Sequence record: LT598654.1
Length of the DNA: 64,000 bases
Reading direction: 5' to 3' (one strand)
Both the position numbers and the translations under genes were made by a program. Numbering within the stretch: position 1 is the first letter of the stretch; each line of letters begins with the position of its first letter. Positions 1 to 64,000 of the stretch are shown here, in pieces. The notes beneath the pieces are model-generated. The model was not told the DNA's origin. It saw nothing but the letters and a program-made list of their open reading frames with translations, and ran no database searches.

Positions 1-50
1 CTGGTTCTGATACAAAAGCGGTTCGAGTTAAGCGTAAGGAACTGAAAGCT

Positions 51-512
51 TTGGACTCGCGCATCGTTAAAACACAATCCAATTTTGAAAAACAAAATGC
101 TACGACGCGCCAGATGACTCAGAAGCTTTTAGACAAACTGGAAGCCGAGCGTGAAAAGTTAGAAGGTGAGATTGCACACTACGAAGAAACCATAAAGCAA
201 AAACGCCACAAGATTGTTGTGTTCAAGCGTGAAGTGTTCCAGGTGTCTAATCTAAAATCTGAAACACCTTCAAAGACAAAGCGGAGGATGTTGAAACCTA
301 AAGCTATTGAGTTGTACCTTTATGAGATACTTAAACAGTTCTCGGACGCGGGTCACGAATTCTCTATGTTGTCTAACCAATTCATCAACAATACTGCTAG
401 TGCAGATATTCAAATGGCTTGGTTAGTTAGGTCTGAACAGGCTAAAGTTATTCGCGAGTTGTACGGCGATATGAACATCGTAGTAAACTGGGGCTTACCA
501 TGGAAGTCATAA
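51..512 (+). CDS. hypothetical protein, N-terminal coiled coil
   Basis: 153-aa ORF with TTG start preceded by AAGGA; heptad-rich N-half. Confidence 0.75.
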   Translation: MDSRIVKTQSNFEKQNATTRQMTQKLLDKLEAEREKLEGEIAHYEETIKQKRHKIVVFKREVFQVSNLKSETPSKTKRRMLKPKAIELYLYEILKQFSDAGHEFSMLSNQFINNTASADIQMAWLVRSEQAKVIRELYGDMNIVVNWGLPWKS

Positions 513-579
513 CACAGGTAGTTAATACGTTATATCAACCAACTAAAGAGGAGAAAGAGCAGTCTTTCTGTGAGGAAAG

Positions 580-1170
580 ATGGCCCGCATAAAGCCGGGT
601 GAAAACAAACTTCCGCCTGAGGAAAGAGGGAAGTTTACAAGGTGCTGTATATGTTTCGAATTCACACGTAACATACACTGGCACCATACAACACCACGTG
701 CGCTAGGTGGTGAAGAAAGTTTGCAAATTCCAATCGACGGTGACTGTCACACCACACTTCATGCTAAGTCAGAAGCAGTAGTGTCTTACTTGAAAGGAAA
801 TCGAGAGGAACCGCCAGGACGTTTCTGGGACAAATGGGAAAGTGAGCAACGTGCTCAACCGTACCTAGAGATATTAGTAAGTGCAATGTTAAATCCTCCA
901 GTCTCTGACGAGGACAAGAAGATTAGACTTGCACAGCCTATAGTTGATCTGATCACAAGGAATCAGCTAGACAAATTAAAACAAGATTTGCCCGGCGTTA
1001 CTAATATTGGACAAACAATAGATTATTGCATACACTATACATTAAAGCATCAAGGATATAAAAATGAAGAAGCTAGTAGAACAATCGTTACCAATTCGCG
1101 AAATCAAAACGGGACACCTGACTTGTGGGGAGTGCGCAGGGTTAAGCGTAGAAAATCTGATCGCAGGTAA
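580..1170 (+). CDS. HNH-family domain protein
   Basis: CCIC...WHHTTPRALGG...DCHTTLH matches the CxxC-HH..P...GG..CH HNH pattern; GAGGA upstream. Confidence 0.7.
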   Translation: MARIKPGENKLPPEERGKFTRCCICFEFTRNIHWHHTTPRALGGEESLQIPIDGDCHTTLHAKSEAVVSYLKGNREEPPGRFWDKWESEQRAQPYLEILVSAMLNPPVSDEDKKIRLAQPIVDLITRNQLDKLKQDLPGVTNIGQTIDYCIHYTLKHQGYKNEEASRTIVTNSRNQNGTPDLWGVRRVKRRKSDRR

Positions 1171-1945
1171 TGATTTGAACAACTGCTCGGAAGAAGGGAA
1201 GTTAAAGACTTCAAGAGCGTGTCCGAAATTTCAACCGGAACCGACTATCATCAAAGATGCGTTACAGGATGATGCGGAAGACGGTATACGTGAGATTGCA
1301 TCCAGTGTTAAGAGTTGGGATAACAGGACTCTTAAAGCTGTCGCTGGTGCGTTATTAAATGAAGTTACAACTCGTAAAGCTGGTTTCTATATGTGGCAAC
1401 CAGTTTACGTGAGATTCAGAGGTACTGCTGCTTCAAACTATATGAGCAACTTTATGACTGCTCGTGTTTTAACTGCTGACAAGGATACCGTGCGCTTGGT
1501 GTCGGATGACGGTAAAGTTGTTCTCCGTTATGCTAACACAGGTCATGAAGGTCCTAGCATTTATTCAGTGGACGCATTTTCTCCATTGAAAGAAATGATG
1601 ATCGAAAAAGGTAAGGACGTTGATCAAACTGAACGTGCTACACCTAAGCGTTTACGTCCAGAGGGCTTCGAAGACGTAGACTTCCAATTAAACACTGACG
1701 GTATGAATGGTCGTATCACTTCAATCGGTAAGATGGCTCGTGCTAACAAGACTGGTCGCCGCACTCGTAGCGACAACAACATTCTTGACTTAACTAAGAT
1801 TGCACAACGTATTGATGACGGTACTGCAAACTATTTAGAAATGTCAGAAGAAACTGGTGAGTACACCTTGAAAGGTTCAAGCTACAAGGTGGGCTCGAAA
1901 CGTAAACGCAATCCTAACGATGACATTGAACTTGGCGACCTTTAA
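1064..1945 (+). CDS. hypothetical protein with Cys cluster (possible Zn-binding)
   Basis: CGEC...C...CPKF near the N-terminus; 293-aa ORF with phage-like codon usage. Confidence 0.75.
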   Translation: MKKLVEQSLPIREIKTGHLTCGECAGLSVENLIAGNDLNNCSEEGKLKTSRACPKFQPEPTIIKDALQDDAEDGIREIASSVKSWDNRTLKAVAGALLNEVTTRKAGFYMWQPVYVRFRGTAASNYMSNFMTARVLTADKDTVRLVSDDGKVVLRYANTGHEGPSIYSVDAFSPLKEMMIEKGKDVDQTERATPKRLRPEGFEDVDFQLNTDGMNGRITSIGKMARANKTGRRTRSDNNILDLTKIAQRIDDGTANYLEMSEETGEYTLKGSSYKVGSKRKRNPNDDIELGDL

Positions 1946-1965
1946 GCAATAAGGCTATTTGAAGA

Positions 1966-3132
1966 ATGGACAAGAAATATAAAAGCTTGTGTTCACAAAT
2001 AGTAGAGTTGCTTGAACTGGAACATGGAACACCTGAATTTGATCAGGTGTTCATCTACTGTCTTGAACACCTTTGCTTACAAACAGATATAAAAAGTTTC
2101 CATAATCGTTTGAAGTCTATAGTTGATTTTAAGAACTTGAGTTTATCGCCGTCAAAGTTCCGATTAGCTATAAGTAAATCTGGCTACTTGCTACTGAACC
2201 TAAGATTCCATGTTGTTTATCTTAGTTTGGTTCGTAGGAAGTTAGACGATTTTGTTTTTGAGTACTATATGTTTCAACACCAAGTTGATCCTATAGATAA
2301 TGCGTTGCTGACTGAACTGTTAACCAAGAACATGATTAACCGCAAGTCACTCCGAACTTTAATCAGAAGCAAGATACCTGCTAAAGATAGAGAGTTGTAT
2401 GCACCTGTTGCTATCCAGAATATTCTGGACGAATTCAACAAGATGCTACCTGATATTAAGGCAACAATCAATCGTGTTATCTACAAACGTCTTCGGTTTG
2501 TTATGCGCACCTACAACATGACTCGGGATGAATTTATTTCCGAGTTGTTGTTTAGTGCTATCCGAGCACATTACAAATCAAAACCTAATACGTTCAGCTT
2601 TGAAAAAAGCTTGAATGTAATCAGACGTTCTATCGATAACTATGCTGTTAACCTTATCAAAGCGTACACAACCAACAAGCGTGAACGTTTGGTAAATGAA
2701 GGCAAAGACGCGCAAGGAGATTATGTTTTCTCTTTGCGTGTTGTATCAGAAAATCAAATGAACCTAACGTCAATGACTGGTGACGATGTTGATATTAGCT
2801 ACGACTCAATGTTTAGTTCCAGTCTGCGAATAGGTTTAGAAAAGAAAAGAGATATTGAATTTAGTGTTGACCAACTAATGCGTAGATACGGAGTAAAGAG
2901 CCGACGCGGTAGACTGTTAAGCGTTTACTTTAGTCCTGATTGTACGCTGTTCCGAAACTGGTTAATCCGAAATAAATATCTTCGCAGTAAGAATAAAACA
3001 ACTCAGGAATTCATGGATTCAAAAACAACTCAGGAATTCATGGATATTCTTTCGGCTTACTTGGACACTACTGTATCCAAGCTAAGAGAGATTGCGCTGC
3101 CAGGTATGGCGAGAGCGTTAGACTTACTTTGA
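1966..3132 (+). CDS. putative sigma-factor-like transcription protein
   Basis: TRDEFISELLFSAIRAHYK...SFEKSLNVIRRSIDNYAVNLIKAYTTNKR resembles sigma70/ECF region 2; by-eye similarity only. Confidence 0.4.
   Translation: MDKKYKSLCSQIVELLELEHGTPEFDQVFIYCLEHLCLQTDIKSFHNRLKSIVDFKNLSLSPSKFRLAISKSGYLLLNLRFHVVYLSLVRRKLDDFVFEYYMFQHQVDPIDNALLTELLTKNMINRKSLRTLIRSKIPAKDRELYAPVAIQNILDEFNKMLPDIKATINRVIYKRLRFVMRTYNMTRDEFISELLFSAIRAHYKSKPNTFSFEKSLNVIRRSIDNYAVNLIKAYTTNKRERLVNEGKDAQGDYVFSLRVVSENQMNLTSMTGDDVDISYDSMFSSSLRIGLEKKRDIEFSVDQLMRRYGVKSRRGRLLSVYFSPDCTLFRNWLIRNKYLRSKNKTTQEFMDSKTTQEFMDILSAYLDTTVSKLREIALPGMARALDLL
2995..3045 (+). repeat. 27-bp-period in-frame tandem duplication (KTTQEFMD x2)
   Basis: aaaacaactcaggaattcatggat at 2995-3018 and 3022-3045. 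Confidence 0.95.
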
Positions 3133-3142
3133 GGAAAATAAC

Positions 3143-3628
3143 ATGCAAGAACTTGCAGCACCGAAGAAATTAAATCTTCACCCATGGCAGGTCGATGCGA
3201 TGTTTACGCTAACAGTTGGGCCAGAGCAGAACAAAAGGACTCTGCTCTATCCTGCTAACGATTCTGGCAACGTTCAGATATTTGTTAAGGGTCGTCGGTC
3301 AGGATTGTCTAGCCAAAAAGCATTGCACGATCAGCACCGTGTATGTCTTTACTTAGCTTACCATTTGATTTCTTCGTCTGAGGGTAACACCTCAGACAAG
3401 CGAGTTATCTGGAAACTAAAGCAGTTCAACATGCCTAGCGAGGCAATTGTTTGTGCTTTGAAAGGGCTGGAATCTATTTTCGAATGTGTTAACTCCTTTT
3501 ATTACAAAAATAATAAAAGTGTAAAACGATACAATGTTGAAAACAAAGATCAGGTCTTGATTAAAGAATGGTGTGACTGGTATTCAAAAGCGAATCCCGA
3601 AGTTGCACTTCTTAAGGACCGTCTGTAG
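3143..3628 (+). CDS. hypothetical protein
   Basis: 161-aa ORF with GAGGA SD, packed between neighbours. Confidence 0.75.
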   Translation: MQELAAPKKLNLHPWQVDAMFTLTVGPEQNKRTLLYPANDSGNVQIFVKGRRSGLSSQKALHDQHRVCLYLAYHLISSSEGNTSDKRVIWKLKQFNMPSEAIVCALKGLESIFECVNSFYYKNNKSVKRYNVENKDQVLIKEWCDWYSKANPEVALLKDRL

Positions 3629-3645
3629 TTTAGTGTAAGGCGAAC

Positions 3646-5130
3646 ATGGAATTATATTCGATTGACTCAGAACTTAGGTTCTTGAAGACAGTCACTAATG
3701 CAAAAATACCAAAAAGAGACCGTTTAACTTTCTTAGGCAAGGTTACGGTCAACACATTCCACCATGAGTATACCCAACAGGCATACACTCGCATACTTAG
3801 TCTTTTGCAATCCCGTAACCATCTTATTGATTGGTCTGAATTAAAAACAGACCCAAGCATGGAACGTGACGCAAGGGATTTGTTTGAGGACACCGACGTT
3901 AAAGCTGCCAAGAGTTCTAAGAGTTTGGATAAACTTATCTTAGACCTTGAGGAATTCCGTAAACGTCGAATGCTGTTTGATATAATCAATGATGTTGCCT
4001 CTGAATTTGAAAAAGATGAAAAGATTGTAGCGGATTCCCTGTTAGATACTTTGCGTAACGGCATTGGTTCTATTCAAGAGAATATGGTTGAAGACGAAAC
4101 TGTTTGGTCTTTCGGTGAGAACGACAACTCAGAAGATATTCTTGACCGTATCCTACACAAGCCTGGTGAGACTTTGTACAAAACAGGCTTTGATGAATAC
4201 GACAATCGAAACGGAGGTCTTCCTACAAACGGTGTTATGATCATGGCGGCAACTACCTCAGGTGGTAAGTCTGCTGTATCTATGAACTTAGAAAAGAATC
4301 TTGCCGAACTCAATAAGGGAATGCACGCCTGTAAGGTAACCCTTGAAATGAGTGAGGAGCAAGAAGGTAAACGTGTTGCTTCGATGGTGTCGGGTGTACC
4401 TCTTGCTAAGTTCAAACACAACAATCTGACTGACCGTGAAAAGAAAACGGTTATCAAGAAGATGAAGAAGTGGCGCGAGAAGTTAAAAGAAAACAAATCA
4501 CGCTTTACTTTTGTATCCGGTAAAAAGTCTCGTACTATCGATCAGTTGCTAGCCTTCCTAATTCCTTATGCTTTCAAGGTAATCATAATCGACTATATCT
4601 CCCTACTGGAAGGTGTTGATGATGACAACCAGTGGCGTATGCTTAGTGCTATCGCTCGTAAATGTAAGGTGTTTAGCGCAGAACATAATTGTCTAGTGGT
4701 GTTGCTTGCTCAGTTGGATACCGAGTCTAGCCAACTTCGTTATTCAAAAGGTATCAAAGAACACGCTGACGTTATGTGGAAGTGGAACTACTACGATGAA
4801 GAGGTACGTGCAACACACGTTATCACAATCGAAGTAGACAAAGCGCGTGATGGTGAACTGTTCCATATGCCTGTAGGGGAGGACTTCGCAACAATGCGAA
4901 TTACTAATCCTAGTGATGAAGACTTGGAGAGTTATGAAGAACTCAAAAATTCTAAGAATCGCAGAGGCAAAGGTAAAAAGTCTAGCGACGACGATGACGA
5001 TACCGACACCGAACTTAATACGCGCCGACGTAAACGTTCACGTAATACCGAAGACGATGATGACGAGTCCGAAAAACGTGCTAAGAAAAAGAGCCGTCGC
5101 AAACGTGAAGGTAATAGTTTAGTTCTTTAG
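3646..5130 (+). CDS. DnaB-like replicative helicase
   Basis: Walker A ATTSGGKS, TLEMS motif, Walker B IIIDYI, LAQL, IKEHAD and KARDG motifs of the DnaB/SF4 family. Confidence 0.92.
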   Translation: MELYSIDSELRFLKTVTNAKIPKRDRLTFLGKVTVNTFHHEYTQQAYTRILSLLQSRNHLIDWSELKTDPSMERDARDLFEDTDVKAAKSSKSLDKLILDLEEFRKRRMLFDIINDVASEFEKDEKIVADSLLDTLRNGIGSIQENMVEDETVWSFGENDNSEDILDRILHKPGETLYKTGFDEYDNRNGGLPTNGVMIMAATTSGGKSAVSMNLEKNLAELNKGMHACKVTLEMSEEQEGKRVASMVSGVPLAKFKHNNLTDREKKTVIKKMKKWREKLKENKSRFTFVSGKKSRTIDQLLAFLIPYAFKVIIIDYISLLEGVDDDNQWRMLSAIARKCKVFSAEHNCLVVLLAQLDTESSQLRYSKGIKEHADVMWKWNYYDEEVRATHVITIEVDKARDGELFHMPVGEDFATMRITNPSDEDLESYEELKNSKNRRGKGKKSSDDDDDTDTELNTRRRKRSRNTEDDDDESEKRAKKKSRRKREGNSLVL

Positions 5131-5138
5131 GAAGGTAC

Positions 5139-5987
5139 ATGTTTGATAAAAATAACAGCCCATACGGTTTCTTAGATAGCGATAGTCCTGTTAAAGACAT
5201 GACTGCTTCCGAAATACACCGTATTGCACAAACAAGACCTAAGGGGTATCGACCCTGGACTAAAGTTCGTGATGGAGCAGATAAAGAAGTCAGTGGACGA
5301 CTTCGCCCTATCGTGGACGGTGCTGATGTAAATGTTGAGGAGCACAACGAATCTATTATTGAAGGTTTGTTTGTTGCGCCTCACGAAGAAAGTAAAAGTG
5401 GTGAGGAGCAAATTCCTCAATCTACTATAGACCTAAACGCTTTACGTGCTAGGCAGAACATGCGTAAGCAACCTCAATACCGAGAGTCAATCAGTCCAGT
5501 ACCTCCAGCATTGGACGATACAAAAGGTATTGTTGAAAACGTCATACCTATAAAGAAGCGTGACATACAAGAGAGCCATGAGTTTACCGAAGACTTGTCT
5601 AAAGTAGTTGGTGACTTGACTGTTAAGCACTTGGGTATGATGCTGAGTTTCGATAATGCCTCAGCTTATGTTGAAGCATTTGCAAAAGATGGGTTGGACT
5701 TGCGTACTGACGTTCAGATAGCAGACGACCCTATGCACTTCCTTTCTAATCTATGTAGTATTGAAACGCTACACCACTACATAAGAAAGACCAAATTACC
5801 TCGCAGCGTAAAAGCTTCGTATATGGAAAAGGTTACTGAGTATTTCTTTGAACGTGGAAAGATAGAAGCTGAATCTGCTCGTAAGAGTGAATTACTCCGC
5901 CGATACAATCAAGCTAACCAATCTAAGGGTCACGTTGAAGATGACTCACAAGGTTCACCGCATGGTACTATCAGACAAAGGCGCTAA
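5139..5987 (+). CDS. hypothetical protein immediately upstream of the terminase
   Basis: 282-aa ORF whose stop overlaps the terminase ATG (TAATG); position would suit a small terminase but no motif is recognised. Confidence 0.75.
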   Translation: MFDKNNSPYGFLDSDSPVKDMTASEIHRIAQTRPKGYRPWTKVRDGADKEVSGRLRPIVDGADVNVEEHNESIIEGLFVAPHEESKSGEEQIPQSTIDLNALRARQNMRKQPQYRESISPVPPALDDTKGIVENVIPIKKRDIQESHEFTEDLSKVVGDLTVKHLGMMLSFDNASAYVEAFAKDGLDLRTDVQIADDPMHFLSNLCSIETLHHYIRKTKLPRSVKASYMEKVTEYFFERGKIEAESARKSELLRRYNQANQSKGHVEDDSQGSPHGTIRQRR

Positions 5988-8260
5988 TGAAACGCATTCG
6001 TAAAAAATCAAAAGAAGTGGAGGCTGAGGTCTCCACTAAACCAAAAAAGAAAATCAAAAGAGTACGTAGACGAACAAGTAAACCTGAGAAATCCGAACAA
6101 CCTTCAAAAGTACATCCTATAGCTGCGGCTGTTTCTACCAAAAGTCCCCTCGACGAACTCCTATCTCTTTCCGACGAAGAAGTAACCCACGCAGAAAATC
6201 TCGACTTCCTAGAAAATCTTTCAATGGACTACAACCCTCTTGATGATGGAGAAGGTGTAGATATTGTCGGAATGGTTGATGAAGCTATCAACCAAGATAC
6301 GCTTGTTGCACCTGATTTGAAGATTGATGATTCTAGCTGCCCGGAAGCACCTAATGTTTTCGAATGGTTGATGGGTGATAAGTTCTTAGGTTGCGAACCT
6401 CCTTATCTTGAACAGGCACTTGTTTGTATACAATTGTTTGCTGAGTACTGCCCTCGCTGTAGTGACACTGAGTGGATGCACATAGACAATCACGAACCTC
6501 AAGAAGGTGTCGGTGCTATATACGACAAAGTTGTGTGTACCCATTTCGGTGTTTGTCCTAAGTGCGGTGCTGAAAGAAGCGAGTTAATTCAAAACGGTGA
6601 ACTTAACTTCTACAATGAACTTGCTATGTTGGCAGGTCAGCGTAGCGGTAAGTCGATTGTTACCGCTATGGCATCTACGTACATCACTCACCGTATCCTT
6701 AAAATGCAAAAGCCTACTGATATTTATAAAGTAGGTAAGGGGCAGATACTTCACGGTACTTTCGTTGCACTTACACAGGGCCAGGCTAAAGACACTCTGT
6801 GGGAACCCTACTACGGCTACCTGTTAGAGAGTCCCTGGTTTAAAAAGTATCACGCACTGCTACGCTTCTACGAGAAGAAGTACCAACAAGACTTCTTCAA
6901 GTTAAAAGATACGTTTGTTTTATACAGACACCGTGGACTCAGTGTTTATCCTGCTGGTCCCGATAAGCGGGTACTTCGTGGTCGTACTCGTATATTCGGC
7001 GCAATAGATGAAATCGGTTGGTTCGATAACAACAAAAACTCCGACAAGGTTAAAATTAACGCAGAAGAAGTTTATGTTGCTATGGTACGTTCACTTGCTA
7101 CAGTACGTTCAAGTGAGGAACGTTTAGTAGGTATCGGATACAACCAGGCTATATCTGCTTACATGCTCAACATCAGTTCACCTTCTAGTGTACGTGATAA
7201 AATCTGTGAGCTAGTAAGGCAGTCCCAAGGTTCTACCAAGACATTAGGTGTACACGCACCTACTTGGAAGATGAATCCAAACATAACTCGTAATACTGCG
7301 TTCTTGGTAGAAGAATTCCGCAAAGACCCTATTACTGCAATGCGAGATTACGGAGCAGAACCTCCGTTGAGTGCTAACGCATTCATAAACAACAAGCAGT
7401 GGATACAGGATATTTTCAACGACAAGTACCGTAACATTATCAGCTACACTAGCAGGATAACTAAAGTCGGGAAAGAACAGTATCGATATGCGGAAGTCAA
7501 CAAAGTTAAACCTTCTAACCAGTACAGCATAATGGCTATCGATGCCGGTTACACAAATAACTCGTTTGCGCTGGTTGTAGGTACTATAGGTTCAGACGGT
7601 GTTCCTAAAATGGATCTTGTAGCAGAAGTAATTCCTTTACCTGGTATTCCTTTAAACTACACCATGATATATGAGGAATTAATGCGTCCTATTATAGAGG
7701 CGCGTAACGTCCGAATCGTACTTGCTGACCGATGGAACAGTCTAAAGCTATTGCATGATATAGCTATCGACTATATGGATGTTGAACTGGTTACCAAGCA
7801 GTACTCTTTGAAGTATCCTGATTTTTGGAACATCAAGACTACTATTGAACAAACAATGCTTACCATCCCTAACTTAGAGAAGGGTCATGACCTCGATGGT
7901 GTGTTAAAAGATACACTCGAAGAATATCCTCGTTGCTTTGAAGGTAGACCTGCGTGTCACTTAGCCTTACAGATATTAACTGTACAGGATACAGGACGAA
8001 CTGTTACTAAAGGTGAAGGTGACCTAACAGATGATTTGTGGAGAGCAATGGTCCTAGCGTTCTGGGGTATGCAACAAGATGAATTCGTAGACGTTCTCTT
8101 GACTGATATGGCACCTCAAGATAAACCACGTGTTGCTGCACTGGGAACCGCGTTACTTGGTTCAGCGGGTGGTGGTCAACTGTCAAGTGTAGGAGGCTCT
8201 AGCGGCGCTAAGTCTACCGGGTCAGGTGGTGTAGTAGGATTACTAGCAGGGAGAAAATAA
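5987..8260 (+). CDS. terminase large subunit
   Basis: Walker A AGQRSGKS, LRG motif, Walker B FGAIDEIG, ISSP coupling motif, nuclease AIDAG and late DDL; near the portal. Confidence 0.9.
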   Translation: MKRIRKKSKEVEAEVSTKPKKKIKRVRRRTSKPEKSEQPSKVHPIAAAVSTKSPLDELLSLSDEEVTHAENLDFLENLSMDYNPLDDGEGVDIVGMVDEAINQDTLVAPDLKIDDSSCPEAPNVFEWLMGDKFLGCEPPYLEQALVCIQLFAEYCPRCSDTEWMHIDNHEPQEGVGAIYDKVVCTHFGVCPKCGAERSELIQNGELNFYNELAMLAGQRSGKSIVTAMASTYITHRILKMQKPTDIYKVGKGQILHGTFVALTQGQAKDTLWEPYYGYLLESPWFKKYHALLRFYEKKYQQDFFKLKDTFVLYRHRGLSVYPAGPDKRVLRGRTRIFGAIDEIGWFDNNKNSDKVKINAEEVYVAMVRSLATVRSSEERLVGIGYNQAISAYMLNISSPSSVRDKICELVRQSQGSTKTLGVHAPTWKMNPNITRNTAFLVEEFRKDPITAMRDYGAEPPLSANAFINNKQWIQDIFNDKYRNIISYTSRITKVGKEQYRYAEVNKVKPSNQYSIMAIDAGYTNNSFALVVGTIGSDGVPKMDLVAEVIPLPGIPLNYTMIYEELMRPIIEARNVRIVLADRWNSLKLLHDIAIDYMDVELVTKQYSLKYPDFWNIKTTIEQTMLTIPNLEKGHDLDGVLKDTLEEYPRCFEGRPACHLALQILTVQDTGRTVTKGEGDLTDDLWRAMVLAFWGMQQDEFVDVLLTDMAPQDKPRVAALGTALLGSAGGGQLSSVGGSSGAKSTGSGGVVGLLAGRK

Positions 8261-8976
8261 TGGTTGATAGAGACACAGCACCTTTTTATTTTACTCAGCC
8301 TCTTGCAACTAGTTTTAAGTTGCATGAGGACGCAGCGTTTACTTCGGGTATTCGCCGAATGTACCACGAACATATCAAGTGGATAGATAAGCAGAACTGG
8401 AATGACCAATCCAGCTACTTAGAAAAGCTTGCTATGTTAATGAGTGAGGTTTGGGAAGTATATTCAAAACCTTTAGACACAGTTGATGATGTTGAATTAT
8501 ATCATGGACGTACTTTGGAGTTTGCTGACATTATTCTCCGCACGTTTAGTATGATTGACGTTCTCAAACGTGATACCGACGGTGAGTTTAACATCGAATC
8601 CGTTTTAATGGCAGACACCGTTATCGATAACAGGTTTGAATCTCTGGCTTCTTTGAATGAAGGTTTCTTTATTGAAGACTGGTTGTTTTGTTTGTACAAC
8701 AAGATAGCAAGTATGGTAAACGGTTTCCGTAGTTACACGCTGGATGCTAATACTATGGACTTGAATGCAAGCCTGAACCAGATCATTTACATGAGCCTGA
8801 TGTGTATAACCATACTTGGTCGCATTCGTGAAAATATCGAATTGCTTAGAAATGATTATGAACCTAGCTCCGACCTAACAGAAGCCATTTCTGTAAAAGA
8901 TCGTGAGACCTGTTTAGGTTGTATATTAGTCAAAGTTGCACTGAACAGCAGAAAAACATCCCTTAGGGACAAATGA
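8260..8976 (+). CDS. MazG-like nucleotide pyrophosphohydrolase
   Basis: W...LEKLAMLMSEVWEV...LEFADIILR fits the ExxE...ExxD MazG pattern. Confidence 0.6.
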   Translation: MVDRDTAPFYFTQPLATSFKLHEDAAFTSGIRRMYHEHIKWIDKQNWNDQSSYLEKLAMLMSEVWEVYSKPLDTVDDVELYHGRTLEFADIILRTFSMIDVLKRDTDGEFNIESVLMADTVIDNRFESLASLNEGFFIEDWLFCLYNKIASMVNGFRSYTLDANTMDLNASLNQIIYMSLMCITILGRIRENIELLRNDYEPSSDLTEAISVKDRETCLGCILVKVALNSRKTSLRDK

Positions 8977-9008
8977 TAATTTAAGGTTAAATAGAAGGAG
9001 AACTCCAA

Positions 9009-9221
9009 ATGACTAAGATATTTAACCCTCTCGATTCGATTGCTGCCCCGGCTAGTGAAAGTGGTTCTGATATGGAATCGAACTCAAAAGCTATGCGCAA
9101 CGATACGCATGGTGTGTGCCCGAAGTGTGCGGCACAAATGAAAGTAACGAGTGTCAGTTCAGCGGAGCAGTGCTTCTATTGCCCGACCTGCCGTGTATCT
9201 AGCCCAATGCCAATTGAGTAA
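9009..9221 (+). CDS. small C4 zinc-ribbon protein
   Basis: CPKC...CPTC; strong GAAGGAG SD. Confidence 0.8.
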   Translation: MTKIFNPLDSIAAPASESGSDMESNSKAMRNDTHGVCPKCAAQMKVTSVSSAEQCFYCPTCRVSSPMPIE

Positions 9222-9224
9222 GCT

Positions 9225-11135
9225 ATGATAAAACTAAACAATCGGTATGGTTCGCAGCCTCAAAGAAATGTTGTGGCTGGAGCCAAGACGAATAAGAGAC
9301 TGACCGACTCTGAATTTTACCAGGAGAAGGATAGCCAAAGATTGGAAGCATTAGCCTCTAAGCAAGGTTTAATGAGTACGTCAGATGCTACTCCTCGAAT
9401 GTCTCAGCTTCCTCTTAACATCGACACTGACCCGTTGATGGAAGGAATGGATTACGAATTACAGGATAAGATTCTGTTCAATATGTACCGTGATATGTAT
9501 TGGCATGATCCTGTATGTGGTAGCGCGGTAGATATGTTCAGTACTCTACCGTTTAGCGAATTCTCTATAGGTGGTGCAGAAGACAAGCACTTAGACCCTT
9601 ACCGAGAGGCTATCGAAATTCTAAACATGCGAACCATCTTTCCTGAGTTGAGTATCGACTACAAGGTTACAGGTGGGTTCTGCGGAAGTCTTTTATACAA
9701 CAAGCAAAAGAAAAAGTTTATCGACCTGATGTGTCACCGGATGGATAACATAGAAATTCATCCTCTTTTTGCCTACGGTCAAGATCCTATTATCAATCTT
9801 GAACTAGACAAAGAAATGAAAAGTACTCTACAGCTAGATAGTCCTCGTGTTGCCCGATTGAAAGAATCGGTTGGTGCGGAGTTCTTTGATAAGCTATTAG
9901 GTGAAAAGCTTGAACTTGATCCTATTGGTACTCTGTATGTTCCTCGTAAGACGTTTACGCATAGTGGCCCTTCAAGTTACTTCAAGCGTGTACTACCGAT
10001 TTGGTTGATTGAAAAGAATCTTTATCGAGGTACTCTGATTGAATCCGGTCGTCGTCAACGTGGTATCATGCACTTGCAGATTGGTGACGGAGACCAGTGG
10101 GAACCTGCTCAGGAAGATTTCGAAACAATAGCTAACATGTTCAACAATGCTGATGCTGATCCAATCGGTGCTGTTGTTGCTACACGTTTAGGCGTTAGTG
10201 TTGACGAACTAAGACAAGGTGGTGACTTCTGGAAAGTTACTGACCTATGGAACGAAACAACCTTCGTTAAGATGCGGGCGCTTGGTATCTCAGAAGCATT
10301 TCTTTCAGGTGACGCCAGTTATGCAAACATGGAAGGTAGTTTAACAGTCTTTGTTGAATCTATTCGTAGTTACCGTGACCATCTTACTCGCTCTATCTTC
10401 TACAACAAGATATTCCCTCTTGTTAGTATTATGAACGGTAAGACTATCAACGCCAAAGGTAAGATTGTTCAGAAAGGCGGTTTGATGGATCAGGACAGTG
10501 AAGATATTTTGCGTACCATGAACGACGGTAGCAAATTGTTTATTCCGACTGTCCACTGGGCTAAGCAGTTGAAGCCAGAAGCTGACCAGCAATATATGGA
10601 TATGCTTCGAGGTCTACAGGAAATGGGTGTTCCTGTTCCTTTACGTGCTATGGCAGCAGCAGGTGGTTTCAACCTAGACTCTCTATTAAATAACCGTGCA
10701 GAAGATTTAGCTTTGCAAAAGCAGATCAATAGCTACCAAGATGAACTGAATAAGCTCAAAGGCGGAGCAGGCGGTGAGGGAGGCGACGACGGAGGTGGTT
10801 TCGGAGCGTTTGCTAATTCACAAGGTTTACCTGGTTTAGGTCGAAGCCGTGTACTGGATGGGTACTCTCGTAGACCTACCCTTGCTGACCGTGACTTTGG
10901 TGAAGAAAGTGAAATCTACACACGTTCTGTTACAGGTAAGAAGCAGCATGTATTCCGTCAAGCACATGCCAACAATGTAGCAAACGAAAAGATTGCTAAA
11001 GCACTGAGTTCTTTGGATAGTAAAAATCCTGCAACTCAACACCTGTTTGGTTCAACATCAACATCGCTTACACCGAATGCACCTTCGCGCCCTGCTCGAC
11101 GTAAGCGTACTATGAAGCGTAGACGTACACGGTAA
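9225..11135 (+). CDS. portal protein
   Basis: 636 aa following the terminase; YRDMYWHDPVCGSAVDMFSTLPFS N-terminal helix, LGISEAFLSG..SYAN motif and basic C-tail typical of large-phage portals. Confidence 0.75.
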   Translation: MIKLNNRYGSQPQRNVVAGAKTNKRLTDSEFYQEKDSQRLEALASKQGLMSTSDATPRMSQLPLNIDTDPLMEGMDYELQDKILFNMYRDMYWHDPVCGSAVDMFSTLPFSEFSIGGAEDKHLDPYREAIEILNMRTIFPELSIDYKVTGGFCGSLLYNKQKKKFIDLMCHRMDNIEIHPLFAYGQDPIINLELDKEMKSTLQLDSPRVARLKESVGAEFFDKLLGEKLELDPIGTLYVPRKTFTHSGPSSYFKRVLPIWLIEKNLYRGTLIESGRRQRGIMHLQIGDGDQWEPAQEDFETIANMFNNADADPIGAVVATRLGVSVDELRQGGDFWKVTDLWNETTFVKMRALGISEAFLSGDASYANMEGSLTVFVESIRSYRDHLTRSIFYNKIFPLVSIMNGKTINAKGKIVQKGGLMDQDSEDILRTMNDGSKLFIPTVHWAKQLKPEADQQYMDMLRGLQEMGVPVPLRAMAAAGGFNLDSLLNNRAEDLALQKQINSYQDELNKLKGGAGGEGGDDGGGFGAFANSQGLPGLGRSRVLDGYSRRPTLADRDFGEESEIYTRSVTGKKQHVFRQAHANNVANEKIAKALSSLDSKNPATQHLFGSTSTSLTPNAPSRPARRKRTMKRRRTR

Positions 11136-12088
11136 TGGATAAGAAGTATTTAGACACTCTAACAACCAAACAAATATTCAAGGCAGTGTTCGGTTATCTT
11201 TATGACCGACACTCCAAACGTCTTTACGAAAAATGGATAAGTGTAAAGAGTGACTGGATGTATAGACCGTTAGGAAAGCTTAGCGTTTGGAAACACTCAA
11301 TAAGTGACCGGGTCTATACCTTCTTATACGACAAGGGCTACCTATCTCGACCTAAAGAAAGTCTCGAAGTAGAATTCGACAAGTACACCAAAACGTGCTT
11401 ATCCAAAGAATTCATGCCTCGACTTCTCTCTTATTGTCAGGAAAACGATGCAGGTAACACTCACCTAGTATCTGAAATGAATGGTCGCCCTTGCTTTACT
11501 GCGCTGGGTGCATACGCATACAAAGACTATATCAACAAAGCCGAATTTGATATTAAACTCTATCCTTATTCGCAAAGCTTTGTTGGAGGTCATGCGGTCA
11601 GTAGACACTATGTTGCAAATTTAAAGGCAGCCTTTGAACAAACGTTTGAAAAAATGTTTGTATCCAGTTTTGGTATAGATACGAAGTGGACAGCAAGCGC
11701 ACATTCAAACGCTTACTATTCACGCGGTCTTGTCAACATGGCTCCCTGGTTTGCAACAATGCTTTATCAAAACGAAGAAGTAGACTTCTTTACCCAACGA
11801 TTCCTCAATTCTTATTTGCGCATGGTTCATTTGGAACAACGTAAATTGGATGTGAGTTCTGACTACATCAGAAACTTACGAAGACGCTGGGAACAGGAAC
11901 TAGTTCACGACTTCACACTGGGAGTTACCTTAATTGGTTTATCTCAATACGCTTTTGTGTACAAGTGTTTACCAGCTAGTGTGCAGAAGCGAGTGCCTGC
12001 TTTCCGGGCTAGAAGTAGTTACGATAAGCAGGGTGTGTACCGTAAACCTACGCAAGAATTTAAACGTATTGAACGGAAAGAGTTATGA
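11135..12088 (+). CDS. hypothetical protein
   Basis: 317-aa ORF with start overlapping the portal stop. Confidence 0.75.
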   Translation: MDKKYLDTLTTKQIFKAVFGYLYDRHSKRLYEKWISVKSDWMYRPLGKLSVWKHSISDRVYTFLYDKGYLSRPKESLEVEFDKYTKTCLSKEFMPRLLSYCQENDAGNTHLVSEMNGRPCFTALGAYAYKDYINKAEFDIKLYPYSQSFVGGHAVSRHYVANLKAAFEQTFEKMFVSSFGIDTKWTASAHSNAYYSRGLVNMAPWFATMLYQNEEVDFFTQRFLNSYLRMVHLEQRKLDVSSDYIRNLRRRWEQELVHDFTLGVTLIGLSQYAFVYKCLPASVQKRVPAFRARSSYDKQGVYRKPTQEFKRIERKEL

Positions 12089-12465
12089 TAACCACCCCTG
12101 ACGATTTTTTAGCAGAAGCTTCGGAGCTTGAAGGTTTTAACAAACGCTTCCTCGTGCAGGTTGCTACTGCAAAACAGTATGCCGTTATCTTTAAAATTGA
12201 GAAGTATGAAAGTGCTGAACACACAAGCAAGCTTCCTATTATTATGAAGTACATGGTTGTACTAGACCCTACTGGTAAATTTGAAGACAAGTCTAACTAT
12301 ACTGCTGTTACCAAAATAGCAGATATGCCTGACGACTTGCACGGTGCGATCTTTACTTGGATATTCCGATACAACATGTGGATGAATGCCAAAGCAAGTT
12401 GGAAAGCCCTTACGTTTAACCAAACAGAACCTTTGCACTTTACTTCGGTGGTGTACGGTGAGTGA
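12085..12465 (+). CDS. hypothetical protein
   Basis: 126-aa ORF, ATGA overlap. Confidence 0.7.
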   Translation: MITTPDDFLAEASELEGFNKRFLVQVATAKQYAVIFKIEKYESAEHTSKLPIIMKYMVVLDPTGKFEDKSNYTAVTKIADMPDDLHGAIFTWIFRYNMWMNAKASWKALTFNQTEPLHFTSVVYGE

Positions 12466-12754
12466 TACAGATTTAAGTAAGTGGTACGCGCAACATTTCA
12501 AAAAGCCGTACCTTAATTACTTAGAGCCTTCTGTTCGTATTGATTTAGGTATGCTTAATCATGCAGAGCAGTTGGCATTAACAAGGATAGTTCTTGAGCC
12601 TATAACTCAGGAAGTATACCAAGATCGTCCTTACGAAGAACTCAAAAATGATTCTGAGGTAGGATACAGGTTCTACTTTGCTATGCTTAACTGTAGTAAC
12701 AAAGTAATATTGGAAAGTCTTTTTAAATTGTTCGGAGACACAGATGTCAAATGA
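12386..12754 (+). CDS. hypothetical protein (true start possibly GTG at 12458)
   Basis: fills the gap between neighbours; start uncertain. Confidence 0.6.
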   Translation: MPKQVGKPLRLTKQNLCTLLRWCTVSDTDLSKWYAQHFKKPYLNYLEPSVRIDLGMLNHAEQLALTRIVLEPITQEVYQDRPYEELKNDSEVGYRFYFAMLNCSNKVILESLFKLFGDTDVK

Positions 12755-13199
12755 TTTATTTACCGCAACTGTCCTAGAGTCAGAACAACCCGGTATTGTG
12801 GTAGTAACTAACAGCATCGATATTGATTTTACTTTTTCGTGCTTCGAAGCCTTCATCGATGAAGACCAGCAAGCGATTTTGCAGGATCAGAATGAACAGG
12901 AAGAAGTATTGGCTGCTGTATTTAATTATACCGGCGCACTGGTTCACGACGAGGAACTCCTCGAGGATGCACCTGTTGTAACTCAGGTTATCTATGCAGG
13001 TGACCATGTAATTATCGTTATTGAACTCAGTGATGAAACCATTGAGTACCTCGAAGAAACCTACGACGACATTGAAGACGTTCAAGAAACTTTATTCGGT
13101 GACGAAGATGATTCGGATGAAGATGATGATTCCGAAGAGGACGAGGACGACGATGATGTTGAGGACGACGAAGACGAAGACGACGATTGGAAAATGTAA
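12744..13199 (+). CDS. extremely acidic protein
   Basis: about 56 D/E of 151 aa by hand count, one Lys, no Arg; D/E tail. Confidence 0.85.
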   Translation: MSNDLFTATVLESEQPGIVVVTNSIDIDFTFSCFEAFIDEDQQAILQDQNEQEEVLAAVFNYTGALVHDEELLEDAPVVTQVIYAGDHVIIVIELSDETIEYLEETYDDIEDVQETLFGDEDDSDEDDDSEEDEDDDDVEDDEDEDDDWKM

Positions 13200-13507
13200 T
13201 GCGACTGTATACCCAAGAATGTTTAAGCGTCCACCAAGTCAGAGCCAACCAGAAAGAGAATGTTCTTACTGCTGTTCTTATCCAGAAGGGGTTAGCCGAA
13301 GCTAAATCTCGTCGTGAAGAATTGTATAAGGAGTACGAAAAGTTTTACCCAACCGAATATCCTAACAAGGTTGTTTTTGTTTACTTGAACTCTGTACGTA
13401 CTTCGGATAACTACAAATCAGTAAGTGCTTGGCTTGAAGGTCGATTATCTGGTGTTGAGGTTGACGCGGAATCGAACATCTTGGAATACACTCCTAACGA
13501 TGGCTAA
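13187..13507 (+). CDS. hypothetical protein
   Basis: 106-aa ORF overlapping both neighbours. Confidence 0.65.
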   Translation: MENVMRLYTQECLSVHQVRANQKENVLTAVLIQKGLAEAKSRREELYKEYEKFYPTEYPNKVVFVYLNSVRTSDNYKSVSAWLEGRLSGVEVDAESNILEYTPNDG

Positions 13508-14075
13508 TCCGATTGAAGCAGTAGCCTCCTGTGGTTGCTGCTTTTCATCTTCACACAAATGCCGATTACATGATGCACCTATTGTAATGCTCGGTAAGAC
13601 TCATACTCGAAAAATCAGGTCGGAACAATCCAGCTTTGACCTGTATCGAAGTAAGTTAAACTCTTTTATAGACCTCAACGCCATTCCAGATAATGTAGTT
13701 GTTGAGAACCCGACACAGTTTGCTTGTCGCCAGCTAATGGCTACTACTGAAAGCCTGATTGTGATTGGAAGACTCCCTAGTTTATTTAAGGGTGACTTCA
13801 ATATACTAGGTACTCTAGGTCGTTACACGGTCTATATCTATTTGAATCCAGACGGTGTTATGTCTAGCTTTGAGTTCTCAAATATCTCGGAATTCTGCAA
13901 GGCTGTAGCAGGGTATAGTTGGCTAAACTGTTCTGTAGGTGAATTCTTTTTATATGCTGAGGACACTGTTCACACACCATTCCTCAATGTTTATAAATAC
14001 TATTCTAGTGAAAGTTTCCGAGCATCCGTATCCGGGAATTTAGAATCAAATCTTCCAAAAGGGCTTTATTCTTAG
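13500..14075 (+). CDS. hypothetical protein with Cys-rich N-terminus
   Basis: ATG at 13500 in the frame of ORF 13425-14075; SCGCC...HKC. Confidence 0.7.
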   Translation: MANPIEAVASCGCCFSSSHKCRLHDAPIVMLGKTHTRKIRSEQSSFDLYRSKLNSFIDLNAIPDNVVVENPTQFACRQLMATTESLIVIGRLPSLFKGDFNILGTLGRYTVYIYLNPDGVMSSFEFSNISEFCKAVAGYSWLNCSVGEFFLYAEDTVHTPFLNVYKYYSSESFRASVSGNLESNLPKGLYS

Positions 14076-14086
14076 CCCTTTTTGTT
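14057..14086 (+). terminator. intrinsic terminator
   Basis: aaaagggct-ttattctt-agccctttt hairpin followed by a T-run, at the end of the upstream ORF. Confidence 0.75.
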
Positions 14087-14094
14087 CCTTCCAA

Positions 14095-14105
14095 AACTGT
14101 AAATA
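14095..14105 (+). promoter_or_regulatory. conserved motif AACTGTAAATA (putative phage promoter)
   Basis: intergenic, after a terminator, 37 nt before the exonuclease ATG; recurs at four other gene starts. Confidence 0.6.
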
Positions 14106-14141
14106 CTCTATATGAATTAACGTCAATGACTATAGGTATTT

Positions 14142-15173
14142 ATGATTTTCCCAACTGCCAAGAAACCTGTTGTTCATCTTATTGATGGAAACAATTGGGT
14201 TAACCGTGCGTTCTATGCGACACCTGTGTTGCACACAGACGACGGCATTCCAACTAACGCAATTAAAGCATTCCATAATATGCTACTGAGTCTGCATAAC
14301 AAGATTCTGAAAGCTGATCAAGTACCTTACATTGCAATATGTTTTGATATTAAGCGCAAAGATACATTCCGCGCTGATGTGTTCAAGAAGTGGCAAAAGC
14401 GTGACCCCGAACTGGTTCAAGCTTTGTTGCCTGCTAGTTCTTCGAAAGAATACAAGGGTAACCGAAACAAAGGTAAGTCAACTCACGAAATAGAAGACCT
14501 ATACGAACAGATACGCATCTGTCGTGAAATGGTTGAGTTAGCAGGCTTCCCTACTTTCGACGGCTACTCTATTGATCAACCAGTAGAAGCTGATGACATT
14601 ATAGGTACTCTTGCTAAGCTTAAAGGCTGCTTGAAACTTATCCAAACACGCGATAAAGATTTTAATCAATGTATAGAGCCTGGTGTAAGAGTGTATCATC
14701 CACCTCAAGCAAACTCAGAAGCCAAGCTTTTGACTATAAAGAACCTGTACGCTCAAACAGGTTTACGTCCTGACCAGTTTATCGAATACTTGATGTTGTT
14801 TGGTGATACGTCTGATAACATTCCGGGTGTTCCAGGTTGTGGTGAAAAGACTGCTACCGCATTACTTAATCGATGGGGAACCATAGAAAACATTCAAGAA
14901 AAAGCAGAGCGTGTTCAGGGCAGAGAGCGTAAGGTAGCACTCACCATTGCAGGTCTTCCCGTAGAGCCTACTGCTAAAGCCAAGAAAGAAGGTGCTAAAC
15001 CTGCTGTTGCTCCGTGTCCTGATTTTGAAGTAACTAGGGAACTAGCAACCATTCGTACTGACGTAAAGAATCTTCCGAAAAGTTATAAGGAACTCGTTAT
15101 GCGAGAACCTAAGTTGAAGAAGTTGAAGAAGTTGAAAAAGCAACTCGAATTTAAAGAACTGTTTTGGGTATAG
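14142..15173 (+). CDS. 5'-3' exonuclease / flap endonuclease (PolI N-terminal family)
   Basis: LIDGNNWVNRAFY, EADDIIGTL, RDKDFNQ and GDTSDNIPGVPGCGEKTA helix-hairpin-helix. Confidence 0.93.
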   Translation: MIFPTAKKPVVHLIDGNNWVNRAFYATPVLHTDDGIPTNAIKAFHNMLLSLHNKILKADQVPYIAICFDIKRKDTFRADVFKKWQKRDPELVQALLPASSSKEYKGNRNKGKSTHEIEDLYEQIRICREMVELAGFPTFDGYSIDQPVEADDIIGTLAKLKGCLKLIQTRDKDFNQCIEPGVRVYHPPQANSEAKLLTIKNLYAQTGLRPDQFIEYLMLFGDTSDNIPGVPGCGEKTATALLNRWGTIENIQEKAERVQGRERKVALTIAGLPVEPTAKAKKEGAKPAVAPCPDFEVTRELATIRTDVKNLPKSYKELVMREPKLKKLKKLKKQLEFKELFWV

Positions 15174-15185
15174 GAGAAACTTAAA

Positions 15186-15812
15186 ATGTATCCACTGGAA
15201 AGTGACACTAACTTGATTCAAAATGATCATCTTTGTAAGCCCGTTATCATAGACATGGCTCTGACTGATGAACAGATTGATCAATTGGTAAACCTCATTA
15301 AAGCAGGAAAAGTTGAAGCCGAGAAAGGTGAGGTAGAAGCTGCTGACGAAGACGGCGAAGACGGCTACGATAGTGAAGCACGTATTGTTGATATGCACTT
15401 CATGGGTGAAGAAGAAACCTATGATCTGGATATTGAATGGCTGTTCCCTGAACTGGAAGCTATTGCTCTTGAAGCGAACAAACTGTTTAACTTTGACCTA
15501 CACGGTTTCCCGGAAACAATCAATGTTCTCCACTACCACACCAAAGACCCGGATGGTGCAGGTCACTTCTATGAACACACCGACATAGGCTCTGGTGACA
15601 TTAGTACGCGCAAGCTTACTATTATTATCCAGCTAAGTAATGAGGAGGAGTACGAAGGTGCTACTCTTAACATTGCTGATTGGGGTGATGCTCCAAAGAC
15701 ACGCGGTACAGCTATCGTGTTTCCTGCTTATATGTCGCACGGTGTTGAACCAATTGAATCCGGTGAGCGTTTTTGTCTTAACGCTTGGGTGCATGGACAC
15801 GCATTCCGATGA
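15186..15812 (+). CDS. 2OG-Fe(II) oxygenase (prolyl-4-hydroxylase-like family)
   Basis: EHTD (HxD), RKLTIIIQLS, SHGV distal His, GERFCL 2OG-binding Arg. Confidence 0.9.
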   Translation: MYPLESDTNLIQNDHLCKPVIIDMALTDEQIDQLVNLIKAGKVEAEKGEVEAADEDGEDGYDSEARIVDMHFMGEEETYDLDIEWLFPELEAIALEANKLFNFDLHGFPETINVLHYHTKDPDGAGHFYEHTDIGSGDISTRKLTIIIQLSNEEEYEGATLNIADWGDAPKTRGTAIVFPAYMSHGVEPIESGERFCLNAWVHGHAFR

Positions 15813-16069
15813 AGATAACAAAAGATGGATTTGAAATAGTAGTAGCTGTTGGGTTGATAGTGAGTTTGGTGCTTGCTGTAGGTCTGTTGATATTTTTCCC
15901 GTTTTCATCAACTGCCGCAATATGGGGGCCAGGATTATTCTTTTTATTCCTGTTAGCTACTAGCTTCACAGGACAGGTTCCCGATTGGAAGAGTGTACTG
16001 ACGGATTTAGCCATTTGGTCAACGATATTCGTAGTCTACGTTTTCGTTTGGTACCAAATAAACAATTAG
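15809..16069 (+). CDS. small multi-pass membrane protein
   Basis: three hydrophobic segments; ATG at 15809 overlaps the upstream stop. Confidence 0.7.
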   Translation: MKITKDGFEIVVAVGLIVSLVLAVGLLIFFPFSSTAAIWGPGLFFLFLLATSFTGQVPDWKSVLTDLAIWSTIFVVYVFVWYQINN

Positions 16070-16072
16070 ATA

Positions 16073-16083
16073 AACTGTAAACA
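16073..16083 (+). promoter_or_regulatory. conserved motif AACTGTAAACA
   Basis: intergenic copy of the AASTGTAAAYA motif. Confidence 0.55.
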
Positions 16084-16097
16084 ATGACTGTACATAA

Positions 16098-16688
16098 ATG
16101 TACGTCAATAATCAAATAAGAAGGAATGCGCAAATGGTATCTGCTACAAAATTAAAACAGCTAACAGCTGGCGGTATCGGATCTAAACAGAACTTTATTC
16201 AGTATCAGGAAGGTAATATCTTAACTGCCTTTACTCGTTATGCTGTACCTAAGTTCGACGTTATGGTTGCGGACACGAACACGCAATTTAATCCTGTGAC
16301 AGGTATTCAAAAAGCTGTCGCTAAATTGTGGCCTGAACTTTGTCTGTTATCCGCAGAAAAAGGCTCGTGTAAGTTGCTTGACGTTCGCGTTGTAAATGAA
16401 AAATTGCCTGACCGTTTCCAAACAGTAGCAATGATCGTCATGCACAATACATCAGGTGAATCCAAAGAAGTTACAGGAGTTAAAAACCTGTTTGTATCTT
16501 TCCGAGAAGCGTTCTCAACTTTACTCGAAGAAGCCGTGCGTTCTAAATTAACTATCGGTATGCCTGTAATCGGTAACCGTAATATCTGGGCTGAACTTGA
16601 AACAATTATCAATGAACTGTGTGACGAGCATGGGTACACGGATATGATTCAAGTCTATCGACCAAAACCTAAAGCAAAGGTAAAGTAA
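16098..16688 (+). CDS. macrodomain-like protein (start possibly 16134)
   Basis: IQYQEGNIL..., DVMVADTN...GIQKAVAKLWPE, IGMPVIG...W..LETII...IQVY follow macrodomain order; Gly-rich loops are degenerate. Confidence 0.6.
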   Translation: MYVNNQIRRNAQMVSATKLKQLTAGGIGSKQNFIQYQEGNILTAFTRYAVPKFDVMVADTNTQFNPVTGIQKAVAKLWPELCLLSAEKGSCKLLDVRVVNEKLPDRFQTVAMIVMHNTSGESKEVTGVKNLFVSFREAFSTLLEEAVRSKLTIGMPVIGNRNIWAELETIINELCDEHGYTDMIQVYRPKPKAKVK

Positions 16689-17344
16689 TGATCGTTGACC
16701 TATATGAAGTCCCAACTGAAAAGCAGTTAAAACAGTTTCTGGTAGCAGATTCAAATAGCATTGTCTCAATCCGACAAAAAGTTGATATTGCACTTGGTTC
16801 AAATACAGCAAATACAGATAATATGTCAGTTGCGTATACCGTTTATACCAGCGTTACTGCGGCTGGGCCTTCTGTAGGTCCTGATCAATCTCTGATGGTA
16901 AACTACGTAGCCCTATCAAATGGCAGCACTGTTTTTGACGACCTTGATATTGATTTAAAGGTAAGAAAAGAGGGTATAAGACAACAAGCTTTGTGTTCCA
17001 TTCGGGCAGGTGTTGTCGATGCTATTATTCATTATGGTATTACGGTTGTTGATCGTGAAGCCGACAGAGACATACTTGTATTTTGTAATGGTGCATTTAC
17101 AGGTATTGATGAACCTCACTCGCTGCCTGCTATACAGGCGATTAACCGAGTTCTTCATCAAGCTGAATTTGATTGTGCTGTTATGCCTTATTCAAGCCTT
17201 AGATTATCAAAGGATGACGAAGGTAATGATTTAATACCAAAGCTGGAAGCTTTTGAAGCTTTCTTGGAGCAACAAAATGAAGACAAAGAAGATAGACAGC
17301 TGGACGTTTCTAATCGCTCCAGCAATACCGAACTTGATCGTTGA
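16688..17344 (+). CDS. hypothetical protein
   Basis: 218-aa ORF, TAATG overlap. Confidence 0.75.
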   Translation: MIVDLYEVPTEKQLKQFLVADSNSIVSIRQKVDIALGSNTANTDNMSVAYTVYTSVTAAGPSVGPDQSLMVNYVALSNGSTVFDDLDIDLKVRKEGIRQQALCSIRAGVVDAIIHYGITVVDREADRDILVFCNGAFTGIDEPHSLPAIQAINRVLHQAEFDCAVMPYSSLRLSKDDEGNDLIPKLEAFEAFLEQQNEDKEDRQLDVSNRSSNTELDR

Positions 17345-17924
17345 TGATTACTACGAGTATCACCAATACATGAACGTTAGCGTTTTGCTGAACTTGTGTA
17401 TTGACCGAGTGGACTTTGAGTACTCGGAAAAGAAAAACAACCTACACATTGTTCTTCGCAATGACCTACCTTACCAACTGATACGGATTTTCTATCGCAA
17501 TCTTGGTAGACCTTGCCCTAAGGCGTATGACGAAGACGCTATCTGTGTAGACTTGTTGATGCTGGTAACCGAGTACGTAGAACAAACCGATTCTGTGATT
17601 CAGATGAAACTTGTTTACGATGACGGTAACACCGAGATACGACAATTCGGCGAACTTGAAGTCGTACTGGAAGCCAGTCGTTTGAGTTTAGGTGAAGAAA
17701 TTAACACGGTTAACCTAGCTGCGGTAATTAACGGACTAAGCATTGCACCTTTTGTAAATCATACATTTCTAACACTTGTGTTTGGTGAGCATTGTACTTA
17801 CCGGGCAAAATCGGAGCAACGATTCGGAATTATTTCTTTTGATGACGGCTCTACCTACGTAGATATTTTCAATCACGTAGATACGCAAAGAATATCTCTT
17901 GCGCGAACCTTGAACATAAGCTAA
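17277..17924 (+). CDS. hypothetical protein
   Basis: ATG at 17277 within ORF 17253-17924. Confidence 0.7.
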   Translation: MKTKKIDSWTFLIAPAIPNLIVDDYYEYHQYMNVSVLLNLCIDRVDFEYSEKKNNLHIVLRNDLPYQLIRIFYRNLGRPCPKAYDEDAICVDLLMLVTEYVEQTDSVIQMKLVYDDGNTEIRQFGELEVVLEASRLSLGEEINTVNLAAVINGLSIAPFVNHTFLTLVFGEHCTYRAKSEQRFGIISFDDGSTYVDIFNHVDTQRISLARTLNIS

Positions 17925-17928
17925 CTAC

Positions 17929-17950
17929 GGGAGGGCACTGCCCTCCCTTT
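17929..17950 (+). terminator. intrinsic terminator
   Basis: gggagggc-act-gccctccc perfect 8-bp stem plus TTT right after a stop codon. Confidence 0.75.
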
Positions 17951-17965
17951 AAGAAACGATCAATA

Positions 17966-18742
17966 ATGAAATCAGTAAAGTTTATCAGATACTTTTTACC
18001 GCTAGGGGAATTCCTAGAGTCATGGAAGTCATACTCAGGGATAGAAGAATTCAAACGGGTAATGACTGGTATACAAGATCGTTTATCTTGCTATACGCTA
18101 CACATCGATGATTCAATCTCAGGTTTATTTCTTCACGACCTAGATACTTATGATTCCTTGGACACCGATGTATTCAGCAAACGTTTTTCTGTAGTAAACT
18201 ACTTGGGCACCAGCTTTAGAAAACATCCGTTTAAAAACAACTCGAATGTAAAACAACGTGTAATGGATATTGTCTCCGAGCTAAAACCTCATTTGCCTCA
18301 TTACCTAGAACACTCTCGTAATATCCAAATGATGGATTCGAGTTTTTATCAGTGTTCTCTGCAATTGCTTTTCAACAAAGCAGACGTTATTCCTATAGTG
18401 TCTGTGTTAGACCAATTAGACGCTGACGGTACACCTGTTTTTGAGCCTCCTGCAGGTGACTCCTGGTTAGAAATACCTTCAGGATTGCTCCACCAGATTA
18501 TCTATAGAGGCGATACTAAACCTCTTATCGATTCAATATACAAGGGTTTGGAATCCAATGAGTTCTCTACCGATGTTATATTGATAGAAACTCTCACCAA
18601 GTTAATGAATGAACTAAAGGCTAACCGGTCTAAGTGGTCAGCTTATGACATTCAGGAACAAGAAAATAAAATTCATACAATACTTCAACTTGTTAAGCGG
18701 TCAGGTTTGAATGTTGATGCACTAATGCAGAGACTTGGTTAG
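17966..18742 (+). CDS. hypothetical protein
   Basis: 258-aa ORF. Confidence 0.75.
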   Translation: MKSVKFIRYFLPLGEFLESWKSYSGIEEFKRVMTGIQDRLSCYTLHIDDSISGLFLHDLDTYDSLDTDVFSKRFSVVNYLGTSFRKHPFKNNSNVKQRVMDIVSELKPHLPHYLEHSRNIQMMDSSFYQCSLQLLFNKADVIPIVSVLDQLDADGTPVFEPPAGDSWLEIPSGLLHQIIYRGDTKPLIDSIYKGLESNEFSTDVILIETLTKLMNELKANRSKWSAYDIQEQENKIHTILQLVKRSGLNVDALMQRLG

Positions 18743-18760
18743 TGCCGACTGGAGAAATTA

Positions 18761-19441
18761 ATGATGGAAGGAAACGAATTGAAGCAAGCATTACGTGCCA
18801 TTAATTGTGACTTAGACAAGTCGCTTGGTACACTATCTAACTACCGTGCTTTGAGTCCTAAGATAGAACTCTTTGTTGGTTTGATGGGAATGCTACAAGG
18901 GATGGCAACAGAACTTTCGGATTCAGCAAGTGACATACTGACAGAGTTAAGCCAGTTGCCTGATAACTTTTCCGAAGTCCTAAATCATGTTAATTTAACA
19001 GTGTCAAAAAACAAAGACATTGTTAGTATTACATACGTTCCAAAAGAAGATGGTTTATCTATGGAACATAGTGCTACAGTGTCCGACACAAACTTCGTGT
19101 GTGCAATGCTTAAAGTGTACTCACGAATAATAGGAGACACTGCTATGACTAAAACTCGATACTTCCACAAACGTATGTCAGGGACTAATACTGGAAAGGG
19201 ATTTGAAACGGCTGTAACCTTCCCAACCGATATGAATACCTACTTACTCTTCCAATCGCATGGTACGGAAGAAGAATACCCAATCGGTGGGCTAGAAGCC
19301 GGTTCTTCTATTCGTTCTCTGTGTAAAGTTGTCTCTATAGACCGAGAGGAAGGTGTGTTGAAGCTAGACTGGTTAGTGCCTTTCTTTGGAAACCTTTATG
19401 TAGTAGGAGATTCGGAAGATGACAACGGAAAGAATAGTTAG
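18761..19441 (+). CDS. hypothetical protein
   Basis: 226-aa ORF with GGAG SD. Confidence 0.75.
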   Translation: MMEGNELKQALRAINCDLDKSLGTLSNYRALSPKIELFVGLMGMLQGMATELSDSASDILTELSQLPDNFSEVLNHVNLTVSKNKDIVSITYVPKEDGLSMEHSATVSDTNFVCAMLKVYSRIIGDTAMTKTRYFHKRMSGTNTGKGFETAVTFPTDMNTYLLFQSHGTEEEYPIGGLEAGSSIRSLCKVVSIDREEGVLKLDWLVPFFGNLYVVGDSEDDNGKNS

Positions 19442-20045
19442 CTATTTTGAAACGCTAAAACGTAACCCTCGTTCTTATGAGCACATACGTAAACGCCTTA
19501 ACCTGACTTGCCAGGAACTCAACACTCTGTTTGTAGACTCAATACCAGAGGCAAAGCAGCTTGAAGAAAGTTGTGCAACCAGTTACGTTAAGTACGGAGT
19601 ATATCCAACACCAAGTAGTACTATAACACTGAAAGTACTTGCACACGATGCTGACCTTCCTGCTTTTATTTTGGCAATTGCCTACAAAAAGTTTGGCATG
19701 TGTGATGAACTTCTGGATTACCTTGACGTACCCTTTATTCGTCTTTTTGATTCGGTGTTTACCCAGCAGCATTTCTTTAAACTATTCGGTATTAAAAAGA
19801 CTGATAAGTTTTTGCGTATCTATATAGGTAACCGCTTCAATATAATGAAAGCTATTGAGGTTTATTGCAAAGCTGAGAAAATTTCTATCGATGTTCGTGA
19901 GCATTATGCGAAGATGGCAGTCATTACCGAAAAGCAATTCTATGAGGCGCACTCACCTAAAGCTGGCCGCAATCGTAAATCAAAGTCCGTGCAAGAGTTT
20001 GAGGATAGTGATATGGAATCCTTCTTAGGAGAAGAACATGAGTAA
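19419..20045 (+). CDS. hypothetical protein
   Basis: 208-aa ORF overlapping neighbours. Confidence 0.75.
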   Translation: MTTERIVSYFETLKRNPRSYEHIRKRLNLTCQELNTLFVDSIPEAKQLEESCATSYVKYGVYPTPSSTITLKVLAHDADLPAFILAIAYKKFGMCDELLDYLDVPFIRLFDSVFTQQHFFKLFGIKKTDKFLRIYIGNRFNIMKAIEVYCKAEKISIDVREHYAKMAVITEKQFYEAHSPKAGRNRKSKSVQEFEDSDMESFLGEEHE

Positions 20046-20619
20046 GTATATCAAACCCATGGATTTCAAGTTGTCTAACAACTTTCGTTTCTACGAGTTG
20101 GTGCGCAGTACCGAAGCCGACCGTCTAGGTATCGATAACACTGCCTTTGTTACCGAAGAAATTCTGGCTAACGCTGTATACGTTGCCGAGACTGTCCTTG
20201 AACCTATACGTAAACTTATTCGCCGACCTTTTACCCCAAATAGCTGGTTTCGCTGTGAAGAACTCGAATTCGTGCTCTGTACACGTAGCTTCTTTAATGG
20301 GTTGGCTAGGCAGGGTGTAGAGGGGGTAGAACGCGATAGAACCCACCTTCTGTACCCTGTAATTTCGTTACTTCCGACTGAATACGCTAGCTATTGGGAC
20401 GCATATTTCGAAACAAAGCAGCATCCTAAAGGAGAAGCTGTAGACTATGAGGTCTCAGGCGTTTCTAACTTAGACCTGTTTGAAATGGCGCGTGACAATA
20501 TCCGGTATGACCAACTCATATTGGAATTCTATCGTAAAGAAGCTGGTCCTAACTCTGGTTGGGTTCATACAAGTACAAAGCGTAAAGGTGCTAACCGTTC
20601 GCAAATTATTCGGTATTGA
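20038..20619 (+). CDS. peptidase M15-type endolysin (Zn D-Ala-D-Ala/L-Ala-D-Glu peptidase fold)
   Basis: LSNNF...E, LEPIR, SWFRC, QHPKGEAVD (H...D Zn ligands), YDQLILE, GWVH (third ligand). Confidence 0.85.
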   Translation: MSKYIKPMDFKLSNNFRFYELVRSTEADRLGIDNTAFVTEEILANAVYVAETVLEPIRKLIRRPFTPNSWFRCEELEFVLCTRSFFNGLARQGVEGVERDRTHLLYPVISLLPTEYASYWDAYFETKQHPKGEAVDYEVSGVSNLDLFEMARDNIRYDQLILEFYRKEAGPNSGWVHTSTKRKGANRSQIIRY

Positions 20620-20622
20620 TTT

Positions 20623-20952
20623 ATGGTTCCTCAAGCAAATCTCGAAGGTGCGGAGACAGTGATTGCAACTACCCCTGCACAGAAAAACCTCGTAGACAAC
20701 ATCGACCCTGAACGTATTTATACGACAGTAGGTATTTACTTAGACAAATCGTTTAAGTCGAATGGTGTTAAAGGCGAGGAACTCAAAGGTCATATCGAGT
20801 ACAACCTAGACCTACGACCCGGTCGTGCTTTCTTTGTTGATGGTGTGTGCTTCAATTCAGGTTACTACGAAACTGAGGAAGACGCGCAGGCAGTGTTTAA
20901 CGAGAAGTGTTCTAAGATCAAATTCAGCATGGACACCAGGCCCTATGTCTAA
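20623..20952 (+). CDS. hypothetical phage protein
   Basis: 109-aa ORF; HIEYN...RPGRAFFVDG. Confidence 0.7.
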   Translation: MVPQANLEGAETVIATTPAQKNLVDNIDPERIYTTVGIYLDKSFKSNGVKGEELKGHIEYNLDLRPGRAFFVDGVCFNSGYYETEEDAQAVFNEKCSKIKFSMDTRPYV

Positions 20953-20970
20953 ACGTCAATTAGGTATTCT

Positions 20971-21282
20971 TTGTTGTGTGATATTCGTTGTGGTATCGAT
21001 GCTATGAGAAAGAAGAAGCAGAAAAGGAAGGCTAAACTTAGCCTAAGGGAAAGTGAACGTAGACGCGCTCAGTCCAAGATAGATACTGAGGATATTGATG
21101 TGGGATGGTCAGAAGGTTCTTTTGATTTAAGTCCTACCGCTTTGGATATTCCGTCTTTAGATTTAGGGGCCTACTCTGACCCCTCTGATACCAAGACTAT
21201 GGTTGCACTATATCCACAGGATGATGTAATAAGTGCTGCCTTCCTATCTGCTAGATTGCGACGGCTAGGGCTAAAGCCGTAA
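20971..21282 (+). CDS. hypothetical protein (start possibly ATG at 21004)
   Basis: basic N-terminus; overlaps the convergent gene by 32 bp. Confidence 0.55.
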   Translation: MLCDIRCGIDAMRKKKQKRKAKLSLRESERRRAQSKIDTEDIDVGWSEGSFDLSPTALDIPSLDLGAYSDPSDTKTMVALYPQDDVISAAFLSARLRRLGLKP

Positions 21283-21835
21283 TAACTCGCCAAGTAAAAC
21301 TATCTACAGCGTTAACCTTCTGTTGGCGCTGTAGTTCTTCCCTGTAGTACTTAGAGAATTCCTCTATTCTTTTTGCTCGGTACGCTTCTAAGCGTAACAC
21401 CCTTAGCAACTGATTCCTTTCTTCTACGCTTAACTCCTGTACATTGTTCAACTGGCTAACCAGCTTTGCGTTCTCTGCACCTGCTTGGTACACATCACGT
21501 ATTTTGTATAGGGTAGGCGTATCAATTAACGTGTATAGCGTGTCTGATTCTGTGGCTGGAGGTAAACCTGATACGTTATCCTCTGCCTTACCAACAAACA
21601 CTTCTTCAAAATAGACTATACCGTCTTTTTCTACAACTCGTACAATCTTTGCATTCTTTACTTTCGATTCTAAGTCAGTTGGATAATCAAAAGGCTTAGT
21701 GTCTTTATGCTCAATCAATTCCAGGTCTAATAAATTAGTCACCTGTTCTATTTCAGCATTTGGTATTTCGGTACTGTCTAACATTGCGCACCCGGTCATC
21801 ATAATAGACACCGTGACCAGTAACCATCTTACCAC
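21251..21835 (-). CDS. outer-membrane lipoprotein, o-spanin candidate
   Basis: lipobox-like MMTG-C at residue 16, coiled coil, hydrophobic C-terminus; follows a TM plus coiled-coil gene. Confidence 0.65.
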   Translation of the reverse strand: MVRWLLVTVSIMMTGCAMLDSTEIPNAEIEQVTNLLDLELIEHKDTKPFDYPTDLESKVKNAKIVRVVEKDGIVYFEEVFVGKAEDNVSGLPPATESDTLYTLIDTPTLYKIRDVYQAGAENAKLVSQLNNVQELSVEERNQLLRVLRLEAYRAKRIEEFSKYYREELQRQQKVNAVDSFTWRVITALALAVAI

Positions 21836-22164
21836 TGTTTACCCTTGAACGCTTCAAGGTTTTCTAAGTCCGACTTTGATTCATCGTACTTAGGCTGTTC
21901 TTCTAATTTCTTTTCTGCAAGGATACGCTTGTTATGAAGCATTTCCTTTTCTTCTTCAAGCTTTTTTATGGCTTGTTGTTGATCAGCTAGCGCCTGTTTG
22001 GTCTGCTCGTCATCAATATCTCGGATTCCTTTTTCAAGTTCACCTACCCGACGACCTGCCTTACCTCCGGTCAGTGCAATAGCTACACCAGTTAAGATAA
22101 GACCTAGACCTGCTAATAGTGCCAGCCAATACTTTTTGTACCAGGGCGTGTTGTCCGTTGTCAT
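21829..22164 (-). CDS. i-spanin (Rz-like) candidate
   Basis: single N-terminal TM then charged coiled coil; overlaps the lipoprotein gene. Confidence 0.65.
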   Translation of the reverse strand: MTTDNTPWYKKYWLALLAGLGLILTGVAIALTGGKAGRRVGELEKGIRDIDDEQTKQALADQQQAIKKLEEEKEMLHNKRILAEKKLEEQPKYDESKSDLENLEAFKGKQW

Positions 22165-22487
22165 TTTTGAATTACCTTCTTAGACGCAGGAGCTTTATTG
22201 AACATACTGTCTACTACATAACCAATAGCAAAGAAAGTAAGCAAACTAGCTTCGGTATTAGTCATTAGTATACCAATGTATGAACTAATTGCAGCAGTAA
22301 CCGCTGTAAAGGTTTGCGATTTATGGGTTAACCAGTACGTGTCCCAATCCGCTTCGAATCGAATACACTTTTTAATATAGTGAACCACTACACCACATGC
22401 AGTTATCATAAAGCTAAGTAACAAATATCCCCATGAATAAATCAATAAGGGACCAAGTAAATCTGAAAGGTTTTTGATTTCTAACAT
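22161..22487 (-). CDS. holin candidate
   Basis: about three hydrophobic segments, basic C-tail; ATG at 22487 with GAGGAG SD. Confidence 0.55.
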   Translation of the reverse strand: MLEIKNLSDLLGPLLIYSWGYLLLSFMITACGVVVHYIKKCIRFEADWDTYWLTHKSQTFTAVTAAISSYIGILMTNTEASLLTFFAIGYVVDSMFNKAPASKKVIQK

Positions 22488-22542
22488 TGGTGTACTCCTC
22501 AGGTTGGTGCAGCCCAAATGAGCTGCAACTTAACCTAAACCT

Positions 22543-22824
22543 TTAAACCTTATCAGCAGGGATAACGCCTTTCTCAGCGAGTTCTGCCTTACGCGCAGCC
22601 CAACGAATCTTAACATTGTTGAAGAACTCTTTGATTTGTTCTTCATCACCTTCGAAAGGCGTAACGTCAAAACCTGATTCTTTAACCTGACCTTCAAAGA
22701 ACTTACGGTATTCTTCCTGCAGGGTACTCAATTCACCTGTGCTTTGGCTTTCCAGTGTGGTGGCAACGTCTACTGCGTCCATGCCAACCATTTGAAGTGA
22801 GCCTAGATTAAGTTGCATCTTCAT
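22543..22824 (-). CDS. hypothetical protein in the fibre operon
   Basis: 93-aa ORF. Confidence 0.75.
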   Translation of the reverse strand: MKMQLNLGSLQMVGMDAVDVATTLESQSTGELSTLQEEYRKFFEGQVKESGFDVTPFEGDEEQIKEFFNNVKIRWAARKAELAEKGVIPADKV

Positions 22825-22832
22825 ATCAATTC

Positions 22833-23411
22833 CTAGTCGTTTAGTATAGCAAGTTGTCCAGCTATAGAGATTGAAATCTCTTTGAGCGTAGCATCGCGTA
22901 GTTCAGGAGCCTTAACAGAAACAATCTCTCCCTTAGAAACCAACATAGGTTCGTTAGGAATAGTAGGACTGAACACGCCGACTTTAGCGCCAGCTGCGAA
23001 AGTAACTGTACCTAAGGTACGGTCTACATCACCGTTCGCATCAACAATACGGATGGTGAAAACTGTTTCGTCGGTTGCTGCATCAATAGCAACAGCCTGA
23101 CTTATTTCAAAATTAGAGTAAAACACGAAAGTACGAACAGCGATACTATTTGCAACTACAGCATCAGGCTTAGGACGACCTACGATTGTAACGCTAATAT
23201 CATAAGGGTTTCGTTCTTCATCTTCCTGCAAGACCCACATTGCTGCGTTGCTTGAGTAGATATAAATACCAGGAACGTACTCACCTTCTGGAGCAGTCAG
23301 TTGGTATTTTTGTGCATTAGTAGGAGCAACCGGGAACGTAGCTCCGCGGCTCGATACTAACTCACGGGAAATTTCACTGTCATCTAATAGGTCAACGCCG
23401 TCAATCTTCAT
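22833..23411 (-). CDS. virion fibre-associated protein
   Basis: beta-rich; RGATFPVAPT...YIYSS...W motif typical of fibre linkers. Confidence 0.6.
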   Translation of the reverse strand: MKIDGVDLLDDSEISRELVSSRGATFPVAPTNAQKYQLTAPEGEYVPGIYIYSSNAAMWVLQEDEERNPYDISVTIVGRPKPDAVVANSIAVRTFVFYSNFEISQAVAIDAATDETVFTIRIVDANGDVDRTLGTVTFAAGAKVGVFSPTIPNEPMLVSKGEIVSVKAPELRDATLKEISISIAGQLAILND

Positions 23412-23647
23412 TAGGCAACCCTCACTTTACCTGTTCGTGGAGAAGTGAATGTAATCTCCAACGTGTTATTATCAATGTTCACAACATCATAAGGAAGTAT
23501 CTTATGGCTGATTCCATCTATATCGATAGTAACGTCGGAAATAACTTCACGCCCTAAGTTATGAATAACAGTCCAAACAGAGGCAGCCACATCTTGAACG
23601 TGAGTATGACCAGAACGGATATTAAGTCTATTTCCGTTAATAGGCAT
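23411..23647 (-). CDS. small fibre-domain protein
   Basis: HVQDVAASVWTVIHNLG...LEITF...GKVRV repeat unit. Confidence 0.7.
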   Translation of the reverse strand: MPINGNRLNIRSGHTHVQDVAASVWTVIHNLGREVISDVTIDIDGISHKILPYDVVNIDNNTLEITFTSPRTGKVRVA

Positions 23648-23657
23648 AGTGCTCTCC

Positions 23658-24275
23658 TTAGATTGCTATAATCTTACCAGTGGTTGACGCAGAGAACGTA
23701 ACAACCGCCGAGTTTACATCAGTGTGTTGAACTGAGTCCGGCTGGATTTCGTAACCGTCAACGATAACTCGGATAAGAGGTTCGTACCCAAGCATGTGAT
23801 TCACGTTAACCGTAGTCTTATCCGTGAACTCCAGTTCGAAAGAAACGTCAGGTTTCGGAGTACCGTCGAAGTTACCGATGATTACGATAGCCTGTCCGAA
23901 TACAGGTACATCGTCGAAAGATACTGTAACCGTATTGTTATCGGTAGACTCAATATCTTTTGGAATGATTACTCGGTTGTTCTCGTCAAAACACTGTACG
24001 ATAACACTGGTGCTATTCATGTTGTGTTGAATTGTCCAGGTTACTGCTGCTTCATCCTGGCTATGGATATACGTGTTAAGCTCTTGCGTTAACGGAATCC
24101 AAACAGGGCTAGAAGCTAAGTCAAGACAAACCATAACACGCTTGTCTTTAAAAATAAATGAACCTACTTTGGGTTCAGTAGGGAAGCTGTCCATCATAGG
24201 CAGAGTAACATTACTCAAAAAGTTGCCTACTAAATCAAGCCCGCCCATGTGTTGAGTATTGCTATAATGCTTCAT
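23658..24275 (-). CDS. fibre protein with two copies of the WTIxHN repeat domain
   Basis: HSQDEAAVTWTIQHNMN... and VNVNHMLG... units. Confidence 0.7.
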   Translation of the reverse strand: MKHYSNTQHMGGLDLVGNFLSNVTLPMMDSFPTEPKVGSFIFKDKRVMVCLDLASSPVWIPLTQELNTYIHSQDEAAVTWTIQHNMNSTSVIVQCFDENNRVIIPKDIESTDNNTVTVSFDDVPVFGQAIVIIGNFDGTPKPDVSFELEFTDKTTVNVNHMLGYEPLIRVIVDGYEIQPDSVQHTDVNSAVVTFSASTTGKIIAI

Positions 24276-24300
24276 GTCTACTCCTAGTCTAAACGGATGA

Positions 24301-24322
24301 AGGGTGAGCCTAAGCCCACCCT
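24301..24322 (-). terminator. stem-loop after the major fibre gene (weak terminator or stabiliser)
   Basis: agggtgggc-ttag-gctcaccct; the G-U pair forms only on the - strand; short U tract. Confidence 0.55.
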
Positions 24323-24340
24323 ACCTTTTCTCAAACTAGA

Positions 24341-26035
24341 TTAAGCTTGAGGAGCAGCACCCATACAAACTGCACGGATAGCAAGACCTTGAGACAAGGT
24401 GATAGTTAACTGCGTGGTGCTATCGAAAGTGATAGAGTCAGGCATGATAACTTCATCGTTTGCATCCAGGACAGTTACGTTAACGTACTGTACGCCGATG
24501 TTGTGAGTTACTGTGTGAGAGGCATCAGCAGAACCAGTACCATCATACACGAAGTATGAATTGTCGATACGAGTTTGCGCAGCATCTACAGCAGACTGTA
24601 CAGTAGCAACAGCGTTGTCAGTGTATTGCTTGGTAGTCGCTTCCATCGCAGCAGTAGGATCAGAAGCTAATACCAGCGCACCTGTCATGGTGTCGCCGTC
24701 TACGTTGATGTAGCGGTTGTCCAGGTAAGTTTCGTCAACGTTAACACCAGTGCCGTCTACAACAACACCAGTACCAGCAGCAACGCTTAACGTAGTTCCG
24801 TCACCACCTTGCAGACCGTTACCCAGTGCAGTAGCGGCAACTTCTACTTCGGTGATACCAGAAGCAGCAACTTTAACACCAGTCGCGCTAGTGCTTAACG
24901 TAGTGCCGTCCAACAACAGGCTTAACTGTGCAGCAGTGTCAACAGAAGGAGTAGAACCGTCTACAGTCAGGAATAAACCTGAGGTAGCATACAGGTCGAT
25001 ACCAACTTCATCAGTAGGCAGTGATGCAACACCAGCACCCATGTTAACGTCGATTACGTTACCATTCTTAACAAGACCGTTACCAGCAGTCAGACCGTCC
25101 AGACCTGAGAACGCAGCCCATGCAGTACCGTTGTAACGCATGTAAGTAGAACCTGCAATGTCATACGCCAGTGTACCAGCAGGAGACAGAGCGGCATCAG
25201 AAACGTCGAAAGCAACAACGAATTCAGAACTTACGTACTCAACAATGTCACCGTCAGCAACGTCAGTGATAGTACCGAAGTTAGCATGAAGGTTAGCAAC
25301 GTCAGTCAGGATGTAGCGGTCACCTTCAGAAGGCGTACCTGGATCAAGAGTCGCATCAATCTGAGTAGCAAGTACATCGTCCTGCCAGTTCAGAGTAGAG
25401 ATAGCGTTGTCCAGGTCAACAAGACGAACAGCATCGTTTGCGTCAACTGGAGCACCTAAGCTCTTGACCAGGTTGCCGTCAAGAATCAGGTTACCCGTCA
25501 TTGAGTCACCAGCTTTGTTTACTGGTACATAACCCAGGTCAGCCTGCTTACCATCCAATTGAGTTTGGATAGGTGCAGTCACGCCAGATACGTAACCGAT
25601 TTCAGCAGCAGTCGTCGCAGATTCACCAACTTTACCACTTGCGTCAGAAACCAATGCAACAGATGCAGTGAGGTCTGAGTCAGTAATAGTAGTCGCGGCA
25701 CCAGTGATAGTGTCTTGCTTAGTAGCAAGTTCTGTATCCAGGTGTCCTTTAGAAACTGCAACACGGTCGCCAGAAGCAGCAGATTGGTCGTTAGAGTTAA
25801 GAACCAACTCACCAGTCATACCCGCATCAGAACCATCGCGTAACAGGTAGTTATCCAGGTCACCACCTTTCGCAAATGGATAGATAGTAGTACCGTCGTA
25901 AAACTTGTACGCTTCTTCGGTTGTGTTGAACCAGATTTGACCAACTCGTGGAGAGGCTGGGTCGGTCGCTAAATTCTCGGCAGCGAAGTTTGAGATAGTC
26001 GCTGAACCGAGTAGAGTAATGGAACCATATTTCAT
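24341..26035 (-). CDS. abundant fibre (hair/whisker) structural protein
   Basis: YVPVNKAGDSMTG and YINVDGDTMTG fibre motifs, DAVRLVDLD, WQDDV...GDRYI domain; visibly skewed codon usage; AGGAG SD. Confidence 0.7.
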   Translation of the reverse strand: MKYGSITLLGSATISNFAAENLATDPASPRVGQIWFNTTEEAYKFYDGTTIYPFAKGGDLDNYLLRDGSDAGMTGELVLNSNDQSAASGDRVAVSKGHLDTELATKQDTITGAATTITDSDLTASVALVSDASGKVGESATTAAEIGYVSGVTAPIQTQLDGKQADLGYVPVNKAGDSMTGNLILDGNLVKSLGAPVDANDAVRLVDLDNAISTLNWQDDVLATQIDATLDPGTPSEGDRYILTDVANLHANFGTITDVADGDIVEYVSSEFVVAFDVSDAALSPAGTLAYDIAGSTYMRYNGTAWAAFSGLDGLTAGNGLVKNGNVIDVNMGAGVASLPTDEVGIDLYATSGLFLTVDGSTPSVDTAAQLSLLLDGTTLSTSATGVKVAASGITEVEVAATALGNGLQGGDGTTLSVAAGTGVVVDGTGVNVDETYLDNRYINVDGDTMTGALVLASDPTAAMEATTKQYTDNAVATVQSAVDAAQTRIDNSYFVYDGTGSADASHTVTHNIGVQYVNVTVLDANDEVIMPDSITFDSTTQLTITLSQGLAIRAVCMGAAPQA

Positions 26036-26085
26036 TTAAGGTTTCTCCTAATAAAACTCATGAGTTATAATTGCATTTGCAAATA

Positions 26086-26874
26086 TTACATAACACACGC
26101 GATGCGAATGCCGTGTAATTCTATTTCGGACATTAACTTATTGAACATTTGGAATGTTCCAAAGTCGTTATCCAGATGGGTTCTATTCCAATAAGACTTA
26201 ACAGTCCAGTAAGCCTTACGGTTTATAAGCCCAAATTCTTTATAGACTTGAATACGTTCATTCACGAGGACAACCTTAGTGTTGTCCCTATATAAATTAA
26301 CATCCACGAAGTCTAAACTGATAAAAGGATAGAAAGTTTCTGAATCTTTATCAGCTTGGTTAGAATACAAATAATCCATTTCGTACAATACATGAAGCAT
26401 ATGGCTAGAAAACTGCGCGGTAAATTTTACAACGTCCGCGAAGCAATTAGTCAAATCCTTACGCAACAATCTTTTATATTTGGTCAGTACGATAGGTTTG
26501 TATACTTTAAAGAGGCGTATAAATACCTCAGTAAAACCTCTATCGAACTGATCCTCGTTTTTGGTCATAGTGATAATGATGTTTTCCATATACTGAGAAA
26601 GTTCATCAATTTCTTCTGACACAATATCCCTGAGTTCTTCTTTACTCAGGTTTTGATTCTTCGACATTTTAATATGCTCTTCCAACTCTATGAGCCAAAA
26701 GCGCAATTGGTGTAACGTATACAGGAAAGTTTCTTTGCAGCTTACACTGAAACGGCTTTCCGATATAATAAGTTGGTTCAATAGAAACTCTCGGACTTTA
26801 TAAAAGTCAGTCCAGGCATTAGATGCAATAATCTGAAATTGAACGTTGTTTGGAACGAAATCGGTTTTAATCAT
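26086..26874 (-). CDS. hypothetical helical cytoplasmic protein
   Basis: 262 aa, AT-rich, abuts the upstream stop. Confidence 0.75.
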   Translation of the reverse strand: MIKTDFVPNNVQFQIIASNAWTDFYKVREFLLNQLIISESRFSVSCKETFLYTLHQLRFWLIELEEHIKMSKNQNLSKEELRDIVSEEIDELSQYMENIIITMTKNEDQFDRGFTEVFIRLFKVYKPIVLTKYKRLLRKDLTNCFADVVKFTAQFSSHMLHVLYEMDYLYSNQADKDSETFYPFISLDFVDVNLYRDNTKVVLVNERIQVYKEFGLINRKAYWTVKSYWNRTHLDNDFGTFQMFNKLMSEIELHGIRIACVM

Positions 26875-27594
26875 TTACTTCACGCCGAACACATTCATAT
26901 CGTCATCCCCTGTTTGGAGATTCCGTTGTGAAGCGTACAGCCCTCTAAGGTCTGAGATTCCTGATTCAATAGTTGCCAACGAAGAACTCAATTGACTGGT
27001 GTTGGTAGACTTGAGCGTTATCATTTCACGACACAAGGCTTCAACAGAACCTAGCCGCGATTCAACCTCTTTTGACTTGTCACCAAAGTCTTTAAACTGC
27101 TGTCTTATAACAGGTGCAAGTTCTTCATTAACACTCTTTATCAAGCCTTTATAGGCACTTTCCGTTTCCAATGAACTGTTTTTCAAGTCTTTAGACATGC
27201 TAGATAATGTATCTTCCAACTTATCGATTGCTTGCCTAATATCCAGTGACGTTTGAACTATTGTATCAATGCGTGTCAGCTTTTCTATTGTGCTTGCTTG
27301 GTCACCAACGTGTTGCTCAAGGTTTGCAATGGTTTCCTGCTGGCTAGCTAACGTTCCGATGTTGTCAGCTACCATAGCATCCAGCGCAGCCACTTTCTTT
27401 TCGTGCTTTTCCCTTAGTTCTTCAAGCTCCTGTTTGTGCTTTTCTCTAAGGTCACGATCATTGTTTTCTAATCCATCTACCCGTTGCAGCTTGGGTACAA
27501 TGAATATTTGGTACACTGCAAAGAAAACTGCTGCCAGTATAATGATAACACCGTAGCCTAAGTTTCCTGTGAGTAACTTTTCTATTATATCCAT
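26875..27594 (-). CDS. membrane-anchored long coiled-coil protein
   Basis: N-terminal TM (GVIIILAAVFFAVYQIFIV) then about 190 aa of heptads. Confidence 0.8.
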   Translation of the reverse strand: MDIIEKLLTGNLGYGVIIILAAVFFAVYQIFIVPKLQRVDGLENNDRDLREKHKQELEELREKHEKKVAALDAMVADNIGTLASQQETIANLEQHVGDQASTIEKLTRIDTIVQTSLDIRQAIDKLEDTLSSMSKDLKNSSLETESAYKGLIKSVNEELAPVIRQQFKDFGDKSKEVESRLGSVEALCREMITLKSTNTSQLSSSLATIESGISDLRGLYASQRNLQTGDDDMNVFGVK

Positions 27595-28001
27595 TACGGC
27601 GATTCTACCGGTGGGAGTTCTGTTTGACTATCATCTTCGGTCATCCTCATATTGAGGTATATGTTAGTACCGCAAAGCTTACTCGTAGGATTAAGTATAA
27701 GCCTGTGAGCGCCTTTTACTTTAGGGTCTTCCGAAATTACCAAGTGACTTATTGTTGGATTTAGTTCTGTACACTTAGACACTGAACCGTCAATCAAACA
27801 CATCGCACTTATACAGTAAATATCTTCCTGTCGTACAACACTTTCTTCTATCCCTTTATTAGAGAGCACTGTTTGGTTTATTGTTATTAGGAGTACTGCA
27901 ATGAGTGAACCCCATATCAACATGTTACCTACACGGTATCTCTTTTTTTGTTCTTCTGATAAGGCGTAGCCGCTACCAGTTTGTTGGTCGTTGTTAGCCA
28001 T
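27594..28001 (-). CDS. single-pass membrane protein with Cys-containing domain
   Basis: KKRYR then TM (MLIWGSLIAVLLITI); four Cys downstream. Confidence 0.75.
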   Translation of the reverse strand: MANNDQQTGSGYALSEEQKKRYRVGNMLIWGSLIAVLLITINQTVLSNKGIEESVVRQEDIYCISAMCLIDGSVSKCTELNPTISHLVISEDPKVKGAHRLILNPTSKLCGTNIYLNMRMTEDDSQTELPPVESP

Positions 28002-28930
28002 TATTCGACTATCACATCAATCTGCTCAAAGGCTGCTATGTAATGGTTTTTGTAACCTAACAAACGCATCTTACGTTTGTTGACCAGCAGTTTAAACGGA
28101 AGAGGATCCATATCAACTGGCTCCTTACCTCGAAGAAAAAATTCTTGAACAACGGGAGAATAATCTAACTCGAATATTAGGCACTCGTTGTTCTGACCCG
28201 GCATGAAATTAAAACCTACAGTCAGGTGTCGCGTATTCCTTCGACTGATAATGTCTTTGATTTCCTGCATCTTTACCACAGTACCGAATTCGTTATCGGT
28301 AAGTGCAGTCATATTATTTACTATAACACCTCGTTGGTTTTTATTAAACGAGATAAGTAAGTCTTCCAACTGCTGAACGGTAGATACTTCATAGAACTTA
28401 ACTGTGTTAGCCAAGCCCTGCAAATTCTTTTTGAGATTAAAACTATCTCTTGCTGTTAAACCTGTGGTATCATATAAAACATAGTACGCATCAGGAAACA
28501 GATTCATTTCACTAATAGTTTGAACAAGTTCACGCGCTAGGTTTGAGACTCGGAATACGTAATCTCGGTCAACACCTTGTACGCCAGTTCTATTTATAAA
28601 CCAAGTTCGTGATTTGTATTCGGGAGGTAAGAGGGTTAATAAATGGGAGGTAGCATCTACTTCGTCTACAATAATTGTATTAGGTTTTAGCTTTTGAATA
28701 TCTAATGCAACAGAGTACATAAGCTGTTCTGAACTAGTACCTCCGTCACCGAACCCTAGTGAAATATATAGTGAGGAGACTTCTGACTGTTTGAATCTGG
28801 CTAGCTCTGATGCAAGAGGGTGTCCGTAGTAGGTAGCTAACGGTCTACTAGATACGATAAACGTTTCATTACCTGCCACAGCCTGTGCTGAGATAATCAA
28901 AGACGTAACTAATGGCAGGAATTTTTTCAT
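28001..28930 (-). CDS. secreted periplasmic solute-binding-protein-like (ABC_sub_bind-like)
   Basis: signal peptide MKKFLPLVTSLIISAQAVA; IQKLKPNTIIVDEVDA, YYVLYDTT and terminal LLVNKRKMRLLG resemble ABC_sub_bind proteins. Confidence 0.6.
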   Translation of the reverse strand: MKKFLPLVTSLIISAQAVAGNETFIVSSRPLATYYGHPLASELARFKQSEVSSLYISLGFGDGGTSSEQLMYSVALDIQKLKPNTIIVDEVDATSHLLTLLPPEYKSRTWFINRTGVQGVDRDYVFRVSNLARELVQTISEMNLFPDAYYVLYDTTGLTARDSFNLKKNLQGLANTVKFYEVSTVQQLEDLLISFNKNQRGVIVNNMTALTDNEFGTVVKMQEIKDIISRRNTRHLTVGFNFMPGQNNECLIFELDYSPVVQEFFLRGKEPVDMDPLPFKLLVNKRKMRLLGYKNHYIAAFEQIDVIVE

Positions 28931-29772
28931 TATATCTTAACCAGTATAGCTTTACCTGTCACAGGACCTGCGAAAGTAATCAAGCTTGTGTTATTATCGC
29001 TGCCTTCTATAACAGCAGCACTTACAGGAAGAACCTGTTCACCGTTTTCATCATACACCTGGTACATGATGTTATTAGTAGAAAACCCGTGTGGTATAAC
29101 CCAAGAGTCTGAGGGTTCTTCTTCAACGTGCGTGAACGCAACAATGTTAGTGCTACCTCCACCGCCTAGTTCAAGTTCATCTAGTCGTGCGGCGTTGTTA
29201 GCAGCAAGGGCTTCAACTCTACCTAAACGTTTATAGATAGTAACAACAATGTTGTAGAAGCCTTGTGTTTGGTCATTCTTTTCGTCAATTACAAATGATT
29301 TAGGAACTAACTCTTTAGAATCAAACTCCTCACCCGTTGCAAGAGTACGTGCATTCAAAGGTCCTTCGAGAGTATCACCTGTTCTATCTACCGCATTAGC
29401 CAGAGAATTGCCTAGCTGTTCTTCGGTATAAAGAGGAACAGGTGTGTCCTCTACTGCGTAATACTGAGGTGGATCGAATATAGCAGCATAAGCATCAAGC
29501 TCTACCCAAGTATGGTTGAAACCACCCGATGACGCTTTTGATGACCTTTTAAATGCACCCTTATAGTCTTCACTATCTGGGTCTCCGTCTATCCAAGTTA
29601 CGTTTAGAGGTAGTACCAAATTGTACGGTTCAGAGTAAGATACAACTACCAAAGTCTCAACCGAGTTTGCGTTCTCTTTAACCGATAACGTTATCGGATA
29701 ATTATCCGCAAGCCCTCGCCCTTCAGCAATGCTAACACATCTGTCTGCAAAATCTTGTAGTTGGAGACCCAT
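28930..29772 (-). CDS. fibre protein with C-terminal repeat domain
   Basis: AVDRTGDTLEGPL motif; HVEEEPSDSWVIPHGF repeat unit. Confidence 0.7.
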   Translation of the reverse strand: MGLQLQDFADRCVSIAEGRGLADNYPITLSVKENANSVETLVVVSYSEPYNLVLPLNVTWIDGDPDSEDYKGAFKRSSKASSGGFNHTWVELDAYAAIFDPPQYYAVEDTPVPLYTEEQLGNSLANAVDRTGDTLEGPLNARTLATGEEFDSKELVPKSFVIDEKNDQTQGFYNIVVTIYKRLGRVEALAANNAARLDELELGGGGSTNIVAFTHVEEEPSDSWVIPHGFSTNNIMYQVYDENGEQVLPVSAAVIEGSDNNTSLITFAGPVTGKAILVKI

Positions 29773-29787
29773 TAGCTAATCCTATAA

Positions 29788-30273
29788 TTATTTCTTATAC
29801 AGCAGTTCGCTGGTTTGTTCTCTACGCTCGTTAAACGCTTTTGCGATTTCTAAAATCATTTGACTGTTATGATCAATAAAGCGCCACTCGTTAGACTCAC
29901 GTTCTCGGCACCATAACCGACTGACGTATTCTGAGTCCATAGCGTGAATACCTAAAAGCAACGAAATATTTTGCTGGAATGCAGAATCTGGAACGTAGAT
30001 AAAATTACCTACTTCCAGATCCTTATTGATTCTTTGTTTAGCTTGTTTTCGTTCAATGCTAATAGCTTTCGCTTTAGTGAAATTAGAAAAATGTTCATCT
30101 ACCAGTTCAAGCTTTCCGTCAACAACTGCAAATCTGTTTGGGTCTTTCTTGACTTCCTGCAACTGCTTTTCTGAAATACTTACATAGGGATTCTTGGCTC
30201 TGCTTTCTACAGTGTATATGCCTCGAATATTTGAACGGTTGGTAATCTCTGGATTGAAGTGTACGAACGGCAT
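29788..30273 (-). CDS. tail-fibre assembly chaperone-like (DUF4376-like)
   Basis: size and position; K.R...I....D...QQNI...W.......I..IAKA pattern. Confidence 0.5.
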   Translation of the reverse strand: MPFVHFNPEITNRSNIRGIYTVESRAKNPYVSISEKQLQEVKKDPNRFAVVDGKLELVDEHFSNFTKAKAISIERKQAKQRINKDLEVGNFIYVPDSAFQQNISLLLGIHAMDSEYVSRLWCRERESNEWRFIDHNSQMILEIAKAFNERREQTSELLYKK

Positions 30274-30274
30274 A

Positions 30275-31117
30275 TTAATCTCCTAATGCAATCCAAGTAA
30301 AGTCCCAAACGTCTGAAAGAGGGAGCGTAAACGTTCCCTTAACACCTATTGTAAACCCACCAATATCAGAGTCTACATCAACAAAGTCTCCGATTTCATA
30401 ATTCTGAGCTTGGAAACTATACGGGTCATTGAAGAAAATCATAATAGAGGTAACCCGATTCACAAACGGCTCAGAGAAAAGAACAGTGACTTCTTCTGTA
30501 CCTGTGTCCTGAATATAACGACCCCACTCAATCATTGCACCAGACTCAATCATTCGAATGTAAGGGCTGCGACCTTGAGTAGTGTTACCTTCATCATCAG
30601 TTTCAGTAAACGTGTGAGAACCTTCTTGGTTTCGGATACCAGCAAAGTACTCAGGTTCGTTTCCGTCTGTACCCGTAGCACCTGTTGCTCCGGTAGGACC
30701 AGTAGGGCCTGCATTTCCTATAGGACCTTGTATTCCACGCTCACCCGTAGCACCTGTCGCACCCTTAGGACCTCTGTCTCCTTTAGGTCCTGCACAACCT
30801 TGAATGCCCGTAGCACCATCACGACCGTTACGTCCCGGAGTTCCTGCTTTACCTTCCTTACCTCTAGCACCTTGAGGACCGCTAGGTAAGTTGAGTTCTG
30901 TAGGGAGTCCTGATACTCGAACAGTTCTGTTATTGATCGTTATTGACAACACGCCTGACTGTTTATCAAAGTCGGCGGTAAACGTATCTAATGCCTCAGT
31001 AGCACTAGTACCAGGAGATTGTGTTTCCAATCCCTGATCTGTTTGTTGAACGAAGTCACCTGACTCTGAGCCTTCTGTGGGCTGAATCATACTCAGGCTT
31101 GGTTTAGTTAAACTCAT
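30275..31117 (-). CDS. collagen-like fibre protein with C-terminal gp53-type domain
   Basis: 25 Gly-X-Y triplets; MIEWGR...VLFSEPF C-terminal fibre motif. Confidence 0.85.
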   Translation of the reverse strand: MSLTKPSLSMIQPTEGSESGDFVQQTDQGLETQSPGTSATEALDTFTADFDKQSGVLSITINNRTVRVSGLPTELNLPSGPQGARGKEGKAGTPGRNGRDGATGIQGCAGPKGDRGPKGATGATGERGIQGPIGNAGPTGPTGATGATGTDGNEPEYFAGIRNQEGSHTFTETDDEGNTTQGRSPYIRMIESGAMIEWGRYIQDTGTEEVTVLFSEPFVNRVTSIMIFFNDPYSFQAQNYEIGDFVDVDSDIGGFTIGVKGTFTLPLSDVWDFTWIALGD

Positions 31118-31365
31118 TCTGCATCCTCAACTGGTAACGGCTCTAACCACAAAGGGTAGTCTGCATCATCGGCATCGTGAGCCGTAGTGTCATGCTCTGG
31201 ATTTCTTATTCGCGTGTTTTCAGGACCCATTACTATCCATTCTGAATTCTCAGCATTGCGTACCTTCCATCCTAATTGGTGAAAGTTATCTACGCCCCAC
31301 GGATTTAAACGGGTTCTGTCTCTTACACGGATTGTGACTTTTTTATCCGACGTTGGCATCGTCAT
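31114..31365 (-). CDS. small Trp-rich fibre module
   Basis: WKVRNAENSEWIVMGPENTRIRN is similar to the N-terminus of 34419-38546. Confidence 0.7.
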   Translation of the reverse strand: MTMPTSDKKVTIRVRDRTRLNPWGVDNFHQLGWKVRNAENSEWIVMGPENTRIRNPEHDTTAHDADDADYPLWLEPLPVEDAE

Positions 31366-31841
31366 AGTATTTCTACCTCGACGTTAAGTACCTTTGAATC
31401 TAGGTTTGTTATAGCTATCCAACCATTCTCAATTTCAAGTTCTAATTCCTGAGGGTCAATATCACCATAAACTGGTTTATTGTTACTATCTCGGATTAAA
31501 AATCCTGTGTAGTCAGGAAACTTTAGTTTGACTTTGGAAGCTTTGATAGCTACAGCTTGGAACTGACCAACCTTAACTCTACCAGATTCTGTTATAAATT
31601 CACTAGCATAAAGGTTAATGCTGTAGGACTCTGTGTGTGAAGTCTTGAGAACTGGCGAAATGCCAGCCTCAAGTTCCAGACAGTACTCATCATCTGTTAG
31701 TGTTAAATTACTGTGTTCCAGCGAAGATTCAATTGCAGTGCTAAACGATATGTAAGCAAAGCAAGGTTCTTCAACACTAGGTAGTACTAATTGCTTTGTC
31801 AGAGGTGTAGGTATATACCTACTATTCCATTCAATCTTCAT
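31362..31841 (-). CDS. hypothetical structural protein
   Basis: 159-aa beta-rich ORF in the operon. Confidence 0.7.
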   Translation of the reverse strand: MKIEWNSRYIPTPLTKQLVLPSVEEPCFAYISFSTAIESSLEHSNLTLTDDEYCLELEAGISPVLKTSHTESYSINLYASEFITESGRVKVGQFQAVAIKASKVKLKFPDYTGFLIRDSNNKPVYGDIDPQELELEIENGWIAITNLDSKVLNVEVEIL

Positions 31842-31848
31842 ACATCAC

Positions 31849-34410
31849 CTAGTCGTCAGGGCAGTTAAGTATAGGCTTGGCTTTATCTTTAGCCGACTGC
31901 GCATTTGCAGCTTGTACCGAAATAGTATTTGAAGGATCACCAGAACAGTAGGCGGTATACGTATTTAATGCTGCACTCTCAATTCGGTCATTAAGAGTGG
32001 TGGACGCACCTGTGTTATATTCTTCAAAACTTTCAAATGAACCTTCGCTTACAACGGCAGGTGCCGTATTGATAATATTCGTATAGCCTTCTTCTGCTGC
32101 GACACCGTTCGTTGACGTCCAAGTTGAAGAACCTGATATACGAACAACAGTTATCTTAAGGTCAGTAATGTGGCTAGGTACTGCACCGATCGTATCATTC
32201 CAAGAGTCACCTTCTGCTGCTGTTACCTCTGTAAGTGATATTGTGGTTGTTACCGCATCCCCTTCCAACGGATGGTCTGTCGGGTCGCTATCATAAGTAT
32301 AGAAAGTAGACGTACTAGAGTATCCGTCCGTAGCATCTGTAATATACAAGATACTAACCTTAGTCTGATTGGTCGGTACATTAGCAAGAACATGTGCAAC
32401 GTATGTAGTAAACATTGTTACAGATGCAAACTCACCACCTATGATATTAGCGGGGTCAATTGCATAATCATTTAGGATAGTTTGTATAGCAACATCACGA
32501 CTTGTTGTTACACCATTTGTAGTTACATCACTTGCGTTTGAGGTTGAACCACTCATATCACGGAATATATAGATAGTAAACTGCTCACCTTCACTAGCTA
32601 ATTCGACCGTCGTAACACTAGGTGAACTGTCTAAGATAGTACCGATACCTTCTGCTTTCGTAATACTTCCACGAGAAGGATTTGAGATAACAACTTTGAA
32701 TGTTTCGTCGTCTTCTTGAACGTCATCACATTTAACTGTTACCTGAACTGTCTTGGTTGTTTCACCCTCTGAGAATGTAACGGTTCCACTATTAGCCAAG
32801 TAGTCAGTACCTTCAGTTGCAGTTGCTCCCTGAGTTTCCCAATCAACGGTAACATCGCTACCTTCAATTGCTTCATCCGATGTAATGGTAAACGTTGCAG
32901 TTGTATCGGTATCGCTAGCACTGCACTCGTCTACATCCACATCACTGATAGAAAACCCTGTCTCATTACCTAGAGTCACGCAAGGCATTTCGAATGTGAG
33001 TACTGCATCGTCGCTATCACTAACACCAACCGTACCATAGTCGTTGTCTTCTACAGTAACAGATATATTGTAAGGCAACATGGCTCGGCTATCTACTTCC
33101 GCAACACTTCGACGTAGCGTAAACAAACCTACTCTACCGTTTTCTTCTGTACCTGTTAAAGACAGATTAGGGTGAGGAGCAGACCAAGTGTACGAGTAAT
33201 TACGCAGTTGCCAATCCGATGGGTCATTGAATTTAACTTCTACCCTAGCCGTTGCCTCATACGTGTCTCCTACGTTTAAGCATCTGTCTTCACACGGTAT
33301 TGTTTCATCTTCTACATCAGGAGGAGGCGGTAGAGGAGGATCAGGGTCTGGTTCAGCTTCTTCGTATTCCTGTACTGATTCTTTGTGGTAGATCTCCAGA
33401 GCTTTACCCCCGTTGACCCTGAACCACCAGAACGAACTCGATACAGTCCCACCTATTTCAGCCCAGTTATCACGACCACTACACGTAGCAAAACCCGCTG
33501 AACCACCTGCGTTATCTGCATACTGGATTAGAGTTCTGTCCAGATACATCTGACCCTGCATACATAATTCATCGTCACCGCGAGTATCGTCGGTAACAAA
33601 AATATACTCTTGGTCAAACGGTATCTTGGCTCTGGATATGTTTACTTTGCTTCCCTGAGGAGAACTATATTTAATCTTTTGCGTGAACGTATTGTAGTAA
33701 CCTAAGTTTTTGTTATACACCATAGGTCTTCGATAAATACGATACATTTTATGACCACCCGGACCTTTAAATTCAGTTCTAGGTGTAGTCGATAATCCGC
33801 TAAGTCTAAACCATTCATCCCATCCCTGGAAACCGCAGTACTTAACCATTCGACTATGGAGCTTGTTAGCGAATGAATAAGCCGATGCAAAGTTATAGAA
33901 GCTTACTGTAGCATAATATTTCTCGGTACTTGAACGGTCACATTTGACTACGAATAAGTATTCATAATCCTGTGCAAAATCACTCAGTACCAGAGTTCTA
34001 CCTTGTGATGTATTCCACAGTTCAAAAGTATGAGTGTTATCGTCGGGATGCAGGTTCCATACAGCAGGGTCTGGGTTTAGGTCGCGCTCCCAGATTTTCA
34101 ACATGTACGGATTACCTTTGGTTCTATAGAAATCAAATTTCTTATAACCATTGGAAGCTACCGTAGCCCTTGTTATTTGGTCGAGACCGTTAGACATAAA
34201 ACCGTCTGTAACATTAGAAGACGAGGGAGGCTGAATATCCATATCAGCAGGTATCTTGATAAACACGTTACCGATTTCGTCTTCCCTGTCGGTATCTACC
34301 ATGTGAATCATATATTCTTTGTTTGGTTGCCAGTCAAAAGGAACAGACCTAACCTGAGAGCTAGCGTTAGGTCTTGCCCAGACTTCAACCCATGGGTTGA
34401 TTATTGCCAT
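31849..34410 (-). CDS. adhesin-like virion protein with Calx-beta and vWA-like domains
   Basis: Calx-beta FSISDV...GTDY...GTVTF..GET.KTV.V....DD..E.DETF.V..SNP; DMSGS MIDAS motif and ILYITD. Confidence 0.8.
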   Translation of the reverse strand: MAIINPWVEVWARPNASSQVRSVPFDWQPNKEYMIHMVDTDREDEIGNVFIKIPADMDIQPPSSSNVTDGFMSNGLDQITRATVASNGYKKFDFYRTKGNPYMLKIWERDLNPDPAVWNLHPDDNTHTFELWNTSQGRTLVLSDFAQDYEYLFVVKCDRSSTEKYYATVSFYNFASAYSFANKLHSRMVKYCGFQGWDEWFRLSGLSTTPRTEFKGPGGHKMYRIYRRPMVYNKNLGYYNTFTQKIKYSSPQGSKVNISRAKIPFDQEYIFVTDDTRGDDELCMQGQMYLDRTLIQYADNAGGSAGFATCSGRDNWAEIGGTVSSSFWWFRVNGGKALEIYHKESVQEYEEAEPDPDPPLPPPPDVEDETIPCEDRCLNVGDTYEATARVEVKFNDPSDWQLRNYSYTWSAPHPNLSLTGTEENGRVGLFTLRRSVAEVDSRAMLPYNISVTVEDNDYGTVGVSDSDDAVLTFEMPCVTLGNETGFSISDVDVDECSASDTDTTATFTITSDEAIEGSDVTVDWETQGATATEGTDYLANSGTVTFSEGETTKTVQVTVKCDDVQEDDETFKVVISNPSRGSITKAEGIGTILDSSPSVTTVELASEGEQFTIYIFRDMSGSTSNASDVTTNGVTTSRDVAIQTILNDYAIDPANIIGGEFASVTMFTTYVAHVLANVPTNQTKVSILYITDATDGYSSTSTFYTYDSDPTDHPLEGDAVTTTISLTEVTAAEGDSWNDTIGAVPSHITDLKITVVRISGSSTWTSTNGVAAEEGYTNIINTAPAVVSEGSFESFEEYNTGASTTLNDRIESAALNTYTAYCSGDPSNTISVQAANAQSAKDKAKPILNCPDD

Positions 34411-34418
34411 ACAACTTC

Positions 34419-37400
34419 CTAGTGTTTTTGATCAACAGGGGCGTTATGAACAAGAACAGGATTCTTACCTGCGTAATAAGTATCGTTTTCTTCAACGTCA
34501 ATCACGATTACATCCAATCGATCTTTAACATGACGTAGAGTTCCAACGTGAACTTCATTACCGTTCATTCCAAGAAGCTTATCGCCCATCTTAATATCAC
34601 GCACATCCAACCAGTGCCACGTATCATCACGCTTAACCAGGATGTGGTGCTGTTGGGTAATCTTCAAGTCGCTATTGATAACCCAGTACTCTTTGTACCA
34701 GTTCATCTTAGCACTCTTAACCGTTGACGCAACATTAGAAGAACCTTCAAGTGATTGAGTTGTCCAATCTTCCCAGCCTTCTGTGTTTTCGTCAATCATA
34801 CCTGGAATTTGTCTTCCTATGATTTCATCACCAGGTCTTAGAAGTTCAGCAATCTTGGTAGTACCGTCAGCCATTAGAATAGGTGTATCTAAAGCTACAC
34901 ACCCACCGCCGCCTCCGCCAGAGTAAACATTTGCTTTCTGTTGGATAGTGACTGTAATTGGACTAGACTTCTGTACGTTACCTAAATCATCTTTAACAAA
35001 TATTTCTACTTCAAAGATAGCTGTTCCTGCCTGAGTTGTACTAGCAGTAGTCCACTCATAAGCAATAGACAGTCTATCATTGTTGGCATGGTATTCATCG
35101 TAAGGAACAAACGACCATGTATCTCCGTAACCATCTTCGTTTTCAATATAGAAAGCGCAATACGGAAGTATTAATATACGGTTAGCTGCATTAGGTATTG
35201 TTGCTGTGCTCCTTGTTACCGACCATTTGTATTCATAGGTACGCGCAGGATCGAATTCGAATTCTGCACAAACACCTGATACCATTGAATTAGCAGGACT
35301 CAACGTAGGTGAACTAACAGTCGTTTGAGTTTCTGTCATTGTCATATACGCAACAGAACCGGCGTCCTCAGTGTAAGAAACATCGGCATACTGGAGTTGT
35401 GTAGTACCTTCGTTAGCCCAACTGTAATTGATTGCGTTCGCATTTATTTTAAGCGCAACAATCGTTTCGGGATGCGAGTAAGTGGTAGAACTTACTAAAG
35501 CTGTACCTACCGAAGTAAGCGAATCTTTAACAATGTTCATATCACCGCTTGCACTAGTCGCAGTACCTTCCAGTATAGTACCTGTGCCTTCGCCTCTACC
35601 TATTACACCTGCACTTGGATTAGAGATAACAACCTTAAACGTTTCATTAGGGTCGCTTACTGTATCCGTGAAAGTGTTGACAGGAATCTCGGCACTACCT
35701 GCACCTGCTGGAATTGTCAGGGTTCCGCTTGTAGACTGGTAATCTACTTGGTCGCTACTACCACCTGAATTAGTTCCACCGACTGTGCTCAACGAGAACA
35801 AACTCATTAATGCCGCGTCTTCCTGTAGGTCAAGGATGTTGGTTACACTCATGCTGTCCCACAAGTAAGAGTTGTTTCCTGCATAGTCAATAATTGACTG
35901 AACAGAGATACCGTCGGTAGTACCCATACCAGTCGCAGTAGTGTTATAACCAATGTCAACGTCTTCACTGATTCCTAACGCATTAATAATACTCTTTGCG
36001 TTGGTATTCATTTTATAGAACAGGTCTGTATACGAACTCTTTGGACTGAAACCCGCAGTTGCAATAATAACTTTAGGGTCATTGGAGTTCTTAGCCATTC
36101 TGCTTAGTGCGACGGCAAAAGCACTAGACTGTCCTAAGTTGAACACTTTGTTTTTGTAGCTGTTCAGGTCAGATATATCACTGTTTTCATTAACGTGGTG
36201 ATTAATCAAACCGAATTGGTCTACAACAACAATGTCGTAGTCATTGAGAATATCTTTATGGCTCTTCCATGTTCCGCTATCAGGATCAATTGTGGTACGA
36301 CTGTAACCGTGAGGTCCGTAGTAGTTGATTACCTCAGTATCTACCGTAATTCCATAAATATTGGAAAGCGATTCTGTCATGTGACCCATTGCAGTAGTCA
36401 TATCATAAACAGCATCTTCTGTCACACGACCGCCGTAGTAATCGTCACGCTCAATATACGAATACTGCCAAATACGTTGGTGAGAAAGAACCAACATTTT
36501 AATCGAACTATTAAGAGTACCGAACCTGTCTTTCAAAAGGTTGGCAATCATTTTGTAGTAAGGCGGTAATTCGTTAAACGAGTTAACTGCTATATCGGTA
36601 TTAGAGATAACATCCTCTTGGTACACACCTGCAAAGTAGTTCATTTGCGTAGTACCAGAAGTACCGAACGGCCCGTACAGACGGTTAGGGTTTGCTTCTA
36701 GCAATAGTGTGTAGTTGTAGGTTTCATCTTTGTATACAGCACTAGTGATGATTCCTTCTTCACGATACAGAGGATACGGATTACCTACAGCAGGAACTGC
36801 GTCAGGACTAGACTGTGCTGTACCGTCCACTGTTGTATACTGAACCGTAATAGGATCAGATTGAGGTACGTTTAAGCTTACAACAAATCGTGCTTGCTGA
36901 CCTTCATACGCAAAAGCATCATTGATATTAATCTCAATATCAGGACACGCATCAATGGTTTGGTCATCAATCTGAATATCCAACAGAGGAATATAACAAC
37001 CTACCAAGTAGTTCCAGCTTGCATCGATAGGACAGTCAATACGTACACTAACATCAAGCAAGTCATCATAGTTGTCATTCGCCTCTAACCTGAACCACTG
37101 AATGTACTGAGTACCGGTTCCTTGTTTGGCAGCAACAACATTACCTTGCGCATCAATAACACTAGCAACATACTTGAAGTCACCGTACCCAACAACCTTA
37201 ACACTAGCAACACTGTCACCAATATCGTTCATTGTGTAATGGTCTTCTGTGCTGTAGTGACCTGCGCTGGTAATACCACTCGGAGGCTGCTCACAGTTCC
37301 AACGATTTTCTTTGTAGCCCTGCCTGTTTGCGTCATACAGCATGTATTCGTAGGACTCAATATCCGCACCATACTCACGTTGCTGAGCCATTACTTTAAC

Positions 37401-38546
37401 TACAATGTCAGGAACAGGATTTTCAAATCTCCACGGGTCAAAGACGATACTCATTAACCCATCTTCAAACTTGGTTTCTAAGGTAGACGCGATACGCTCA
37501 CCGCCGTGATAGACTTCAACCCAGTCACCGTTATCCCACGTTTCGTAGTTTAGATGCAGCACATAAGGTCCTGTGCTTGGGTCAAGTAATCCTACGTTGT
37601 GTACGTACTCCGTCCAGTATTGACCATTGTTCTGACGTTCACTGAAAGGATAAACTCTGGAATGTGTTGGTGCAGGAAATAAGCTAGTACCAATATACTC
37701 AGTTGTTCGTATTTGAGCCAAGTGTATATTGTTACCAGGTTCAAACACAGGCAAGTTCAAAACTTTCTTAGGCCCAATTACAGAATACATCCAGCGTTGC
37801 TTTTCTTCACTACGTATTCTGATCATCACACGGTCTTCACCGCTTCCGATTGCTGGGTCAAGAGTGAATTCTAACTTGCCTCTACCTGTTACACGACCAC
37901 ACGTACTGGCAATCAAGGCACCTAGATAGTAAACATCAACACTCATTCCGTACGTAGAATAAGAAGCGTAGCAGATTTCAAATATACCTGCTAAGTCTCC
38001 ACATTCGTAGATGGTTTCTGCGATAGCACTACCATTACTGAACGTATGAGTCCAACACATTGCTGGGTTCTCATAAGTACCGTGACCCAAGAAACTATTT
38101 GTTCCTGGATACGTATAGCTTTCTTTTGTGCCGTCGAGTCCTGGACGTTTGATAGCTTTACCCTCAAACGTTCCGAATGTTTTCTCAACACCGAAGCCTA
38201 CTTCACCTGCATCTGGTAAGTCGTAACCTGCAGGATAGCCTGTTAAGATATTGAACTCAGCACCGTCCGAGCCAACTCCGTTACCCGAGCCAGCTTCTTC
38301 TAAGGGAATACTACCACACGCAACACTTGCCAAGCTTGCTGCTGTACCGCAAGGGTTATCTAATATAGGGTCATAAGTACAGTCTACTGCTAACCACGTT
38401 GTGTTTCCGCTGTCCCGTATATGGGTTTGTTCTGGATAGAAACGAATCCAATTGCTGTTAAAACCGTCTCTGAAATAAAACTCAGAGTTACATTGGTCTA
38501 ACCAGCCATTGTCTAATGCGTTTCTTACTGTAAGTCTAGTACTCAT
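34419..38546 (-). CDS. large fibre/adhesin with split Calx-beta and C-terminal Hint domain
   Basis: 1375 aa; Calx-beta halves around an insert; GGGGG-CVALDTPILMADG...TQQH...VHN-A. Confidence 0.85.
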   Translation of the reverse strand: MSTRLTVRNALDNGWLDQCNSEFYFRDGFNSNWIRFYPEQTHIRDSGNTTWLAVDCTYDPILDNPCGTAASLASVACGSIPLEEAGSGNGVGSDGAEFNILTGYPAGYDLPDAGEVGFGVEKTFGTFEGKAIKRPGLDGTKESYTYPGTNSFLGHGTYENPAMCWTHTFSNGSAIAETIYECGDLAGIFEICYASYSTYGMSVDVYYLGALIASTCGRVTGRGKLEFTLDPAIGSGEDRVMIRIRSEEKQRWMYSVIGPKKVLNLPVFEPGNNIHLAQIRTTEYIGTSLFPAPTHSRVYPFSERQNNGQYWTEYVHNVGLLDPSTGPYVLHLNYETWDNGDWVEVYHGGERIASTLETKFEDGLMSIVFDPWRFENPVPDIVVKVMAQQREYGADIESYEYMLYDANRQGYKENRWNCEQPPSGITSAGHYSTEDHYTMNDIGDSVASVKVVGYGDFKYVASVIDAQGNVVAAKQGTGTQYIQWFRLEANDNYDDLLDVSVRIDCPIDASWNYLVGCYIPLLDIQIDDQTIDACPDIEININDAFAYEGQQARFVVSLNVPQSDPITVQYTTVDGTAQSSPDAVPAVGNPYPLYREEGIITSAVYKDETYNYTLLLEANPNRLYGPFGTSGTTQMNYFAGVYQEDVISNTDIAVNSFNELPPYYKMIANLLKDRFGTLNSSIKMLVLSHQRIWQYSYIERDDYYGGRVTEDAVYDMTTAMGHMTESLSNIYGITVDTEVINYYGPHGYSRTTIDPDSGTWKSHKDILNDYDIVVVDQFGLINHHVNENSDISDLNSYKNKVFNLGQSSAFAVALSRMAKNSNDPKVIIATAGFSPKSSYTDLFYKMNTNAKSIINALGISEDVDIGYNTTATGMGTTDGISVQSIIDYAGNNSYLWDSMSVTNILDLQEDAALMSLFSLSTVGGTNSGGSSDQVDYQSTSGTLTIPAGAGSAEIPVNTFTDTVSDPNETFKVVISNPSAGVIGRGEGTGTILEGTATSASGDMNIVKDSLTSVGTALVSSTTYSHPETIVALKINANAINYSWANEGTTQLQYADVSYTEDAGSVAYMTMTETQTTVSSPTLSPANSMVSGVCAEFEFDPARTYEYKWSVTRSTATIPNAANRILILPYCAFYIENEDGYGDTWSFVPYDEYHANNDRLSIAYEWTTASTTQAGTAIFEVEIFVKDDLGNVQKSSPITVTIQQKANVYSGGGGGGCVALDTPILMADGTTKIAELLRPGDEIIGRQIPGMIDENTEGWEDWTTQSLEGSSNVASTVKSAKMNWYKEYWVINSDLKITQQHHILVKRDDTWHWLDVRDIKMGDKLLGMNGNEVHVGTLRHVKDRLDVIVIDVEENDTYYAGKNPVLVHNAPVDQKH
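34443..34901 (-). other. Hint (BIL/intein-like) domain 1
   Basis: block A Cys1, block B TxxH, block F DVEENDTYYAG, terminal HN; +1 residue is Ala. Confidence 0.88.
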
Positions 38547-38554
38547 AATAGCCC

Positions 38555-39049
38555 TTAGACAGGTTTAATCCAAAGAGCGCCTGCTCCAACGGGGCCTGGA
38601 TCACTATCGCTGATATAGATAGCAACACGACCATCGAGTCCTGCTAAACCTCTTTCACCTTGAGGTCCGCTCGGTCCTTGTTCACCCTGTTTACCTTGTG
38701 GTCCACGTACACCGCGTTCGCCTTGAGCACCCTGCGGCCCTTGACAGCCCCGCTTACCCTGCAAGCCTTCTTCGCCGATAATACCATCGACACCTGCTGT
38801 ACCTGATACACCTTGAGGTCCTTCTGAACCTGAACCTACATCACTTTGAGTCATAAAGTTTTTGATGGTTAGTGTATCGTAGCCCGGTATCGAAAGAGTT
38901 AGTGTACCAGTTACGTTATCAAACGTTCCTGATATTTGAGAGGAATCGTTGCTGTCTGCTGTTACAGTTAAACCGGTTCCTGTATTCTCTACATCCCCAC
39001 TAACTGTACCTGCTTGAATCATTTTTAAACTAGGTTTAGTTAAGCTCAT
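38555..39049 (-). CDS. collagen-like fibre protein
   Basis: MSLTKPSL start shared with 30275-31117; about 23 Gly-X-Y triplets. Confidence 0.85.
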   Translation of the reverse strand: MSLTKPSLKMIQAGTVSGDVENTGTGLTVTADSNDSSQISGTFDNVTGTLTLSIPGYDTLTIKNFMTQSDVGSGSEGPQGVSGTAGVDGIIGEEGLQGKRGCQGPQGAQGERGVRGPQGKQGEQGPSGPQGERGLAGLDGRVAIYISDSDPGPVGAGALWIKPV

Positions 39050-39058
39050 ATCTATACC

Positions 39059-39697
39059 CTACGCAAATTGGTCTAAGTCGTCGTCATACTGACCGATAGC
39101 TGGATTGACCCATATCGCACCAGGTCCTGCTGACGCACCTGGATCAGTTTCAGAGATAATAATGTTGATAGTACCTGCAGGACCTTGATCTCCTTGCGGA
39201 CCAGTAGGACCTGTTTCTCCTGTAGGACCTGTTATTCCCACTTTACCTTGAGGACCTTGTGCTCCAGTAGGACCGCGCTCACCCATAGGGCCTTGTACAC
39301 CTTGAGGGCCGGGAGGACCAACTTGTCCGGGTCTTCCATCTTCACCTCTAGGTCCTTTGTCTCCGGTTGGTCCTACAGGTCCTGCACAACCTTCGGGACC
39401 TTCTTCGCCGTCCCTTCCATCACGACCGTCCTGACCGTCTAAGCCTGGTTCACCCTGAGGCCCTTGAGGTCCTTCTGGTATACTATCGAAAGTAGGGAAT
39501 CCTGTAATAGCAACATCCTGACCATTGGAGAATGTTAGTGTTAGGACTCCGCTTCCCTGATCATAAAAGCCAGCGGTTATCTCACTGGCTGTTGTTACTG
39601 TTTCGTCACTTGATTTAAGCTTGCCTGATTCGACAACAACGGCACTACCGTCGGCACCGCTTGCTTTAATCATCGACACTGGAATTCGTGTAAGCAT
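39059..39697 (-). CDS. collagen-like fibre protein
   Basis: about 34 Gly-X-Y triplets; IIISETDPG..GAIW tip motif. Confidence 0.85.
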   Translation of the reverse strand: MLTRIPVSMIKASGADGSAVVVESGKLKSSDETVTTASEITAGFYDQGSGVLTLTFSNGQDVAITGFPTFDSIPEGPQGPQGEPGLDGQDGRDGRDGEEGPEGCAGPVGPTGDKGPRGEDGRPGQVGPPGPQGVQGPMGERGPTGAQGPQGKVGITGPTGETGPTGPQGDQGPAGTINIIISETDPGASAGPGAIWVNPAIGQYDDDLDQFA

Positions 39698-40158
39698 CAG
39701 TCTACCTTGTTGTGAACTAGTATGCCGTTCATAAAGAAAGAATCAAACATACATACTTTTAAATCCGAACTCTGCGCTCTTTCCGTAATATACTCATGCG
39801 ATACTACTTCAACTGTTTCAAGCTTGTCGTTCATAAGTAGGTCACCGATTCTAACTGACTTAGGCATAACCCATTGCCAGATGGAATTGCGACACACGAA
39901 CAGAGGATAGCCCGTTACAAAGTGCATAGTGTTTATTTTGAAGTAACCCTCACGGTAGCTGTCTGTGCGCCTTGAAACAAAACTCTCACAAAGAAAGATT
40001 GAATCACGGTTCTCTGTAGCCCAATCCATTACCGCATAATCATTACCGTAACGAGAACCGGGCATGTTAGGAATTCTAACGCACGAAACCACATCACCGA
40101 AGTGTAAGTCCCTTGCATTTCGTTTACTGTTAACGCATGTGATTACTTGTTTCAACAT
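39697..40158 (-). CDS. stand-alone degenerate Hint-like protein
   Basis: ARDLHFGD, VRIGDLL and FFMNGILVHN match Hint blocks; Cys1 and TxxH absent. Confidence 0.7.
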   Translation of the reverse strand: MLKQVITCVNSKRNARDLHFGDVVSCVRIPNMPGSRYGNDYAVMDWATENRDSIFLCESFVSRRTDSYREGYFKINTMHFVTGYPLFVCRNSIWQWVMPKSVRIGDLLMNDKLETVEVVSHEYITERAQSSDLKVCMFDSFFMNGILVHNKVD

Positions 40159-41678
40159 TATTTTTTCGCCACCATTACTGCGTTATGAATACACACAGGA
40201 CTTACACCACCGAAATAGTTATCGTAAGGTTCTGCGTCTATTATAACAACGTTGATAGGTTCGTTTATTTGTTTGATTGACTCTACCTGGACTTCGGATT
40301 CTTTTCCGAACAATGTATCGCCTACCTTAATGGATTCAGCACCATGCCATCCCCACTGATCACCACTCTTTATTAGCAAGGGGTGCTGCTCGGTAATTTT
40401 AACATCATCGTTGATAACCCAATACTTGTCATACGTAGTGTGCATAGCAACCCTGGCTATAGTAGGTACTGTCTTAACATCACTGAGTTGTGTTGCTTTC
40501 CAGTCCTTCCAACCGGGTTCAGATTCGTCAAGCATTGAATCACAGGTAAATGCCTGTAACGTATCACCTACTTTAATATGCTTGGCTTTGACTTTCTCTC
40601 CAGACCAGAGCAAGATTGGTGTATCTTCGTGAACACAACCTCCGCCTCCTATTACGATAGGTGCTCCCTCTTCCTCTTCTTCATCTGTAGTCCTAGAATT
40701 AGAACCTGTGAATCGAAAGGTTATTCCGTCGATAACATGTTTCTTATTGGAGTTACCTGTATCAGTTATAGTGAGTTTAACATCACCTGAGTACGAGAAG
40801 CTTTCACCTGGATCAATAACAACATAGCAGGTTATCTTGAGGCTTTTGTTTGTAACAGAACCGTCTATGCTAACGTCACTAGAGTTGAGGCTACCATCTA
40901 CCTGTTGCCAATTATACTTGAAAGGACCGACACCCCCTGAGAAATTACTCAGTACAAGAGTTACCGAACCTCCATAGCTGTCAGTAGTAACCAAACTCAG
41001 ATTAGCACTCTGGTCGCTGACACTTCCTTTCATATCTGCTATTTCTATAACAGGTGCTTCTACAACAACACCGTCTTCATAAGGTACAGCCCAGATAAAG
41101 TAGTTGTCAGGTGGAATATCAGAACCGTAGTATGCGTCACCGCTTGCTGTAGGTCCTGTTTCTCCTTTAGGACCTATCAAACAACTTGGTCCTGTCGGTC
41201 CTATAGGTCCTTGGAATCCTATAATACCGGGTTCACCTTCAGCACCTCTCGGTCCCGGGCTTCCGACAGGACCGTATAGACCCGTGATGCCTAATTCACC
41301 ATCGTCACCGTCTAAGCCTGCCTCACCTACAATTCCTTTGACACCTTGTGGGCCTTCACATCCTGTTTTACCTTCTTTTCCTATTCTACCTAGTCTTCCA
41401 GGCTTTCCGTTTTTACCTGCAACTCCCTTAGTACCTCGAGGACCTTCACCTAGCTGAGCTACAGTTAAAAACCCTGTGACGGTTAATAGTTCACCGTTAG
41501 TTCGAACAAAGTTTAATTCGCCTGTCTTTTTGTTAAAACCTACTTGCGATATAAGTAACTCACTTGTAGGTTCTTCCGATGAATATTCTATAAGACCTGA
41601 CGTTGTATTTACTTTCAGTGTAGTACCGTCACTTCCGTCCTTAGGTACTACACTGTTAATGTTAGCTTCTTGTGCCAT
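40158..41678 (-). CDS. collagen-like fibre protein with C-terminal Hint domain
   Basis: about 32 Gly-X-Y triplets, Ig-like domain, GGGG-CVHEDTPILL...TEQH...IHN-A. Confidence 0.85.
   Translation of the reverse strand: MAQEANINSVVPKDGSDGTTLKVNTTSGLIEYSSEEPTSELLISQVGFNKKTGELNFVRTNGELLTVTGFLTVAQLGEGPRGTKGVAGKNGKPGRLGRIGKEGKTGCEGPQGVKGIVGEAGLDGDDGELGITGLYGPVGSPGPRGAEGEPGIIGFQGPIGPTGPSCLIGPKGETGPTASGDAYYGSDIPPDNYFIWAVPYEDGVVVEAPVIEIADMKGSVSDQSANLSLVTTDSYGGSVTLVLSNFSGGVGPFKYNWQQVDGSLNSSDVSIDGSVTNKSLKITCYVVIDPGESFSYSGDVKLTITDTGNSNKKHVIDGITFRFTGSNSRTTDEEEEEGAPIVIGGGGCVHEDTPILLWSGEKVKAKHIKVGDTLQAFTCDSMLDESEPGWKDWKATQLSDVKTVPTIARVAMHTTYDKYWVINDDVKITEQHPLLIKSGDQWGWHGAESIKVGDTLFGKESEVQVESIKQINEPINVVIIDAEPYDNYFGGVSPVCIHNAVMVAKK
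40182..40637 (-). other. Hint (BIL/intein-like) domain 2
   Basis: Cys1, TEQH, DAEPYDNYFG, HN; paralogue of Hint 1. Confidence 0.88.
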
Positions 41679-41681
41679 AGA

Positions 41682-44114
41682 TTACCCCAAGTTTGGAGAA
41701 ACGTCTACAATCAAGTTAACCAATAAACGTGAACCATAGTCACTGACTGAACCATTACGAACACGCATCTTAGCAACAACATCGATATATCCGCTCGGCA
41801 TGTTTGCTTTCTTCAAACTCCAGCTTTGTGAAATAGATTTATCCGCATAAGCATACGTACCTTGTTTGTCCGGATTAGTAACAGAGAAACCAGTTTCACC
41901 AGTACCTTTTATGTTACGTCCGTATTCAGGTTCGTTGATAGAGTGCGTTTTAAAACCAAGTACAAACTGAACTGCTTCTAGTCCTTCGTTACTGCTAAAA
42001 CCTGGCCCGAGTCGAGCAGAGAAATCCGCAGTTGCTTTAACCGTTACATCGCCTTTGAATGTTACGCGAGTGGTATAGATAATTTCTTCTGCGTTATCTA
42101 ACCTGTGTTGGTTGTTGAATACCTGAGGACTATCTTTAGCAATCTGTTGGCTCAACGTAGACGTAACTGTGTACTCAGGAAATGTTCCTGTTACTTTAAT
42201 ACCGTCACCTGCTTTGATATTAAATTTGGGAACAGGTAATCGAATACGGTCAGCATTATGTCGGATAAGTTCAATGCTCTTGGACGTAACCACTGCTTCT
42301 GTGACAACACCGTTGATAGAAGTATCCGCATTACCCTCGGACAGAACGTTACGGAAAATCATAACCTCTATTTCGGTGTTTGCATCAATATCACGACGAA
42401 CAATAAGTCTGTCATCTACAATGTCAAACAAAGAACGGTTAACGTGCATACCCTGCTCACTCATAAACACCAAACCTTTGTCACTAGGTGCAAAGGGTAA
42501 TTGGATGATACGAGTTAAATCTTTTGTTGTGTAACACGCCGTATGAATATGTGTAGCGTAACCTACAACACTTTCGGTTACTAGAGCATTAACTTCAACT
42601 TTAAGACCTTGCAAAGGAGGACTGGTAAACACAATCTTTTGGTTCTCAACATCGATAACATACGTGTTGATACTTTGTAAGAATGGGTCTACATAAACCA
42701 AGCACTGATCAGGACTTGTAATCTGCTCACTCCCTACAACAGGAATATCAAATTCTGTTTGCGAACCATCTGCAATGTATTCGGCGTAACGGATATTTAA
42801 TAGTGCGCCTGTACTAGGACTTAGGTGGAACAGTCGTGCATCTACCTGTGTTTCGTTCGGTAAATCTTCTGAGAATTCAATAGTGTTCTCAGTGATTTCA
42901 AACGCATCCCGATGCTGGTTAATACCACCTAATGCGATGATTGCATAGTTGTTGTTTTTGGTATGCGAGTACTTGTGGATTTGAGCCTTTTCATTTGTGG
43001 TCTGGCTTAAATCTTTTGAATACAGTTCAAAAGTACGTTGACCCGCGGAGTCTTCGGCTGCTGTTATATAACTAGCGACACGTAACTCACCAGGTGGATG
43101 GTATAGCGTAGAACCATTGTTAGATGCTTTAAGAGGCGGAACCCAACGAGGAGTAGACACACCGCGCTCCAACACATAGTTGCTAGGTACATCACTCATT
43201 GGGATGATTGTACCGTTGCTTGCTTCGGTTGTCTGCCAAATAGAAACAACTGACGCATCTTCCAAGTCACTAAATCCATCTACGAAAGCAGTGAAGCGAT
43301 AAATCTCTCCGCTAGGTACTGCTGTAAATCTGCGTGTCTGACCAGCACCCGCTCCAGTGATCACCTGTACAATAACAAGTTCACCATCCGAGAAGTCTGT
43401 GTTGTCGTTGGCTTCGGGACATTCAAAACCGCTAGGTCCTGTTACGTTACCGTCACCAAGTACACCAGTAAACACGCGCTTGTGACCAGTGAAAGACCAA
43501 TGCGCTCCACCCGCTCCAAACTGCTGTGCAATCCCTGGCGTTGTAGAACCGTCTGGACTAACCAGAATATCCTGCACACCTACGACATTAGCAATAGCCT
43601 CAATCGGACTAGGCAAGTCATCGATACTCATTACACTGGGAATACCTGAATATTCACTTAGCGTAACATCGATAAGAGCAGCTTTGTTTTCGGTTAGGCT
43701 GAACAGTACTTCCAGTCTAAGACCTTCGTTGCTTCGTTTGACATAAGGCGTAGAGTAGACGCAATGCCCTAAACAAGTACCGTCTTTATCCTGAATGATT
43801 AATTCACCAATATTAACACTCGGTACGATACCGTCTGACGTATTACTGTCTACTGGAATACCTTCAGGAATGTCAATAGTGAACCGTACTGTAGCGGCAC
43901 CTACTACTTGAATGTAGCTAATGTTTCCTGTGTGGACAACATTACTTGTGATCGTTGTTGGGATTCCGCCCTGTGACTGATAAAAGTCTTCTGCGCTGGA
44001 GACACTGAGGTCTCCAACTTGGAAGTACTTAGGAGCTACAAGAATACCACCTGCATCAGCATCGGCAAGTGCTTGTAATCCGTCGGCGGTTATGTTTAGA
44101 GTATCTGGTGTCAT
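41682..44114 (-). CDS. tail-fibre/baseplate attachment protein
   Basis: N-terminal IT..GL.ALA.A...G.......F.VGD tail-collar (gpH-like) start; repeated ADGSQTEF-type beta modules. Confidence 0.7.
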   Translation of the reverse strand: MTPDTLNITADGLQALADADAGGILVAPKYFQVGDLSVSSAEDFYQSQGGIPTTITSNVVHTGNISYIQVVGAATVRFTIDIPEGIPVDSNTSDGIVPSVNIGELIIQDKDGTCLGHCVYSTPYVKRSNEGLRLEVLFSLTENKAALIDVTLSEYSGIPSVMSIDDLPSPIEAIANVVGVQDILVSPDGSTTPGIAQQFGAGGAHWSFTGHKRVFTGVLGDGNVTGPSGFECPEANDNTDFSDGELVIVQVITGAGAGQTRRFTAVPSGEIYRFTAFVDGFSDLEDASVVSIWQTTEASNGTIIPMSDVPSNYVLERGVSTPRWVPPLKASNNGSTLYHPPGELRVASYITAAEDSAGQRTFELYSKDLSQTTNEKAQIHKYSHTKNNNYAIIALGGINQHRDAFEITENTIEFSEDLPNETQVDARLFHLSPSTGALLNIRYAEYIADGSQTEFDIPVVGSEQITSPDQCLVYVDPFLQSINTYVIDVENQKIVFTSPPLQGLKVEVNALVTESVVGYATHIHTACYTTKDLTRIIQLPFAPSDKGLVFMSEQGMHVNRSLFDIVDDRLIVRRDIDANTEIEVMIFRNVLSEGNADTSINGVVTEAVVTSKSIELIRHNADRIRLPVPKFNIKAGDGIKVTGTFPEYTVTSTLSQQIAKDSPQVFNNQHRLDNAEEIIYTTRVTFKGDVTVKATADFSARLGPGFSSNEGLEAVQFVLGFKTHSINEPEYGRNIKGTGETGFSVTNPDKQGTYAYADKSISQSWSLKKANMPSGYIDVVAKMRVRNGSVSDYGSRLLVNLIVDVSPNLG

Positions 44115-44151
44115 CTATATAACTTCCATTATGATTTCTATAAAATTAGAG

Positions 44152-47100
44152 TTATTCTTCTGTGTAGCTGACAGCGAATCTGCCTGCTGAGAAGCCTCTC
44201 AGATTTGTTCTGTAGAGATACCACTGTTCAGTTAATCCTGACTCATAGGTGCGAGTAACAGTTATAGGACCTTCTTGTGTACCCGAACCGTCTTGCCCTC
44301 TTTGCGCTCCGTCCCAACCACCTATAATAGAACTGGCTGAGTTAGGCTCAGGGATATAAGTAAACGTTGCTAAACCTAATGCCTTAGGATGTGCGAAGTA
44401 TCCGTATTCGTCTGCGTCTGGGTCAACATTAAAAATACCACCTGTTCTACTAAGTAGCTTAGTGAAAGCACCTTCATCTACAACACTTTGGAACAGAGAA
44501 GTATTTGAAACACCATAAGCATACGTACCAAACAGAGGATATGAACTGTACACCTTGATTGTTTTGGTATCATAAAAACTAGGATAGTCTTTTGCTTTAA
44601 TGGTAACCGTAATGTCCTTATCTTCCGTAACAGGATCAATAGTCAGTACGTTATCTTCAAAGCTGGCATCATCCTCAGAATAGTTGAAGTAATAGAACGC
44701 TAGATCATTAATCGCTCTTACTTCTGTACCGTCTGAGGTAGTACCTGTCAACAGAGCACCCAATGAATACTCACCGCTATCAATCAAAGCATCTTGATTG
44801 GTTTGAGGTAACGTGAGTTCGATACTGGAAGGAACAAATTCCATTAACAACGTGTATTCAAAATCGCTCTGAATTGTTTGCAGACCTTCTCTGGCTACAG
44901 CACGTAATACCATTGTGGTGTTAGCAGTCAGTTTCGGAATAACAAACCCACCCGTTTCTTCATCCTGAGTCAAACCCACTGGTCCACTCATAATGTACCA
45001 TGTAACTAGTGCTTCGGGATTAGATACGTAGGTTCCGTCGCGACGTAGTATAGAAACACTAGGAACGAAAATAGTGCCGTCAGTATCGTAAGCGTAAGTA
45101 GATCCTGTTCGTTGAATCGTTTCAATCGCTTTACTACTCTCGATAATAACTCGGATAGAACTGCTAACAGTCTCAACGCGGTCTTCTCCTGCTAAGGGAT
45201 TACTTGAATCAATACTATCAGAGGTTCTTTCAAACTCCTCTGTATAGACACCTCTAATGATTACTTGTGTATCTGCCTCTACCGGAGAAACCATTAAACC
45301 AATAATGTTTTTGGTTGGTTGCATCAAACTTACTTTGTCACTTGCGGTTTCAAGAGTCCAGGTTACAACTTCTGGATCGTAGAACGTTCCTAAATCATCA
45401 GTACGTTCAACCTGTGCTTTGAACCTGTAGAATAGTTTTCCACTGGTAGCATCGATTTGGTCAAACGCATCTGGAGTCCCTACGTTATTACCTGCTACAT
45501 CACGTAAGCGAATAATGTCGTTGGCTCCACTGCTATCTCCTACTGTAACGTTGGTAGTACGCTCAAAAGAACCATCGTTGGAAACGTTCAGTACATACAT
45601 TCCTGTAAGAATACTATTGGTTCTCTTTAAGAATACCTCTAATGTTTTCTCAAACGTTGTGATTTCATCATCGTAGGTTGCAGTTATCAATAACTCTGCG
45701 TCAACGTTGATTCTTGGATACAGGTAACCGTTTGTATCTATCTCAGCAATAAAGATTTGCTGGAAGATTTCAGTTAACTGATCTTCACTTAATTCAGCTA
45801 CCGTATACACACTCAAATCAGATTTGGTAGGCAACAAGCTTCGGTAGTTGTCGTTAGAGTTAACCAACGTAGTTAGCACTTCTGCTTTATTGATTACGTC
45901 AACAGTCCAACCATTAGATACCATATAGCTGATACCTAAGTCGTCATAGTCAACAACCAAACCGTATGAGTAATACAATGTGGTATCTGCGTATACTTCA
46001 CCAGGACCTTCAATACGAGAACTATTGATAGTATCGTGCGGTTGGATAACGTCTGCTGTGTTGGTGATAGTTACGCTTTCGTTTTGCTGGAAGTACCTCG
46101 CATTAACCTTAAACTCTTGGCTTACTGCACCGTCTTCCAAAGGTCTTGTCTGCAATAATGCTCTAGGAAATTGTTTACCTACATTAGCATCAATAAGATT
46201 TCTAACGCTCGCTGTCCAATCCGCCTGTGCAGTTTCTGCCAGAGTAGCAAACAACAATTCACCTTCAACCAGCTTAGTCACCTGAGCATCAGTTAACGTA
46301 TTTGTGTTTAAGTCTTCTCGGTCAAGACCTATCAGCACTTCTACCATTCGTTCAACAGTAAACGTACCCTGAGTTAAGTCTGCTTCAACTTCTTGGTCAA
46401 CGTACACAGGTTCAACAGACCAAACGGCTGCGGACTGTTCAGTTTCACCATTAGCGTAAGTTACCAGCGCAGTTAAAAACACACGACTACGTTCAGCCAT
46501 TCCAGGAGCATAAATAATTTCTAGGCTCTCCGACAAGAACACTTTAGGTACAACACTAATGTTGGTACTATACGTAGTGTAGGCAGCACTAGGATTGGCT
46601 AACCAGTAGTCTGTCATTTCAACAGGTATCGGGTCGTCATCCAAAGGATTGATGTAGTAAACCTTAACCTCAACTAGACCGTTTACTGCTACCAAGCTAG
46701 AGTTTTCATTCTCGGTCAATAGGTAATCGATATAGAACTGCTCGTGAGTAGTTCCATCCTCAACAGCTTCGAATTCTTCACCTGCTTTGGTTGTTAAGAT
46801 TACAGGGTTACCAGTTTCGTGTTCAAACGTATCTTCGAATCTTTCGTTGGCAATGTCATAAGAGCGAATGTACTTTGAAATAACCTGACCGTTTTTGATT
46901 AGTTCAATTCTGTTTGGAATAATCTGTGTTGCAGTATCATCATTCCAATCGGCATACATACGGATTCGGTTTGTGTTACCTTGAGATAAACCTTGAGGTG
47001 TCAACACTTCCAGTCTATCGATTTCGCGGCGTAGTGCATTAACCGCAACCACTTTACTTGTACTTAAACGAACAATAGATTCTTCGTCGTTTGCATCGTA

Positions 47101-49029
47101 CCTGTATACCGAGATAGAAGCATTAATGTTAACGTTAACCGAATCTTTATCCACACTGGGTGCAGACAGAATTCCGTTGTCACTTATGTTAGCTGACCTA
47201 GCACCTGCTGTACGGGAACTTGACCAATCTGCTTCAACGATACTGGTTTGTCCGTTGCTCCAAGTAGCTTGAACCTGGTAAACACTTCGGGTTTCTTCGG
47301 TTACTGTGCTGAGTCCAATTATCTGGATAGACTCAACTACCAGTCGAGGCTTCTTAAACAGTAGCGTAATAGAACCTGTTACTGTTCGATCACCTTCTTG
47401 GTAGGTACTCACAAAGCTTGCACTAAAGTCACGGTACACAATAGGAATATCTATTTGTCCGTTGCTATCAATACTAGTCGCATTGGTACTGACATTCCAC
47501 TGAGGTATAGTCAGTTCTTCGCTACCCGCTCTTAGCTGTGCAGGCACACTCGACAATTCTACTTCTGAATCGTCAGTATAAACAACAACAGGAGTCAAAT
47601 AAACTCCTGTCATACCCTGAACCACATCAGCACCTGGATCAAGTTCTGTCCACACACCATTTATTTGTTGCTCTACCTTAATGTCGATTCGCTTCGGCAT
47701 CAAGTTACGTTCCATTGGAACAAGAACAACAGACAACGTACTGGTACTCTGTGTACCATCACTATTACTGTGAGTAGCTGTGATTGTGGCATTAACAGCA
47801 TCAAAGATTTCATCAATTACCAAAACGTTATCTGTGAACGATGCAACGTCACTATCGATAGACCAAGTAACGCGGTCAGGATCCGCAGCCCTTCTAACGT
47901 TATCGGTTTTGGTAATCAAGGTATACGTGTTGTCACCACCTTCTAAAGGATTCACAGGTCCTGTAATTGAAACTTCATCAGGAACAAAACCAGTTCCAAT
48001 GGGGTACAGGTCAACTGTTTTAATTACGTCAATACCGTCGATAGTAAACACAATATCTGTTTCGGTAACAAAGTCTACATCACTTAGACGCAATACGTTT
48101 GCCTCAAACAACGACACATGCTCACCGTATATATTGGTGGGCAGTCTTTGCATTTGAGTACCGTCCTGATAAGTCACTAATAGAGTAGGTGAGTAATCAC
48201 GCAGACCTTCTACTTTGGTAGGTATCGTACTTGCGTAGTGTACGGGTAAGGGAGCACCAGGCTTCGCGTATACCTTTCTTCTGAACAGAGTAGAACCTGA
48301 AATAAATAGGTTCTTGGTGATTTCCATGCTTAGATAGATTTCACGAACTACCTTTTCGATGGGTGCAAATTGGTAGTAGACACTTAGAATACGATTCTGG
48401 ATAAGTGTCTTAACCACTCGCGCATCGTCTGTCAGAGGATTAAGTTCACGGTTAGACATTGAGGCAATTAAGCTATCAATCGATGCTTTACCTTCACTGT
48501 CTGTCTGGGAATAACCTAATGCTTTACGCAGACTAGGAATATCTTCACTTGTTACGCGCAGCGTTAGACTTTCTTTCAAACCCTTTGCATCAATACTCAA
48601 ATCAACATGGCTAGTAGAGTACCAATCACCACCGTCAACGATAAGCTTACCATGCTCTGTGGTAAAGTCTACGTAGTCGTTTGTATAAAGTACCTGTTCG
48701 GTAAAGTTACGACCTAATATGAATGCAATAAACTTAGGGTAGTTTGGTGTACCGTCTACTTCCCAGAACTTGATCAATTCATAAAAGCTGTTTGAGATTT
48801 TATCTTTATTAAGTTCAAAAAACTCACTTGTTAGTGCAAGACCCGCTTGTCGGATAGAACGCTCAACAAATGTTTGGTCGGTGTCCTGGTCAAGATGACG
48901 GATTCTTTCAAGTTCTGAAAGCGGTGCATCTACTTTTGCATCATAAACTCTTTGCGCAACATCGGCAAAGGATGACCACAGATCATCTTCCTTTAATACA
49001 TCAATGAGCAGTTCGGTAGCTGTCTTCAT
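44152..49029 (-). CDS. large baseplate wedge/fibre protein with Ig-like repeats
   Basis: 1625 aa directly after baseplate J; repeated I.G...V.E....Y...A.W modules. Confidence 0.65.
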   Translation of the reverse strand: MKTATELLIDVLKEDDLWSSFADVAQRVYDAKVDAPLSELERIRHLDQDTDQTFVERSIRQAGLALTSEFFELNKDKISNSFYELIKFWEVDGTPNYPKFIAFILGRNFTEQVLYTNDYVDFTTEHGKLIVDGGDWYSTSHVDLSIDAKGLKESLTLRVTSEDIPSLRKALGYSQTDSEGKASIDSLIASMSNRELNPLTDDARVVKTLIQNRILSVYYQFAPIEKVVREIYLSMEITKNLFISGSTLFRRKVYAKPGAPLPVHYASTIPTKVEGLRDYSPTLLVTYQDGTQMQRLPTNIYGEHVSLFEANVLRLSDVDFVTETDIVFTIDGIDVIKTVDLYPIGTGFVPDEVSITGPVNPLEGGDNTYTLITKTDNVRRAADPDRVTWSIDSDVASFTDNVLVIDEIFDAVNATITATHSNSDGTQSTSTLSVVLVPMERNLMPKRIDIKVEQQINGVWTELDPGADVVQGMTGVYLTPVVVYTDDSEVELSSVPAQLRAGSEELTIPQWNVSTNATSIDSNGQIDIPIVYRDFSASFVSTYQEGDRTVTGSITLLFKKPRLVVESIQIIGLSTVTEETRSVYQVQATWSNGQTSIVEADWSSSRTAGARSANISDNGILSAPSVDKDSVNVNINASISVYRYDANDEESIVRLSTSKVVAVNALRREIDRLEVLTPQGLSQGNTNRIRMYADWNDDTATQIIPNRIELIKNGQVISKYIRSYDIANERFEDTFEHETGNPVILTTKAGEEFEAVEDGTTHEQFYIDYLLTENENSSLVAVNGLVEVKVYYINPLDDDPIPVEMTDYWLANPSAAYTTYSTNISVVPKVFLSESLEIIYAPGMAERSRVFLTALVTYANGETEQSAAVWSVEPVYVDQEVEADLTQGTFTVERMVEVLIGLDREDLNTNTLTDAQVTKLVEGELLFATLAETAQADWTASVRNLIDANVGKQFPRALLQTRPLEDGAVSQEFKVNARYFQQNESVTITNTADVIQPHDTINSSRIEGPGEVYADTTLYYSYGLVVDYDDLGISYMVSNGWTVDVINKAEVLTTLVNSNDNYRSLLPTKSDLSVYTVAELSEDQLTEIFQQIFIAEIDTNGYLYPRINVDAELLITATYDDEITTFEKTLEVFLKRTNSILTGMYVLNVSNDGSFERTTNVTVGDSSGANDIIRLRDVAGNNVGTPDAFDQIDATSGKLFYRFKAQVERTDDLGTFYDPEVVTWTLETASDKVSLMQPTKNIIGLMVSPVEADTQVIIRGVYTEEFERTSDSIDSSNPLAGEDRVETVSSSIRVIIESSKAIETIQRTGSTYAYDTDGTIFVPSVSILRRDGTYVSNPEALVTWYIMSGPVGLTQDEETGGFVIPKLTANTTMVLRAVAREGLQTIQSDFEYTLLMEFVPSSIELTLPQTNQDALIDSGEYSLGALLTGTTSDGTEVRAINDLAFYYFNYSEDDASFEDNVLTIDPVTEDKDITVTIKAKDYPSFYDTKTIKVYSSYPLFGTYAYGVSNTSLFQSVVDEGAFTKLLSRTGGIFNVDPDADEYGYFAHPKALGLATFTYIPEPNSASSIIGGWDGAQRGQDGSGTQEGPITVTRTYESGLTEQWYLYRTNLRGFSAGRFAVSYTEE

Positions 49030-50498
49030 TATCTTCCCTCACGTTCGGTGTACTTCACGAACACGGTTAGGCTATTAAGAGTAACGTATTCCAATTTAGA
49101 TTGAGGCTCAAGGTCACTAGTAGGTTTCAGTACTTCTACATAGTCAACACCATCACGGCGCGTATCTTCATTAGGCAAAAACTTACATACGTCAACAACA
49201 TCCGATTTAGAAAAACGTTTACCAAGCATTCCGCTTTTACGCTTGAACAGAGATATAATATCCTGTCTAAGTGTGGCTTTCATTTCTTGGATGTTAACCC
49301 ATTCTTCAACACTTACCTCAACACTTAGGTCGATAAGAATTTTCTTTGGGTTGTACGTTTGAATTGTGATGTGAGGACCGATACGCTCTTGTGCATACGC
49401 TTTAAAATCATTCCAAAGAGAACTACGCGGATTAGGATTGTCACCTCCCCAAGTAGCAGAGTCACTAGGCAGGATGCAAACTCGAACAACGTTCATCCAA
49501 CTAGGATCGTTTGGTGCAATCTCACGTTGCCCTTGAACCACGCAATCTGCAACACCCGGATATAGCATGATGTTGCCCTTCCAAGCGTTAGGTCTGTTCC
49601 AACTCTTTCTGCTTTGGTAAACATAAGGCGCATACTTCTTGTAGTAGTAAGGGTCTTTGGGGAACGTCCCACCTTTAATGCTTTCAACACTAGTACCTGC
49701 AACAAGTGTATTCACTGTGCTTGTTGCTCTTGTGCCTACACTACCGATGTTTCCGTTTTTGCCTTTGGTTGTGACATACTGAACGATAAGAGTTTCAGAC
49801 GCTTTTAGTTTACGACCGAATGTACCGTCACCAAACAATAAGCTAACGTCACCGTCACCTGTTGTGGCTTCGAAATATTTTGCATCAGTAGGCTGCAAGT
49901 CACTTAATGATTCTTCGTGCTCTTCCCATTCGGTGAGTTCACCAGTTGCAGTATCACGGGTAAATACAATCAGGTCATCCATCGATACAGAGAAGTTGGG
50001 CTCACCTAGAAGTATCTCGGGAATATTCAGGTTACGTGTAGACAAGTCGAACTCTTTAAGTCTAACCTGTCCTTCATATAATGTAACTGTTTTGGTTTCG
50101 CGTGACTCTAAGATGATACCTTCACGGCAGTAGAACAAAGCACCACCTACACTGAAAGGTGAATACGCATCTATGCTAACCTTTGTGTTATTGTTGTTGG
50201 TAAGGTTGAAGTCGGCTCTTGCACTGGTACGACGATTAATCTTAACACCTAACATTCGTGTGCAAGCAAAAATACTGGAATCACGACGAGCAGTGGTAAT
50301 GAAAGATTCTAGTTGTGCAATATCCGCTTTAGCACCTGCGTTGGTATACAGGGCTGCCATAACATCAACCAAGAAAGTATTGAGACTTGATGTGAGTTTA
50401 TCCTGCCAGGGATATTCAGTCGCAAACTCTTCCTGTATCTCGGTAACAATGTTTTGAAAGCCGACAGTTGTTTTAGATAGTTGTACTGTGGTTGTCAT
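49029..50498 (-). CDS. baseplate J / T4 gp6-like wedge protein
   Basis: TARRDSSI...LG....R..SA, LLFGDG.FG, Y.TTKG..GN motifs; follows the gp25-like gene. Confidence 0.88.
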   Translation of the reverse strand: MTTTVQLSKTTVGFQNIVTEIQEEFATEYPWQDKLTSSLNTFLVDVMAALYTNAGAKADIAQLESFITTARRDSSIFACTRMLGVKINRRTSARADFNLTNNNNTKVSIDAYSPFSVGGALFYCREGIILESRETKTVTLYEGQVRLKEFDLSTRNLNIPEILLGEPNFSVSMDDLIVFTRDTATGELTEWEEHEESLSDLQPTDAKYFEATTGDGDVSLLFGDGTFGRKLKASETLIVQYVTTKGKNGNIGSVGTRATSTVNTLVAGTSVESIKGGTFPKDPYYYKKYAPYVYQSRKSWNRPNAWKGNIMLYPGVADCVVQGQREIAPNDPSWMNVVRVCILPSDSATWGGDNPNPRSSLWNDFKAYAQERIGPHITIQTYNPKKILIDLSVEVSVEEWVNIQEMKATLRQDIISLFKRKSGMLGKRFSKSDVVDVCKFLPNEDTRRDGVDYVEVLKPTSDLEPQSKLEYVTLNSLTVFVKYTEREGR

Positions 50499-50995
50499 AA
50501 GCTTCGTAATCCAAATTCAATATTTTCTTTTTTAATGTTTAAGCTAGGAACAGTCACAACCAACTTAACAAAGAAGTGTTGATTTTCTGTGTCAGGTATT
50601 ACTTGGATTTCACTAACTACTATTCGACGGTCACCAGTTCGTGCATTACCTAATGCGTTTGTAAGTTCAGAACGGATTCGTGTAGCAGTCGTGTAATCAA
50701 GTGGGTCAAACAATAGAGATTCAATCGCTGTACCGAAGTTAGGTCTGAACCATCTGCTTCTTTTAGGAGTGCCGATTATCATCCAAAGACTTTGCTTAAC
50801 CGAATCAATGTCTCTAACTTCATCGTTAGGTTTTGAGTTGGTGTAAAGGTTTACATCAGAGTAGGTGTACGCTAACTGTTGAGGACTTGACGTATCAACG
50901 TAGACGATATTAGGTGACCATACTTCTGTGTTGTCTTGAGTGGTTGTACCACTAACCTTTTCCCATTGTGCTATATTGACGGGAGAACGTGCCAT
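50495..50995 (-). CDS. baseplate wedge gp25/gpW-like protein
   Basis: VKQSL..II.TP.RSR.FRPNFG..I..LLFDP...D.RI motif. Confidence 0.9.
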   Translation of the reverse strand: MARSPVNIAQWEKVSGTTTQDNTEVWSPNIVYVDTSSPQQLAYTYSDVNLYTNSKPNDEVRDIDSVKQSLWMIIGTPKRSRWFRPNFGTAIESLLFDPLDYTTATRIRSELTNALGNARTGDRRIVVSEIQVIPDTENQHFFVKLVVTVPSLNIKKENIEFGLRSL

Positions 50996-51282
50996 TAACC
51001 ACCAGCCTTAACAGTAGGAGAACCTTGCCCTGCTGTGTCACCACAACTTGTTTTGTCACCTGTTCTGTGTACGCCTTTGCCGTTTACTTTAACGGTAGAG
51101 CTAACTTTGGCAGCATTAGGTTGGTGACAAGAACCTGACAAACAATGTAGCTTGTAAGTGTCACCTTGTCTAACAACGCCTTTGCCATTGGCGAACACAT
51201 TTGTACTGGCTTTGATAGTAGGAGTCGGTGGAAAACCGTGACCTACAGACATATCGCCAAGACGCATAACAGATTGTGCCAT
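50995..51282 (-). CDS. PAAR-like spike tip protein
   Basis: RLGD..VGH, VFANGK.VVRQGD, V.VNGK..HR.GD..SCG; ATG at 51282 with AAGGA SD. Confidence 0.9.
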   Translation of the reverse strand: MAQSVMRLGDMSVGHGFPPTPTIKASTNVFANGKGVVRQGDTYKLHCLSGSCHQPNAAKVSSTVKVNGKGVHRTGDKTSCGDTAGQGSPTVKAGG

Positions 51283-51302
51283 AGCAAGATTCCTTTTCAA
51301 AA

Positions 51303-51313
51303 AAGTGTAAACA
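51303..51313 (+). promoter_or_regulatory. conserved motif AAGTGTAAACA at the divergent junction
   Basis: intergenic; 37 nt upstream of ATG 51350, the same spacing as at 14095. Confidence 0.6.
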
Positions 51314-51349
51314 TACTAATAAATTAGCATATCACGAGGTCTTAGAAAT

Positions 51350-51895
51350 ATGGATAATCAAGTTCAACTAGCAGTGGCTAAACAAGGTTGTGCTTATCAT
51401 TGGTATCATACACTCGCTGAAATACTTCATCCTAAAGACCGACTAAGTGCGGTTAAAGTGGGGTTCACGCAAGAGGGTGCAGAAGTAGGCAGCATCCATG
51501 TAACTGTGCCTGAGTTTAACCAGTTTGTGGTTTTGTGCCGAGCGCGTCAAAAGTTTGAACTGGCTCAGTACCTTACTACTATGTTGGAAGAATTTAGTCA
51601 GGTAGTAATGGACGAAGAACATGATATAGGCAAATGCTTAAAAGGGTTTGTTGATCAGGCTATGCCGATAACAAACCAGAGCATGACTATTATCCAAGAT
51701 AGTCTTGACAGAATAGAAGTGCAACACTTCCATGCCGAACAAACTAACTCGTATCTGTTACTTATGGAAATCATAGCGTTGGACAGTAATGTGCTCGAAG
51801 AGGCAGGTATTATAGAACTGATTGAACAGGATGCAGAGAAGTTCAGCAACCTTACTAAATTTATTGAAGAACTCACAACGGAAAAACCTTTATGA
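51350..51895 (+). CDS. hypothetical protein
   Basis: 181-aa ORF, GAGG SD. Confidence 0.75.
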   Translation: MDNQVQLAVAKQGCAYHWYHTLAEILHPKDRLSAVKVGFTQEGAEVGSIHVTVPEFNQFVVLCRARQKFELAQYLTTMLEEFSQVVMDEEHDIGKCLKGFVDQAMPITNQSMTIIQDSLDRIEVQHFHAEQTNSYLLLMEIIALDSNVLEEAGIIELIEQDAEKFSNLTKFIEELTTEKPL

Positions 51896-52200
51896 ATATA
51901 ACAGAAAAGCTTGGACTATGGCTTATGGCGATAGGTACTAACCTATATTTAAGAGGTGGGTCTGAGCGCAGAACTGAAAAGGCTCAACGCTTTATGGATG
52001 CCTACAACGGCGAACTATTAGAGTGTGCTGTAGTGTATGCAGGTGGTCATGGATTTTCTGATAACCAAATGAAAAGCGCACAGTGGTCTGCTGACGTTAT
52101 TCTAGGAATGCTGAGGTCTAGTGATGTTAAACTGGACACCGACAGACCTTTATCCGCATTTGAACAAGATGCCAAATTCGATAAGGAAACCTCGCAATGA
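51892..52200 (+). CDS. hypothetical protein
   Basis: ATGA overlaps on both ends. Confidence 0.7.
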   Translation: MNITEKLGLWLMAIGTNLYLRGGSERRTEKAQRFMDAYNGELLECAVVYAGGHGFSDNQMKSAQWSADVILGMLRSSDVKLDTDRPLSAFEQDAKFDKETSQ

Positions 52201-53192
52201 GCAAAACCAAGATTAATATCCTGATGTGTTACCAAGAACCTGTCCCTAGCAGCAAACAACGAAAGTTTGTTACTTACTGTCCTTATCTACAGTCGGTTCC
52301 TGAGGCGCAAGCATTTATTGAAAATCGCTTTTCTCATTTGGCTCGTGATGGATATGTAAGTCGTGTGTTTTTAGAAATTGTGCTAACCCTGTTAACCAAC
52401 GATCTTTACCGTGTATTTTTATATCCGGTGGATGATACTAAAGGTTACACCAAATGCCCTCAGATAAGTTCTGTTTCTTCAATGGATTTGGATTTAGACC
52501 TTGTATCCTCGGATGACGATTACGCAGCAATAGAAAACTTTGTGTACGATACCCTACTGAACACAAGCTGGGTTGCAGGTTTCTATTCTGATAACTTTAA
52601 GATGCAAGGTAACAGTCCAAACGTCAAGAAAGATATAAGTTGCTCAGGGCGAGATTTGAAACCTAACGTAGGTCTAAACTTTCTGTATATGTTCCCAGCG
52701 GACTTACCTAACTTGGAACGATTGAAAGCTTTCATATCAAAGCGAAGCTTGAATGCACCAAAGTCGTTGGATACTTCTTCTTTGGGGACAGTACTAGGTA
52801 ATTCGGAGTACTCTATTACCAAAGGGAACTTAAAATCTACGCTGGTTCTGCCTGACGAATACCAACAAGCGTGTATTCAAGCCGAGCAGTTGCTAACAGC
52901 ATTCTTAACCAAGCTTGCTGAAAAATGTAAACGTGAAGTGTCTGATGACCAGATAAAACTGTTTACTATCGACCGAACCGAAGCATTCATTCCGACTCGT
53001 CGAACCTATTACCGTGTAGCGTTTACCTACAAGCATACCGACGAACAGTTGTACGATTTAGGTTTTATGTTCGACTTCCACCCCATTGAGATAGAGTCGT
53101 CTAACTCTAATTTCTTGGTTCGTGTTTTTGAAGATAAGTTCGCCGAACTTGTCGATAGTATTGAAAAATTAAATGAAAGAGATAACCAATGA
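52197..53192 (+). CDS. hypothetical protein
   Basis: 331-aa ORF. Confidence 0.75.
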   Translation: MSKTKINILMCYQEPVPSSKQRKFVTYCPYLQSVPEAQAFIENRFSHLARDGYVSRVFLEIVLTLLTNDLYRVFLYPVDDTKGYTKCPQISSVSSMDLDLDLVSSDDDYAAIENFVYDTLLNTSWVAGFYSDNFKMQGNSPNVKKDISCSGRDLKPNVGLNFLYMFPADLPNLERLKAFISKRSLNAPKSLDTSSLGTVLGNSEYSITKGNLKSTLVLPDEYQQACIQAEQLLTAFLTKLAEKCKREVSDDQIKLFTIDRTEAFIPTRRTYYRVAFTYKHTDEQLYDLGFMFDFHPIEIESSNSNFLVRVFEDKFAELVDSIEKLNERDNQ

Positions 53193-53560
53193 ACGATAGC
53201 TTTTTATTTTTAACCACAGCCCCCAAGTCTAAAAGCGGTGAAGTACATACTCCACTGATCAATGTTGATCGTGAAACGTTAGACGTTGAAATGCCTACGC
53301 TGGCTAAAGAGTTAAAAGAAGTTGAAGGCTTAAACTTTGATAACTTTAAAACCTTCTCGGTTCTTAGTCTGCAATCACTGCCTGTAACGGACAGCGACTT
53401 TGCAAAACTAAAACCTTGTTTGTTTAAAACCATATTCGTGGATACGTACTCTGCGAAAATAGCTTGGGAATTTGAGGCTGACTACTCACGCGCACGTGGT
53501 ACAAAAAACGGAGCGTTGCGTGGGTTTACCACAACTCCCAACATACGATTCTGGGTGTGA
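53189..53560 (+). CDS. hypothetical protein
   Basis: 123-aa ORF, ATGA overlap. Confidence 0.7.
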   Translation: MNDSFLFLTTAPKSKSGEVHTPLINVDRETLDVEMPTLAKELKEVEGLNFDNFKTFSVLSLQSLPVTDSDFAKLKPCLFKTIFVDTYSAKIAWEFEADYSRARGTKNGALRGFTTTPNIRFWV

Positions 53561-53561
53561 T

Positions 53562-54143
53562 ATGCCGCAAAATATAGTCCGCGAAATTCTGGATGACTAC
53601 TGCCATCTTCGCATAAAATCAAGTGAACCTGCTTTACCTGTGGTTGGAACCCAGCCTGTATACTCGGCGGGTAACGTTCACAAGCTAGACTTAGGTGGGC
53701 AGGTTTTGACTAAAGATGGAATGATGGATATTCAAGCCAACTTTGAAATCAGTGTATCCAACACTGGTGAAGAAATCATTGAAAAGATGGGTAACTTGTT
53801 GAGACAGACTGCCCGACGACTTTACGGAGACCATATGATTAACGCAGAAACTTTCTTTGGTGTAGATGAAGCCACAGTAGACCAAGCTGTTAGCGTTCTC
53901 ACCAATGCTTTAAAAAATGAGCAAAGTAACCTTCATTGGCTTGATGTAGACAGAGCTGAAAAGAAAGTCACGGTTAACTTCCATCAGTCTAAGGGTAACA
54001 AAGAAATATTTGATCGTGTCAACTTCGATGCACTAAACAAACGTATTGCATCTTTCGGTTGGAAAGCGTCACCTAGTTCTTGGGTAGCGAGTCAACGCGA
54101 CAACCCGTTTGAATTTAAAATCATCTTGGAGGTAGTAGGATGA
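53562..54143 (+). CDS. hypothetical protein
   Basis: ATG at 53562 within ORF 53472-54143. Confidence 0.7.
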   Translation: MPQNIVREILDDYCHLRIKSSEPALPVVGTQPVYSAGNVHKLDLGGQVLTKDGMMDIQANFEISVSNTGEEIIEKMGNLLRQTARRLYGDHMINAETFFGVDEATVDQAVSVLTNALKNEQSNLHWLDVDRAEKKVTVNFHQSKGNKEIFDRVNFDALNKRIASFGWKASPSSWVASQRDNPFEFKIILEVVG

Positions 54144-54535
54144 GCCAGGCATTTAAAGGCTTAACAGGGGTTAAAACGTCTTGTCAGTTCCAAACAATTC
54201 AAGTCCATATTCTTGATTTTGTTATGCAGTTCTCTACAACTCTCACCAGTTCTGTGGTGCAGGGAAAAACACTGTCTATGAAGTTAGGTATCGATTCAAA
54301 GTATATCTTACCTCTGGAAGCAGCGCAGGTTGAAGTGCTAGACAGTGATGACCTACCTTCTAGCCAATTGCAGGCTACTTTGGATAATGATAAGTTAAAC
54401 CTTACTTTTATCGATGTACCAAAAGACATTGCCCGTATTCGTATCAACGTACCTGTTGCCCGTGCGGATGGTAACCACATCGAAACCGACGAAATGGACA
54501 GTGTTAGCTTATCTGTTGACACTGACCTAAATTGA
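54140..54535 (+). CDS. hypothetical beta-rich protein
   Basis: GGAGG SD, ATGA overlap. Confidence 0.7.
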   Translation: MSQAFKGLTGVKTSCQFQTIQVHILDFVMQFSTTLTSSVVQGKTLSMKLGIDSKYILPLEAAQVEVLDSDDLPSSQLQATLDNDKLNLTFIDVPKDIARIRINVPVARADGNHIETDEMDSVSLSVDTDLN

Positions 54536-54783
54536 TTCTTGAAGTGGACTCCGATAATCCTGATATGATTCTTATACTTGTGGACAAACCTAACGTCGAT
54601 CAAGTATTTGAATCTGCCGATACGGAGCAAGACATTATTGACCCGCGCATGTTAAAAGGGACTCTTAAATTCTGTAAGCGTGTGCGTGTAATTAGTGAAG
54701 CTACATTCCGAACTCTACCTGAGTTTCAACACAACTTTGGAATTCCCCCTAAATTTCCTAACGGAGAAAACAATGGACAATAG
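54532..54783 (+). CDS. hypothetical protein
   Basis: TTGA overlap start, 83 aa. Confidence 0.55.
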   Translation: MILEVDSDNPDMILILVDKPNVDQVFESADTEQDIIDPRMLKGTLKFCKRVRVISEATFRTLPEFQHNFGIPPKFPNGENNGQ

Positions 54784-55303
54784 CGAATCAACAGGCTTAG
54801 CTAAAATTCAAGACCGGGCACGTAACCGAGTAAGAGAAGTATTTGCAGAAGTCTTCACTGACCAAGAACTTGACCAAATGCTTAAAGCAGAAATCGAGGC
54901 GTTCTTTAAGAAACCTGCCGAGAAGATGAACCTGGTGAAGGTTAATCATCGTGCGTATCAAGGTCACGGTCAACCTGAAAAGTATGTAACCGAAGCAACC
55001 GAAGTAAAACTGTCTCCATTCCAATTGATTGTTTGGCAGTTCTGTTCTCAGCAGGTGTTGGATATGTTGACTAAGAACATGGAGCAACCTGAGTTCACTG
55101 CACGAGATACTTTCCTAACCCTGCAAAATGCAGACGGTTCCCTCTCAAACTTTATGGTCACTGAACTTGGTGAAGAACTGCAAAAACGTTCCGAGAATAT
55201 GGCTAAAGAAAACATGCACCTGATGTTTGCTCAAATGTTTGCCGGGATGTTCAAGCAAAGCAAAGACGAAATGATGATAGAATTCTCCCAGCGTTTTGGT
55301 TGA
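54773..55303 (+). CDS. hypothetical protein
   Basis: ATG at 54773 with GGAG SD within ORF 54695-55303. Confidence 0.75.
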   Translation: MDNSESTGLAKIQDRARNRVREVFAEVFTDQELDQMLKAEIEAFFKKPAEKMNLVKVNHRAYQGHGQPEKYVTEATEVKLSPFQLIVWQFCSQQVLDMLTKNMEQPEFTARDTFLTLQNADGSLSNFMVTELGEELQKRSENMAKENMHLMFAQMFAGMFKQSKDEMMIEFSQRFG

Positions 55304-55328
55304 TCTCGTTTTGTGTCTTCCTAGAATC

Positions 55329-55426
55329 GGCATTTCCTTGCGTAGATTAGAGGTTTGTCGCAGAAAAATGCCATTAATCTCGTATTATACTAAAGTATAA
55401 GGTACTCTTTGTAATTTTAAAGAGTA
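55329..55426. other. structured intergenic region with three inverted repeats
   Basis: ggcattt/aaatgcc long imperfect stem; ttatact-aa-agtataa; tactcttt-N8-aaagagta. Confidence 0.7.
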
Positions 55427-55443
55427 ACTACTGGGGTATAAAT

Positions 55444-56346
55444 ATGGAAATCGATTCATTTTTGGAGAACACTTTAGGATTCGAGGTGCGCACTGGTCGC
55501 CCTGTATCTAAAGTCGTATCCTTTTTACCAAGTGGTTACGGTGACGAGTATGTACTAGGAAAATGGCATATCCATTTACTAGATAGAGTCACACAAGACG
55601 GTCTACAAAAGCTGGGAGTCAAGATTGAAATAAATAGCCTTGACCACCATCACGTTGTTGTTTACTGGGGTTACGTTAAGTACGATGTTAGCGAATTTAA
55701 AAAGCTGTTGCATTCGTGTACTGATATTTTCGACCATGCCGAAGATGACGTTCTCTGTGAACGGGTAGTCCTAAACTACTCAGACCAATTGTTCCATAAC
55801 AGTGCATTCATATCTGAATACAACATTTGGCACTTCGACGACTTGTTATCTTCGTATGTGCCGGACGGATTCAATGTGTTGGTACCTGATGATATTGCAG
55901 AAGAAACAAGTATTGATTTAATAAACGAGTTTCTTTTTGATATGGACGGACCGAGTGTTTCATCTAACTCCTTTGATATGATTCCTAGATTCCCTGAAAG
56001 TTTTACGGAGCATTTTAACGAGGTAGGCGTAAACGTTCTTGATGTTAACTCAGAAGGTAGGCTTTTTATAAGCAAGAACTTTGTTAAAGAAAAGACGTTG
56101 CGTTTAAAAACAATGAACCAGGTATTCATTGTACGTTTAGCTCTAAAAGCTCTTAGGGATAATAGAGTACCACAAGCTGTGAAATTTCTAAAAGAGGTAG
56201 GTTTGGTAAAAGATATTGTCATACTAAAAGACATACACAACCAAACCAGAATTTCGTTTTTAAATGATACTTGGGATGACGTTGAGGTATTTGGAGATTT
56301 TGATGAAATGTTATTGCACGTAAATAAAACTTACGGCAACTTATGA
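55444..56346 (+). CDS. hypothetical protein
   Basis: 300-aa AT-rich ORF. Confidence 0.75.
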   Translation: MEIDSFLENTLGFEVRTGRPVSKVVSFLPSGYGDEYVLGKWHIHLLDRVTQDGLQKLGVKIEINSLDHHHVVVYWGYVKYDVSEFKKLLHSCTDIFDHAEDDVLCERVVLNYSDQLFHNSAFISEYNIWHFDDLLSSYVPDGFNVLVPDDIAEETSIDLINEFLFDMDGPSVSSNSFDMIPRFPESFTEHFNEVGVNVLDVNSEGRLFISKNFVKEKTLRLKTMNQVFIVRLALKALRDNRVPQAVKFLKEVGLVKDIVILKDIHNQTRISFLNDTWDDVEVFGDFDEMLLHVNKTYGNL

Positions 56347-56597
56347 TAACCAATGAAGATATTTGTAGAATTAATGCGTGTCTACGAAAGCAGTTCTCAA
56401 AAGCAGATTTAGTTCTGCACTCGCATAGTCTCCGCCAAGATTACAAAGCGGATAATTTGGATTTCGTTGAATTAGCAATGTCCCTAGAGGAGGAATTTAA
56501 GGTAGATATTGACGATGATGTATTTTTTAATCTTGAAAGCATAGAGGACTTATACAACTTTATCAGTACCTTACTGGAGAATACTTCTAAGTATTAA
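56343..56597 (+). CDS. acyl-carrier-protein-like, phosphopantetheine Ser replaced by Asn
   Basis: KADNLDFVELAMSLEEEFKVDIDD versus canonical GADSLDTVELVMALEEEF. Confidence 0.85.
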   Translation: MITNEDICRINACLRKQFSKADLVLHSHSLRQDYKADNLDFVELAMSLEEEFKVDIDDDVFFNLESIEDLYNFISTLLENTSKY

Positions 56598-56615
56598 AAC
56601 TGTAAACTGTAAGCA
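56598..56615 (+). promoter_or_regulatory. conserved motif AACTGTAAACT followed by a partial repeat TGTAAGCA
   Basis: intergenic copy upstream of ATG 56638. Confidence 0.5.
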
Positions 56616-56637
56616 TAACTACCTTACAGGAATCGGT

Positions 56638-57015
56638 ATGAATACTTTGGACTTACTTCAAACTTACGATAAATATCTCGTAAAACTTCAAAATTCAATT
56701 TCCCAACCAGAACAAGTCCTCTGGCAAGCACTAGAGGACTTCGCCCTTCCAAAGACTTCTTTCCTTAATATCCTGGACGTATACGATTTAGTGGAACACT
56801 CAGTACGCAGTGCCAAGCTAGAGTCGCATCTGATTAACTCAACCTATGAGCTTATTAATCGCCTTCGTGTGGAATTCAATGGTACAATATCACTACTTGC
56901 GGTCAGTGACTTCGTCCAGTGCCTTCAAAACTTTTCAGATACGCAAAACATTCCCAAGCGTATAGACCTAATCGTGAGACAGTTAAGAAATGACCTCGTT
57001 AAAGCAGTCTGTTAA
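56638..57015 (+). CDS. hypothetical helical protein
   Basis: 125-aa ORF, AGGA SD. Confidence 0.7.
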   Translation: MNTLDLLQTYDKYLVKLQNSISQPEQVLWQALEDFALPKTSFLNILDVYDLVEHSVRSAKLESHLINSTYELINRLRVEFNGTISLLAVSDFVQCLQNFSDTQNIPKRIDLIVRQLRNDLVKAVC

Positions 57016-57104
57016 AATTTTCTTTGCTTGTACTTTTATATTTATGGTACTTGCAATTTTCTACGTAGGCTACCACGTAGCTTGCTACATTAGGAAGATA
57101 AAAA

Positions 57105-57929
57105 ATGCTGAGTAACTATCCCTTATTAGCAATAAGCTTTATGAGCCAAGCTTTTGAAATGGCTGCGTTGAGTAGTGCGCGTCGTCGAAAAACGGGTGCA
57201 GGTGTTTACCGTCAGTTAGAAGGTAAATATTTTCAACCTGTATCCAACGGAATTAATGGAACCCGAACAGGTACACCTAACTATTGTGAGAACATGGACG
57301 GCACAAGCAGAGGTCGTAAAGTAATACATGCCGAACAGAACTGTCTTATTAAAATGATGACAACAGGTGTCGCTACTGAGGGCTGCACTCTGGTCACTAC
57401 CTTCGTTCCCTGTGAGGTGTGCTGCGAGTCTATCATCGATGCCAAAATTCGCGAGGTAGTCTACTGTGAAGACAGCATTAACGAAAGCAAGAAAGCTTCT
57501 ATAGGTAAACTAGAAGAAGTAGGTATTCGAGTACACCGCGTTACCAAACATGAAGTAATTGAATACAAGATGATGGTTCTTGATGGTCTTCGCACAGGAA
57601 ATAAATTTCTAGGTGAGCCTGTTGAGCAGGAGTACCATGACTTTGCTAACCATATAAGAGCACTTACCTCAGAGCAGGTGGAACTGGTCAAGAAGAACAT
57701 AGAGAACACCATTCACCAACGTAACTATTCTCCTACTAAAACGTTTGCGTTAGATACAAACATTATCGAACTCTCTCAGGTAACTAACAGTGAAGACCTG
57801 TTGAAATGGATTGAAGACAGCTACGACTATCTTATGGAGATAGAGCACCGAGTAAGTACAACCCATCCAATGATGCGTATATCAACCTCGTTGCCTGAGT
57901 TGTTGACGTATTACGTAAAAATCAAATAA
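57105..57929 (+). CDS. dCMP deaminase family protein with C-terminal extension
   Basis: NG...G..N.CE, HAEQN and PCEVC Zn motifs. Confidence 0.88.
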   Translation: MLSNYPLLAISFMSQAFEMAALSSARRRKTGAGVYRQLEGKYFQPVSNGINGTRTGTPNYCENMDGTSRGRKVIHAEQNCLIKMMTTGVATEGCTLVTTFVPCEVCCESIIDAKIREVVYCEDSINESKKASIGKLEEVGIRVHRVTKHEVIEYKMMVLDGLRTGNKFLGEPVEQEYHDFANHIRALTSEQVELVKKNIENTIHQRNYSPTKTFALDTNIIELSQVTNSEDLLKWIEDSYDYLMEIEHRVSTTHPMMRISTSLPELLTYYVKIK

Positions 57930-57938
57930 CTGTAAATA
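57928..57938 (+). promoter_or_regulatory. conserved motif AACTGTAAATA
   Basis: overlaps the deaminase stop, just upstream of the ACP gene. Confidence 0.5.
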
Positions 57939-57944
57939 GAGGTT

Positions 57945-58193
57945 ATGATGAACAACATTGATGAAGCCTGTGCAAAAGTAGTAGAGTCTGTGCTACAGAT
58001 ACCTGCTACTCTTATTGATAAAGAAAAGTCTCTTGCGGATATGTCTTGCGATAGCCTAGACCTTCTGCAAATGGTAATAGAGTTCGAAGAAGAACTTGGG
58101 ATTGACTTGGATGAACGCGAGTTTACATCCAACTTTTTAACTCAAAAATATTCACAAGCAGTGGAAGAGTTAAAAGCAAAAATTAAGGAATAA
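57945..58193 (+). CDS. acyl carrier protein
   Basis: DSLD motif with Ser, then MVIEFEEELGIDLD. Confidence 0.85.
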   Translation: MMNNIDEACAKVVESVLQIPATLIDKEKSLADMSCDSLDLLQMVIEFEEELGIDLDEREFTSNFLTQKYSQAVEELKAKIKE

Positions 58194-58195
58194 GT

Positions 58196-58462
58196 GTGTC
58201 AAGAGTAAGTCTGTACTTGGTATTAAGAACATACCGTAACTATTATAATGTTCAACCAGGTGATTACATCATCAAGATGCCATGCGGTTTATGTTACAAA
58301 GTTGAAACTATGGATAACATAGATGAAAGCAGTTTGAAGCTAACGGTGTCCAACAAGAGTCCTGCTCTTTTGATGACCAACATTAAGTCTACTTACATTA
58401 GAAACCAATCTGTTGATATTGAAATCAACGGTGATATTACAGAGGTAAAAGCCAGTGCTTGA
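58196..58462 (+). CDS. hypothetical protein
   Basis: 88-aa ORF, GTG start. Confidence 0.6.
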   Translation: MSRVSLYLVLRTYRNYYNVQPGDYIIKMPCGLCYKVETMDNIDESSLKLTVSNKSPALLMTNIKSTYIRNQSVDIEINGDITEVKASA

Positions 58463-58874
58463 AATGAAACCTTACCTGTTAAATGCGGTATACCGTTTTA
58501 TCGCAGACAAGGGAGAGATCCCTTTTATGACAGTTGTTGCAGATGAACGCTGCACACTGCCTATGGAGTTTGCGAAAGACGTAAGACTTCCTAACGATGA
58601 CATTGTTAAGGCAATTACGCTCAATCTTAGCATGAACGCTACCAAGAATTTAAGTATACCAGAAGACGGTCACTACTTGACATTCGGTGCTACGTTCGGA
58701 GGTCGCCACATGGATGTAGTTGTACCTTACGATTGCATCTTGCACATGTATCCTAAGGGTAAGATTGATCAGGGTATTGGTTTTGAATACATCGAACCCG
58801 AAGATTCGCAAATTCCGACCGAACCTGAATCTAAGCCAGCGACCAAAAAGCCAACACTCTCTGTAGTTAAGTAA
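58455..58874 (+). CDS. sspB: ClpXP adaptor SspB homologue
   Basis: PYLLNAVYRFI, ITLNLS.NAT..L, F.A.FGG, VPY..I, and C-terminal LSVVK ClpX-binding tail. Confidence 0.92.
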   Translation: MLEMKPYLLNAVYRFIADKGEIPFMTVVADERCTLPMEFAKDVRLPNDDIVKAITLNLSMNATKNLSIPEDGHYLTFGATFGGRHMDVVVPYDCILHMYPKGKIDQGIGFEYIEPEDSQIPTEPESKPATKKPTLSVVK

Positions 58875-58882
58875 ATGTAGTT

Positions 58883-59239
58883 ATGTCTTTGTTTTACCCG
58901 ACACCAAAGAAAGACTACATAGTATGCGTAGCTACTAATAATACCCACATGTTGCCTACTGGACAGTTCTTCTACTTGAAGATGAAACAAAACAAGGTAG
59001 GCAACTTTGCAATTCAAGATGGTCATTGCTGCTGGGTACTTGGTAAAGAGTTCGATATGGAAGGTGTTAAGTACGTCCATCTAACTGCGAAGTTAGAGCT
59101 TGATGATCCTATTCCAGAAGAACAGATTGAAAGTTTAAGCATTAGCGAAATATTAAAAACATACGGAATTGAAGGTATTGGTTTGGAAGTAAGCTTGATG
59201 CGTAAAGTAGAAAGCCTTTGTGCAAACCGAAACACCTGA
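58883..59239 (+). CDS. hypothetical protein
   Basis: 118-aa ORF. Confidence 0.7.
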   Translation: MSLFYPTPKKDYIVCVATNNTHMLPTGQFFYLKMKQNKVGNFAIQDGHCCWVLGKEFDMEGVKYVHLTAKLELDDPIPEEQIESLSISEILKTYGIEGIGLEVSLMRKVESLCANRNT

Positions 59240-59257
59240 TTACCGTATTGAGGATTT

Positions 59258-59629
59258 ATGAAAGAACTTATTAGTTATAAGTATCAAGGCTTCGTAGAAC
59301 GTGTTGTTGATGGTGACACGTTTGACATTCGTATTGACTTAGGTTTCTATACGACAACAACGCAGCGCATTCGCTTAGCCGAGATCGATACACCCGAAAC
59401 GTATCGTCCAAAAACAGAAGCCGAGCGCACACATGGTCAGAAAGCAACTGACTTTGTTACGCGCATGATTGAAAACAAGCAGGTATTTGTCGAAAGCGTT
59501 AAGCGCGGTAAGTATCGGTTTGTAGCAAAAATCTCATATCAAGACCCTGACACCAAAGCGTGGATTGACTTAGGCACTAAGTTGAAGAAAGAGGGATTGG
59601 TAAAACTCGATTCTTATCCAGAGGACTAA
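59258..59629 (+). CDS. thermonuclease (SNase-like)
   Basis: RVVDGDT, RIRLAEIDTPE, G.KA, KYR motifs; no signal peptide. Confidence 0.9.
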   Translation: MKELISYKYQGFVERVVDGDTFDIRIDLGFYTTTTQRIRLAEIDTPETYRPKTEAERTHGQKATDFVTRMIENKQVFVESVKRGKYRFVAKISYQDPDTKAWIDLGTKLKKEGLVKLDSYPED

Positions 59630-59641
59630 AGGAAATAACTC

Positions 59642-61057
59642 ATGTTACCAACTGAACATACAATCAAATGTGATGATTTCGGTACACATACAGAAGAAAA
59701 CGGACGTTTAATCCTGTTCTTCTTTAATGCAGACCGTGAAGCAGTATTGAAAATCCGCAAAGGCGATTATGTGACTATCAAAGGCAGTGTTCGCTATGAA
59801 GACTCAGAATCAGTATTCAATGCAGAGCACTCGGGTGTAGTTACTGACATTGATGCTGGTCCAGGTTACCCATACAACCCGGGTGGTATTGTTAAAATAG
59901 TTCAGACCATCATCAAACAAAGCGATAACTTCAATTCTGCTGATTACCAGTATCTGTACTGGGTTCGTCAGATTCTTGAACGCGGTCGCGGTAGTGAAAA
60001 CCGCACAGCCACCAACACACGCAAGTTGTTCGGTGAAGCGCAAATGCACTTCGATTTACGTAAAGGTTTCCCGTTGTTAACTACCAAAAAGGTTAATACG
60101 GGTGCTATCACTAAAGAACTGTTGTGGTTTAATCGGGGCGAGACCAATATCAAAACACTCGGTTCAAAGATTTGGGACGAGTGGGCTACAGAAGACGGTG
60201 AACTTGGTCCTGTATATGGTGCTCAGTGGCGTAACTGGAGTGCTTGGCATGAAGTATCAAGAAACGATCAGGCACGTATCGACTTCTTGAAAGAGCAAGG
60301 TTATACCGAACAGTATTCTACCGATTGGCACGTAATGCTGTCTAAACGTATCGACCAAATCGATAACCTGATTAACGAACTAAAGACGAATCCAAACAAC
60401 CGTCGTATGTTAATCACTGCATGGAATCCTGCTGCTGACCCTGACACCAAATACAGTCCGAAACAGAATGCGGCTTTCGGTATGCAAGCACTTCCGCCCT
60501 GTCATACTATGTGGCAGGTAGGTTGTACTGAAATGAATAGCGAAGAACGTTTCGAAGCTATTATCCATGATAAAGCACTTGAGATTATGGCTAACGTTGA
60601 CCGTCTGCGTACTTACGACCGTTGCCGAAGTGAAGCACTAACCGAAATTGAATTGCTACAAGATAGCTACTACACAACAAGCGGTGACCATTCACTCGAA
60701 GGTTTCTTGGATAGTATCAATGCTCCTGAGTTCTTCCTTGACTTGAAACTGTATCAACGTTCGGCAGACTGGTTCTTGGGTGTACCTTTTAATATCGCAA
60801 GCTATGCTGAACAGGCTCTATTACTTGCTAAGCACTGTAACCTGGTTGCGCGTGATTTCTATCATACGTTTGGTGACTTCCATATTTATGATAACCACGT
60901 TGAACAATTGCAAGAGCAGTTAAAACAACCAATGCAAGGTACTCCGTATATGCGGATAGCTAAACGTCGTGCAATCATTAGTGATTATCGACCAGAAGAT
61001 TTCCAATTACTTAACTACAACCCAGGTATCGTGCTGAAAGGCGACGTTGCTGTTTAA
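59642..61057 (+). CDS. thyA: thymidylate synthase with N-terminal extension
   Basis: NRTATNT, FPLLTTKK, GPVYG.QWR, PPCH, YQRSADWFLGVPFNIASY, HIYDNH. Confidence 0.95.
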   Translation: MLPTEHTIKCDDFGTHTEENGRLILFFFNADREAVLKIRKGDYVTIKGSVRYEDSESVFNAEHSGVVTDIDAGPGYPYNPGGIVKIVQTIIKQSDNFNSADYQYLYWVRQILERGRGSENRTATNTRKLFGEAQMHFDLRKGFPLLTTKKVNTGAITKELLWFNRGETNIKTLGSKIWDEWATEDGELGPVYGAQWRNWSAWHEVSRNDQARIDFLKEQGYTEQYSTDWHVMLSKRIDQIDNLINELKTNPNNRRMLITAWNPAADPDTKYSPKQNAAFGMQALPPCHTMWQVGCTEMNSEERFEAIIHDKALEIMANVDRLRTYDRCRSEALTEIELLQDSYYTTSGDHSLEGFLDSINAPEFFLDLKLYQRSADWFLGVPFNIASYAEQALLLAKHCNLVARDFYHTFGDFHIYDNHVEQLQEQLKQPMQGTPYMRIAKRRAIISDYRPEDFQLLNYNPGIVLKGDVAV

Positions 61058-61066
61058 GGAGAAAAC

Positions 61067-62167
61067 ATGAAACGATTATTTGTATTGGGTGCTATGTTAG
61101 CTACAGCACTGTTGAGCGGATGTACCAAACACATTCCTGTCACAGCACAGGAGATCGGTACAAAAGTAAACGGCGGAAACGGTGAGTTCTATGACGGACT
61201 GTACCGTTCTAAGGTAATCAAGATCAGCGACTGGTGCGGTACAACGACTGCGTGTGATAAAGCATTTATTATGACCGTACCTGCTTACAACCATGTAGTA
61301 CCTGGTGAGTACGCGATGCCTCTGTCTAATGATATGGACTTGACTCTTGACCTAGAGTTTCGTGTTAAGTTCGATATGAGCGGCAACGATACTCAAATTC
61401 TTGATCGTATGGCGATAGCCGCCACTCGTTACAAAATGGGTGTTACTGGTTCTGCAACTAGTGTTCAGGAACAGCGTATTAGTATTGAAACTATGGCAGC
61501 ACTCGATCTCAGTCCTGCTATTATCAAAACTCGAATTAGACCATTGTTGGCTAGCTACAACCTAGAAACTGCCTTCCGTAACATAGGTCAAGGTGGTTCT
61601 ATTTTGTACGGTGGAAAAGATCCGAACAATAAAGATACTGTTGGTATTCTGGAAACTGCTCGTGCGTACTTAAAAGAAATTGGTAGTCCTTTGATTATCG
61701 AAACTGTTGCGGTAAAACGTATTGCGATGCCACCTGAAATCATTAACCGTAAAAAGGAAAATGAAGGCATCGAAGAAGAAGACGAAATGCAACGCAAGCG
61801 TTTAGCAATGTCGGAACGTCGCCGAGTACAAGAACACTTGTTGAACATGCGTCAAGCTGCGGATGAATTAGAAGTATTGGTAGCACAAGCACCTATCCTA
61901 GCTGACCCTAACATCATTGCATACAAGTGGACACAGGTAGCTCAGCAGTTTGCAGACGCAGGATTACCTTTTGCAACTACTCCTGAAATGTTACCGATTG
62001 GTAAGGGCGGCTCTCTTGCTGTGCAAGACTTGGAAGCTCGTATCCAATCTCTGCGTAGTAAAGCTGACTCTTATGAACGTAGTGACTACTACCGTTGCTT
62101 GGAAAACTCGGACAAGACTGTAGAGCAGTGTAACACTGAATTCCCTCAACGGACAGGTAACGAATAA
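61067..62167 (+). CDS. lipoprotein with SPFH/band-7-like domain and coiled coil
   Basis: LLSG-C lipobox; DMDLTLDLEFRV, IETVAVKRIAMPPEI and coiled coil follow SPFH organisation. Confidence 0.65.
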   Translation: MKRLFVLGAMLATALLSGCTKHIPVTAQEIGTKVNGGNGEFYDGLYRSKVIKISDWCGTTTACDKAFIMTVPAYNHVVPGEYAMPLSNDMDLTLDLEFRVKFDMSGNDTQILDRMAIAATRYKMGVTGSATSVQEQRISIETMAALDLSPAIIKTRIRPLLASYNLETAFRNIGQGGSILYGGKDPNNKDTVGILETARAYLKEIGSPLIIETVAVKRIAMPPEIINRKKENEGIEEEDEMQRKRLAMSERRRVQEHLLNMRQAADELEVLVAQAPILADPNIIAYKWTQVAQQFADAGLPFATTPEMLPIGKGGSLAVQDLEARIQSLRSKADSYERSDYYRCLENSDKTVEQCNTEFPQRTGNE

Positions 62168-62583
62168 TGGACATATTGGGTAAACTAATCTTTTGGTTAG
62201 CTTACCCTCTTATCTGGCTTCTTCATCCTACACTGGTTAAGCTTAGATACGAGGGTATCAAAAACAACGAAGCTGTTAGAGGCGCGTTCTGTATTCTGGC
62301 ACTGACAGCAATTACTTTCTACGCCTGCATAGCTTCGTTTATTGTTTTCAATTGGATTATTGTTGCAGCACCAGAGGCTACCTATGAGATTAAACGAGAA
62401 ATACTTAGTACAAACAGGGGTATGCTCGAACAGCAACAAAGAGCGGCAGCCGCGAGTACTGTGCAAACGCAAATACAGGCAGCCGAGGTAGACTACAGTG
62501 TTCCAGATACTGCACCCGCAGATGATGCACAAGACAGAATTGAATCACTGAAAAAGAAAATGCAGGAAAAGAATCCTGATTAA
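62167..62583 (+). CDS. membrane protein
   Basis: two hydrophobic segments; TAATG coupling to the SPFH gene. Confidence 0.7.
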   Translation: MDILGKLIFWLAYPLIWLLHPTLVKLRYEGIKNNEAVRGAFCILALTAITFYACIASFIVFNWIIVAAPEATYEIKREILSTNRGMLEQQQRAAAASTVQTQIQAAEVDYSVPDTAPADDAQDRIESLKKKMQEKNPD

Positions 62584-62600
62584 AAGGTGGGAGGTACAAA

Positions 62601-63332
62601 GTGGATTTAAGGAAGCTTAGCCAGTGGCAACTATATGACTACTATTCGTTCTGGTTTTTAGTCAGTGAAAAATCGCACCCATTAGGTAGCGTTCCTAACT
62701 TGGCTATTGTGAGAATTACGGATGAACTGGATAGAGATATACAAGACCGTAGCCGTCATGTTATCTTTAAACAGAATAACAGCTTTACCGACATTACGTT
62801 TCATCTTGGTAAAAGTATTGTATCCAGTCCAGGTAATGTTAGTACTCTTATAAAGTCTTTCAAGGATGTTATAGAGCACTACAATGTGTTTGCAGTGTTT
62901 GACCATGTTTTGGATACGTCGGAAGACAATGTTCGTGCTGCATTCAATTCTCTGAAAATCCTGGCAGATAGCAATTGGGTACGCACAAAGGATCAGTTAG
63001 GATGGCCCTACTGCTTTACCCGTGGTCAGGAGAATGTCAATCCTCCTTTGTTACCTCCCGAAGTCGCACTCAGCAACAAGCTGGCTGTACGCGCACTTGG
63101 TGTTATGTTAAGTGACGACACCGACGAAATGCTATTCAATCAATCCCGTACTGGTGACAAACAGTGGTGGAATGTAGAAGCATATTATTGCTCGTATGTT
63201 CCAGGGTGTAGCAAACACTTGATAAAAACTGACCATAAAAACTTCGCTGACTTTGTATGTGTACAGCAAGACAGGTTAGCCAAACTACTAGGTGTACCGC
63301 GAAGTATGTTAGGAGAAACTCTTGATGAATAA
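62601..63332 (+). CDS. hypothetical protein
   Basis: GTG start with GGAGG SD. Confidence 0.75.
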   Translation: MDLRKLSQWQLYDYYSFWFLVSEKSHPLGSVPNLAIVRITDELDRDIQDRSRHVIFKQNNSFTDITFHLGKSIVSSPGNVSTLIKSFKDVIEHYNVFAVFDHVLDTSEDNVRAAFNSLKILADSNWVRTKDQLGWPYCFTRGQENVNPPLLPPEVALSNKLAVRALGVMLSDDTDEMLFNQSRTGDKQWWNVEAYYCSYVPGCSKHLIKTDHKNFADFVCVQQDRLAKLLGVPRSMLGETLDE

Positions 63333-63774
63333 AACAAGACTGTCAATGTCAATAGGGTCACAAAGCTTGGCAGGAATCATGTTACCGAAGACATTCGAAG
63401 GTTATCCTTTAAGTCACGGTAACTACTTCTCAGTGTTAGACTTAGACTGGGTTATAAAGTACCAAGAAGGTCGTGCAACTCGCTTCCAGGTGTACGAAAA
63501 CCTTATCCGCGTTCTGAATATGAATGCGGAGAACTACCAAGCATTGGAGAAGTTCTGTCACTTTCAATCATGTGAAGCAGTTATGTACCATCAAGTTATC
63601 GAGAACGACCGCATAGTAAAATGGGCTGTTGTCTGTGACGAGAGAATTCCGAGTATCAAATGGCTAGATGAAGACTTCTGCTTTTTGAGCCACCATGTTC
63701 CACATCCTATTGTACGTCAGCAGATGGCAGATGATTACGAAAAAATACGAGAAGGGTTTCGCAATCGATGTTAG
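63322..63774 (+). CDS. hypothetical protein
   Basis: 150-aa ORF, AGGAG SD. Confidence 0.7.
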   Translation: MMNKTRLSMSIGSQSLAGIMLPKTFEGYPLSHGNYFSVLDLDWVIKYQEGRATRFQVYENLIRVLNMNAENYQALEKFCHFQSCEAVMYHQVIENDRIVKWAVVCDERIPSIKWLDEDFCFLSHHVPHPIVRQQMADDYEKIREGFRNRC

Positions 63775-64000
63775 ATCCTATTTTAAAATGGGTTGGTGGT
63801 AAACGTTGGATGAAAGACACTCTAACTGATCTGTGGTTAGCCAATCCGTCTGAGCGTTTTGTAGAGCCTTTTTGCGGAGCACTAGGTGCAAGCCTGTCTG
63901 TTAATCCTAAACGTGCTTTACTGAATGACTTTAACCCACACCTAATTCAGCTATTCAAAGGTATCAAACGCGGTGAAGAATTTGACATTCTTATGGAGAG
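63768..64000 (+). CDS. dam: Dam-family (D12 class) DNA adenine methyltransferase, truncated by the window edge
   Basis: translated by hand: MLDPILKWVGGKRW...FVEPFCGA...ALLNDFNPHLI; not in the supplied ORF track. Confidence 0.9.
   Translation, partial: MLDPILKWVGGKRWMKDTLTDLWLANPSERFVEPFCGALGASLSVNPKRALLNDFNPHLIQLFKGIKRGEEFDILME

Follow-up and report, generated by a model that had tools for sequence, protein, structure and literature searches.

A putative phage-specific promoter motif ahead of replication-phase genes in phage NCTB and its relatives

Introduction

The short element AASTGTAAAYA recurs upstream of plus strand gene clusters in the DNA of the marine jumbo phage NCTB, which raises the questions of whether it is a promoter, which genes it serves and what reads it. 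The original prediction had regarded it as a candidate middle promoter with a likeness to the T4 late promoter and had assigned its recognition to a phage sigma factor. As about 70% of NCTB genes are called 'hypothetical', such motifs can supply a regulatory map of the genome. In our study, the element was analysed in a 64-kb stretch of NCTB DNA (the window, bases 62001-126000 of LT598654.1), in the whole NCTB genome and in six relatives (Lu11, PaBG, Y3, JA11, fHe-Yen9-02 and one IMG/VR contig).

Results

Copies of the motif in the window

Matches to the 11-mer AASTGTAAAYA are found at 14095, 16073, 51303 and 57928, all on the plus strand (4 observed against 0.38 expected; none of 100 shuffles reached 4), and the copy at 56598 is a fifth match once the last base is relaxed to W. 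All five copies that had been proposed were recovered, each at an intergenic gap or gene junction and in sense orientation to the downstream gene. The distance of 37 nt to the ATG, proposed for two of them, is confirmed when counted from the end of the motif (14105 to 14142 and 51313 to 51350). The core of the motif is real, but its extent needed correction as the conserved block in NCTB is longer, a contiguous 13-base consensus AAAA[C/G]TGTAAA[C/T][A/T], which is called class A here (Table 1).

Table 1. Class-A copies and associated features of the NCTB window, with the promoter features of the Lu11 record that coincide with pattern matches
Feature	Genome	Position	Strand	Remark	Predicted start
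Candidate second sigma-like factor	NCTB	1966-3132	+	ortholog of PaBG gp112	
Intrinsic-terminator-like hairpin	NCTB	14057-14082	+	9 pairs and T-rich tail	
Class-A copy AAAACTGTAAATA	NCTB	14093-14105	+	weight-matrix 19.5 bits	~14112 (tA)
Class-A copy TAAACTGTAAACA	NCTB	16071-16083	+	weight-matrix 18.2 bits	~16090 (tG)
Class-A copy AAAAGTGTAAACA	NCTB	51301-51313	+	weight-matrix 20.5 bits; divergent gap	
Class-A copy AAAACTGTAAACT	NCTB	56596-56608	+	weight-matrix 19.7 bits	~56615 (cA)
Class-A copy ATAACTGTAAATA	NCTB	57926-57938	+	weight-matrix 16.8 bits	57945
Coinciding features	Lu11	114217-114232, 124262-124277, 124340-124355			
Coinciding features	Lu11	130482-130497, 218805-218820, 234364-234379			

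The copy AAAACTGTAAATA is predicted to drive a 5'-3' exonuclease gene (14142-15173; Pfam 5_3_exonuc_N and 5_3_exonuc matches). It does follow a terminator, as had been claimed, since the 11-mer begins 13 nt past the hairpin, which is the putative end of the upstream unit. The copy TAAACTGTAAACA stands ahead of a gene cluster starting at 16098/16134, and the ORFs downstream of it gave no family match. The copy AAAAGTGTAAACA, correctly described as starting a divergent unit, lies inside a 67-nt divergent gap (51283-51349) and is predicted to drive the plus strand cluster from 51350. A site of a second motif, TAATTTA (class B), stands back-to-back with this copy on the minus strand at 51320-51326 and faces a gene with a PAAR match (50995-51282). 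The copy AAAACTGTAAACT begins inside the stop codon of an ACP-like ORF (56343-56597), and the ORF that comes after it (56638-57015) is unannotated in the GenBank record. The copy ATAACTGTAAATA overlaps the end of the dCMP deaminase gene; its predicted start is the A of the ATG of an ACP-like ORF (57945-58193) and lies past a Shine-Dalgarno-like GAGG, so this copy would either give a leaderless transcript or be the weakest of all five. In family searches of the downstream ORFs, three of the five target clusters in the window received no assignable function.

Shape and genome-wide placement

A weight-matrix scan of the whole NCTB genome gave 40 sites, with the intergenic enrichment expected from the original prediction: half of them (20/40) fall in intergenic DNA, which makes up 6.7% of bases (p ~1e-13), and sense and antisense sites relative to local genes stand at 38:2. 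Unbiased k-mer enrichment on NCTB upstream regions also yields the motif. Most copies are placed 25-40 nt ahead of start codons and some are 120 to more than 350 nt away. The layout of terminator, motif and gene repeats in the genome, and in several cases the T-run and the motif are no more than 10-25 nt apart.

The logo of 92 sites holds less than 0.15 bits between -25 and -5 relative to the core, with no -35-like block. Downstream, a purine is present at +15 in 80 of the 92 sites, C never occurs there and T usually precedes; this T-purine step, 7 nt downstream of the motif, resembles a start site. A weakly conserved T-A-T-A patch is also seen 5 nt past the block. An ECF-type reading, with 'AAC' as the -35 element and this patch as the -10 element, was rejected because the spacing falls short by about 6 bp. 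Around the window copies, sigma70-type matches occur at chance level only. Among 25 NCTB seed copies collected with the pattern A[CG]TGTAAA[CT], the last-but-one base is C in 18, whereas the G at the second base of the 8-mer in all 25 is due to the seed pattern, which fixed it. Depletion of the core motif inside genes is about two-fold in NCTB and the IMG/VR relative and is not seen in the other four genomes, a test that is weak evidence, the gene calls used for Lu11 being poor.

Conservation in relatives

Motif counts against a reversed-pattern control were 21 vs 2 in NCTB, 13 vs 0 in the IMG/VR relative, 11 vs 2 in PaBG, 8 vs 1 in Y3, 12 vs 1 in JA11, 25 vs 1 in Lu11 and 13 vs 0 in fHe-Yen9-02. 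Of six genomes whose upstream regions were analysed, five yielded the motif de novo, and the PaBG list had only GAAACTGT. Of 58 orthologs of motif-bearing genes, 26 carry the motif too, the figure for other genes being 20 of 408 (odds ratio 15.8, p ~1e-14). When the upstream regions of primase, SSB and DNA pol I were aligned, the motif alone was conserved and the surrounding DNA was unalignable. On the best reading, the jumbo-phage group with class A comprises NCTB, Lu11, PaBG, Y3, the Dickeya JA phages, fHe-Yen9-02 and marine relatives. The marine relatives of NCTB are 93% identical to it.

The Lu11 record (NC_017972, GenBank/RefSeq) marks the same sites as 'putative middle/late promoter'. 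These features are predictions and cover part of the Lu11 copies, and the NCTB record is without them. As in NCTB, they consist of the core CTGTAAAT and 8 further nt, follow the same strand logic and have the same genes as neighbours, one instance being the position between the sigma and SSB genes. NCTB differs in that the first core base may be G as well as C and that C is favoured at the last-but-one base (TGTAAAC). The NCTB sites share with the Lu11 type the core with its semi-conserved stretch, the intergenic co-orientation and the placement before orthologs. Since the motif is already annotated in Lu11, the NCTB sites are a further case of a known promoter type. In the open literature searched, the Lu11 announcement and the NCTB and Y3 papers lying outside its scope, no paper naming the motif was found.

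Gene classes behind each motif

The targets of class A include primase, SSB, DNA pol I, gyrA, 5'-3' exonuclease and 7-deazaguanine genes. The claimed preference of the motif for replication and metabolic genes over virion genes holds genome-wide, and virion genes have TAATTTA instead, with this second motif ahead of portal, tail sheath, PAAR and fibre-like genes. Further, a separate sigma70-type early class of the extended -10 type, TGCTATAAT, is present elsewhere in the NCTB genome. As class A serves genes of replication, recombination, nucleotide metabolism and DNA modification, it is most likely a replication-phase ('middle') regulon, a timing that is read from gene functions only.

Candidate readers

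RNA polymerase Pfam matches were absent from the NCTB genome, a search which very divergent phiKZ-type subunits could escape, and the T7-type polymerase search of NCTB was made without a working positive control. A phage sigma is encoded, as had been supposed, but outside the window: BN7874_019 (genome 12900-13955) is an RpoD-derived sigma with a match to phrog_17569 'RNA polymerase sigma factor' (1e-102); its orthologs are Lu11 gp174 and PaBG gp118, and with the latter it shares 39% identity. In the PDB, the profile of its family matches only RpoD/SigA region 2. The Sigma70_r2 Pfam family gave no match across the NCTB genome, BN7874_019 included, and PF04542 is present in many BN7874_019 homologs. 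The structure model of a 99%-identical database protein, P0008 (pLDDT 81), was used for BN7874_019; its top 50 Foldseek matches are all sigma70, and it aligns with 1sig_A (VIA-align 2) at Z 12.2 over 221 residues, which correspond to sigma70 113-445. BN7874_019 retains region 1.2 through region 2, followed by about 110 residues to which no solved sigma aligned well; manual reading suggests that the region 4.2 recognition helix is missing.

The ORF at 1966-3132, the candidate of the original prediction, is only weakly sigma-like. Its residues ~141-241 resemble sigma domain 2 (VIA-align 2 fold ranking, weak Atlas leads), and its model aligns with the gp55 chain 7d7d_F at Z 6.6, a range common for helical proteins. 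Neither Pfam nor PDB sequence searches gave a match for it, its Foldseek matches are not significant, and its hhalign probability against the phage-sigma family is 1%. BN7874_019 is taken as the best candidate reader of class A, with the ORF at 1966-3132 as the alternative. The TAATTTA class needs a reader too, and the pairing of motif and sigma is by inference.

Discussion

Class A is very probably a phage-specific promoter. This part of the original claim is supported by the genome-wide position and orientation, by the terminator-motif-gene layout and by the conservation before orthologs in distant relatives. If transcription starts at the T-purine step, TAAAYA is placed at -12 to -7 with TG and the A-tract directly upstream, and class A would be a single-element promoter of the -10 type with 5' leaders of about 20-30 nt. 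The motif may act as the recognition element in one contiguous block with no -35 partner, read by host core polymerase bound to a phage-encoded sigma, and its regulon may be placed between the sigma70-type early class and the TAATTTA virion class. As no phage RNA polymerase was detected and the same motif is used across hosts, a phage sigma most likely gives the specificity. On balance we favour, with reasonable though not high confidence, a single-block -10-like promoter of replication-phase genes used by host polymerase with a phage sigma. The only RNA-labelled run with the phage, a 2016 bloom metatranscriptome, contains 99% of the test stretch in long Logan contigs with flat depth across genes and gaps and no visible starts or ends, so the phage signal in it is probably DNA.

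Among the other explanations, an unlikely one that still deserves some weight is sigma appropriation, where the motif would bind a MotA-like phage activator redirecting the host sigma70 holoenzyme. All hosts known for the group, among them P. putida for Lu11, P. aeruginosa PAO1 for PaBG and E. amylovora for Y3, belong to the gammaproteobacteria and have a similar sigma70, and conservation across hosts is therefore compatible with it; moreover, the T-A-T-A patch follows the motif and a gene for a 'putative transcriptional regulator' lies immediately upstream of one Lu11 copy. However, the patch is not a sigma70 -10 hexamer, its would-be T-7 showing no T preference, and it begins 5 nt past the block whereas a MotA box lies about 12 bp from its -10. 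The motif is also unlike the MotA box, and the group conserves a sigma of its own. An operator, bound by a phage repressor or other DNA-binding regulator beside unrecognised promoters, would fit the fixed orientation and the nearness to gene starts as well, yet the block is non-palindromic, nothing further is conserved within 25 nt upstream, and the short gaps between terminator and motif leave no space for another promoter; this explanation is quite improbable. Still less credit is given to a signal in RNA, either a processing site or a translational operator in 5' leaders, which the strand specificity and the usual placement shortly before start codons would allow. Copies right after strong terminators would rarely be transcribed from upstream, some copies lie far from the next start, and both the independent Lu11 annotation and the T-purine step speak rather for initiation. 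Chance or composition, suggested by the AT-richness of both motif and intergenic DNA, is refuted by the reversed-pattern control (0-2 per genome vs 8-25 observed, PaBG at 56% G+C included), the orientation bias and the conservation before orthologs.

With the phage-sigma promoter as the preferred reading, a two-step cascade can tentatively be proposed for the whole group, although we consider it rather less probable than its converse. An RpoD-derived sigma with much reduced C-terminal part and an extremely divergent sigma-domain-2-like protein (the family of the ORF at 1966-3132) may each read its own -35-less block, CTGTAAAY for replication and TAATTTA for virion genes, with the blocks back-to-back in divergent gaps. 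If true, this would be a programme parallel to and independent of T4 MotA/gp55, extending from Pseudomonas to marine hosts.

Our study indicates that a promoter once predicted in Lu11 is group-wide and host-independent, which points to one or more conserved phage sigmas as the reader. Genes behind class A can provisionally be assigned to the replication phase and those behind TAATTTA to virion assembly, and class A provides short and portable promoter parts under phage control for use in culturable relatives. The concepts are unchanged, as phage-specific middle or late promoters with phage sigmas are textbook biology; class A is real but ordinary.

Comparison with known promoters

The T4 late promoter TATAAATA is a single -10-region block recognised by gp55 together with gp33 and the gp45 clamp. 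The 8-mer of class A is one base apart from it (TGTAAATA vs TATAAATA), and the two are alike in having one -10-region block and no -35 element, with the class-A start predicted 7 nt downstream. The proposed resemblance hence stands for sequence and layout. It does not extend to membership, as the consensus TATAAATA is not matched, an A-tract and C/G are conserved upstream, and the genes served belong to replication, nucleotide metabolism and DNA modification, not to the virion.

In T4 middle promoters, a MotA box at -30 is combined with a sigma70 -10, with AsiA. These share the presumed niche of class A, namely genes for replication and nucleotide metabolism that come on once the early phase is over. 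Class A, however, has no MotA-box sequence, its block is contiguous with the -10 region, no sigma70 -10 hexamer (with a preferred T-7) stands at the needed distance, and the group carries its own sigma. The extended -10 sigma70 promoter, TGnTATAAT, resembles class A in the TG just upstream of a TA-initiated hexamer and in the dispensable -35. The class-A TG is immediately followed by the hexamer (TG-TAAAYA), which shifts the register by one base, and the hexamer ends in A whereas that of the extended -10 promoter ends in T.

Distribution of the class-A motif

The class-A motif, AAAA[C/G]TGTAAA[C/T]A, is a real element of the phage NCTB and very probably a promoter. NCTB is a jumbo phage from surface water with a circular genome of 257,877 bp (LT598654.1 record); the literature (PMC7412058) traces its assembly to a Trichodesmium bloom in decay and groups it with Lu11, PaBG, the Dickeya JA phages and Erwinia Y3. 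Window bases 1-20000 match record positions 62001-82000 without a difference. The whole genome was analysed, with genes called by a simple greedy ORF method. No regulatory features are annotated in its record, and the single RNA-labelled run with the phage gave contigs that were flat across genes and gaps.

The original prediction had placed AASTGTAAAYA before five gene clusters of the window, and this was borne out. The + strand carries four copies and the - strand none, where 0.38 were expected and 0 of 100 shuffles reached four, and the 56598 copy was recovered once the last base of the 11-mer was relaxed. As claimed, all five lie in sense orientation at a gap or gene junction; the distance from motif end to ATG is exactly 37 nt in two copies (14105/14142 and 51313/51350), the 14095 copy starts 13 nt past a 9-pair hairpin with a T-rich tail (14057-14082), and the 51303 copy lies within the divergent gap 51283-51349. 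Matches to a sigma70-type consensus around the window copies were no more than chance. Among the window targets, function could be assigned only to the exonuclease and ACP-like genes, and to none of the clusters at 16134, 51350 and 56638.

Genome-wide, the 9-mer A[CG]TGTAAA[CT] occurs 25 times, each copy with a co-oriented gene start downstream (within 120 nt for 18 of them), and one - strand copy faces the lone - strand primase gene within a + strand region. The intergenic enrichment expected from the prediction was also found: at a weight-matrix threshold of at least 11 bits, 20 of 40 sites are intergenic against 6.7% of bases (p ~1e-13). A further 18 lie within genes in sense, and here several of the strongest occupy the 3' end of the gene upstream. 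The remaining 2 are antisense, one in a spurious ORF from the gene calling. Likewise, the motif was among the top words in unbiased 7-mer and 8-mer enrichment upstream of genes.

The 8-mer core [CG]TGTAAA[CT] is about two-fold depleted within NCTB genes on both strands (codon shuffles give 18.4 and 21.7, and the observed counts are 10 and 12); this depletion is also seen in the IMG/VR relative and in none of the other four genomes.

Anatomy of the class-A block

Alignment of the sites gave a contiguous block, AAAA[C/G]TGTAAA[C/T][A/T]. In a logo pooled from 92 sites in promoter-like context in six genomes, numbered from the C/G of the core, positions -25 to -5 are uninformative, which indicates that class A is without a -35-like partner. 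A secondary signal was found at +14/+15: of the 92 sites, 80 have a purine at +15 and none has C, and the base before it is usually T. A pyrimidine at -1 and a purine at +1 are the usual signature of a start site, and the pattern fits a start predicted here. With a start at this T-purine step, TAAAYA would lie at -12 to -7 and TG with the A-tract immediately upstream. In NCTB the 7-nt core lies a median of 37 nt before the start codon, so leaders of ~20-30 nt are predicted. The semi-conserved patch was rejected as a sigma70 -10 hexamer, its would-be T-7 column having no T preference, and this counts against a MotA-type layout.

At the 57928 copy, in the stretch 57926-57950, the predicted start (t-A, 57944/57945) coincides with the first base of the ATG that opens the ACP-like ORF; the transcript would thus be leaderless, bypassing the GAGG at 57939-57942.

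Conservation among relatives

AASTGTAAAY strongly exceeded its reversed control in all the relatives tested: 13 against 0 in the IMG/VR relative (200 kb), 11 against 2 in PaBG (56% G+C), 8 against 1 in Y3, 12 against 1 in JA11, 25 against 1 in Lu11 and 13 against 0 in fHe-Yen9-02, the counts in NCTB itself being 21 and 2. CTGTAAAT and TCTGTAAA are the top upstream 8-mers in Y3 and JA11. Moreover, the motif lies within 200 nt in 26 of 58 orthologs of motif-bearing NCTB genes versus 20 of 408 for other genes (odds ratio 15.8, p ~1e-14). Upstream of primase, SSB, DNA polymerase I and a gene beside GTP cyclohydrolase I, it is kept at 36-60 nt while the rest is unalignable, often directly past a terminator.

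Phages ~93% identical to NCTB over the whole 6 kb of 12501-18500 were seen on 30-126 kb contigs of 2019-2025 metagenomes of marine and aquaculture origin, so the NCTB lineage is widespread and persistent. The low-complexity acidic (Asp/Glu-coding) repeat at 13120-13190 draws many unrelated metagenome contigs, which inflates read depth there.

Target genes and probable promoter classes

The proposal that class A precedes replication and metabolic rather than virion genes was upheld: it marks a replication-type set, including primase, a TGT/DpdA-like gene, SSB, gyrA, the 5'-3' exonuclease, QueD, DNA polymerase I and a gene adjoining the clamp loader, and a second motif, TAATTTA (class B), stands before virion genes. 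Class B, TAATTTA(A/T), is a single block 25-40 nt before its targets, distances similar to class A. Besides the portal operon, it precedes three genes of tail-sheath type, one PAAR gene and one gene that is fibre-like. Regions upstream of genes are enriched in it in Lu11, Y3, JA11 and the IMG/VR relative as well, in the form TAATTTAA or GCTAATTT, and it is likely a late promoter class. Further, eight to nine + strand copies of a ~60-bp element occur among small early-type genes at genome 16.8-59 kb, the 58920 copy ~3.1 kb ahead of the window start. The element consists of a T-run, GGTACAAAA and, in most copies, an extended -10, TGCTATAAT (TGCTATA(A/C)T), and is likely a host-sigma70 early promoter class. 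Together these make three promoter classes in the NCTB genome.

In 51283-51349, class A and class B stand back-to-back, one on each strand with 3 nt between them (AAGTGTAAACA tac TAATAAATTA gca), and the same layout precedes the primase genes of NCTB (genome 6583-6698) and Lu11, which suggests coupled or competing divergent promoters. The DpdA/TGT-like gene, QueD, GTP cyclohydrolase I and QueE suggest 7-deazaguanine modification of phage DNA; class A is directly upstream of the first two, and a third site precedes GTP cyclohydrolase I by one gene. Two small proteins, 56343-56597 and 57945-58193, either side of the dCMP deaminase gene, match the phosphopantetheine-attachment (acyl carrier protein) family.

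Coordinates of predicted promoter features and associated genes (window positions unless marked genome or Lu11)
Feature	Position	Strand	Remark
Class-B site	8977-8983	+	portal operon
Class-B site	44142-44148	-	fibre-like gene
Class-B site	51320-51326	-	PAAR gene
Class-B site	55412-55418	+	
5'-3' exonuclease gene	14142-15173		class-A target
ACP-like gene	57945-58193		class-A target
ORF	56638-57015	+	class A at 56598 in front; absent from GenBank annotation
ORF	9009-9221	+	class B at 8977 in front; absent from GenBank annotation
~60-bp element	genome 16836, 26619, 27574, 39417, 46418, 47063, 47565, 58920	+	
BN7874_019	genome 12900-13955		outside window
DpdA/TGT-like gene	genome 9565-11160		
QueD	genome 158914-159978		
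GTP cyclohydrolase I	genome 214534-215250		
QueE	genome 222350-223225		
Putative promoter features (examples)	Lu11 114217-114232, 124262-124277, 130482-130497, 218805-218820		match the motif

Candidate readers

Multisubunit RNA polymerase domains were not detectable in the NCTB genome; the T7-type polymerase search was made without a working control. A comparative study places NCTB among the jumbo phages with sigma factors and without polymerase (PMC7824862). BN7874_019, an RpoD-derived sigma, matches phrog_17569 'RNA polymerase sigma factor' (1e-102), and shares 39% identity with PaBG gp118. Its family spans at least 92 clusters, and Sigma70_r2 is matched in many of these. For the structure model of a 99%-identical homolog (pLDDT 81), the top 50 Foldseek matches were sigma70 chains only, and the sigma70 fragment 1sig_A was matched with Z 12.2 over 221 residues (VIA-align 2), covering sigma70 113-445, i.e. 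region 1.2, the non-conserved region and region 2. The ~110 residues of this model past region 2 gave no clear match to anything. From the alignment, the -35-binding helix may be missing, an absence that would go well with a promoter lacking a -35 element.

ORF 1966-3132, the candidate named originally, is the ortholog of PaBG gp112, for which the PaBG authors raised the possibility of a sigma on the basis of a weak HHpred match. Sigma domain 2 structures rank first for its model (pLDDT 66), with the SigE N-terminal domain at Z 8.5 and an rmsd of 2.4 (79/80 residues), but such scores are common for helical proteins. Atlas gave weak sigma leads, and Foldseek, Pfam, PDB sequence search and hhalign gave nothing. 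The pair of conserved sigma-like proteins would be consistent with the pair of conserved phage-specific promoter classes.

Comparison with annotated putative promoters

The best-supported model, which we consider probable as a whole, is that class A is a replication-phase promoter class read through a phage sigma. The motif is not named in any open paper found. In the Lu11 record, 16-nt features labelled 'regulatory, promoter, putative middle/late promoter' coincide with our motif matches, so the promoter class had already been predicted in a relative. Hence, class A in NCTB belongs to a kind of putative promoter already annotated in Lu11.

Follow-up and report, generated by a model that had tools for sequence, protein, structure and literature searches.

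A conserved four-gene module in the tail-fibre operon of jumbo phages encodes a predicted envelope complex with a periplasmic-binding fold

To our knowledge, strictly lytic phages have rarely been found to sense conditions outside the cytoplasm while they infect a cell. The textbook example is lysis inhibition by T4, the signal for which is a matter of debate to this day. In other phages, envelope proteins are encoded beside receptor-binding genes (llp in T5, cor in T1 and phi80), and cyanophage PstS is a phage-carried solute-binding protein that boosts host uptake. Solute-binding proteins stimulate signal-transduction receptors as well as transporters (PMC10443332). Here we describe a four-gene module of jumbo phages, real and conserved, that is undescribed in the literature we searched and has no match among known systems; the same search yielded no paper linking jumbo phages with periplasmic binding proteins.

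The module consists of four minus-strand open reading frames (ORFs) at positions 26086-28930 of the window, by which we mean the whole 64,000-nucleotide stretch of phage NCTB DNA (LT598654.1) that was analysed. They correspond to BN7874_125 to BN7874_122, annotated in the database as hypothetical proteins, and are called P1 to P4 in this order. A sequence-only reading of the window had taken their products for a signal-peptide protein resembling ABC_sub_bind proteins, a single-pass membrane protein containing cysteines, a membrane-anchored protein with about 190 residues of coiled coil, and a soluble helical protein. All four descriptions agree with the properties reported below for the following features.

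28001-28930, minus strand: P1, ORF of 309 aa
28871-28930, minus strand: putative P1 signal peptide, aa 1-20, ending in AVA before G, read from the sequence
27594-28001, minus strand: P2, ORF of 135 aa
27864-27923, minus strand: predicted P2 transmembrane helix, about aa 27-46, within a hydrophobic segment at about aa 26-47, Kyte-Doolittle 19-aa windows above 1.6
27672-27827, minus strand: P2 cysteine domain, aa 59-110, from an alignment of seven homologues
26875-27594, minus strand: P3, ORF of 239 aa
27496-27558, minus strand: predicted P3 transmembrane helix, about aa 13-33, from hydropathy
26920-27489, minus strand: P3 amphipathic helical or coiled-coil region, about aa 36-225, from hydrophobic periodicity
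26086-26874, minus strand: P4, ORF of 262 aa
21251-22517: holin/spanin-like cassette at the end of the operon, encoding a holin-like protein with several helices, a coiled-coil protein oriented N-in, and a lipobox protein anchored at its C-terminus

The upstream gene and P1, P1 and P2, and P2 and P3 are each joined by TAATG, in which stop and start codons overlap by 1 nt, and the P3 and P4 ORFs abut directly (TAAATG), so that the junctions are overlapping or abutting as had been read earlier. The upstream gene encodes a fibre protein, and the module lies inside a late tail-fibre operon, which confirms the proposed position within a virion operon. A promoter scan found promoter-like sites to be no commoner than in shuffled sequence, and a terminator scan found no convincing terminator within the module. 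The absence of a transporter ATPase or kinase, also claimed before, holds for the flanking genes, among which there is no ATPase, permease or kinase and whose products are fibre-like or virion proteins. As no cognate permease or ATPase gene stands beside P1, the locus does not have the make-up of an ABC importer. One of the neighbouring fibre-like proteins carries the database label 'HNH endonuclease'.

P1 is predicted from its N-terminus to be exported to the periplasm or the cell surface. A signal-peptide-like N-terminus is present in 34 of the 42 members of its family, and the other eight resemble truncated gene calls. In some orthologues, including those of Erwinia phage Y3 and Yersinia phage fHe-Yen9-02 (Yen9-02), a lipobox-like LGAC or LCAC replaces this ending; P1 is predicted to be soluble in NCTB and is probably lipid-anchored in some relatives. 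The AlphaFold (AF2) model of P1 (pLDDT 90.8, pTM 0.87) shows an alternating pattern of strands and helices, and its best matches in a Foldseek search of the PDB are the ABC_sub_bind structures 3lkv, 6hnj/6hni and 3lft (probability 1.00, E about 2e-7, TM 0.5-0.58). These are followed by LuxP, LacI and the amino-terminal domains of glutamate receptors. There are 370 PDB matches at E≤0.001; the best 50 of the 370 are almost all periplasmic-binding folds, with LuxP at ranks 9, 32 and 49. Hence, the modelled P1 is a type I periplasmic-binding fold and ABC_sub_bind-like.

The sequence of P1 is far more remote. NCTB P1 has no Pfam match even at E≤1, and a P1 profile search against PDB sequences returned nothing significant. 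Two distant members of the 42-member family exceed the PF04392 gathering score of 25.9 bits (P0036 with 28.7 and P0051 with 26.0), and P1 therefore belongs to PF04392 by sequence only transitively. The match of P0036 to CD0873 in the PDB sequence profile search, at E = 0.1, is suggestive only. Only 44 of 1.84 billion proteins represent the family, and its members sit in phage contexts wherever the context was checked. The conserved polar residues D154, N205, D212, N232 and H235, of which D154 and N205 are located at or just past strand ends of the second lobe, are compatible with a conserved binding site. P1 may also be a ligand-free scaffold.

P2, for which homologues are found in all module loci, has one membrane helix preceded by the basic residues KKRYR and followed by a small domain in which E59, C63, C68, C77, D92, R100 and C110 are invariant among seven homologues. 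It is predicted to be anchored N-in/C-out with the cysteine domain in the periplasm, where the domain is probably held by two disulfides; the four invariant cysteines could bind zinc instead. In a profile search against all PDB sequences, the domain had no relative at E up to 10, T4 RI and T chains included. The P2 gene has been left unannotated in Y3 and Lu11.

In P3, the membrane helix is directly followed by Pro34, invariant in nine homologues, and then by a region (aa ~36-225) with a hydrophobic periodicity of 3.5 residues at 2-5 times the background, whose length in different homologues lies between about 85 and about 200 aa. The N-terminal tail has 0-1 K/R as against 2-5 K/R in the 15 aa past the helix, consistently in the nine homologues, and P3 is accordingly predicted to be anchored N-out/C-in with a cytoplasmic helical rod. 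The topologies of P2 and P3 are predicted from the positive-inside rule and the cysteines only. Pfam, NCBIfam and PADLOC gave only generic coiled-coil matches for P3 (SMC, JetC, ZorA, LmuB), which we disregarded as noise.

P4 has no membrane segment by hydropathy. Its AF2 model (pLDDT 90.1, pTM 0.89) consists of five long helices and a small alpha/beta domain. It has no significant structural neighbour in the PDB (best E 0.08), only its own family in BFVD, and no match to Pfam or PDB sequences. A search of 185,579 bacterial genomes for P4 gave a single match, on a Y3-like phage contig that had been mis-binned into a metagenome-assembled genome. By these searches, P4 appears to be a phage-restricted orphan family, and the P1 family is likewise phage-restricted. 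The PHROG label 'ABC transporter' on P4 was rejected, as no ABC domain is found in it by Pfam or NCBIfam and it has no PDB relative. All other PHROG matches of the module proteins are to families of unknown function, and none is to RI, T or RIII. Overall, none of the four proteins could be assigned to an informative family by Pfam, NCBIfam, PADLOC or PHROG.

The four families occur in identical order in about 14 distinct phage genomes or contigs, among them Erwinia Y3, Yersinia fHe-Yen9-02, Pseudomonas PaBG and Lu11, and metagenomic phages. This co-occurrence is far beyond chance. All sufficiently long P1-bearing loci keep the four families in one order, save that L010 and L011, which make up the most distant branch, have a fourth gene without detectable homology to P4 (for L011, hhalign against the P4 profile gave a probability of 0.7%, and homology was rejected). 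P2 and P3 directly follow P1 in every locus read, except where contigs end too early. In Vibrio pv27 and Ralstonia RsoM2USA, P3-P4 occur without P1-P2 and far from tail genes. P3 is the sole component common to every variant of the module: the four-gene loci, the P3-P4-only phages and the L011 branch. The constancy of P3 and the existence of phages with P3-P4 only make P1-P2 look like a periplasmic input that was added to a P3-P4 core.

It is likely that the four proteins form a phage-specific complex spanning the host inner membrane, which is the architecture predicted for them. That this complex is a non-virion relay, which transmits a periplasmic signal across the membrane late in infection and possibly affects lysis timing, is our tentative proposal. 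It builds on what the sequences and models show, namely how P1 folds, the signals for its export, the membrane segments and invariant cysteines, and genes that are coupled and keep their order; all protein-protein contacts, ligand binding and the output are what we infer. The complex would be made late, together with the tail fibres. P1 would act in the periplasm as a 'Venus-flytrap' protein, binding a periplasmic small molecule or an envelope component. P2, displaying its small cysteine domain to the periplasm, would pass the signal from P1 to P3 within the membrane, and P3 would project a long helical rod into the cytoplasm, where P4 would be its helical-bundle partner. P3-P4 would then alter something that happens late in the cytoplasm or the membrane. 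Lysis timing would be the likeliest target, on the model of T4 lysis inhibition; as the specific output it is nevertheless doubtful. Against the relay it counts that no relative with a known function turned up for P2, P3 or P4, that Pfam and NCBIfam find in them no known signalling output domain (HisKA/HATPase kinase, MCP or GGDEF/EAL), and that L010 and L011 have no detectable P4.

The four proteins could be ordinary structural components of the tail and fibre apparatus, as their place in the virion operon would suggest. We consider this extremely improbable given the signal peptide in the bulk of the P1 relatives, the conserved membrane helices of P2 and P3 and the occurrence of P3-P4 outside structural regions in other phages. 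Furthermore, the module proteins of PaBG (gp253-256) are absent from its 14 identified virion bands and the adjacent gp257 is present, although this proteome covers abundant bands only, minor components lie below its depth and absence is weak evidence. The sequence-only reading had staked itself on a periplasmic-binding fold of P1, on co-occurrence of the genes and on their not being plain virion proteins, and it has been contradicted on none of the three, with the fold recognized by Foldseek, one gene order in about 14 phage loci, and an exported P1 and membrane-bound P2 and P3 missing from the PaBG bands. Alternatively, the module could itself be the lysis machinery, with P2 as a T-like single-pass holin, P3 as an i-spanin and P1/P4 as accessories. 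P2 and P3 are indeed small, bitopic and made late, and the T4 holin gene also comes after fibre genes. However, the ORF list contains no lipobox ORF within or adjoining P3 that could encode a lipoprotein o-spanin, the charge bias of P3 predicts an N-out protein with a cytoplasmic and not a periplasmic rod, no endolysin gene is adjacent, and the profile search with P2 showed no similarity to solved RI or T proteins. A more canonical cassette ends the same operon, with spanin-like candidates at 21251-22164 and a holin-like gene 4 kb downstream of the module. Hence, the module is very unlikely to be lysis machinery itself, and the holin or spanin reading of P2/P3 was rejected on the missing o-spanin partner, the predicted topology and the better cassette. 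In the annotation of Yen9-02 over 1-50,000 and 200,001-248,678 (two fifths of the genome), the only lysis-gene candidate is a 'lipoprotein' at the end of the operon.

In all P1-bearing lineages the module has stayed within tail or fibre genes, which agrees with a role in assembly or connected with the receptor as well as with a relay, or better. P3-P4 might be a tether or platform that holds intermediates of tail, baseplate or fibre ('hair') assembly at the inner membrane, with P1-P2 securing this anchor to the envelope on its periplasmic face, in which case the module would be a morphogenetic factor and not a sensor. In NCTB, Y3, Yen9-02, PaBG and Lu11 it has fibre-like genes on one side and the gene of a proven virion tail protein on the other, and in the distant L011 it stands between fibre genes and tube/sheath genes; known cytoplasmic tethers have the N-out anchor and cytoplasmic rod that are predicted for P3, and the rod varies in length as a spacer would. 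We nonetheless regard a tether as rather unlikely. It is hard to see what an exported binding-fold protein and a periplasmic cysteine domain would contribute to virion assembly in the cytoplasm, P3-P4 are far from tail genes in pv27 and RsoM2USA, and the gene order may be merely inherited within the Lupandier group of related jumbo phages (Lu11, PaBG, NCTB, and Dickeya and Erwinia phages; PMC7412058). Superinfection exclusion or receptor masking, by which envelope proteins encoded beside receptor-binding genes would block the receptor or DNA entry and so protect the infected cell, or spare progeny from loss on cell debris, is unlikely too. The adjoining fibre genes, a periplasmic P1 that is probably lipoprotein-anchored in Y3 and Yen9-02, and P2 as a small disulfide-type envelope protein all speak for it. 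On the other hand, known exclusion proteins are single, small and do not need cytoplasmic partners, genes that lie in a late operon, with translation coupled to that of a fibre gene, would come late for exclusion, some phages have the P3-P4 core but no periplasmic part, and scans with Pfam, PHROG, NCBIfam and PADLOC showed no similarity to known exclusion families. Finally, P1 could be an auxiliary metabolic gene product that docks on a host ABC importer and boosts uptake, P2-P4 being unrelated neighbours. Its ABC_sub_bind-like fold and the absence of a phage transporter would suit this role, as would the ligands of solved members of that family, L-Trp, L-Tyr and L-Phe (PMC10443332). P1 is, however, extremely diverged from cellular binding proteins, as its lack of a Pfam match and the rarity of its relatives attest, it is always directly followed by P2 and P3 where contigs are long enough, and it is coupled translationally within a late operon, all of which makes this explanation highly improbable.

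The earlier reading had inferred a phage-built sensor of a periplasmic ligand, serving lysis timing, superinfection or anchoring. The trans-membrane relay that we tentatively prefer can be put in its most specific form: the module may be a split trans-membrane receptor in a widespread jumbo myovirus group, in which a diverged solute-binding protein retimes lysis late in infection upon a periplasmic cue (a metabolite, a quorum signal, or material from neighbouring lysed or superinfecting events) and signals by way of two single-pass proteins of opposite orientation and an orphan partner with a helical bundle. In this form the proposal is speculative and on balance improbable. If true, it would represent a ligand-gated functional analogue of T4 lysis inhibition assembled from unrelated parts. 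Conserved, confined to phages and joining a known ligand-binding fold in the periplasm to partners in membrane and cytoplasm, the module is a specific candidate, open to testing, for such sensing in jumbo phages that infect plant pathogens, Pseudomonas and marine bacteria. Should it prove instead to be an assembly tether or to serve exclusion, three new protein families (P2, P3 and P4) would still be defined and the binding-protein fold would gain a new use. The database labels 'ABC transporter' (P4) and 'HNH endonuclease' (the fibre-like neighbour), which are now spreading, would be corrected as well.

The closest known systems each resemble a part of the module. In its predicted layout it shares with the RI - T holin - RIII system of T4 a periplasmic protein, a bitopic protein with a disulfide-bearing periplasmic domain, a cytoplasmic partner and late production. 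Unlike RI, P1 is a 35-kDa binding-fold protein and not a small antiholin, and NCTB has a separate holin-like gene. The likeness concerns the working principle only. T5 Llp, T1/phi80 Cor and HK97 gp15 are likewise envelope-located phage proteins encoded within tail/fibre clusters, and some P1 orthologues are lipoprotein-like; these are, however, single small proteins, whereas the module is a set of four with cytoplasmic members and no homology to them. The predicted layout of P3, a short external N-terminal tail, one membrane helix and a long cytoplasmic helical domain, is that of ZipA and EzrA, to which P3 has no sequence relationship and from which it differs in having an orphan phage protein as its partner. 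P1 has the two-lobe fold and the export of ABC_sub_bind (PF04392) proteins such as C. difficile CD0873 (6hnj/6hni), S. pneumoniae 3lft and V. cholerae 3lkv; its identity to these structures is only 11-15%, and in contrast to them it belongs to a phage-restricted family, lacks a permease and ATPase, and is followed by P2 and P3. As in LuxP-LuxQ-type sensors, a periplasmic flytrap protein is found beside single-pass membrane partners and cytoplasmic helical parts. Unlike sensors that depend on binding proteins, the module has no HAMP, kinase, MCP or GGDEF output and is wholly phage-encoded, and, unlike the LuxP-LuxQ type, it splits the membrane crossing over two unrelated bitopic proteins of predicted opposite orientation.

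The analysed DNA matches NCTB (LT598654.1), a jumbo phage of 257.9 kb that was assembled from surface water, at 100% identity. The phage is placed in the 'Lupandier' group, which also contains the Pseudomonas phages PaBG and Lu11 and jumbo phages of Dickeya and Erwinia (PMC7412058). The NCTB record lists as hypothetical proteins BN7874_122 to BN7874_125 four minus-strand ORFs, the coordinates of which turned out to be exactly those of the sequence-only reading:

28001-28930, minus strand, P1, predicted exported binding-fold protein, ORF of 309 aa
27594-28001, minus strand, P2, cysteine-containing membrane protein, ORF of 135 aa
26875-27594, minus strand, P3, anchored helical protein, ORF of 239 aa
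26086-26874, minus strand, P4, soluble helical protein, ORF of 262 aa

The genes overlap or abut, as had been described: a one-base stop/start overlap, TAATG, joins the upstream fibre-like gene to P1, P1 to P2, and P2 to P3, and the P3/P4 junction reads TAAATG. Promoter-like sites in the module region show no excess over shuffled sequence, no convincing terminator was found within the module, and terminator-like hairpins lie near 21030-21070, after the last gene of the operon. Because of these overlapping junctions, the lack of promoter enrichment and the lack of an internal terminator, the module is embedded in a long late structural operon, where the earlier reading had placed it, and is translationally coupled to it.

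P1 had been called ABC_sub_bind-like, which is right at the level of the fold. Its confident AlphaFold2 model, built from a 42-sequence alignment, consists of two alpha/beta lobes (pLDDT 90.8, pTM 0.87). The Foldseek search that had been proposed as a check found a periplasmic-binding fold at 28001-28930, because the best PDB matches, 3lkv, 6hnj/6hni (CD0873) and 3lft (E about 2e-7, TM 0.5-0.58), are ABC_sub_bind-type binding proteins; LuxP, LacI-family cores and glutamate-receptor amino-terminal domains rank next. Only 44 relatives of P1 emerged when a profile was searched exhaustively against 1.84 billion representative proteins. Two of the most distant ones exceed the gathering score of PF04392 (ABC_sub_bind), and NCTB P1 itself has zero Pfam matches even at E<=1. 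Taken alone, P1 as modeled has a known fold in a very diverged form.

The N-terminus is signal-peptide-like in 34 of the 42 P1 family members, the others appearing truncated, and the orthologues of Erwinia phage Y3 and Yersinia phage fHe-Yen9-02 carry lipobox-like motifs in place of the signal peptide. In Y3, the P1 homologue gp101 is annotated from a start codon that passes over another in-frame start further upstream; with the latter, the protein would gain a lipobox-like signal and its gene would overlap the preceding one by ~130 nt. A long overlap of this kind is also found in fHe-Yen9-02. Polar residues D154, N205, D212, N232 and H235 are conserved across the family, and in the model D154 and N205 are located at or just past the strand ends of the second lobe. 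Periplasmic-binding-type folds bind ligands at such strand ends, and D154 and N205 are putative ligand-site residues. The ligands of solved PF04392 proteins are L-Trp, L-Tyr or L-Phe (PMC10443332).

Both membrane proteins have the architecture originally described. P2 contains a single hydrophobic helix (~aa 26-47) with basic residues ahead of it, and E59, C63, C68, C77, D92, R100 and C110 are invariant among seven homologues. The simplest reading is that P2 is N-in, with a predicted disulfide-bonded periplasmic mini-domain; alternatively, the cysteines may form a zinc site. A search against PDB sequences found no relative of P2. Its homologue is missing from the annotations of Y3 (L002 8760-9044) and Lu11 (L016 5214-5498). 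In P3, a helix (~aa 13-33) is followed by an invariant proline and ~190 residues with a hydrophobic periodicity of 3.5 residues, in agreement with the claimed anchor and coiled coil. This rod varies from ~85 to ~200 residues across homologues, and the protein ends with a short hydrophobic-x-hydrophobic-basic motif. Each of the nine homologues has 0-1 Lys/Arg in the short N-tail and 2-5 in the 15 residues past the helix. Hence, by the positive-inside rule, the P3 rod is predicted to be cytoplasmic (N-out/C-in), an orientation opposite to that of an i-spanin.

P4 lacks a membrane segment, and its confident model comprises five helices of ~28 residues each and a small alpha/beta domain (pLDDT 90.1, pTM 0.89), so the description of a soluble helical protein holds. 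Residues E165, D167, D188 and D191 form an acidic patch on P4, a possible contact for the C-terminal tail of P3, which is basic and conserved. The structure search of the PDB gave no significant neighbour (best E 0.08), matches in BFVD were confined to the protein's own family, and the sequence has no match in Pfam, NCBIfam, PADLOC or PDB. The PHROG label 'ABC transporter' (phrog_19088) is unsupported. The P4 family is phage-restricted: among 185,579 bacterial genomes, the sole locus matched lies on a Y3-like phage contig that was binned into a MAG by mistake. This 7-kb contig of a 'Raoultibacter sp.' MAG (JAVWLC010000123.1) is a jumbo-phage fragment with a collagen-like fibre gene and the four-gene module, almost certainly mis-binned into this actinobacterial MAG.

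In order to examine co-occurrence, HMMs of the four families were run on all ORFs of every fetched locus. P1-P2-P3-P4 are found, with order and orientation preserved, in NCTB, two IMG/VR relatives, Y3, fHe-Yen9-02, PaBG and Lu11, and eight further metagenomic contigs. With near-duplicate contigs merged, this amounts to ~14 distinct genomes or contigs, so the genes do co-occur. P2 and P3 follow P1 even in the most distant relatives (L010, L011, L012). In L011, the block is flanked by fibre genes on one side and by tube and sheath genes on the other, and the fourth gene is similar in size, yet not detectably P4. Vibrio phage pv27 and its relatives have only P3-P4, among small genes, and Ralstonia phage RsoM2USA has P4 followed by P3 in a non-structural neighbourhood. 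From this distribution, P3 is the constant component and P3-P4 a free-standing pair, and P1-P2, never found alone, looks like an add-on. The pv27 pair is surrounded by consecutive genes of roughly 100 aa (~3100-9800), several of which share similar C-terminal motifs (...EFI or ...MFI), suggesting a paralogous small-gene family. In L010, the AT-rich Logan contig SRR29699997_52177, the module genes, when read with table 11, contain in-frame stops, and the protein in the database differs from the table-11 translation, which hints at stop-codon reassignment in this phage.

Several proteins around the module are fibre-like, the last four listed sharing a C-terminal domain of ~60 aa (phrog_21918/28944):

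30275-31117, collagen-repeat fibre protein upstream of the module (Pfam Collagen, E = 1e-14)
28930-29772, fibre-like protein
24341-26035, fibre-like protein
23658-24275, fibre-like protein
23411-23647, fibre-like protein

The protein at 28930-29772 belongs to phrog_24148, labelled 'HNH endonuclease'. This label appears to be a mis-annotation that has been propagated: the N-terminal part of the protein gives matches to tail proteins, and Pfam shows no nuclease domain in it. In the NCTB record, several very large tail proteins at ~34400-41700 are annotated as 'intein domain' proteins. Judged by sequence features only, the last three genes of the operon look like a candidate lysis cassette:

22161-22517, minus strand, holin-like protein, multi-helix with a basic tail
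21829-22164, minus strand, i-spanin-like protein, N-in helix and coiled coil
21251-21835, minus strand, lipobox (MMTG|C) protein with a C-terminal anchor, phrog_23384 'lipoprotein'

The N-terminal lipobox and C-terminal anchor of the last protein make its predicted architecture like that of a unimolecular spanin, and the equivalent operon of fHe-Yen9-02 ends with a protein likewise annotated 'lipoprotein'. No endolysin was identified near 21251-22517.

The evidence supports a predicted non-virion inner-membrane complex, with P1 and the P2 domain outside and the P3 rod and P4 inside. We tentatively propose that it relays a periplasmic cue: the P1/P2 side would take the cue, and a late cytoplasmic or membrane event would be changed. 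The candidate lysis cassette, 4 kb downstream, is a plausible regulatory target. That the module proteins are lysis effectors themselves is highly unlikely given this separate cassette, which also argues against P2 or P3 being a holin or spanin. Plain virion proteins are the most improbable reading. The published PaBG proteome has gp257 (orthologous to NCTB 24341-26035), gp261 and gp263, and lacks gp253-256, the P1-P4 homologues. The predicted absence from virions stands to this extent, but the list comprises only 14 gel bands, and at this shallow depth it is a weak indication of non-virion status, in agreement with the P1 export signal and the P2/P3 anchors.

A role in tethering the assembly of tails or fibres to the membrane would explain why the module keeps its tail-gene context, but it is doubtful in view of the periplasmic parts and of P3-P4 pairs found elsewhere than among tail genes. 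Superinfection exclusion or receptor masking would fit the adjoining fibre genes; the late coupling and the cytoplasmic members make it rather improbable. A metabolic role for P1, as a binding protein that feeds an importer of the host, is also very unlikely.

For the proposed relay of a periplasmic cue, lysis timing would be the most concrete output, by analogy with T4 RI/T/RIII. The likeness is in working principle only, as a search for homology found none. Measured against what defines ABC importers, binding-protein-dependent sensors, T4 lysis inhibition and spanins, the module as a whole falls short in each case, and, as the sequence-only reading had maintained, no description of such a layout was found in the literature searched. 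Hence, we rate the four genes as a new kind of module with a tentatively proposed function.

What the first reader, a model, noticed from the sequence alone, without database searches (positions are those of the whole stretch)
30275..41678. Four collagen paralogues all place a Cys in the 10th Gly-X-Y triplet
Each has the same N-terminal domain ending xFxT(6 aa)G, then nine triplets, then G-C-[A/Q/A/E]-G-P (Cys codons at 30794, 38744, 39386, 41358), although total collagen length varies from about 23 to 34 triplets. The first nine triplets are acidic in 39059 and basic in 40158. Fixed register plus charge complementarity suggests disulfide-locked heterotrimers or bundles. The Cys could alternatively be a thiol acceptor for Hint-generated thioesters (speculative).
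Basis: partly seen in the sequence, partly recalled or inferred. Interest (0 to 1): 0.7.

Follow-up and report, generated by a model that had tools for sequence, protein, structure and literature searches.

The report
Conserved cysteine staple in phage collagen fibres
Four collagen-like fibre proteins of a giant marine phage and its relatives keep one cysteine at exactly the same height on the rod. Together with matching charges, this suggests the rods are pinned side by side by disulfide bonds, much as animal C1q and collagen VI are.

Summary
The window is Phage NCTB (LT598654), a "Lupandier-group" jumbo myophage. Its tail/baseplate module encodes four paralogous collagen-like proteins:
- A, 30275-31117
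- B, 38555-39049
- C, 39059-39697
- D, 40158-41678

Each has a homologous ~75-aa N-domain, then nine Gly-X-Y triplets, then Cys in the X position of triplet 10.

Across 146 distinct homologues from phage genomes and metagenomes, 137 (94%) keep that Cys. It is the only near-invariant non-Gly column.

Triplet numbers are fixed per paralogue: B 23, C 34, D 29 plus a Cys break plus 3, and A 24-25 (44-53 in Lu11-like phages).

New evidence:
- A second Cys at triplet 20 occurs in both C and D (14 genomes) or in neither (27), never in only one.
- The net charges of the D and C rods are anticorrelated after phylogenetic correction (r = -0.68, p = 9e-7). A and B show a weaker anticorrelation.
- In an ideal triple helix, X-position Cβ atoms of different chains lie 8-9 Å apart, so these cysteines cannot pair within one helix.

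Best reading: the rods lie in register, side by side (D with C, probably A with B), and are stapled by inter-helix disulfides. The heterotrimer idea is weaker. The Hint-thioester idea is not supported. No disulfide has been shown directly.

The parts
30275..31117 (-). Paralogue A, 280 aa. N-domain aa 1-79 (30881-31117). Collagen of 25 triplets, aa 80-154 (30656-30880). Cys108 at X of triplet 10 (codon 30794-30796). C-terminal ~126-aa gp53-like tail-fibre head.
   Evidence: (Collagen E 1e-14; Gp53-like_C weak, E 0.009, but on record for orthologues). GenBank calls it 'FliK', probably because of the low-complexity collagen repeat.
38555..39049 (-). Paralogue B, 164 aa. N-domain aa 1-73. Collagen of 23 triplets (38624-38830). 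Cys102 (codon 38744-38746) is the only Cys in the protein. 22-aa C-terminal cap ...VAIYISDSDPGPVGAGALWIKPV.
   Evidence: (B aligns to C with one 11-triplet gap).
39059..39697 (-). Paralogue C, 212 aa. N-domain aa 1-75. Collagen of 34 triplets (39167-39472). Cys104 (codon 39386-39388) is the only Cys in the protein. Acidic start (-6 over triplets 1-9). C-terminal cap ...INIIISETDPG..GAIWVNP.
   Evidence: (AF2: strands 40-64 of the N-domain at pLDDT ~90).
40158..41678 (-). Paralogue D, 506 aa. N-domain aa 1-78. Collagen of 29 triplets (41184-41444), basic start (+7 over triplets 1-9). Cys107 (codon 41358-41360). Cys166 sits in the Gly position of 'triplet 30' (codon 41181-41183), followed by 3 more triplets. 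Then a middle domain, then GGGG|C and a C-terminal intein-like Hint domain (about 40161-40634).
   Evidence: (phrog_38766 'virion structural protein', full length, E 7e-59).
39697..40158 (-). 153-aa ORF between D and C. It is related to the Hint domains and ends ...ILVHNKVD, but has no G|C nucleophile junction at its start. A neighbour, not shown to be part of the Cys system.
   Evidence: (phrog_38766, positions 389-469). The same ORF is present in L010 and L046.
41682..44114 (-). Conserved ~780-810-aa protein immediately upstream of D in every related genome. It is the probable baseplate or collar component next to which the fibres are encoded. Used here as the marker for the species tree.
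   Evidence: (phrog_21488, E 8e-182). The PaBG orthologue has a computed mass of 83.57 kDa, close to the 83.5-kDa virion band reported in PMC7412058 Table 1.

Best explanation
A, B, C and D are collagen-like fibre or strut proteins of the tail/baseplate module of Lupandier-group jumbo myophages.

Each most likely forms its own parallel triple helix. This is anchored by a homologous ~75-aa N-terminal domain, so all four rods start at the same axial level.

The invariant Cys lies in the solvent-exposed X position of triplet 10, about 8 nm from the start of the rod. From there it points outward and forms disulfides between neighbouring helices, not within one helix.

D and C have the same frame length (33-34 triplets) and oppositely charged N-terminal halves. 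They lie side by side in register. In about a third of lineages they are stapled a second time at triplet 20, about 16.6 nm out. A and B (24-25 and 23 triplets) probably form a second, weaker complementary pair.

The disulfides would form after lysis, outside the reducing cytoplasm. They would lock a C1q-stem-like bundle from which the different C-terminal parts emerge: the A head, the B and C caps, and the D domain with its self-cleaving Hint.

Shown here: the conservation, the register, the Cys20 co-occurrence, the charge co-evolution and the geometric exclusion of intra-helix pairing.
Inferred: homotrimer composition, oxidation state, the actual partners and the location on the virion.
For: (1) Cys10 is present in 137 of 146 distinct homologues and is the only conserved non-Gly column. 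It is present in 39 of 40 proteins from ten related phages in conserved synteny. It is the sole Cys of most B and C proteins.

(2) Cys20 is present in both C and D in 14 genomes, in neither in 27, and in only one in 0. It changes state 6 times on the tree, and every independent pair is concordant. The flanking triplets of C and D share only 0-30% X/Y identity, so gene conversion is not the cause.

(3) Net charge of triplets 1-9 in D versus C: Spearman -0.77, p = 2.8e-9. Independent contrasts give r = -0.68, p = 9e-7, with 26 contrasts opposite in sign and 1 the same. In control pairs only B-A is also negative (r = -0.46, p = 0.009); D-B, D-A, C-B and C-A are not significant.

(4) Ideal-helix geometry: X-X Cβ distance between chains is 8.0-9.1 Å, against 4.5-5.2 Å for X-Y. 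The model reproduces the known 8.6 Å rise per triplet.

(5) Triplet numbers are fixed per paralogue. D and C share frame length and the same post-collagen cap.

(6) D has Cys in the core (Gly) position at triplet 30, or a three-Cys cluster in the Lu11 type. This fits D chains being linked to each other, i.e. at least two D chains per helix.

(7) Precedent: C1q stems are parallel bundles of collagen helices with N-terminal disulfides (PMC11869133).
Against: - No direct evidence that any of these thiols is oxidised. Phage proteins fold in a reducing cytoplasm.
- Cys10 can be lost singly: D in JA29 and L052, B in L048 and L050. Pairing at level 10 is therefore not strictly one to one.
- The Cys20 co-occurrence rests on only 4 well-supported independent transitions (6 on the full tree). 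The sign test gives p = 0.125 for the four; six concordant pairs would give 0.03 by my own calculation.
- Charge complementarity, equal length and frequent single Gly-to-Ala breaks in D are also what a mixed C/D heterotrimer would show.
- No collagen protein is among the 14 Coomassie-visible virion bands of PaBG.
- The position on the virion is unknown.
Confidence: 0.45

Rival explanations
1. Mixed heterotrimers. C and D chains (and perhaps A with B) co-assemble in one triple helix, as C1q A/B/C or collagen I α1/α2 do. Opposite charges drive chain selection. The exposed cysteines then link such heterotrimers to each other or to the baseplate.
For: D and C have homologous N-domains, the same 33-34-triplet frame and the same post-collagen cap at the same position. 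Their charges co-evolve in opposite directions, which is the known design principle of collagen heterotrimers (established knowledge). D often carries a single Gly-to-Ala/Gln break that C never has, and such a break is easier to tolerate if only one chain per helix has it. The Hint domain sits on C instead of D in L048.
Against: Cysteines in X positions of one helix cannot pair (8-9 Å). The strict both-or-neither pattern of Cys20 in C and D would therefore have no direct explanation. D's Cys in the core position of triplet 30, and the three-Cys cluster of Lu11-type D, suggest D-D links. B (23 triplets) and A (24-53) cannot share a full-length helix with C or D.
Confidence: 0.2
2. Cys10 links each fibre to a non-collagen partner (a baseplate or sheath protein), or to the same paralogue at the neighbouring symmetry position. 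There is no A-B-C-D bundle. The shared register only reflects a shared docking module.
For: All four paralogues share the N-domain plus a G[KR]D-G[KR]D-GRD-GRD-x-x-GCx-GPx motif, as expected for one common docking site. Cys10 can be lost from one paralogue without loss from the others.
Against: The conserved ~780-aa neighbour has no invariant Cys. This reading does not explain the C-D Cys20 co-occurrence or the pair-specific charge co-evolution.
Confidence: 0.15
3. Transient folding staple. The cysteines form short-lived interchain disulfides that set the chain register during trimer assembly, as reported for the P22 tailspike, and are reduced in the mature fibre.
For: Precedent in the P22 tailspike cysteine annulus (PMC3357383, abstract). 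A collagen helix needs its register set. There is one Cys per chain at a fixed level.
Against: The caps at the C-terminal end look like the trimerisation and nucleation elements. A within-trimer role does not predict co-variation between two different genes.
Confidence: 0.08
4. Cys10 is the thiol acceptor for thioesters generated by the Hint domains of D and of the 1375-aa neighbour.
For: Hint domains with intact Cys1, TxxH and HN motifs sit in the same module in NCTB. JA29 D lacks both Hint and Cys10.
Against: PaBG, Lu11, HRDY3, L049-L052, L054-L057, L059-L064 and L067 have no Hint domain within the fetched module, yet nearly all their paralogues keep Cys10; the exceptions are B in L050 and B and D in L052. 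An internal Cys would give only a labile thioester (chemistry, inference).
Confidence: 0.03

Closest known systems
C1q and other defence collagens (collectins, adiponectin): the 'bouquet' stem
   Same: Paralogous chains are encoded side by side. Parallel collagen helices are bundled in register at the N-terminal end and covalently held by one cysteine per chain at a fixed level, then diverge to different heads (PMC11869133).
   Different: In C1q the cysteines lie in the short segment before the Gly-X-Y repeat, and the trimers are ABC heterotrimers of equal length with gC1q heads. Here the Cys is inside the helix (X of triplet 10), the rods differ in length, and no gC1q or lectin domain is detected. 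There is no homology beyond the collagen repeat.
Collagen VI (and the 7S region of collagen IV): cysteines within the triple helix that fix lateral association of helices
   Same: Single cysteines inside a triple-helical domain are used for inter-helix, not intra-helix, disulfides that set a supramolecular register (from established knowledge; collagen VI assembly into dimers and tetramers is mentioned in the PMC2116307 abstract).
   Different: In animals the association is antiparallel or staggered, extracellular, and aided by ER oxidation. Here it would be parallel and in register, in a virus assembled in bacterial cytoplasm.
Collagen-like phage tail and baseplate fibres (e.g. 80α FibU gp68; collagen-like minor tail proteins; PHROGs 8745, 5073, 1806)
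   Same: Gly-X-Y rods in tail-fibre genes of tailed phages. There are strong PHROG hits and a PDB hit to 6v8i gp68 over the collagen part.
   Different: No cysteine or disulfide is mentioned for FibU. More distant proteins with the related pre-collagen hairpin motif lack the triplet-10 Cys. The four-paralogue set with fixed lengths is specific to the Lupandier group.
Bacterial intein-like (BIL) / Hint domains (PDB 2LWY)
   Same: The C-terminal domain of D, and of the 1375-aa neighbour, has Gly|Cys1, TxxH and terminal HN motifs. Its profile hits 2LWY at E 8.8e-10 and inteins at 1e-5 to 1e-7.
   Different: It sits at the very C-terminus with a 6-8-residue tail and, in NCTB, no +1 nucleophile (HN-A). 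Self-cleavage rather than splicing is therefore expected (inference). It is not linked to the Cys10 feature.

Membership tests
Collagen triple-helix repeat proteins (Pfam PF01391) | Uninterrupted Gly-X-Y repeats scoring above the Pfam gathering threshold | tested here: met
   All four score 54-64 bits against a cut-off of 27.2. Runs are 23-34 triplets long.
Collagen triple-helix repeat proteins (Pfam PF01391) | The chains actually form a trimeric triple helix | not testable with these tools
   Only monomer AF2 was available. The collagen part was modelled as extended chain at low confidence.
Phage collagen-like tail fibre / virion structural proteins (PHROG 38766, 8745) | Sequence membership, and a location in a tail/baseplate gene module | tested here: met
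   D matches phrog_38766 at E 7e-59 over its full length. C matches phrog_8745 at E 3e-38. Synteny with PAAR, gp25-like, Baseplate_J and tail sheath genes.
Phage collagen-like tail fibre / virion structural proteins (PHROG 38766, 8745) | Presence in the virion | not tested
   The only evidence is record annotations of orthologues as 'virion structural protein'. These proteins are not among the 14 PaBG bands.
Defence-collagen (C1q/collectin) bouquet | gC1q or C-type lectin head domain | tested here: not met
   No such Pfam domain is found in A-D. PDB profile hits are to the collagen part only.
Defence-collagen (C1q/collectin) bouquet | Inter-trimer disulfides that hold a parallel collagen stem bundle | not testable with these tools
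   Indirect support only: geometry, Cys20 co-occurrence and charge co-evolution.
Hint / bacterial intein-like domain (C-terminus of D) | Conserved Cys/Ser1 after Gly, TxxH block and terminal His-Asn, plus profile similarity to solved Hint domains | tested here: met
   C4, T85, H154 and N155 are invariant in alignment A5. The profile hits 2LWY at 8.8e-10, 4o1s at 5.7e-7 and the RadA intein at 1.5e-5. Single-sequence Pfam PT-HINT is below threshold (19.5 against 27.7 bits).
Hint / bacterial intein-like domain (C-terminus of D) | Autocatalytic cleavage at the Gly|Cys junction | not testable with these tools
   Would need expression and MS of D.

The most novel reading that the evidence does not exclude
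Lupandier-group jumbo phages build a covalent hetero-bundle of distinct collagen triple helices on their baseplate. Two electrostatically matched pairs (D with C, A with B) are docked in register by a shared N-module and stapled by inter-helix disulfides at 8 nm, and in some lineages also at 16.6 nm. This would be a viral, convergent counterpart of the C1q stem or collagen VI assembly, and possibly the unexplained 'hairs' or basal structures of the 'hairy Myoviridae'.
Probability: 0.35. Interest if true: 0.7.

Novelty: new variant of a known kind. Interest (0 to 1): 0.55.

Why it matters
Collagen-like phage fibres are common. I found no description of a fixed-register cysteine, a co-varying second cysteine or co-evolving rod charges in the papers searched.

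If the staples are real, this is a simple, genetically tractable system of collagen helices that recognise and lock onto each other. That is useful for understanding higher-order collagen packing, which is still poorly understood even for C1q (PMC11869133), and for designing self-sorting collagen materials.

It also gives concrete candidates and testable contacts for the fibres of the 'hairy Myoviridae', whose proteins are stated to be unknown (PMC6143709). It may also bear on the low thermal stability reported for PaBG.

Tried and rejected
- **PDB profile search with N-domain plus 12 triplets.** Only collagen-repeat hits, nothing for the N-domain.
- **Representative search with the same profile.** The top 150 were flooded by long collagens. 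About 47 true N-domain homologues were recovered by re-scoring with an N-domain-only HMM.
- **The search for related loci with wide alignments.** The single-protein scan of IMG/VR returned mostly unrelated collagen genes, with only L010 a true relative.
- **AF2 monomer of C and Foldseek against PDB.** The N-domain core is a confident small β-meander, but there is no meaningful structural match (best E 0.17).
- **Gene conversion as the cause of the Cys20 co-occurrence.** Rejected.
- **Charge complementarity as an NCTB-only quirk.** Rejected. It holds family-wide, with sign reversals in some lineages.
- **Hint dependence of Cys10.** Rejected.
- **PaBG virion proteome.** The collagen proteins are not among the identified bands, so it gives no evidence either way.
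- **Search for 'axial/spindle fibril' to identify PDB 8zxl.** Led nowhere.
- **Second dihedral set.** I labelled it '10/3-like', but it actually gave 50° per triplet. It therefore serves only as a second near-7/2 model. The idea that Cys10 and Cys20 share an azimuth (10 triplets = one repeat of a 10/3 helix) remains an untested thought.


Full report
**Identity and context**

The window is 100% identical to Phage NCTB, LT598654.1, a 257.9-kb circular genome from surface water. PMC7412058 places NCTB with PaBG, Lu11 and the Dickeya and Erwinia jumbo phages in a 'Lupandier group'.

The region lies in the tail/baseplate module. Related genomes show the same gene order:
- PAAR, gp25-like, Baseplate_J-like and a large tail protein
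- a conserved ~780-aa protein
- D, C and B
- one or two very large Calx-β proteins
- A, then a ~160-aa protein, and so on

Day et al. call these phages 'hairy Myoviridae'. They state that the proteins forming the hairs are unknown and that the annotated tail fibres of 272, 164 and 210 aa are candidates. Those are the A, B and C orthologues.

**The observation**

Four minus-strand ORFs contain the only Gly-X-Y runs of the window:

| Paralogue | Coordinates | Length | Collagen triplets |
|---|---|---|---|
| A | 30275-31117 | 280 aa | 25 |
| B | 38555-39049 | 164 aa | 23 |
| C | 39059-39697 | 212 aa | 34 |
| D | 40158-41678 | 506 aa | 29, then C-L-I, then 3 more |

Each starts with a homologous ~75-aa domain ending [FL]-x-T plus six residues. 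Triplets 1-9 carry net -6 in C and +7 in D. The description is therefore accurate in every detail.

**Conservation**

I collected homologues from four sources:
- eight annotated phages (L002-L009)
- IMG/VR (L010, L073-L115)
- contigs that encode database hits (L046-L053)
- JGI metagenomes (L054-L072), plus cluster representatives at 50% identity or less (P0001-P0164)

All were scored with an HMM of the N-domain alone. Of 146 distinct proteins, 137 have Cys in X of triplet 10. That column has an entropy of 0.46 bits. The next most conserved columns are Asp at Y of triplet 7 (1.10 bits) and Pro at X of triplet 11 (1.83 bits). All other columns are at 1.96 bits or above.

Elsewhere in the collagen parts Cys is rare (0.65% of X/Y positions) and confined to a few fixed places: X of triplet 20, Y of triplet 28, and the Gly position of triplet 30 in D. 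TGT and TGC are used about equally. In most B and C proteins this is the only cysteine in the chain.

More distant proteins share only the pre-collagen hairpin motif (...DGT-x-T-x-x-F-x-[DN]G-x-x-F-T-T...GPQG) and do not have the Cys. The feature is therefore specific to this four-paralogue family.

The number of triplets is also fixed per paralogue across the lineage: B 23, C 34, D 29 plus a break plus 3-5 in frame, and A 24-25 (44-53 in the Lu11 branch). B aligns to C with a single 11-triplet gap. B, C and D share a short post-collagen cap, x-I-[IV]-[IV]-S-x-x-[DNEQ]-P...G-x-[IL]-W-[VI]-x-P in B and C.

**What the cysteine can and cannot do**

I built an ideal triple helix from backbone dihedrals recalled for (Pro-Pro-Gly)10. 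It reproduced the known 8.6 Å rise per triplet, a 50-58° turn per triplet, and a Gly Cα radius of 1.4-2.1 Å.

In that model the Cβ atoms of X-position residues on different chains are 8.0-9.1 Å apart. The well-known X-Y cross-strand contact is 4.5-5.2 Å. A disulfide needs roughly 4.5 Å or less. Three X-position cysteines at one level therefore cannot pair inside one helix, whatever its chain composition. They point outward, where a neighbouring parallel helix at the usual 13-15 Å axis spacing could reach them (inference).

**Two independent signs that D and C touch in register**

First, an extra Cys at X of triplet 20. It is present in both C and D in 14 genomes and in neither in 27, out of 41 non-identical genomes. 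It is never present in only one.
- On a tree of the conserved upstream protein the trait changes six times.
- The four independent pairs on well-supported branches, and six on the full tree, are all concordant.
- With so few events the sign test gives only p = 0.125 for the four supported pairs. Six concordant pairs would give 0.03 by my own calculation. The naive Fisher value of 1.9e-7, from the earlier 26-genome set, ignores relatedness.
- NCTB itself lacks Cys20 in both proteins, while its closest relatives (L010, L046) have it in both.
- The neighbouring triplets of C and D are dissimilar (0-30% X/Y identity), so this is not gene conversion.

Second, net charge. The charges of triplets 1-9 of D and C are anticorrelated: Spearman -0.77, p = 2.8e-9.
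- Phylogenetically independent contrasts give r = -0.68, p = 9e-7, with 26 contrasts of opposite sign and 1 of the same sign.
- In some lineages the polarity is reversed, with D acidic and C basic (L050, L051, L059, L113).
- Among the six possible pairs only D-C shows this strongly. B-A shows it weakly (r = -0.46, p = 0.009) and the other four not at all.
- D and C also share the same frame length and cap position.

**Mechanism proposed**

The four rods start at one level because they share a docking N-domain. D pairs with C, and probably A with B, through opposite charge. The exposed cysteines at about 8 nm (and about 16.6 nm where present) form inter-helix disulfides once the particle leaves the reducing cytoplasm.

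D additionally carries Cys in the core position at triplet 30, or a three-Cys cluster in Lu11-type phages. These can only be close to the same residue of sister chains. That argues for at least two D chains per helix, and so for D homotrimers rather than C2D.

I put this reading at about 0.45. A mixed C/D heterotrimer (0.2) would explain the charges and equal lengths equally well, but not the both-or-neither Cys20 pattern. Links to a non-collagen partner (0.15) or a transient folding staple as in the P22 tailspike (0.08) remain possible.

Single losses of Cys10 show that pairing at level 10 is not strictly one to one: D in JA29 and L052, B in L048 and L050.

**The Hint idea**

The C-terminal 160 residues of D, and of the 1375-aa neighbour at 34419-38546, are a genuine Hint/intein-like domain. 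Gly|Cys1, T of TxxH and the terminal His-Asn are invariant. The profile hits the solved bacterial intein-like domain 2LWY at 8.8e-10, as well as several inteins.

However, Hint domains are absent from the fetched module in PaBG, Lu11, JA29, HRDY3 and many metagenomic relatives. Nearly all of the collagen paralogues in those genomes still carry Cys10. In L048 the Hint sits on C instead of D. The Cys10 feature is therefore independent of Hint. The Hint most likely just cleaves itself off (inference).

**Comparison and novelty**

The closest functional analogues are the C1q/collectin stem bundle and the cysteine-fixed lateral assemblies of collagen VI and IV. The closest relatives by sequence are ordinary collagen-like phage fibres.

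The family fails the membership test for defence collagens: it has no gC1q or lectin head, and its Cys is inside rather than before the helix. It may nevertheless work like them.

I found no mention of collagen or of these cysteines in the papers on this phage group, nor a disulfide in the one solved phage collagen-like fibre paper read.

I rate it a new variant of a known kind, of moderate interest. The sequence statistics are strong. The chemistry (oxidised or not, and with what partner) is entirely untested.

Noticed in passing
window 34419-38546 (-): A 1375-aa protein with a Calx-β domain ends in GGGGG|C plus a second Hint/intein-like domain, 39% identical to the one on D. GenBank starts this CDS later (record 96419-100333) and calls it 'large intein domain protein'. 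Its N-terminal 530 aa match phrog_26008.
   Followed up: partly
window 39697-40158 (-): A stand-alone 153-aa ORF between D and C is related to the Hint domains and ends ...LVHNKVD, but lacks the Gly|Cys start. It is conserved in the NCTB relatives L010 and L046. It could be a degenerate or split Hint. Its function is unknown.
   Followed up: partly
L048 10001-11170; L005-L009, L066 and L071 D orthologues: The Hint domain moves between fibre paralogues. It sits on D in the NCTB and Erwinia/Dickeya/Yersinia branches and on C in L048. It is absent from the fetched module in the PaBG and Lu11 branches and in JA29.
   Followed up: partly
alignment A4; window 38555-39049 vs 39059-39697; P0050: B equals C minus exactly 11 triplets. 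Separately, a metagenomic C variant (P0050, 178 aa) is a close relative of P0001 that has also lost 11 triplets (34 to 23), which moves the triplet-20 Cys to triplet 9. This could be a real recurrent deletion or an assembly collapse.
   Followed up: no
L059 13670-14746; L088; L113; L066 4228-5136: Some relatives carry extra paralogues. One has 33 triplets, Cys10 and a 179-737-aa C-terminal part, between D and C. In L066 there is an N-domain protein with only 6 triplets.
   Followed up: no
window 30275-31117 and 28930-29772: Probable misannotations in public records. A is called 'Flagellar hook-length control protein FliK'. Orthologues of 28930-29772 are called 'HNH endonuclease' (phrog_24148), although the N-terminal part also matches tail-protein PHROGs and the gene sits among fibre genes.
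   Followed up: no
D orthologues in L003, L048, L049, L050, L056, L063, L066, L067, L071, L072: D, but never C or B, repeatedly has a single Gly replaced by Ala or Gln inside the collagen run, at triplets 5, 6, 8 or 16.
   Followed up: no
P0020, P0044, P0069, P0137, P0138 and others: Many long, unrelated collagen-repeat proteins share a hairpin motif just before the first Gly-X-Y (DNGDGTFT-x-x-FSDGT-x-FTTP-x-LTGPQG). It resembles the core of the N-domain here and may be a general collagen-nucleating or junction element.
   Followed up: no
L002 7793-10111 (PaBG): The ~780-aa protein upstream of D has a computed mass of 83,569 Da. This is close to the 83,518-Da 'base plate wedge subunit' band in the PaBG virion proteome (PMC7412058 Table 1), so this neighbour is probably an abundant virion protein.
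   Followed up: partly
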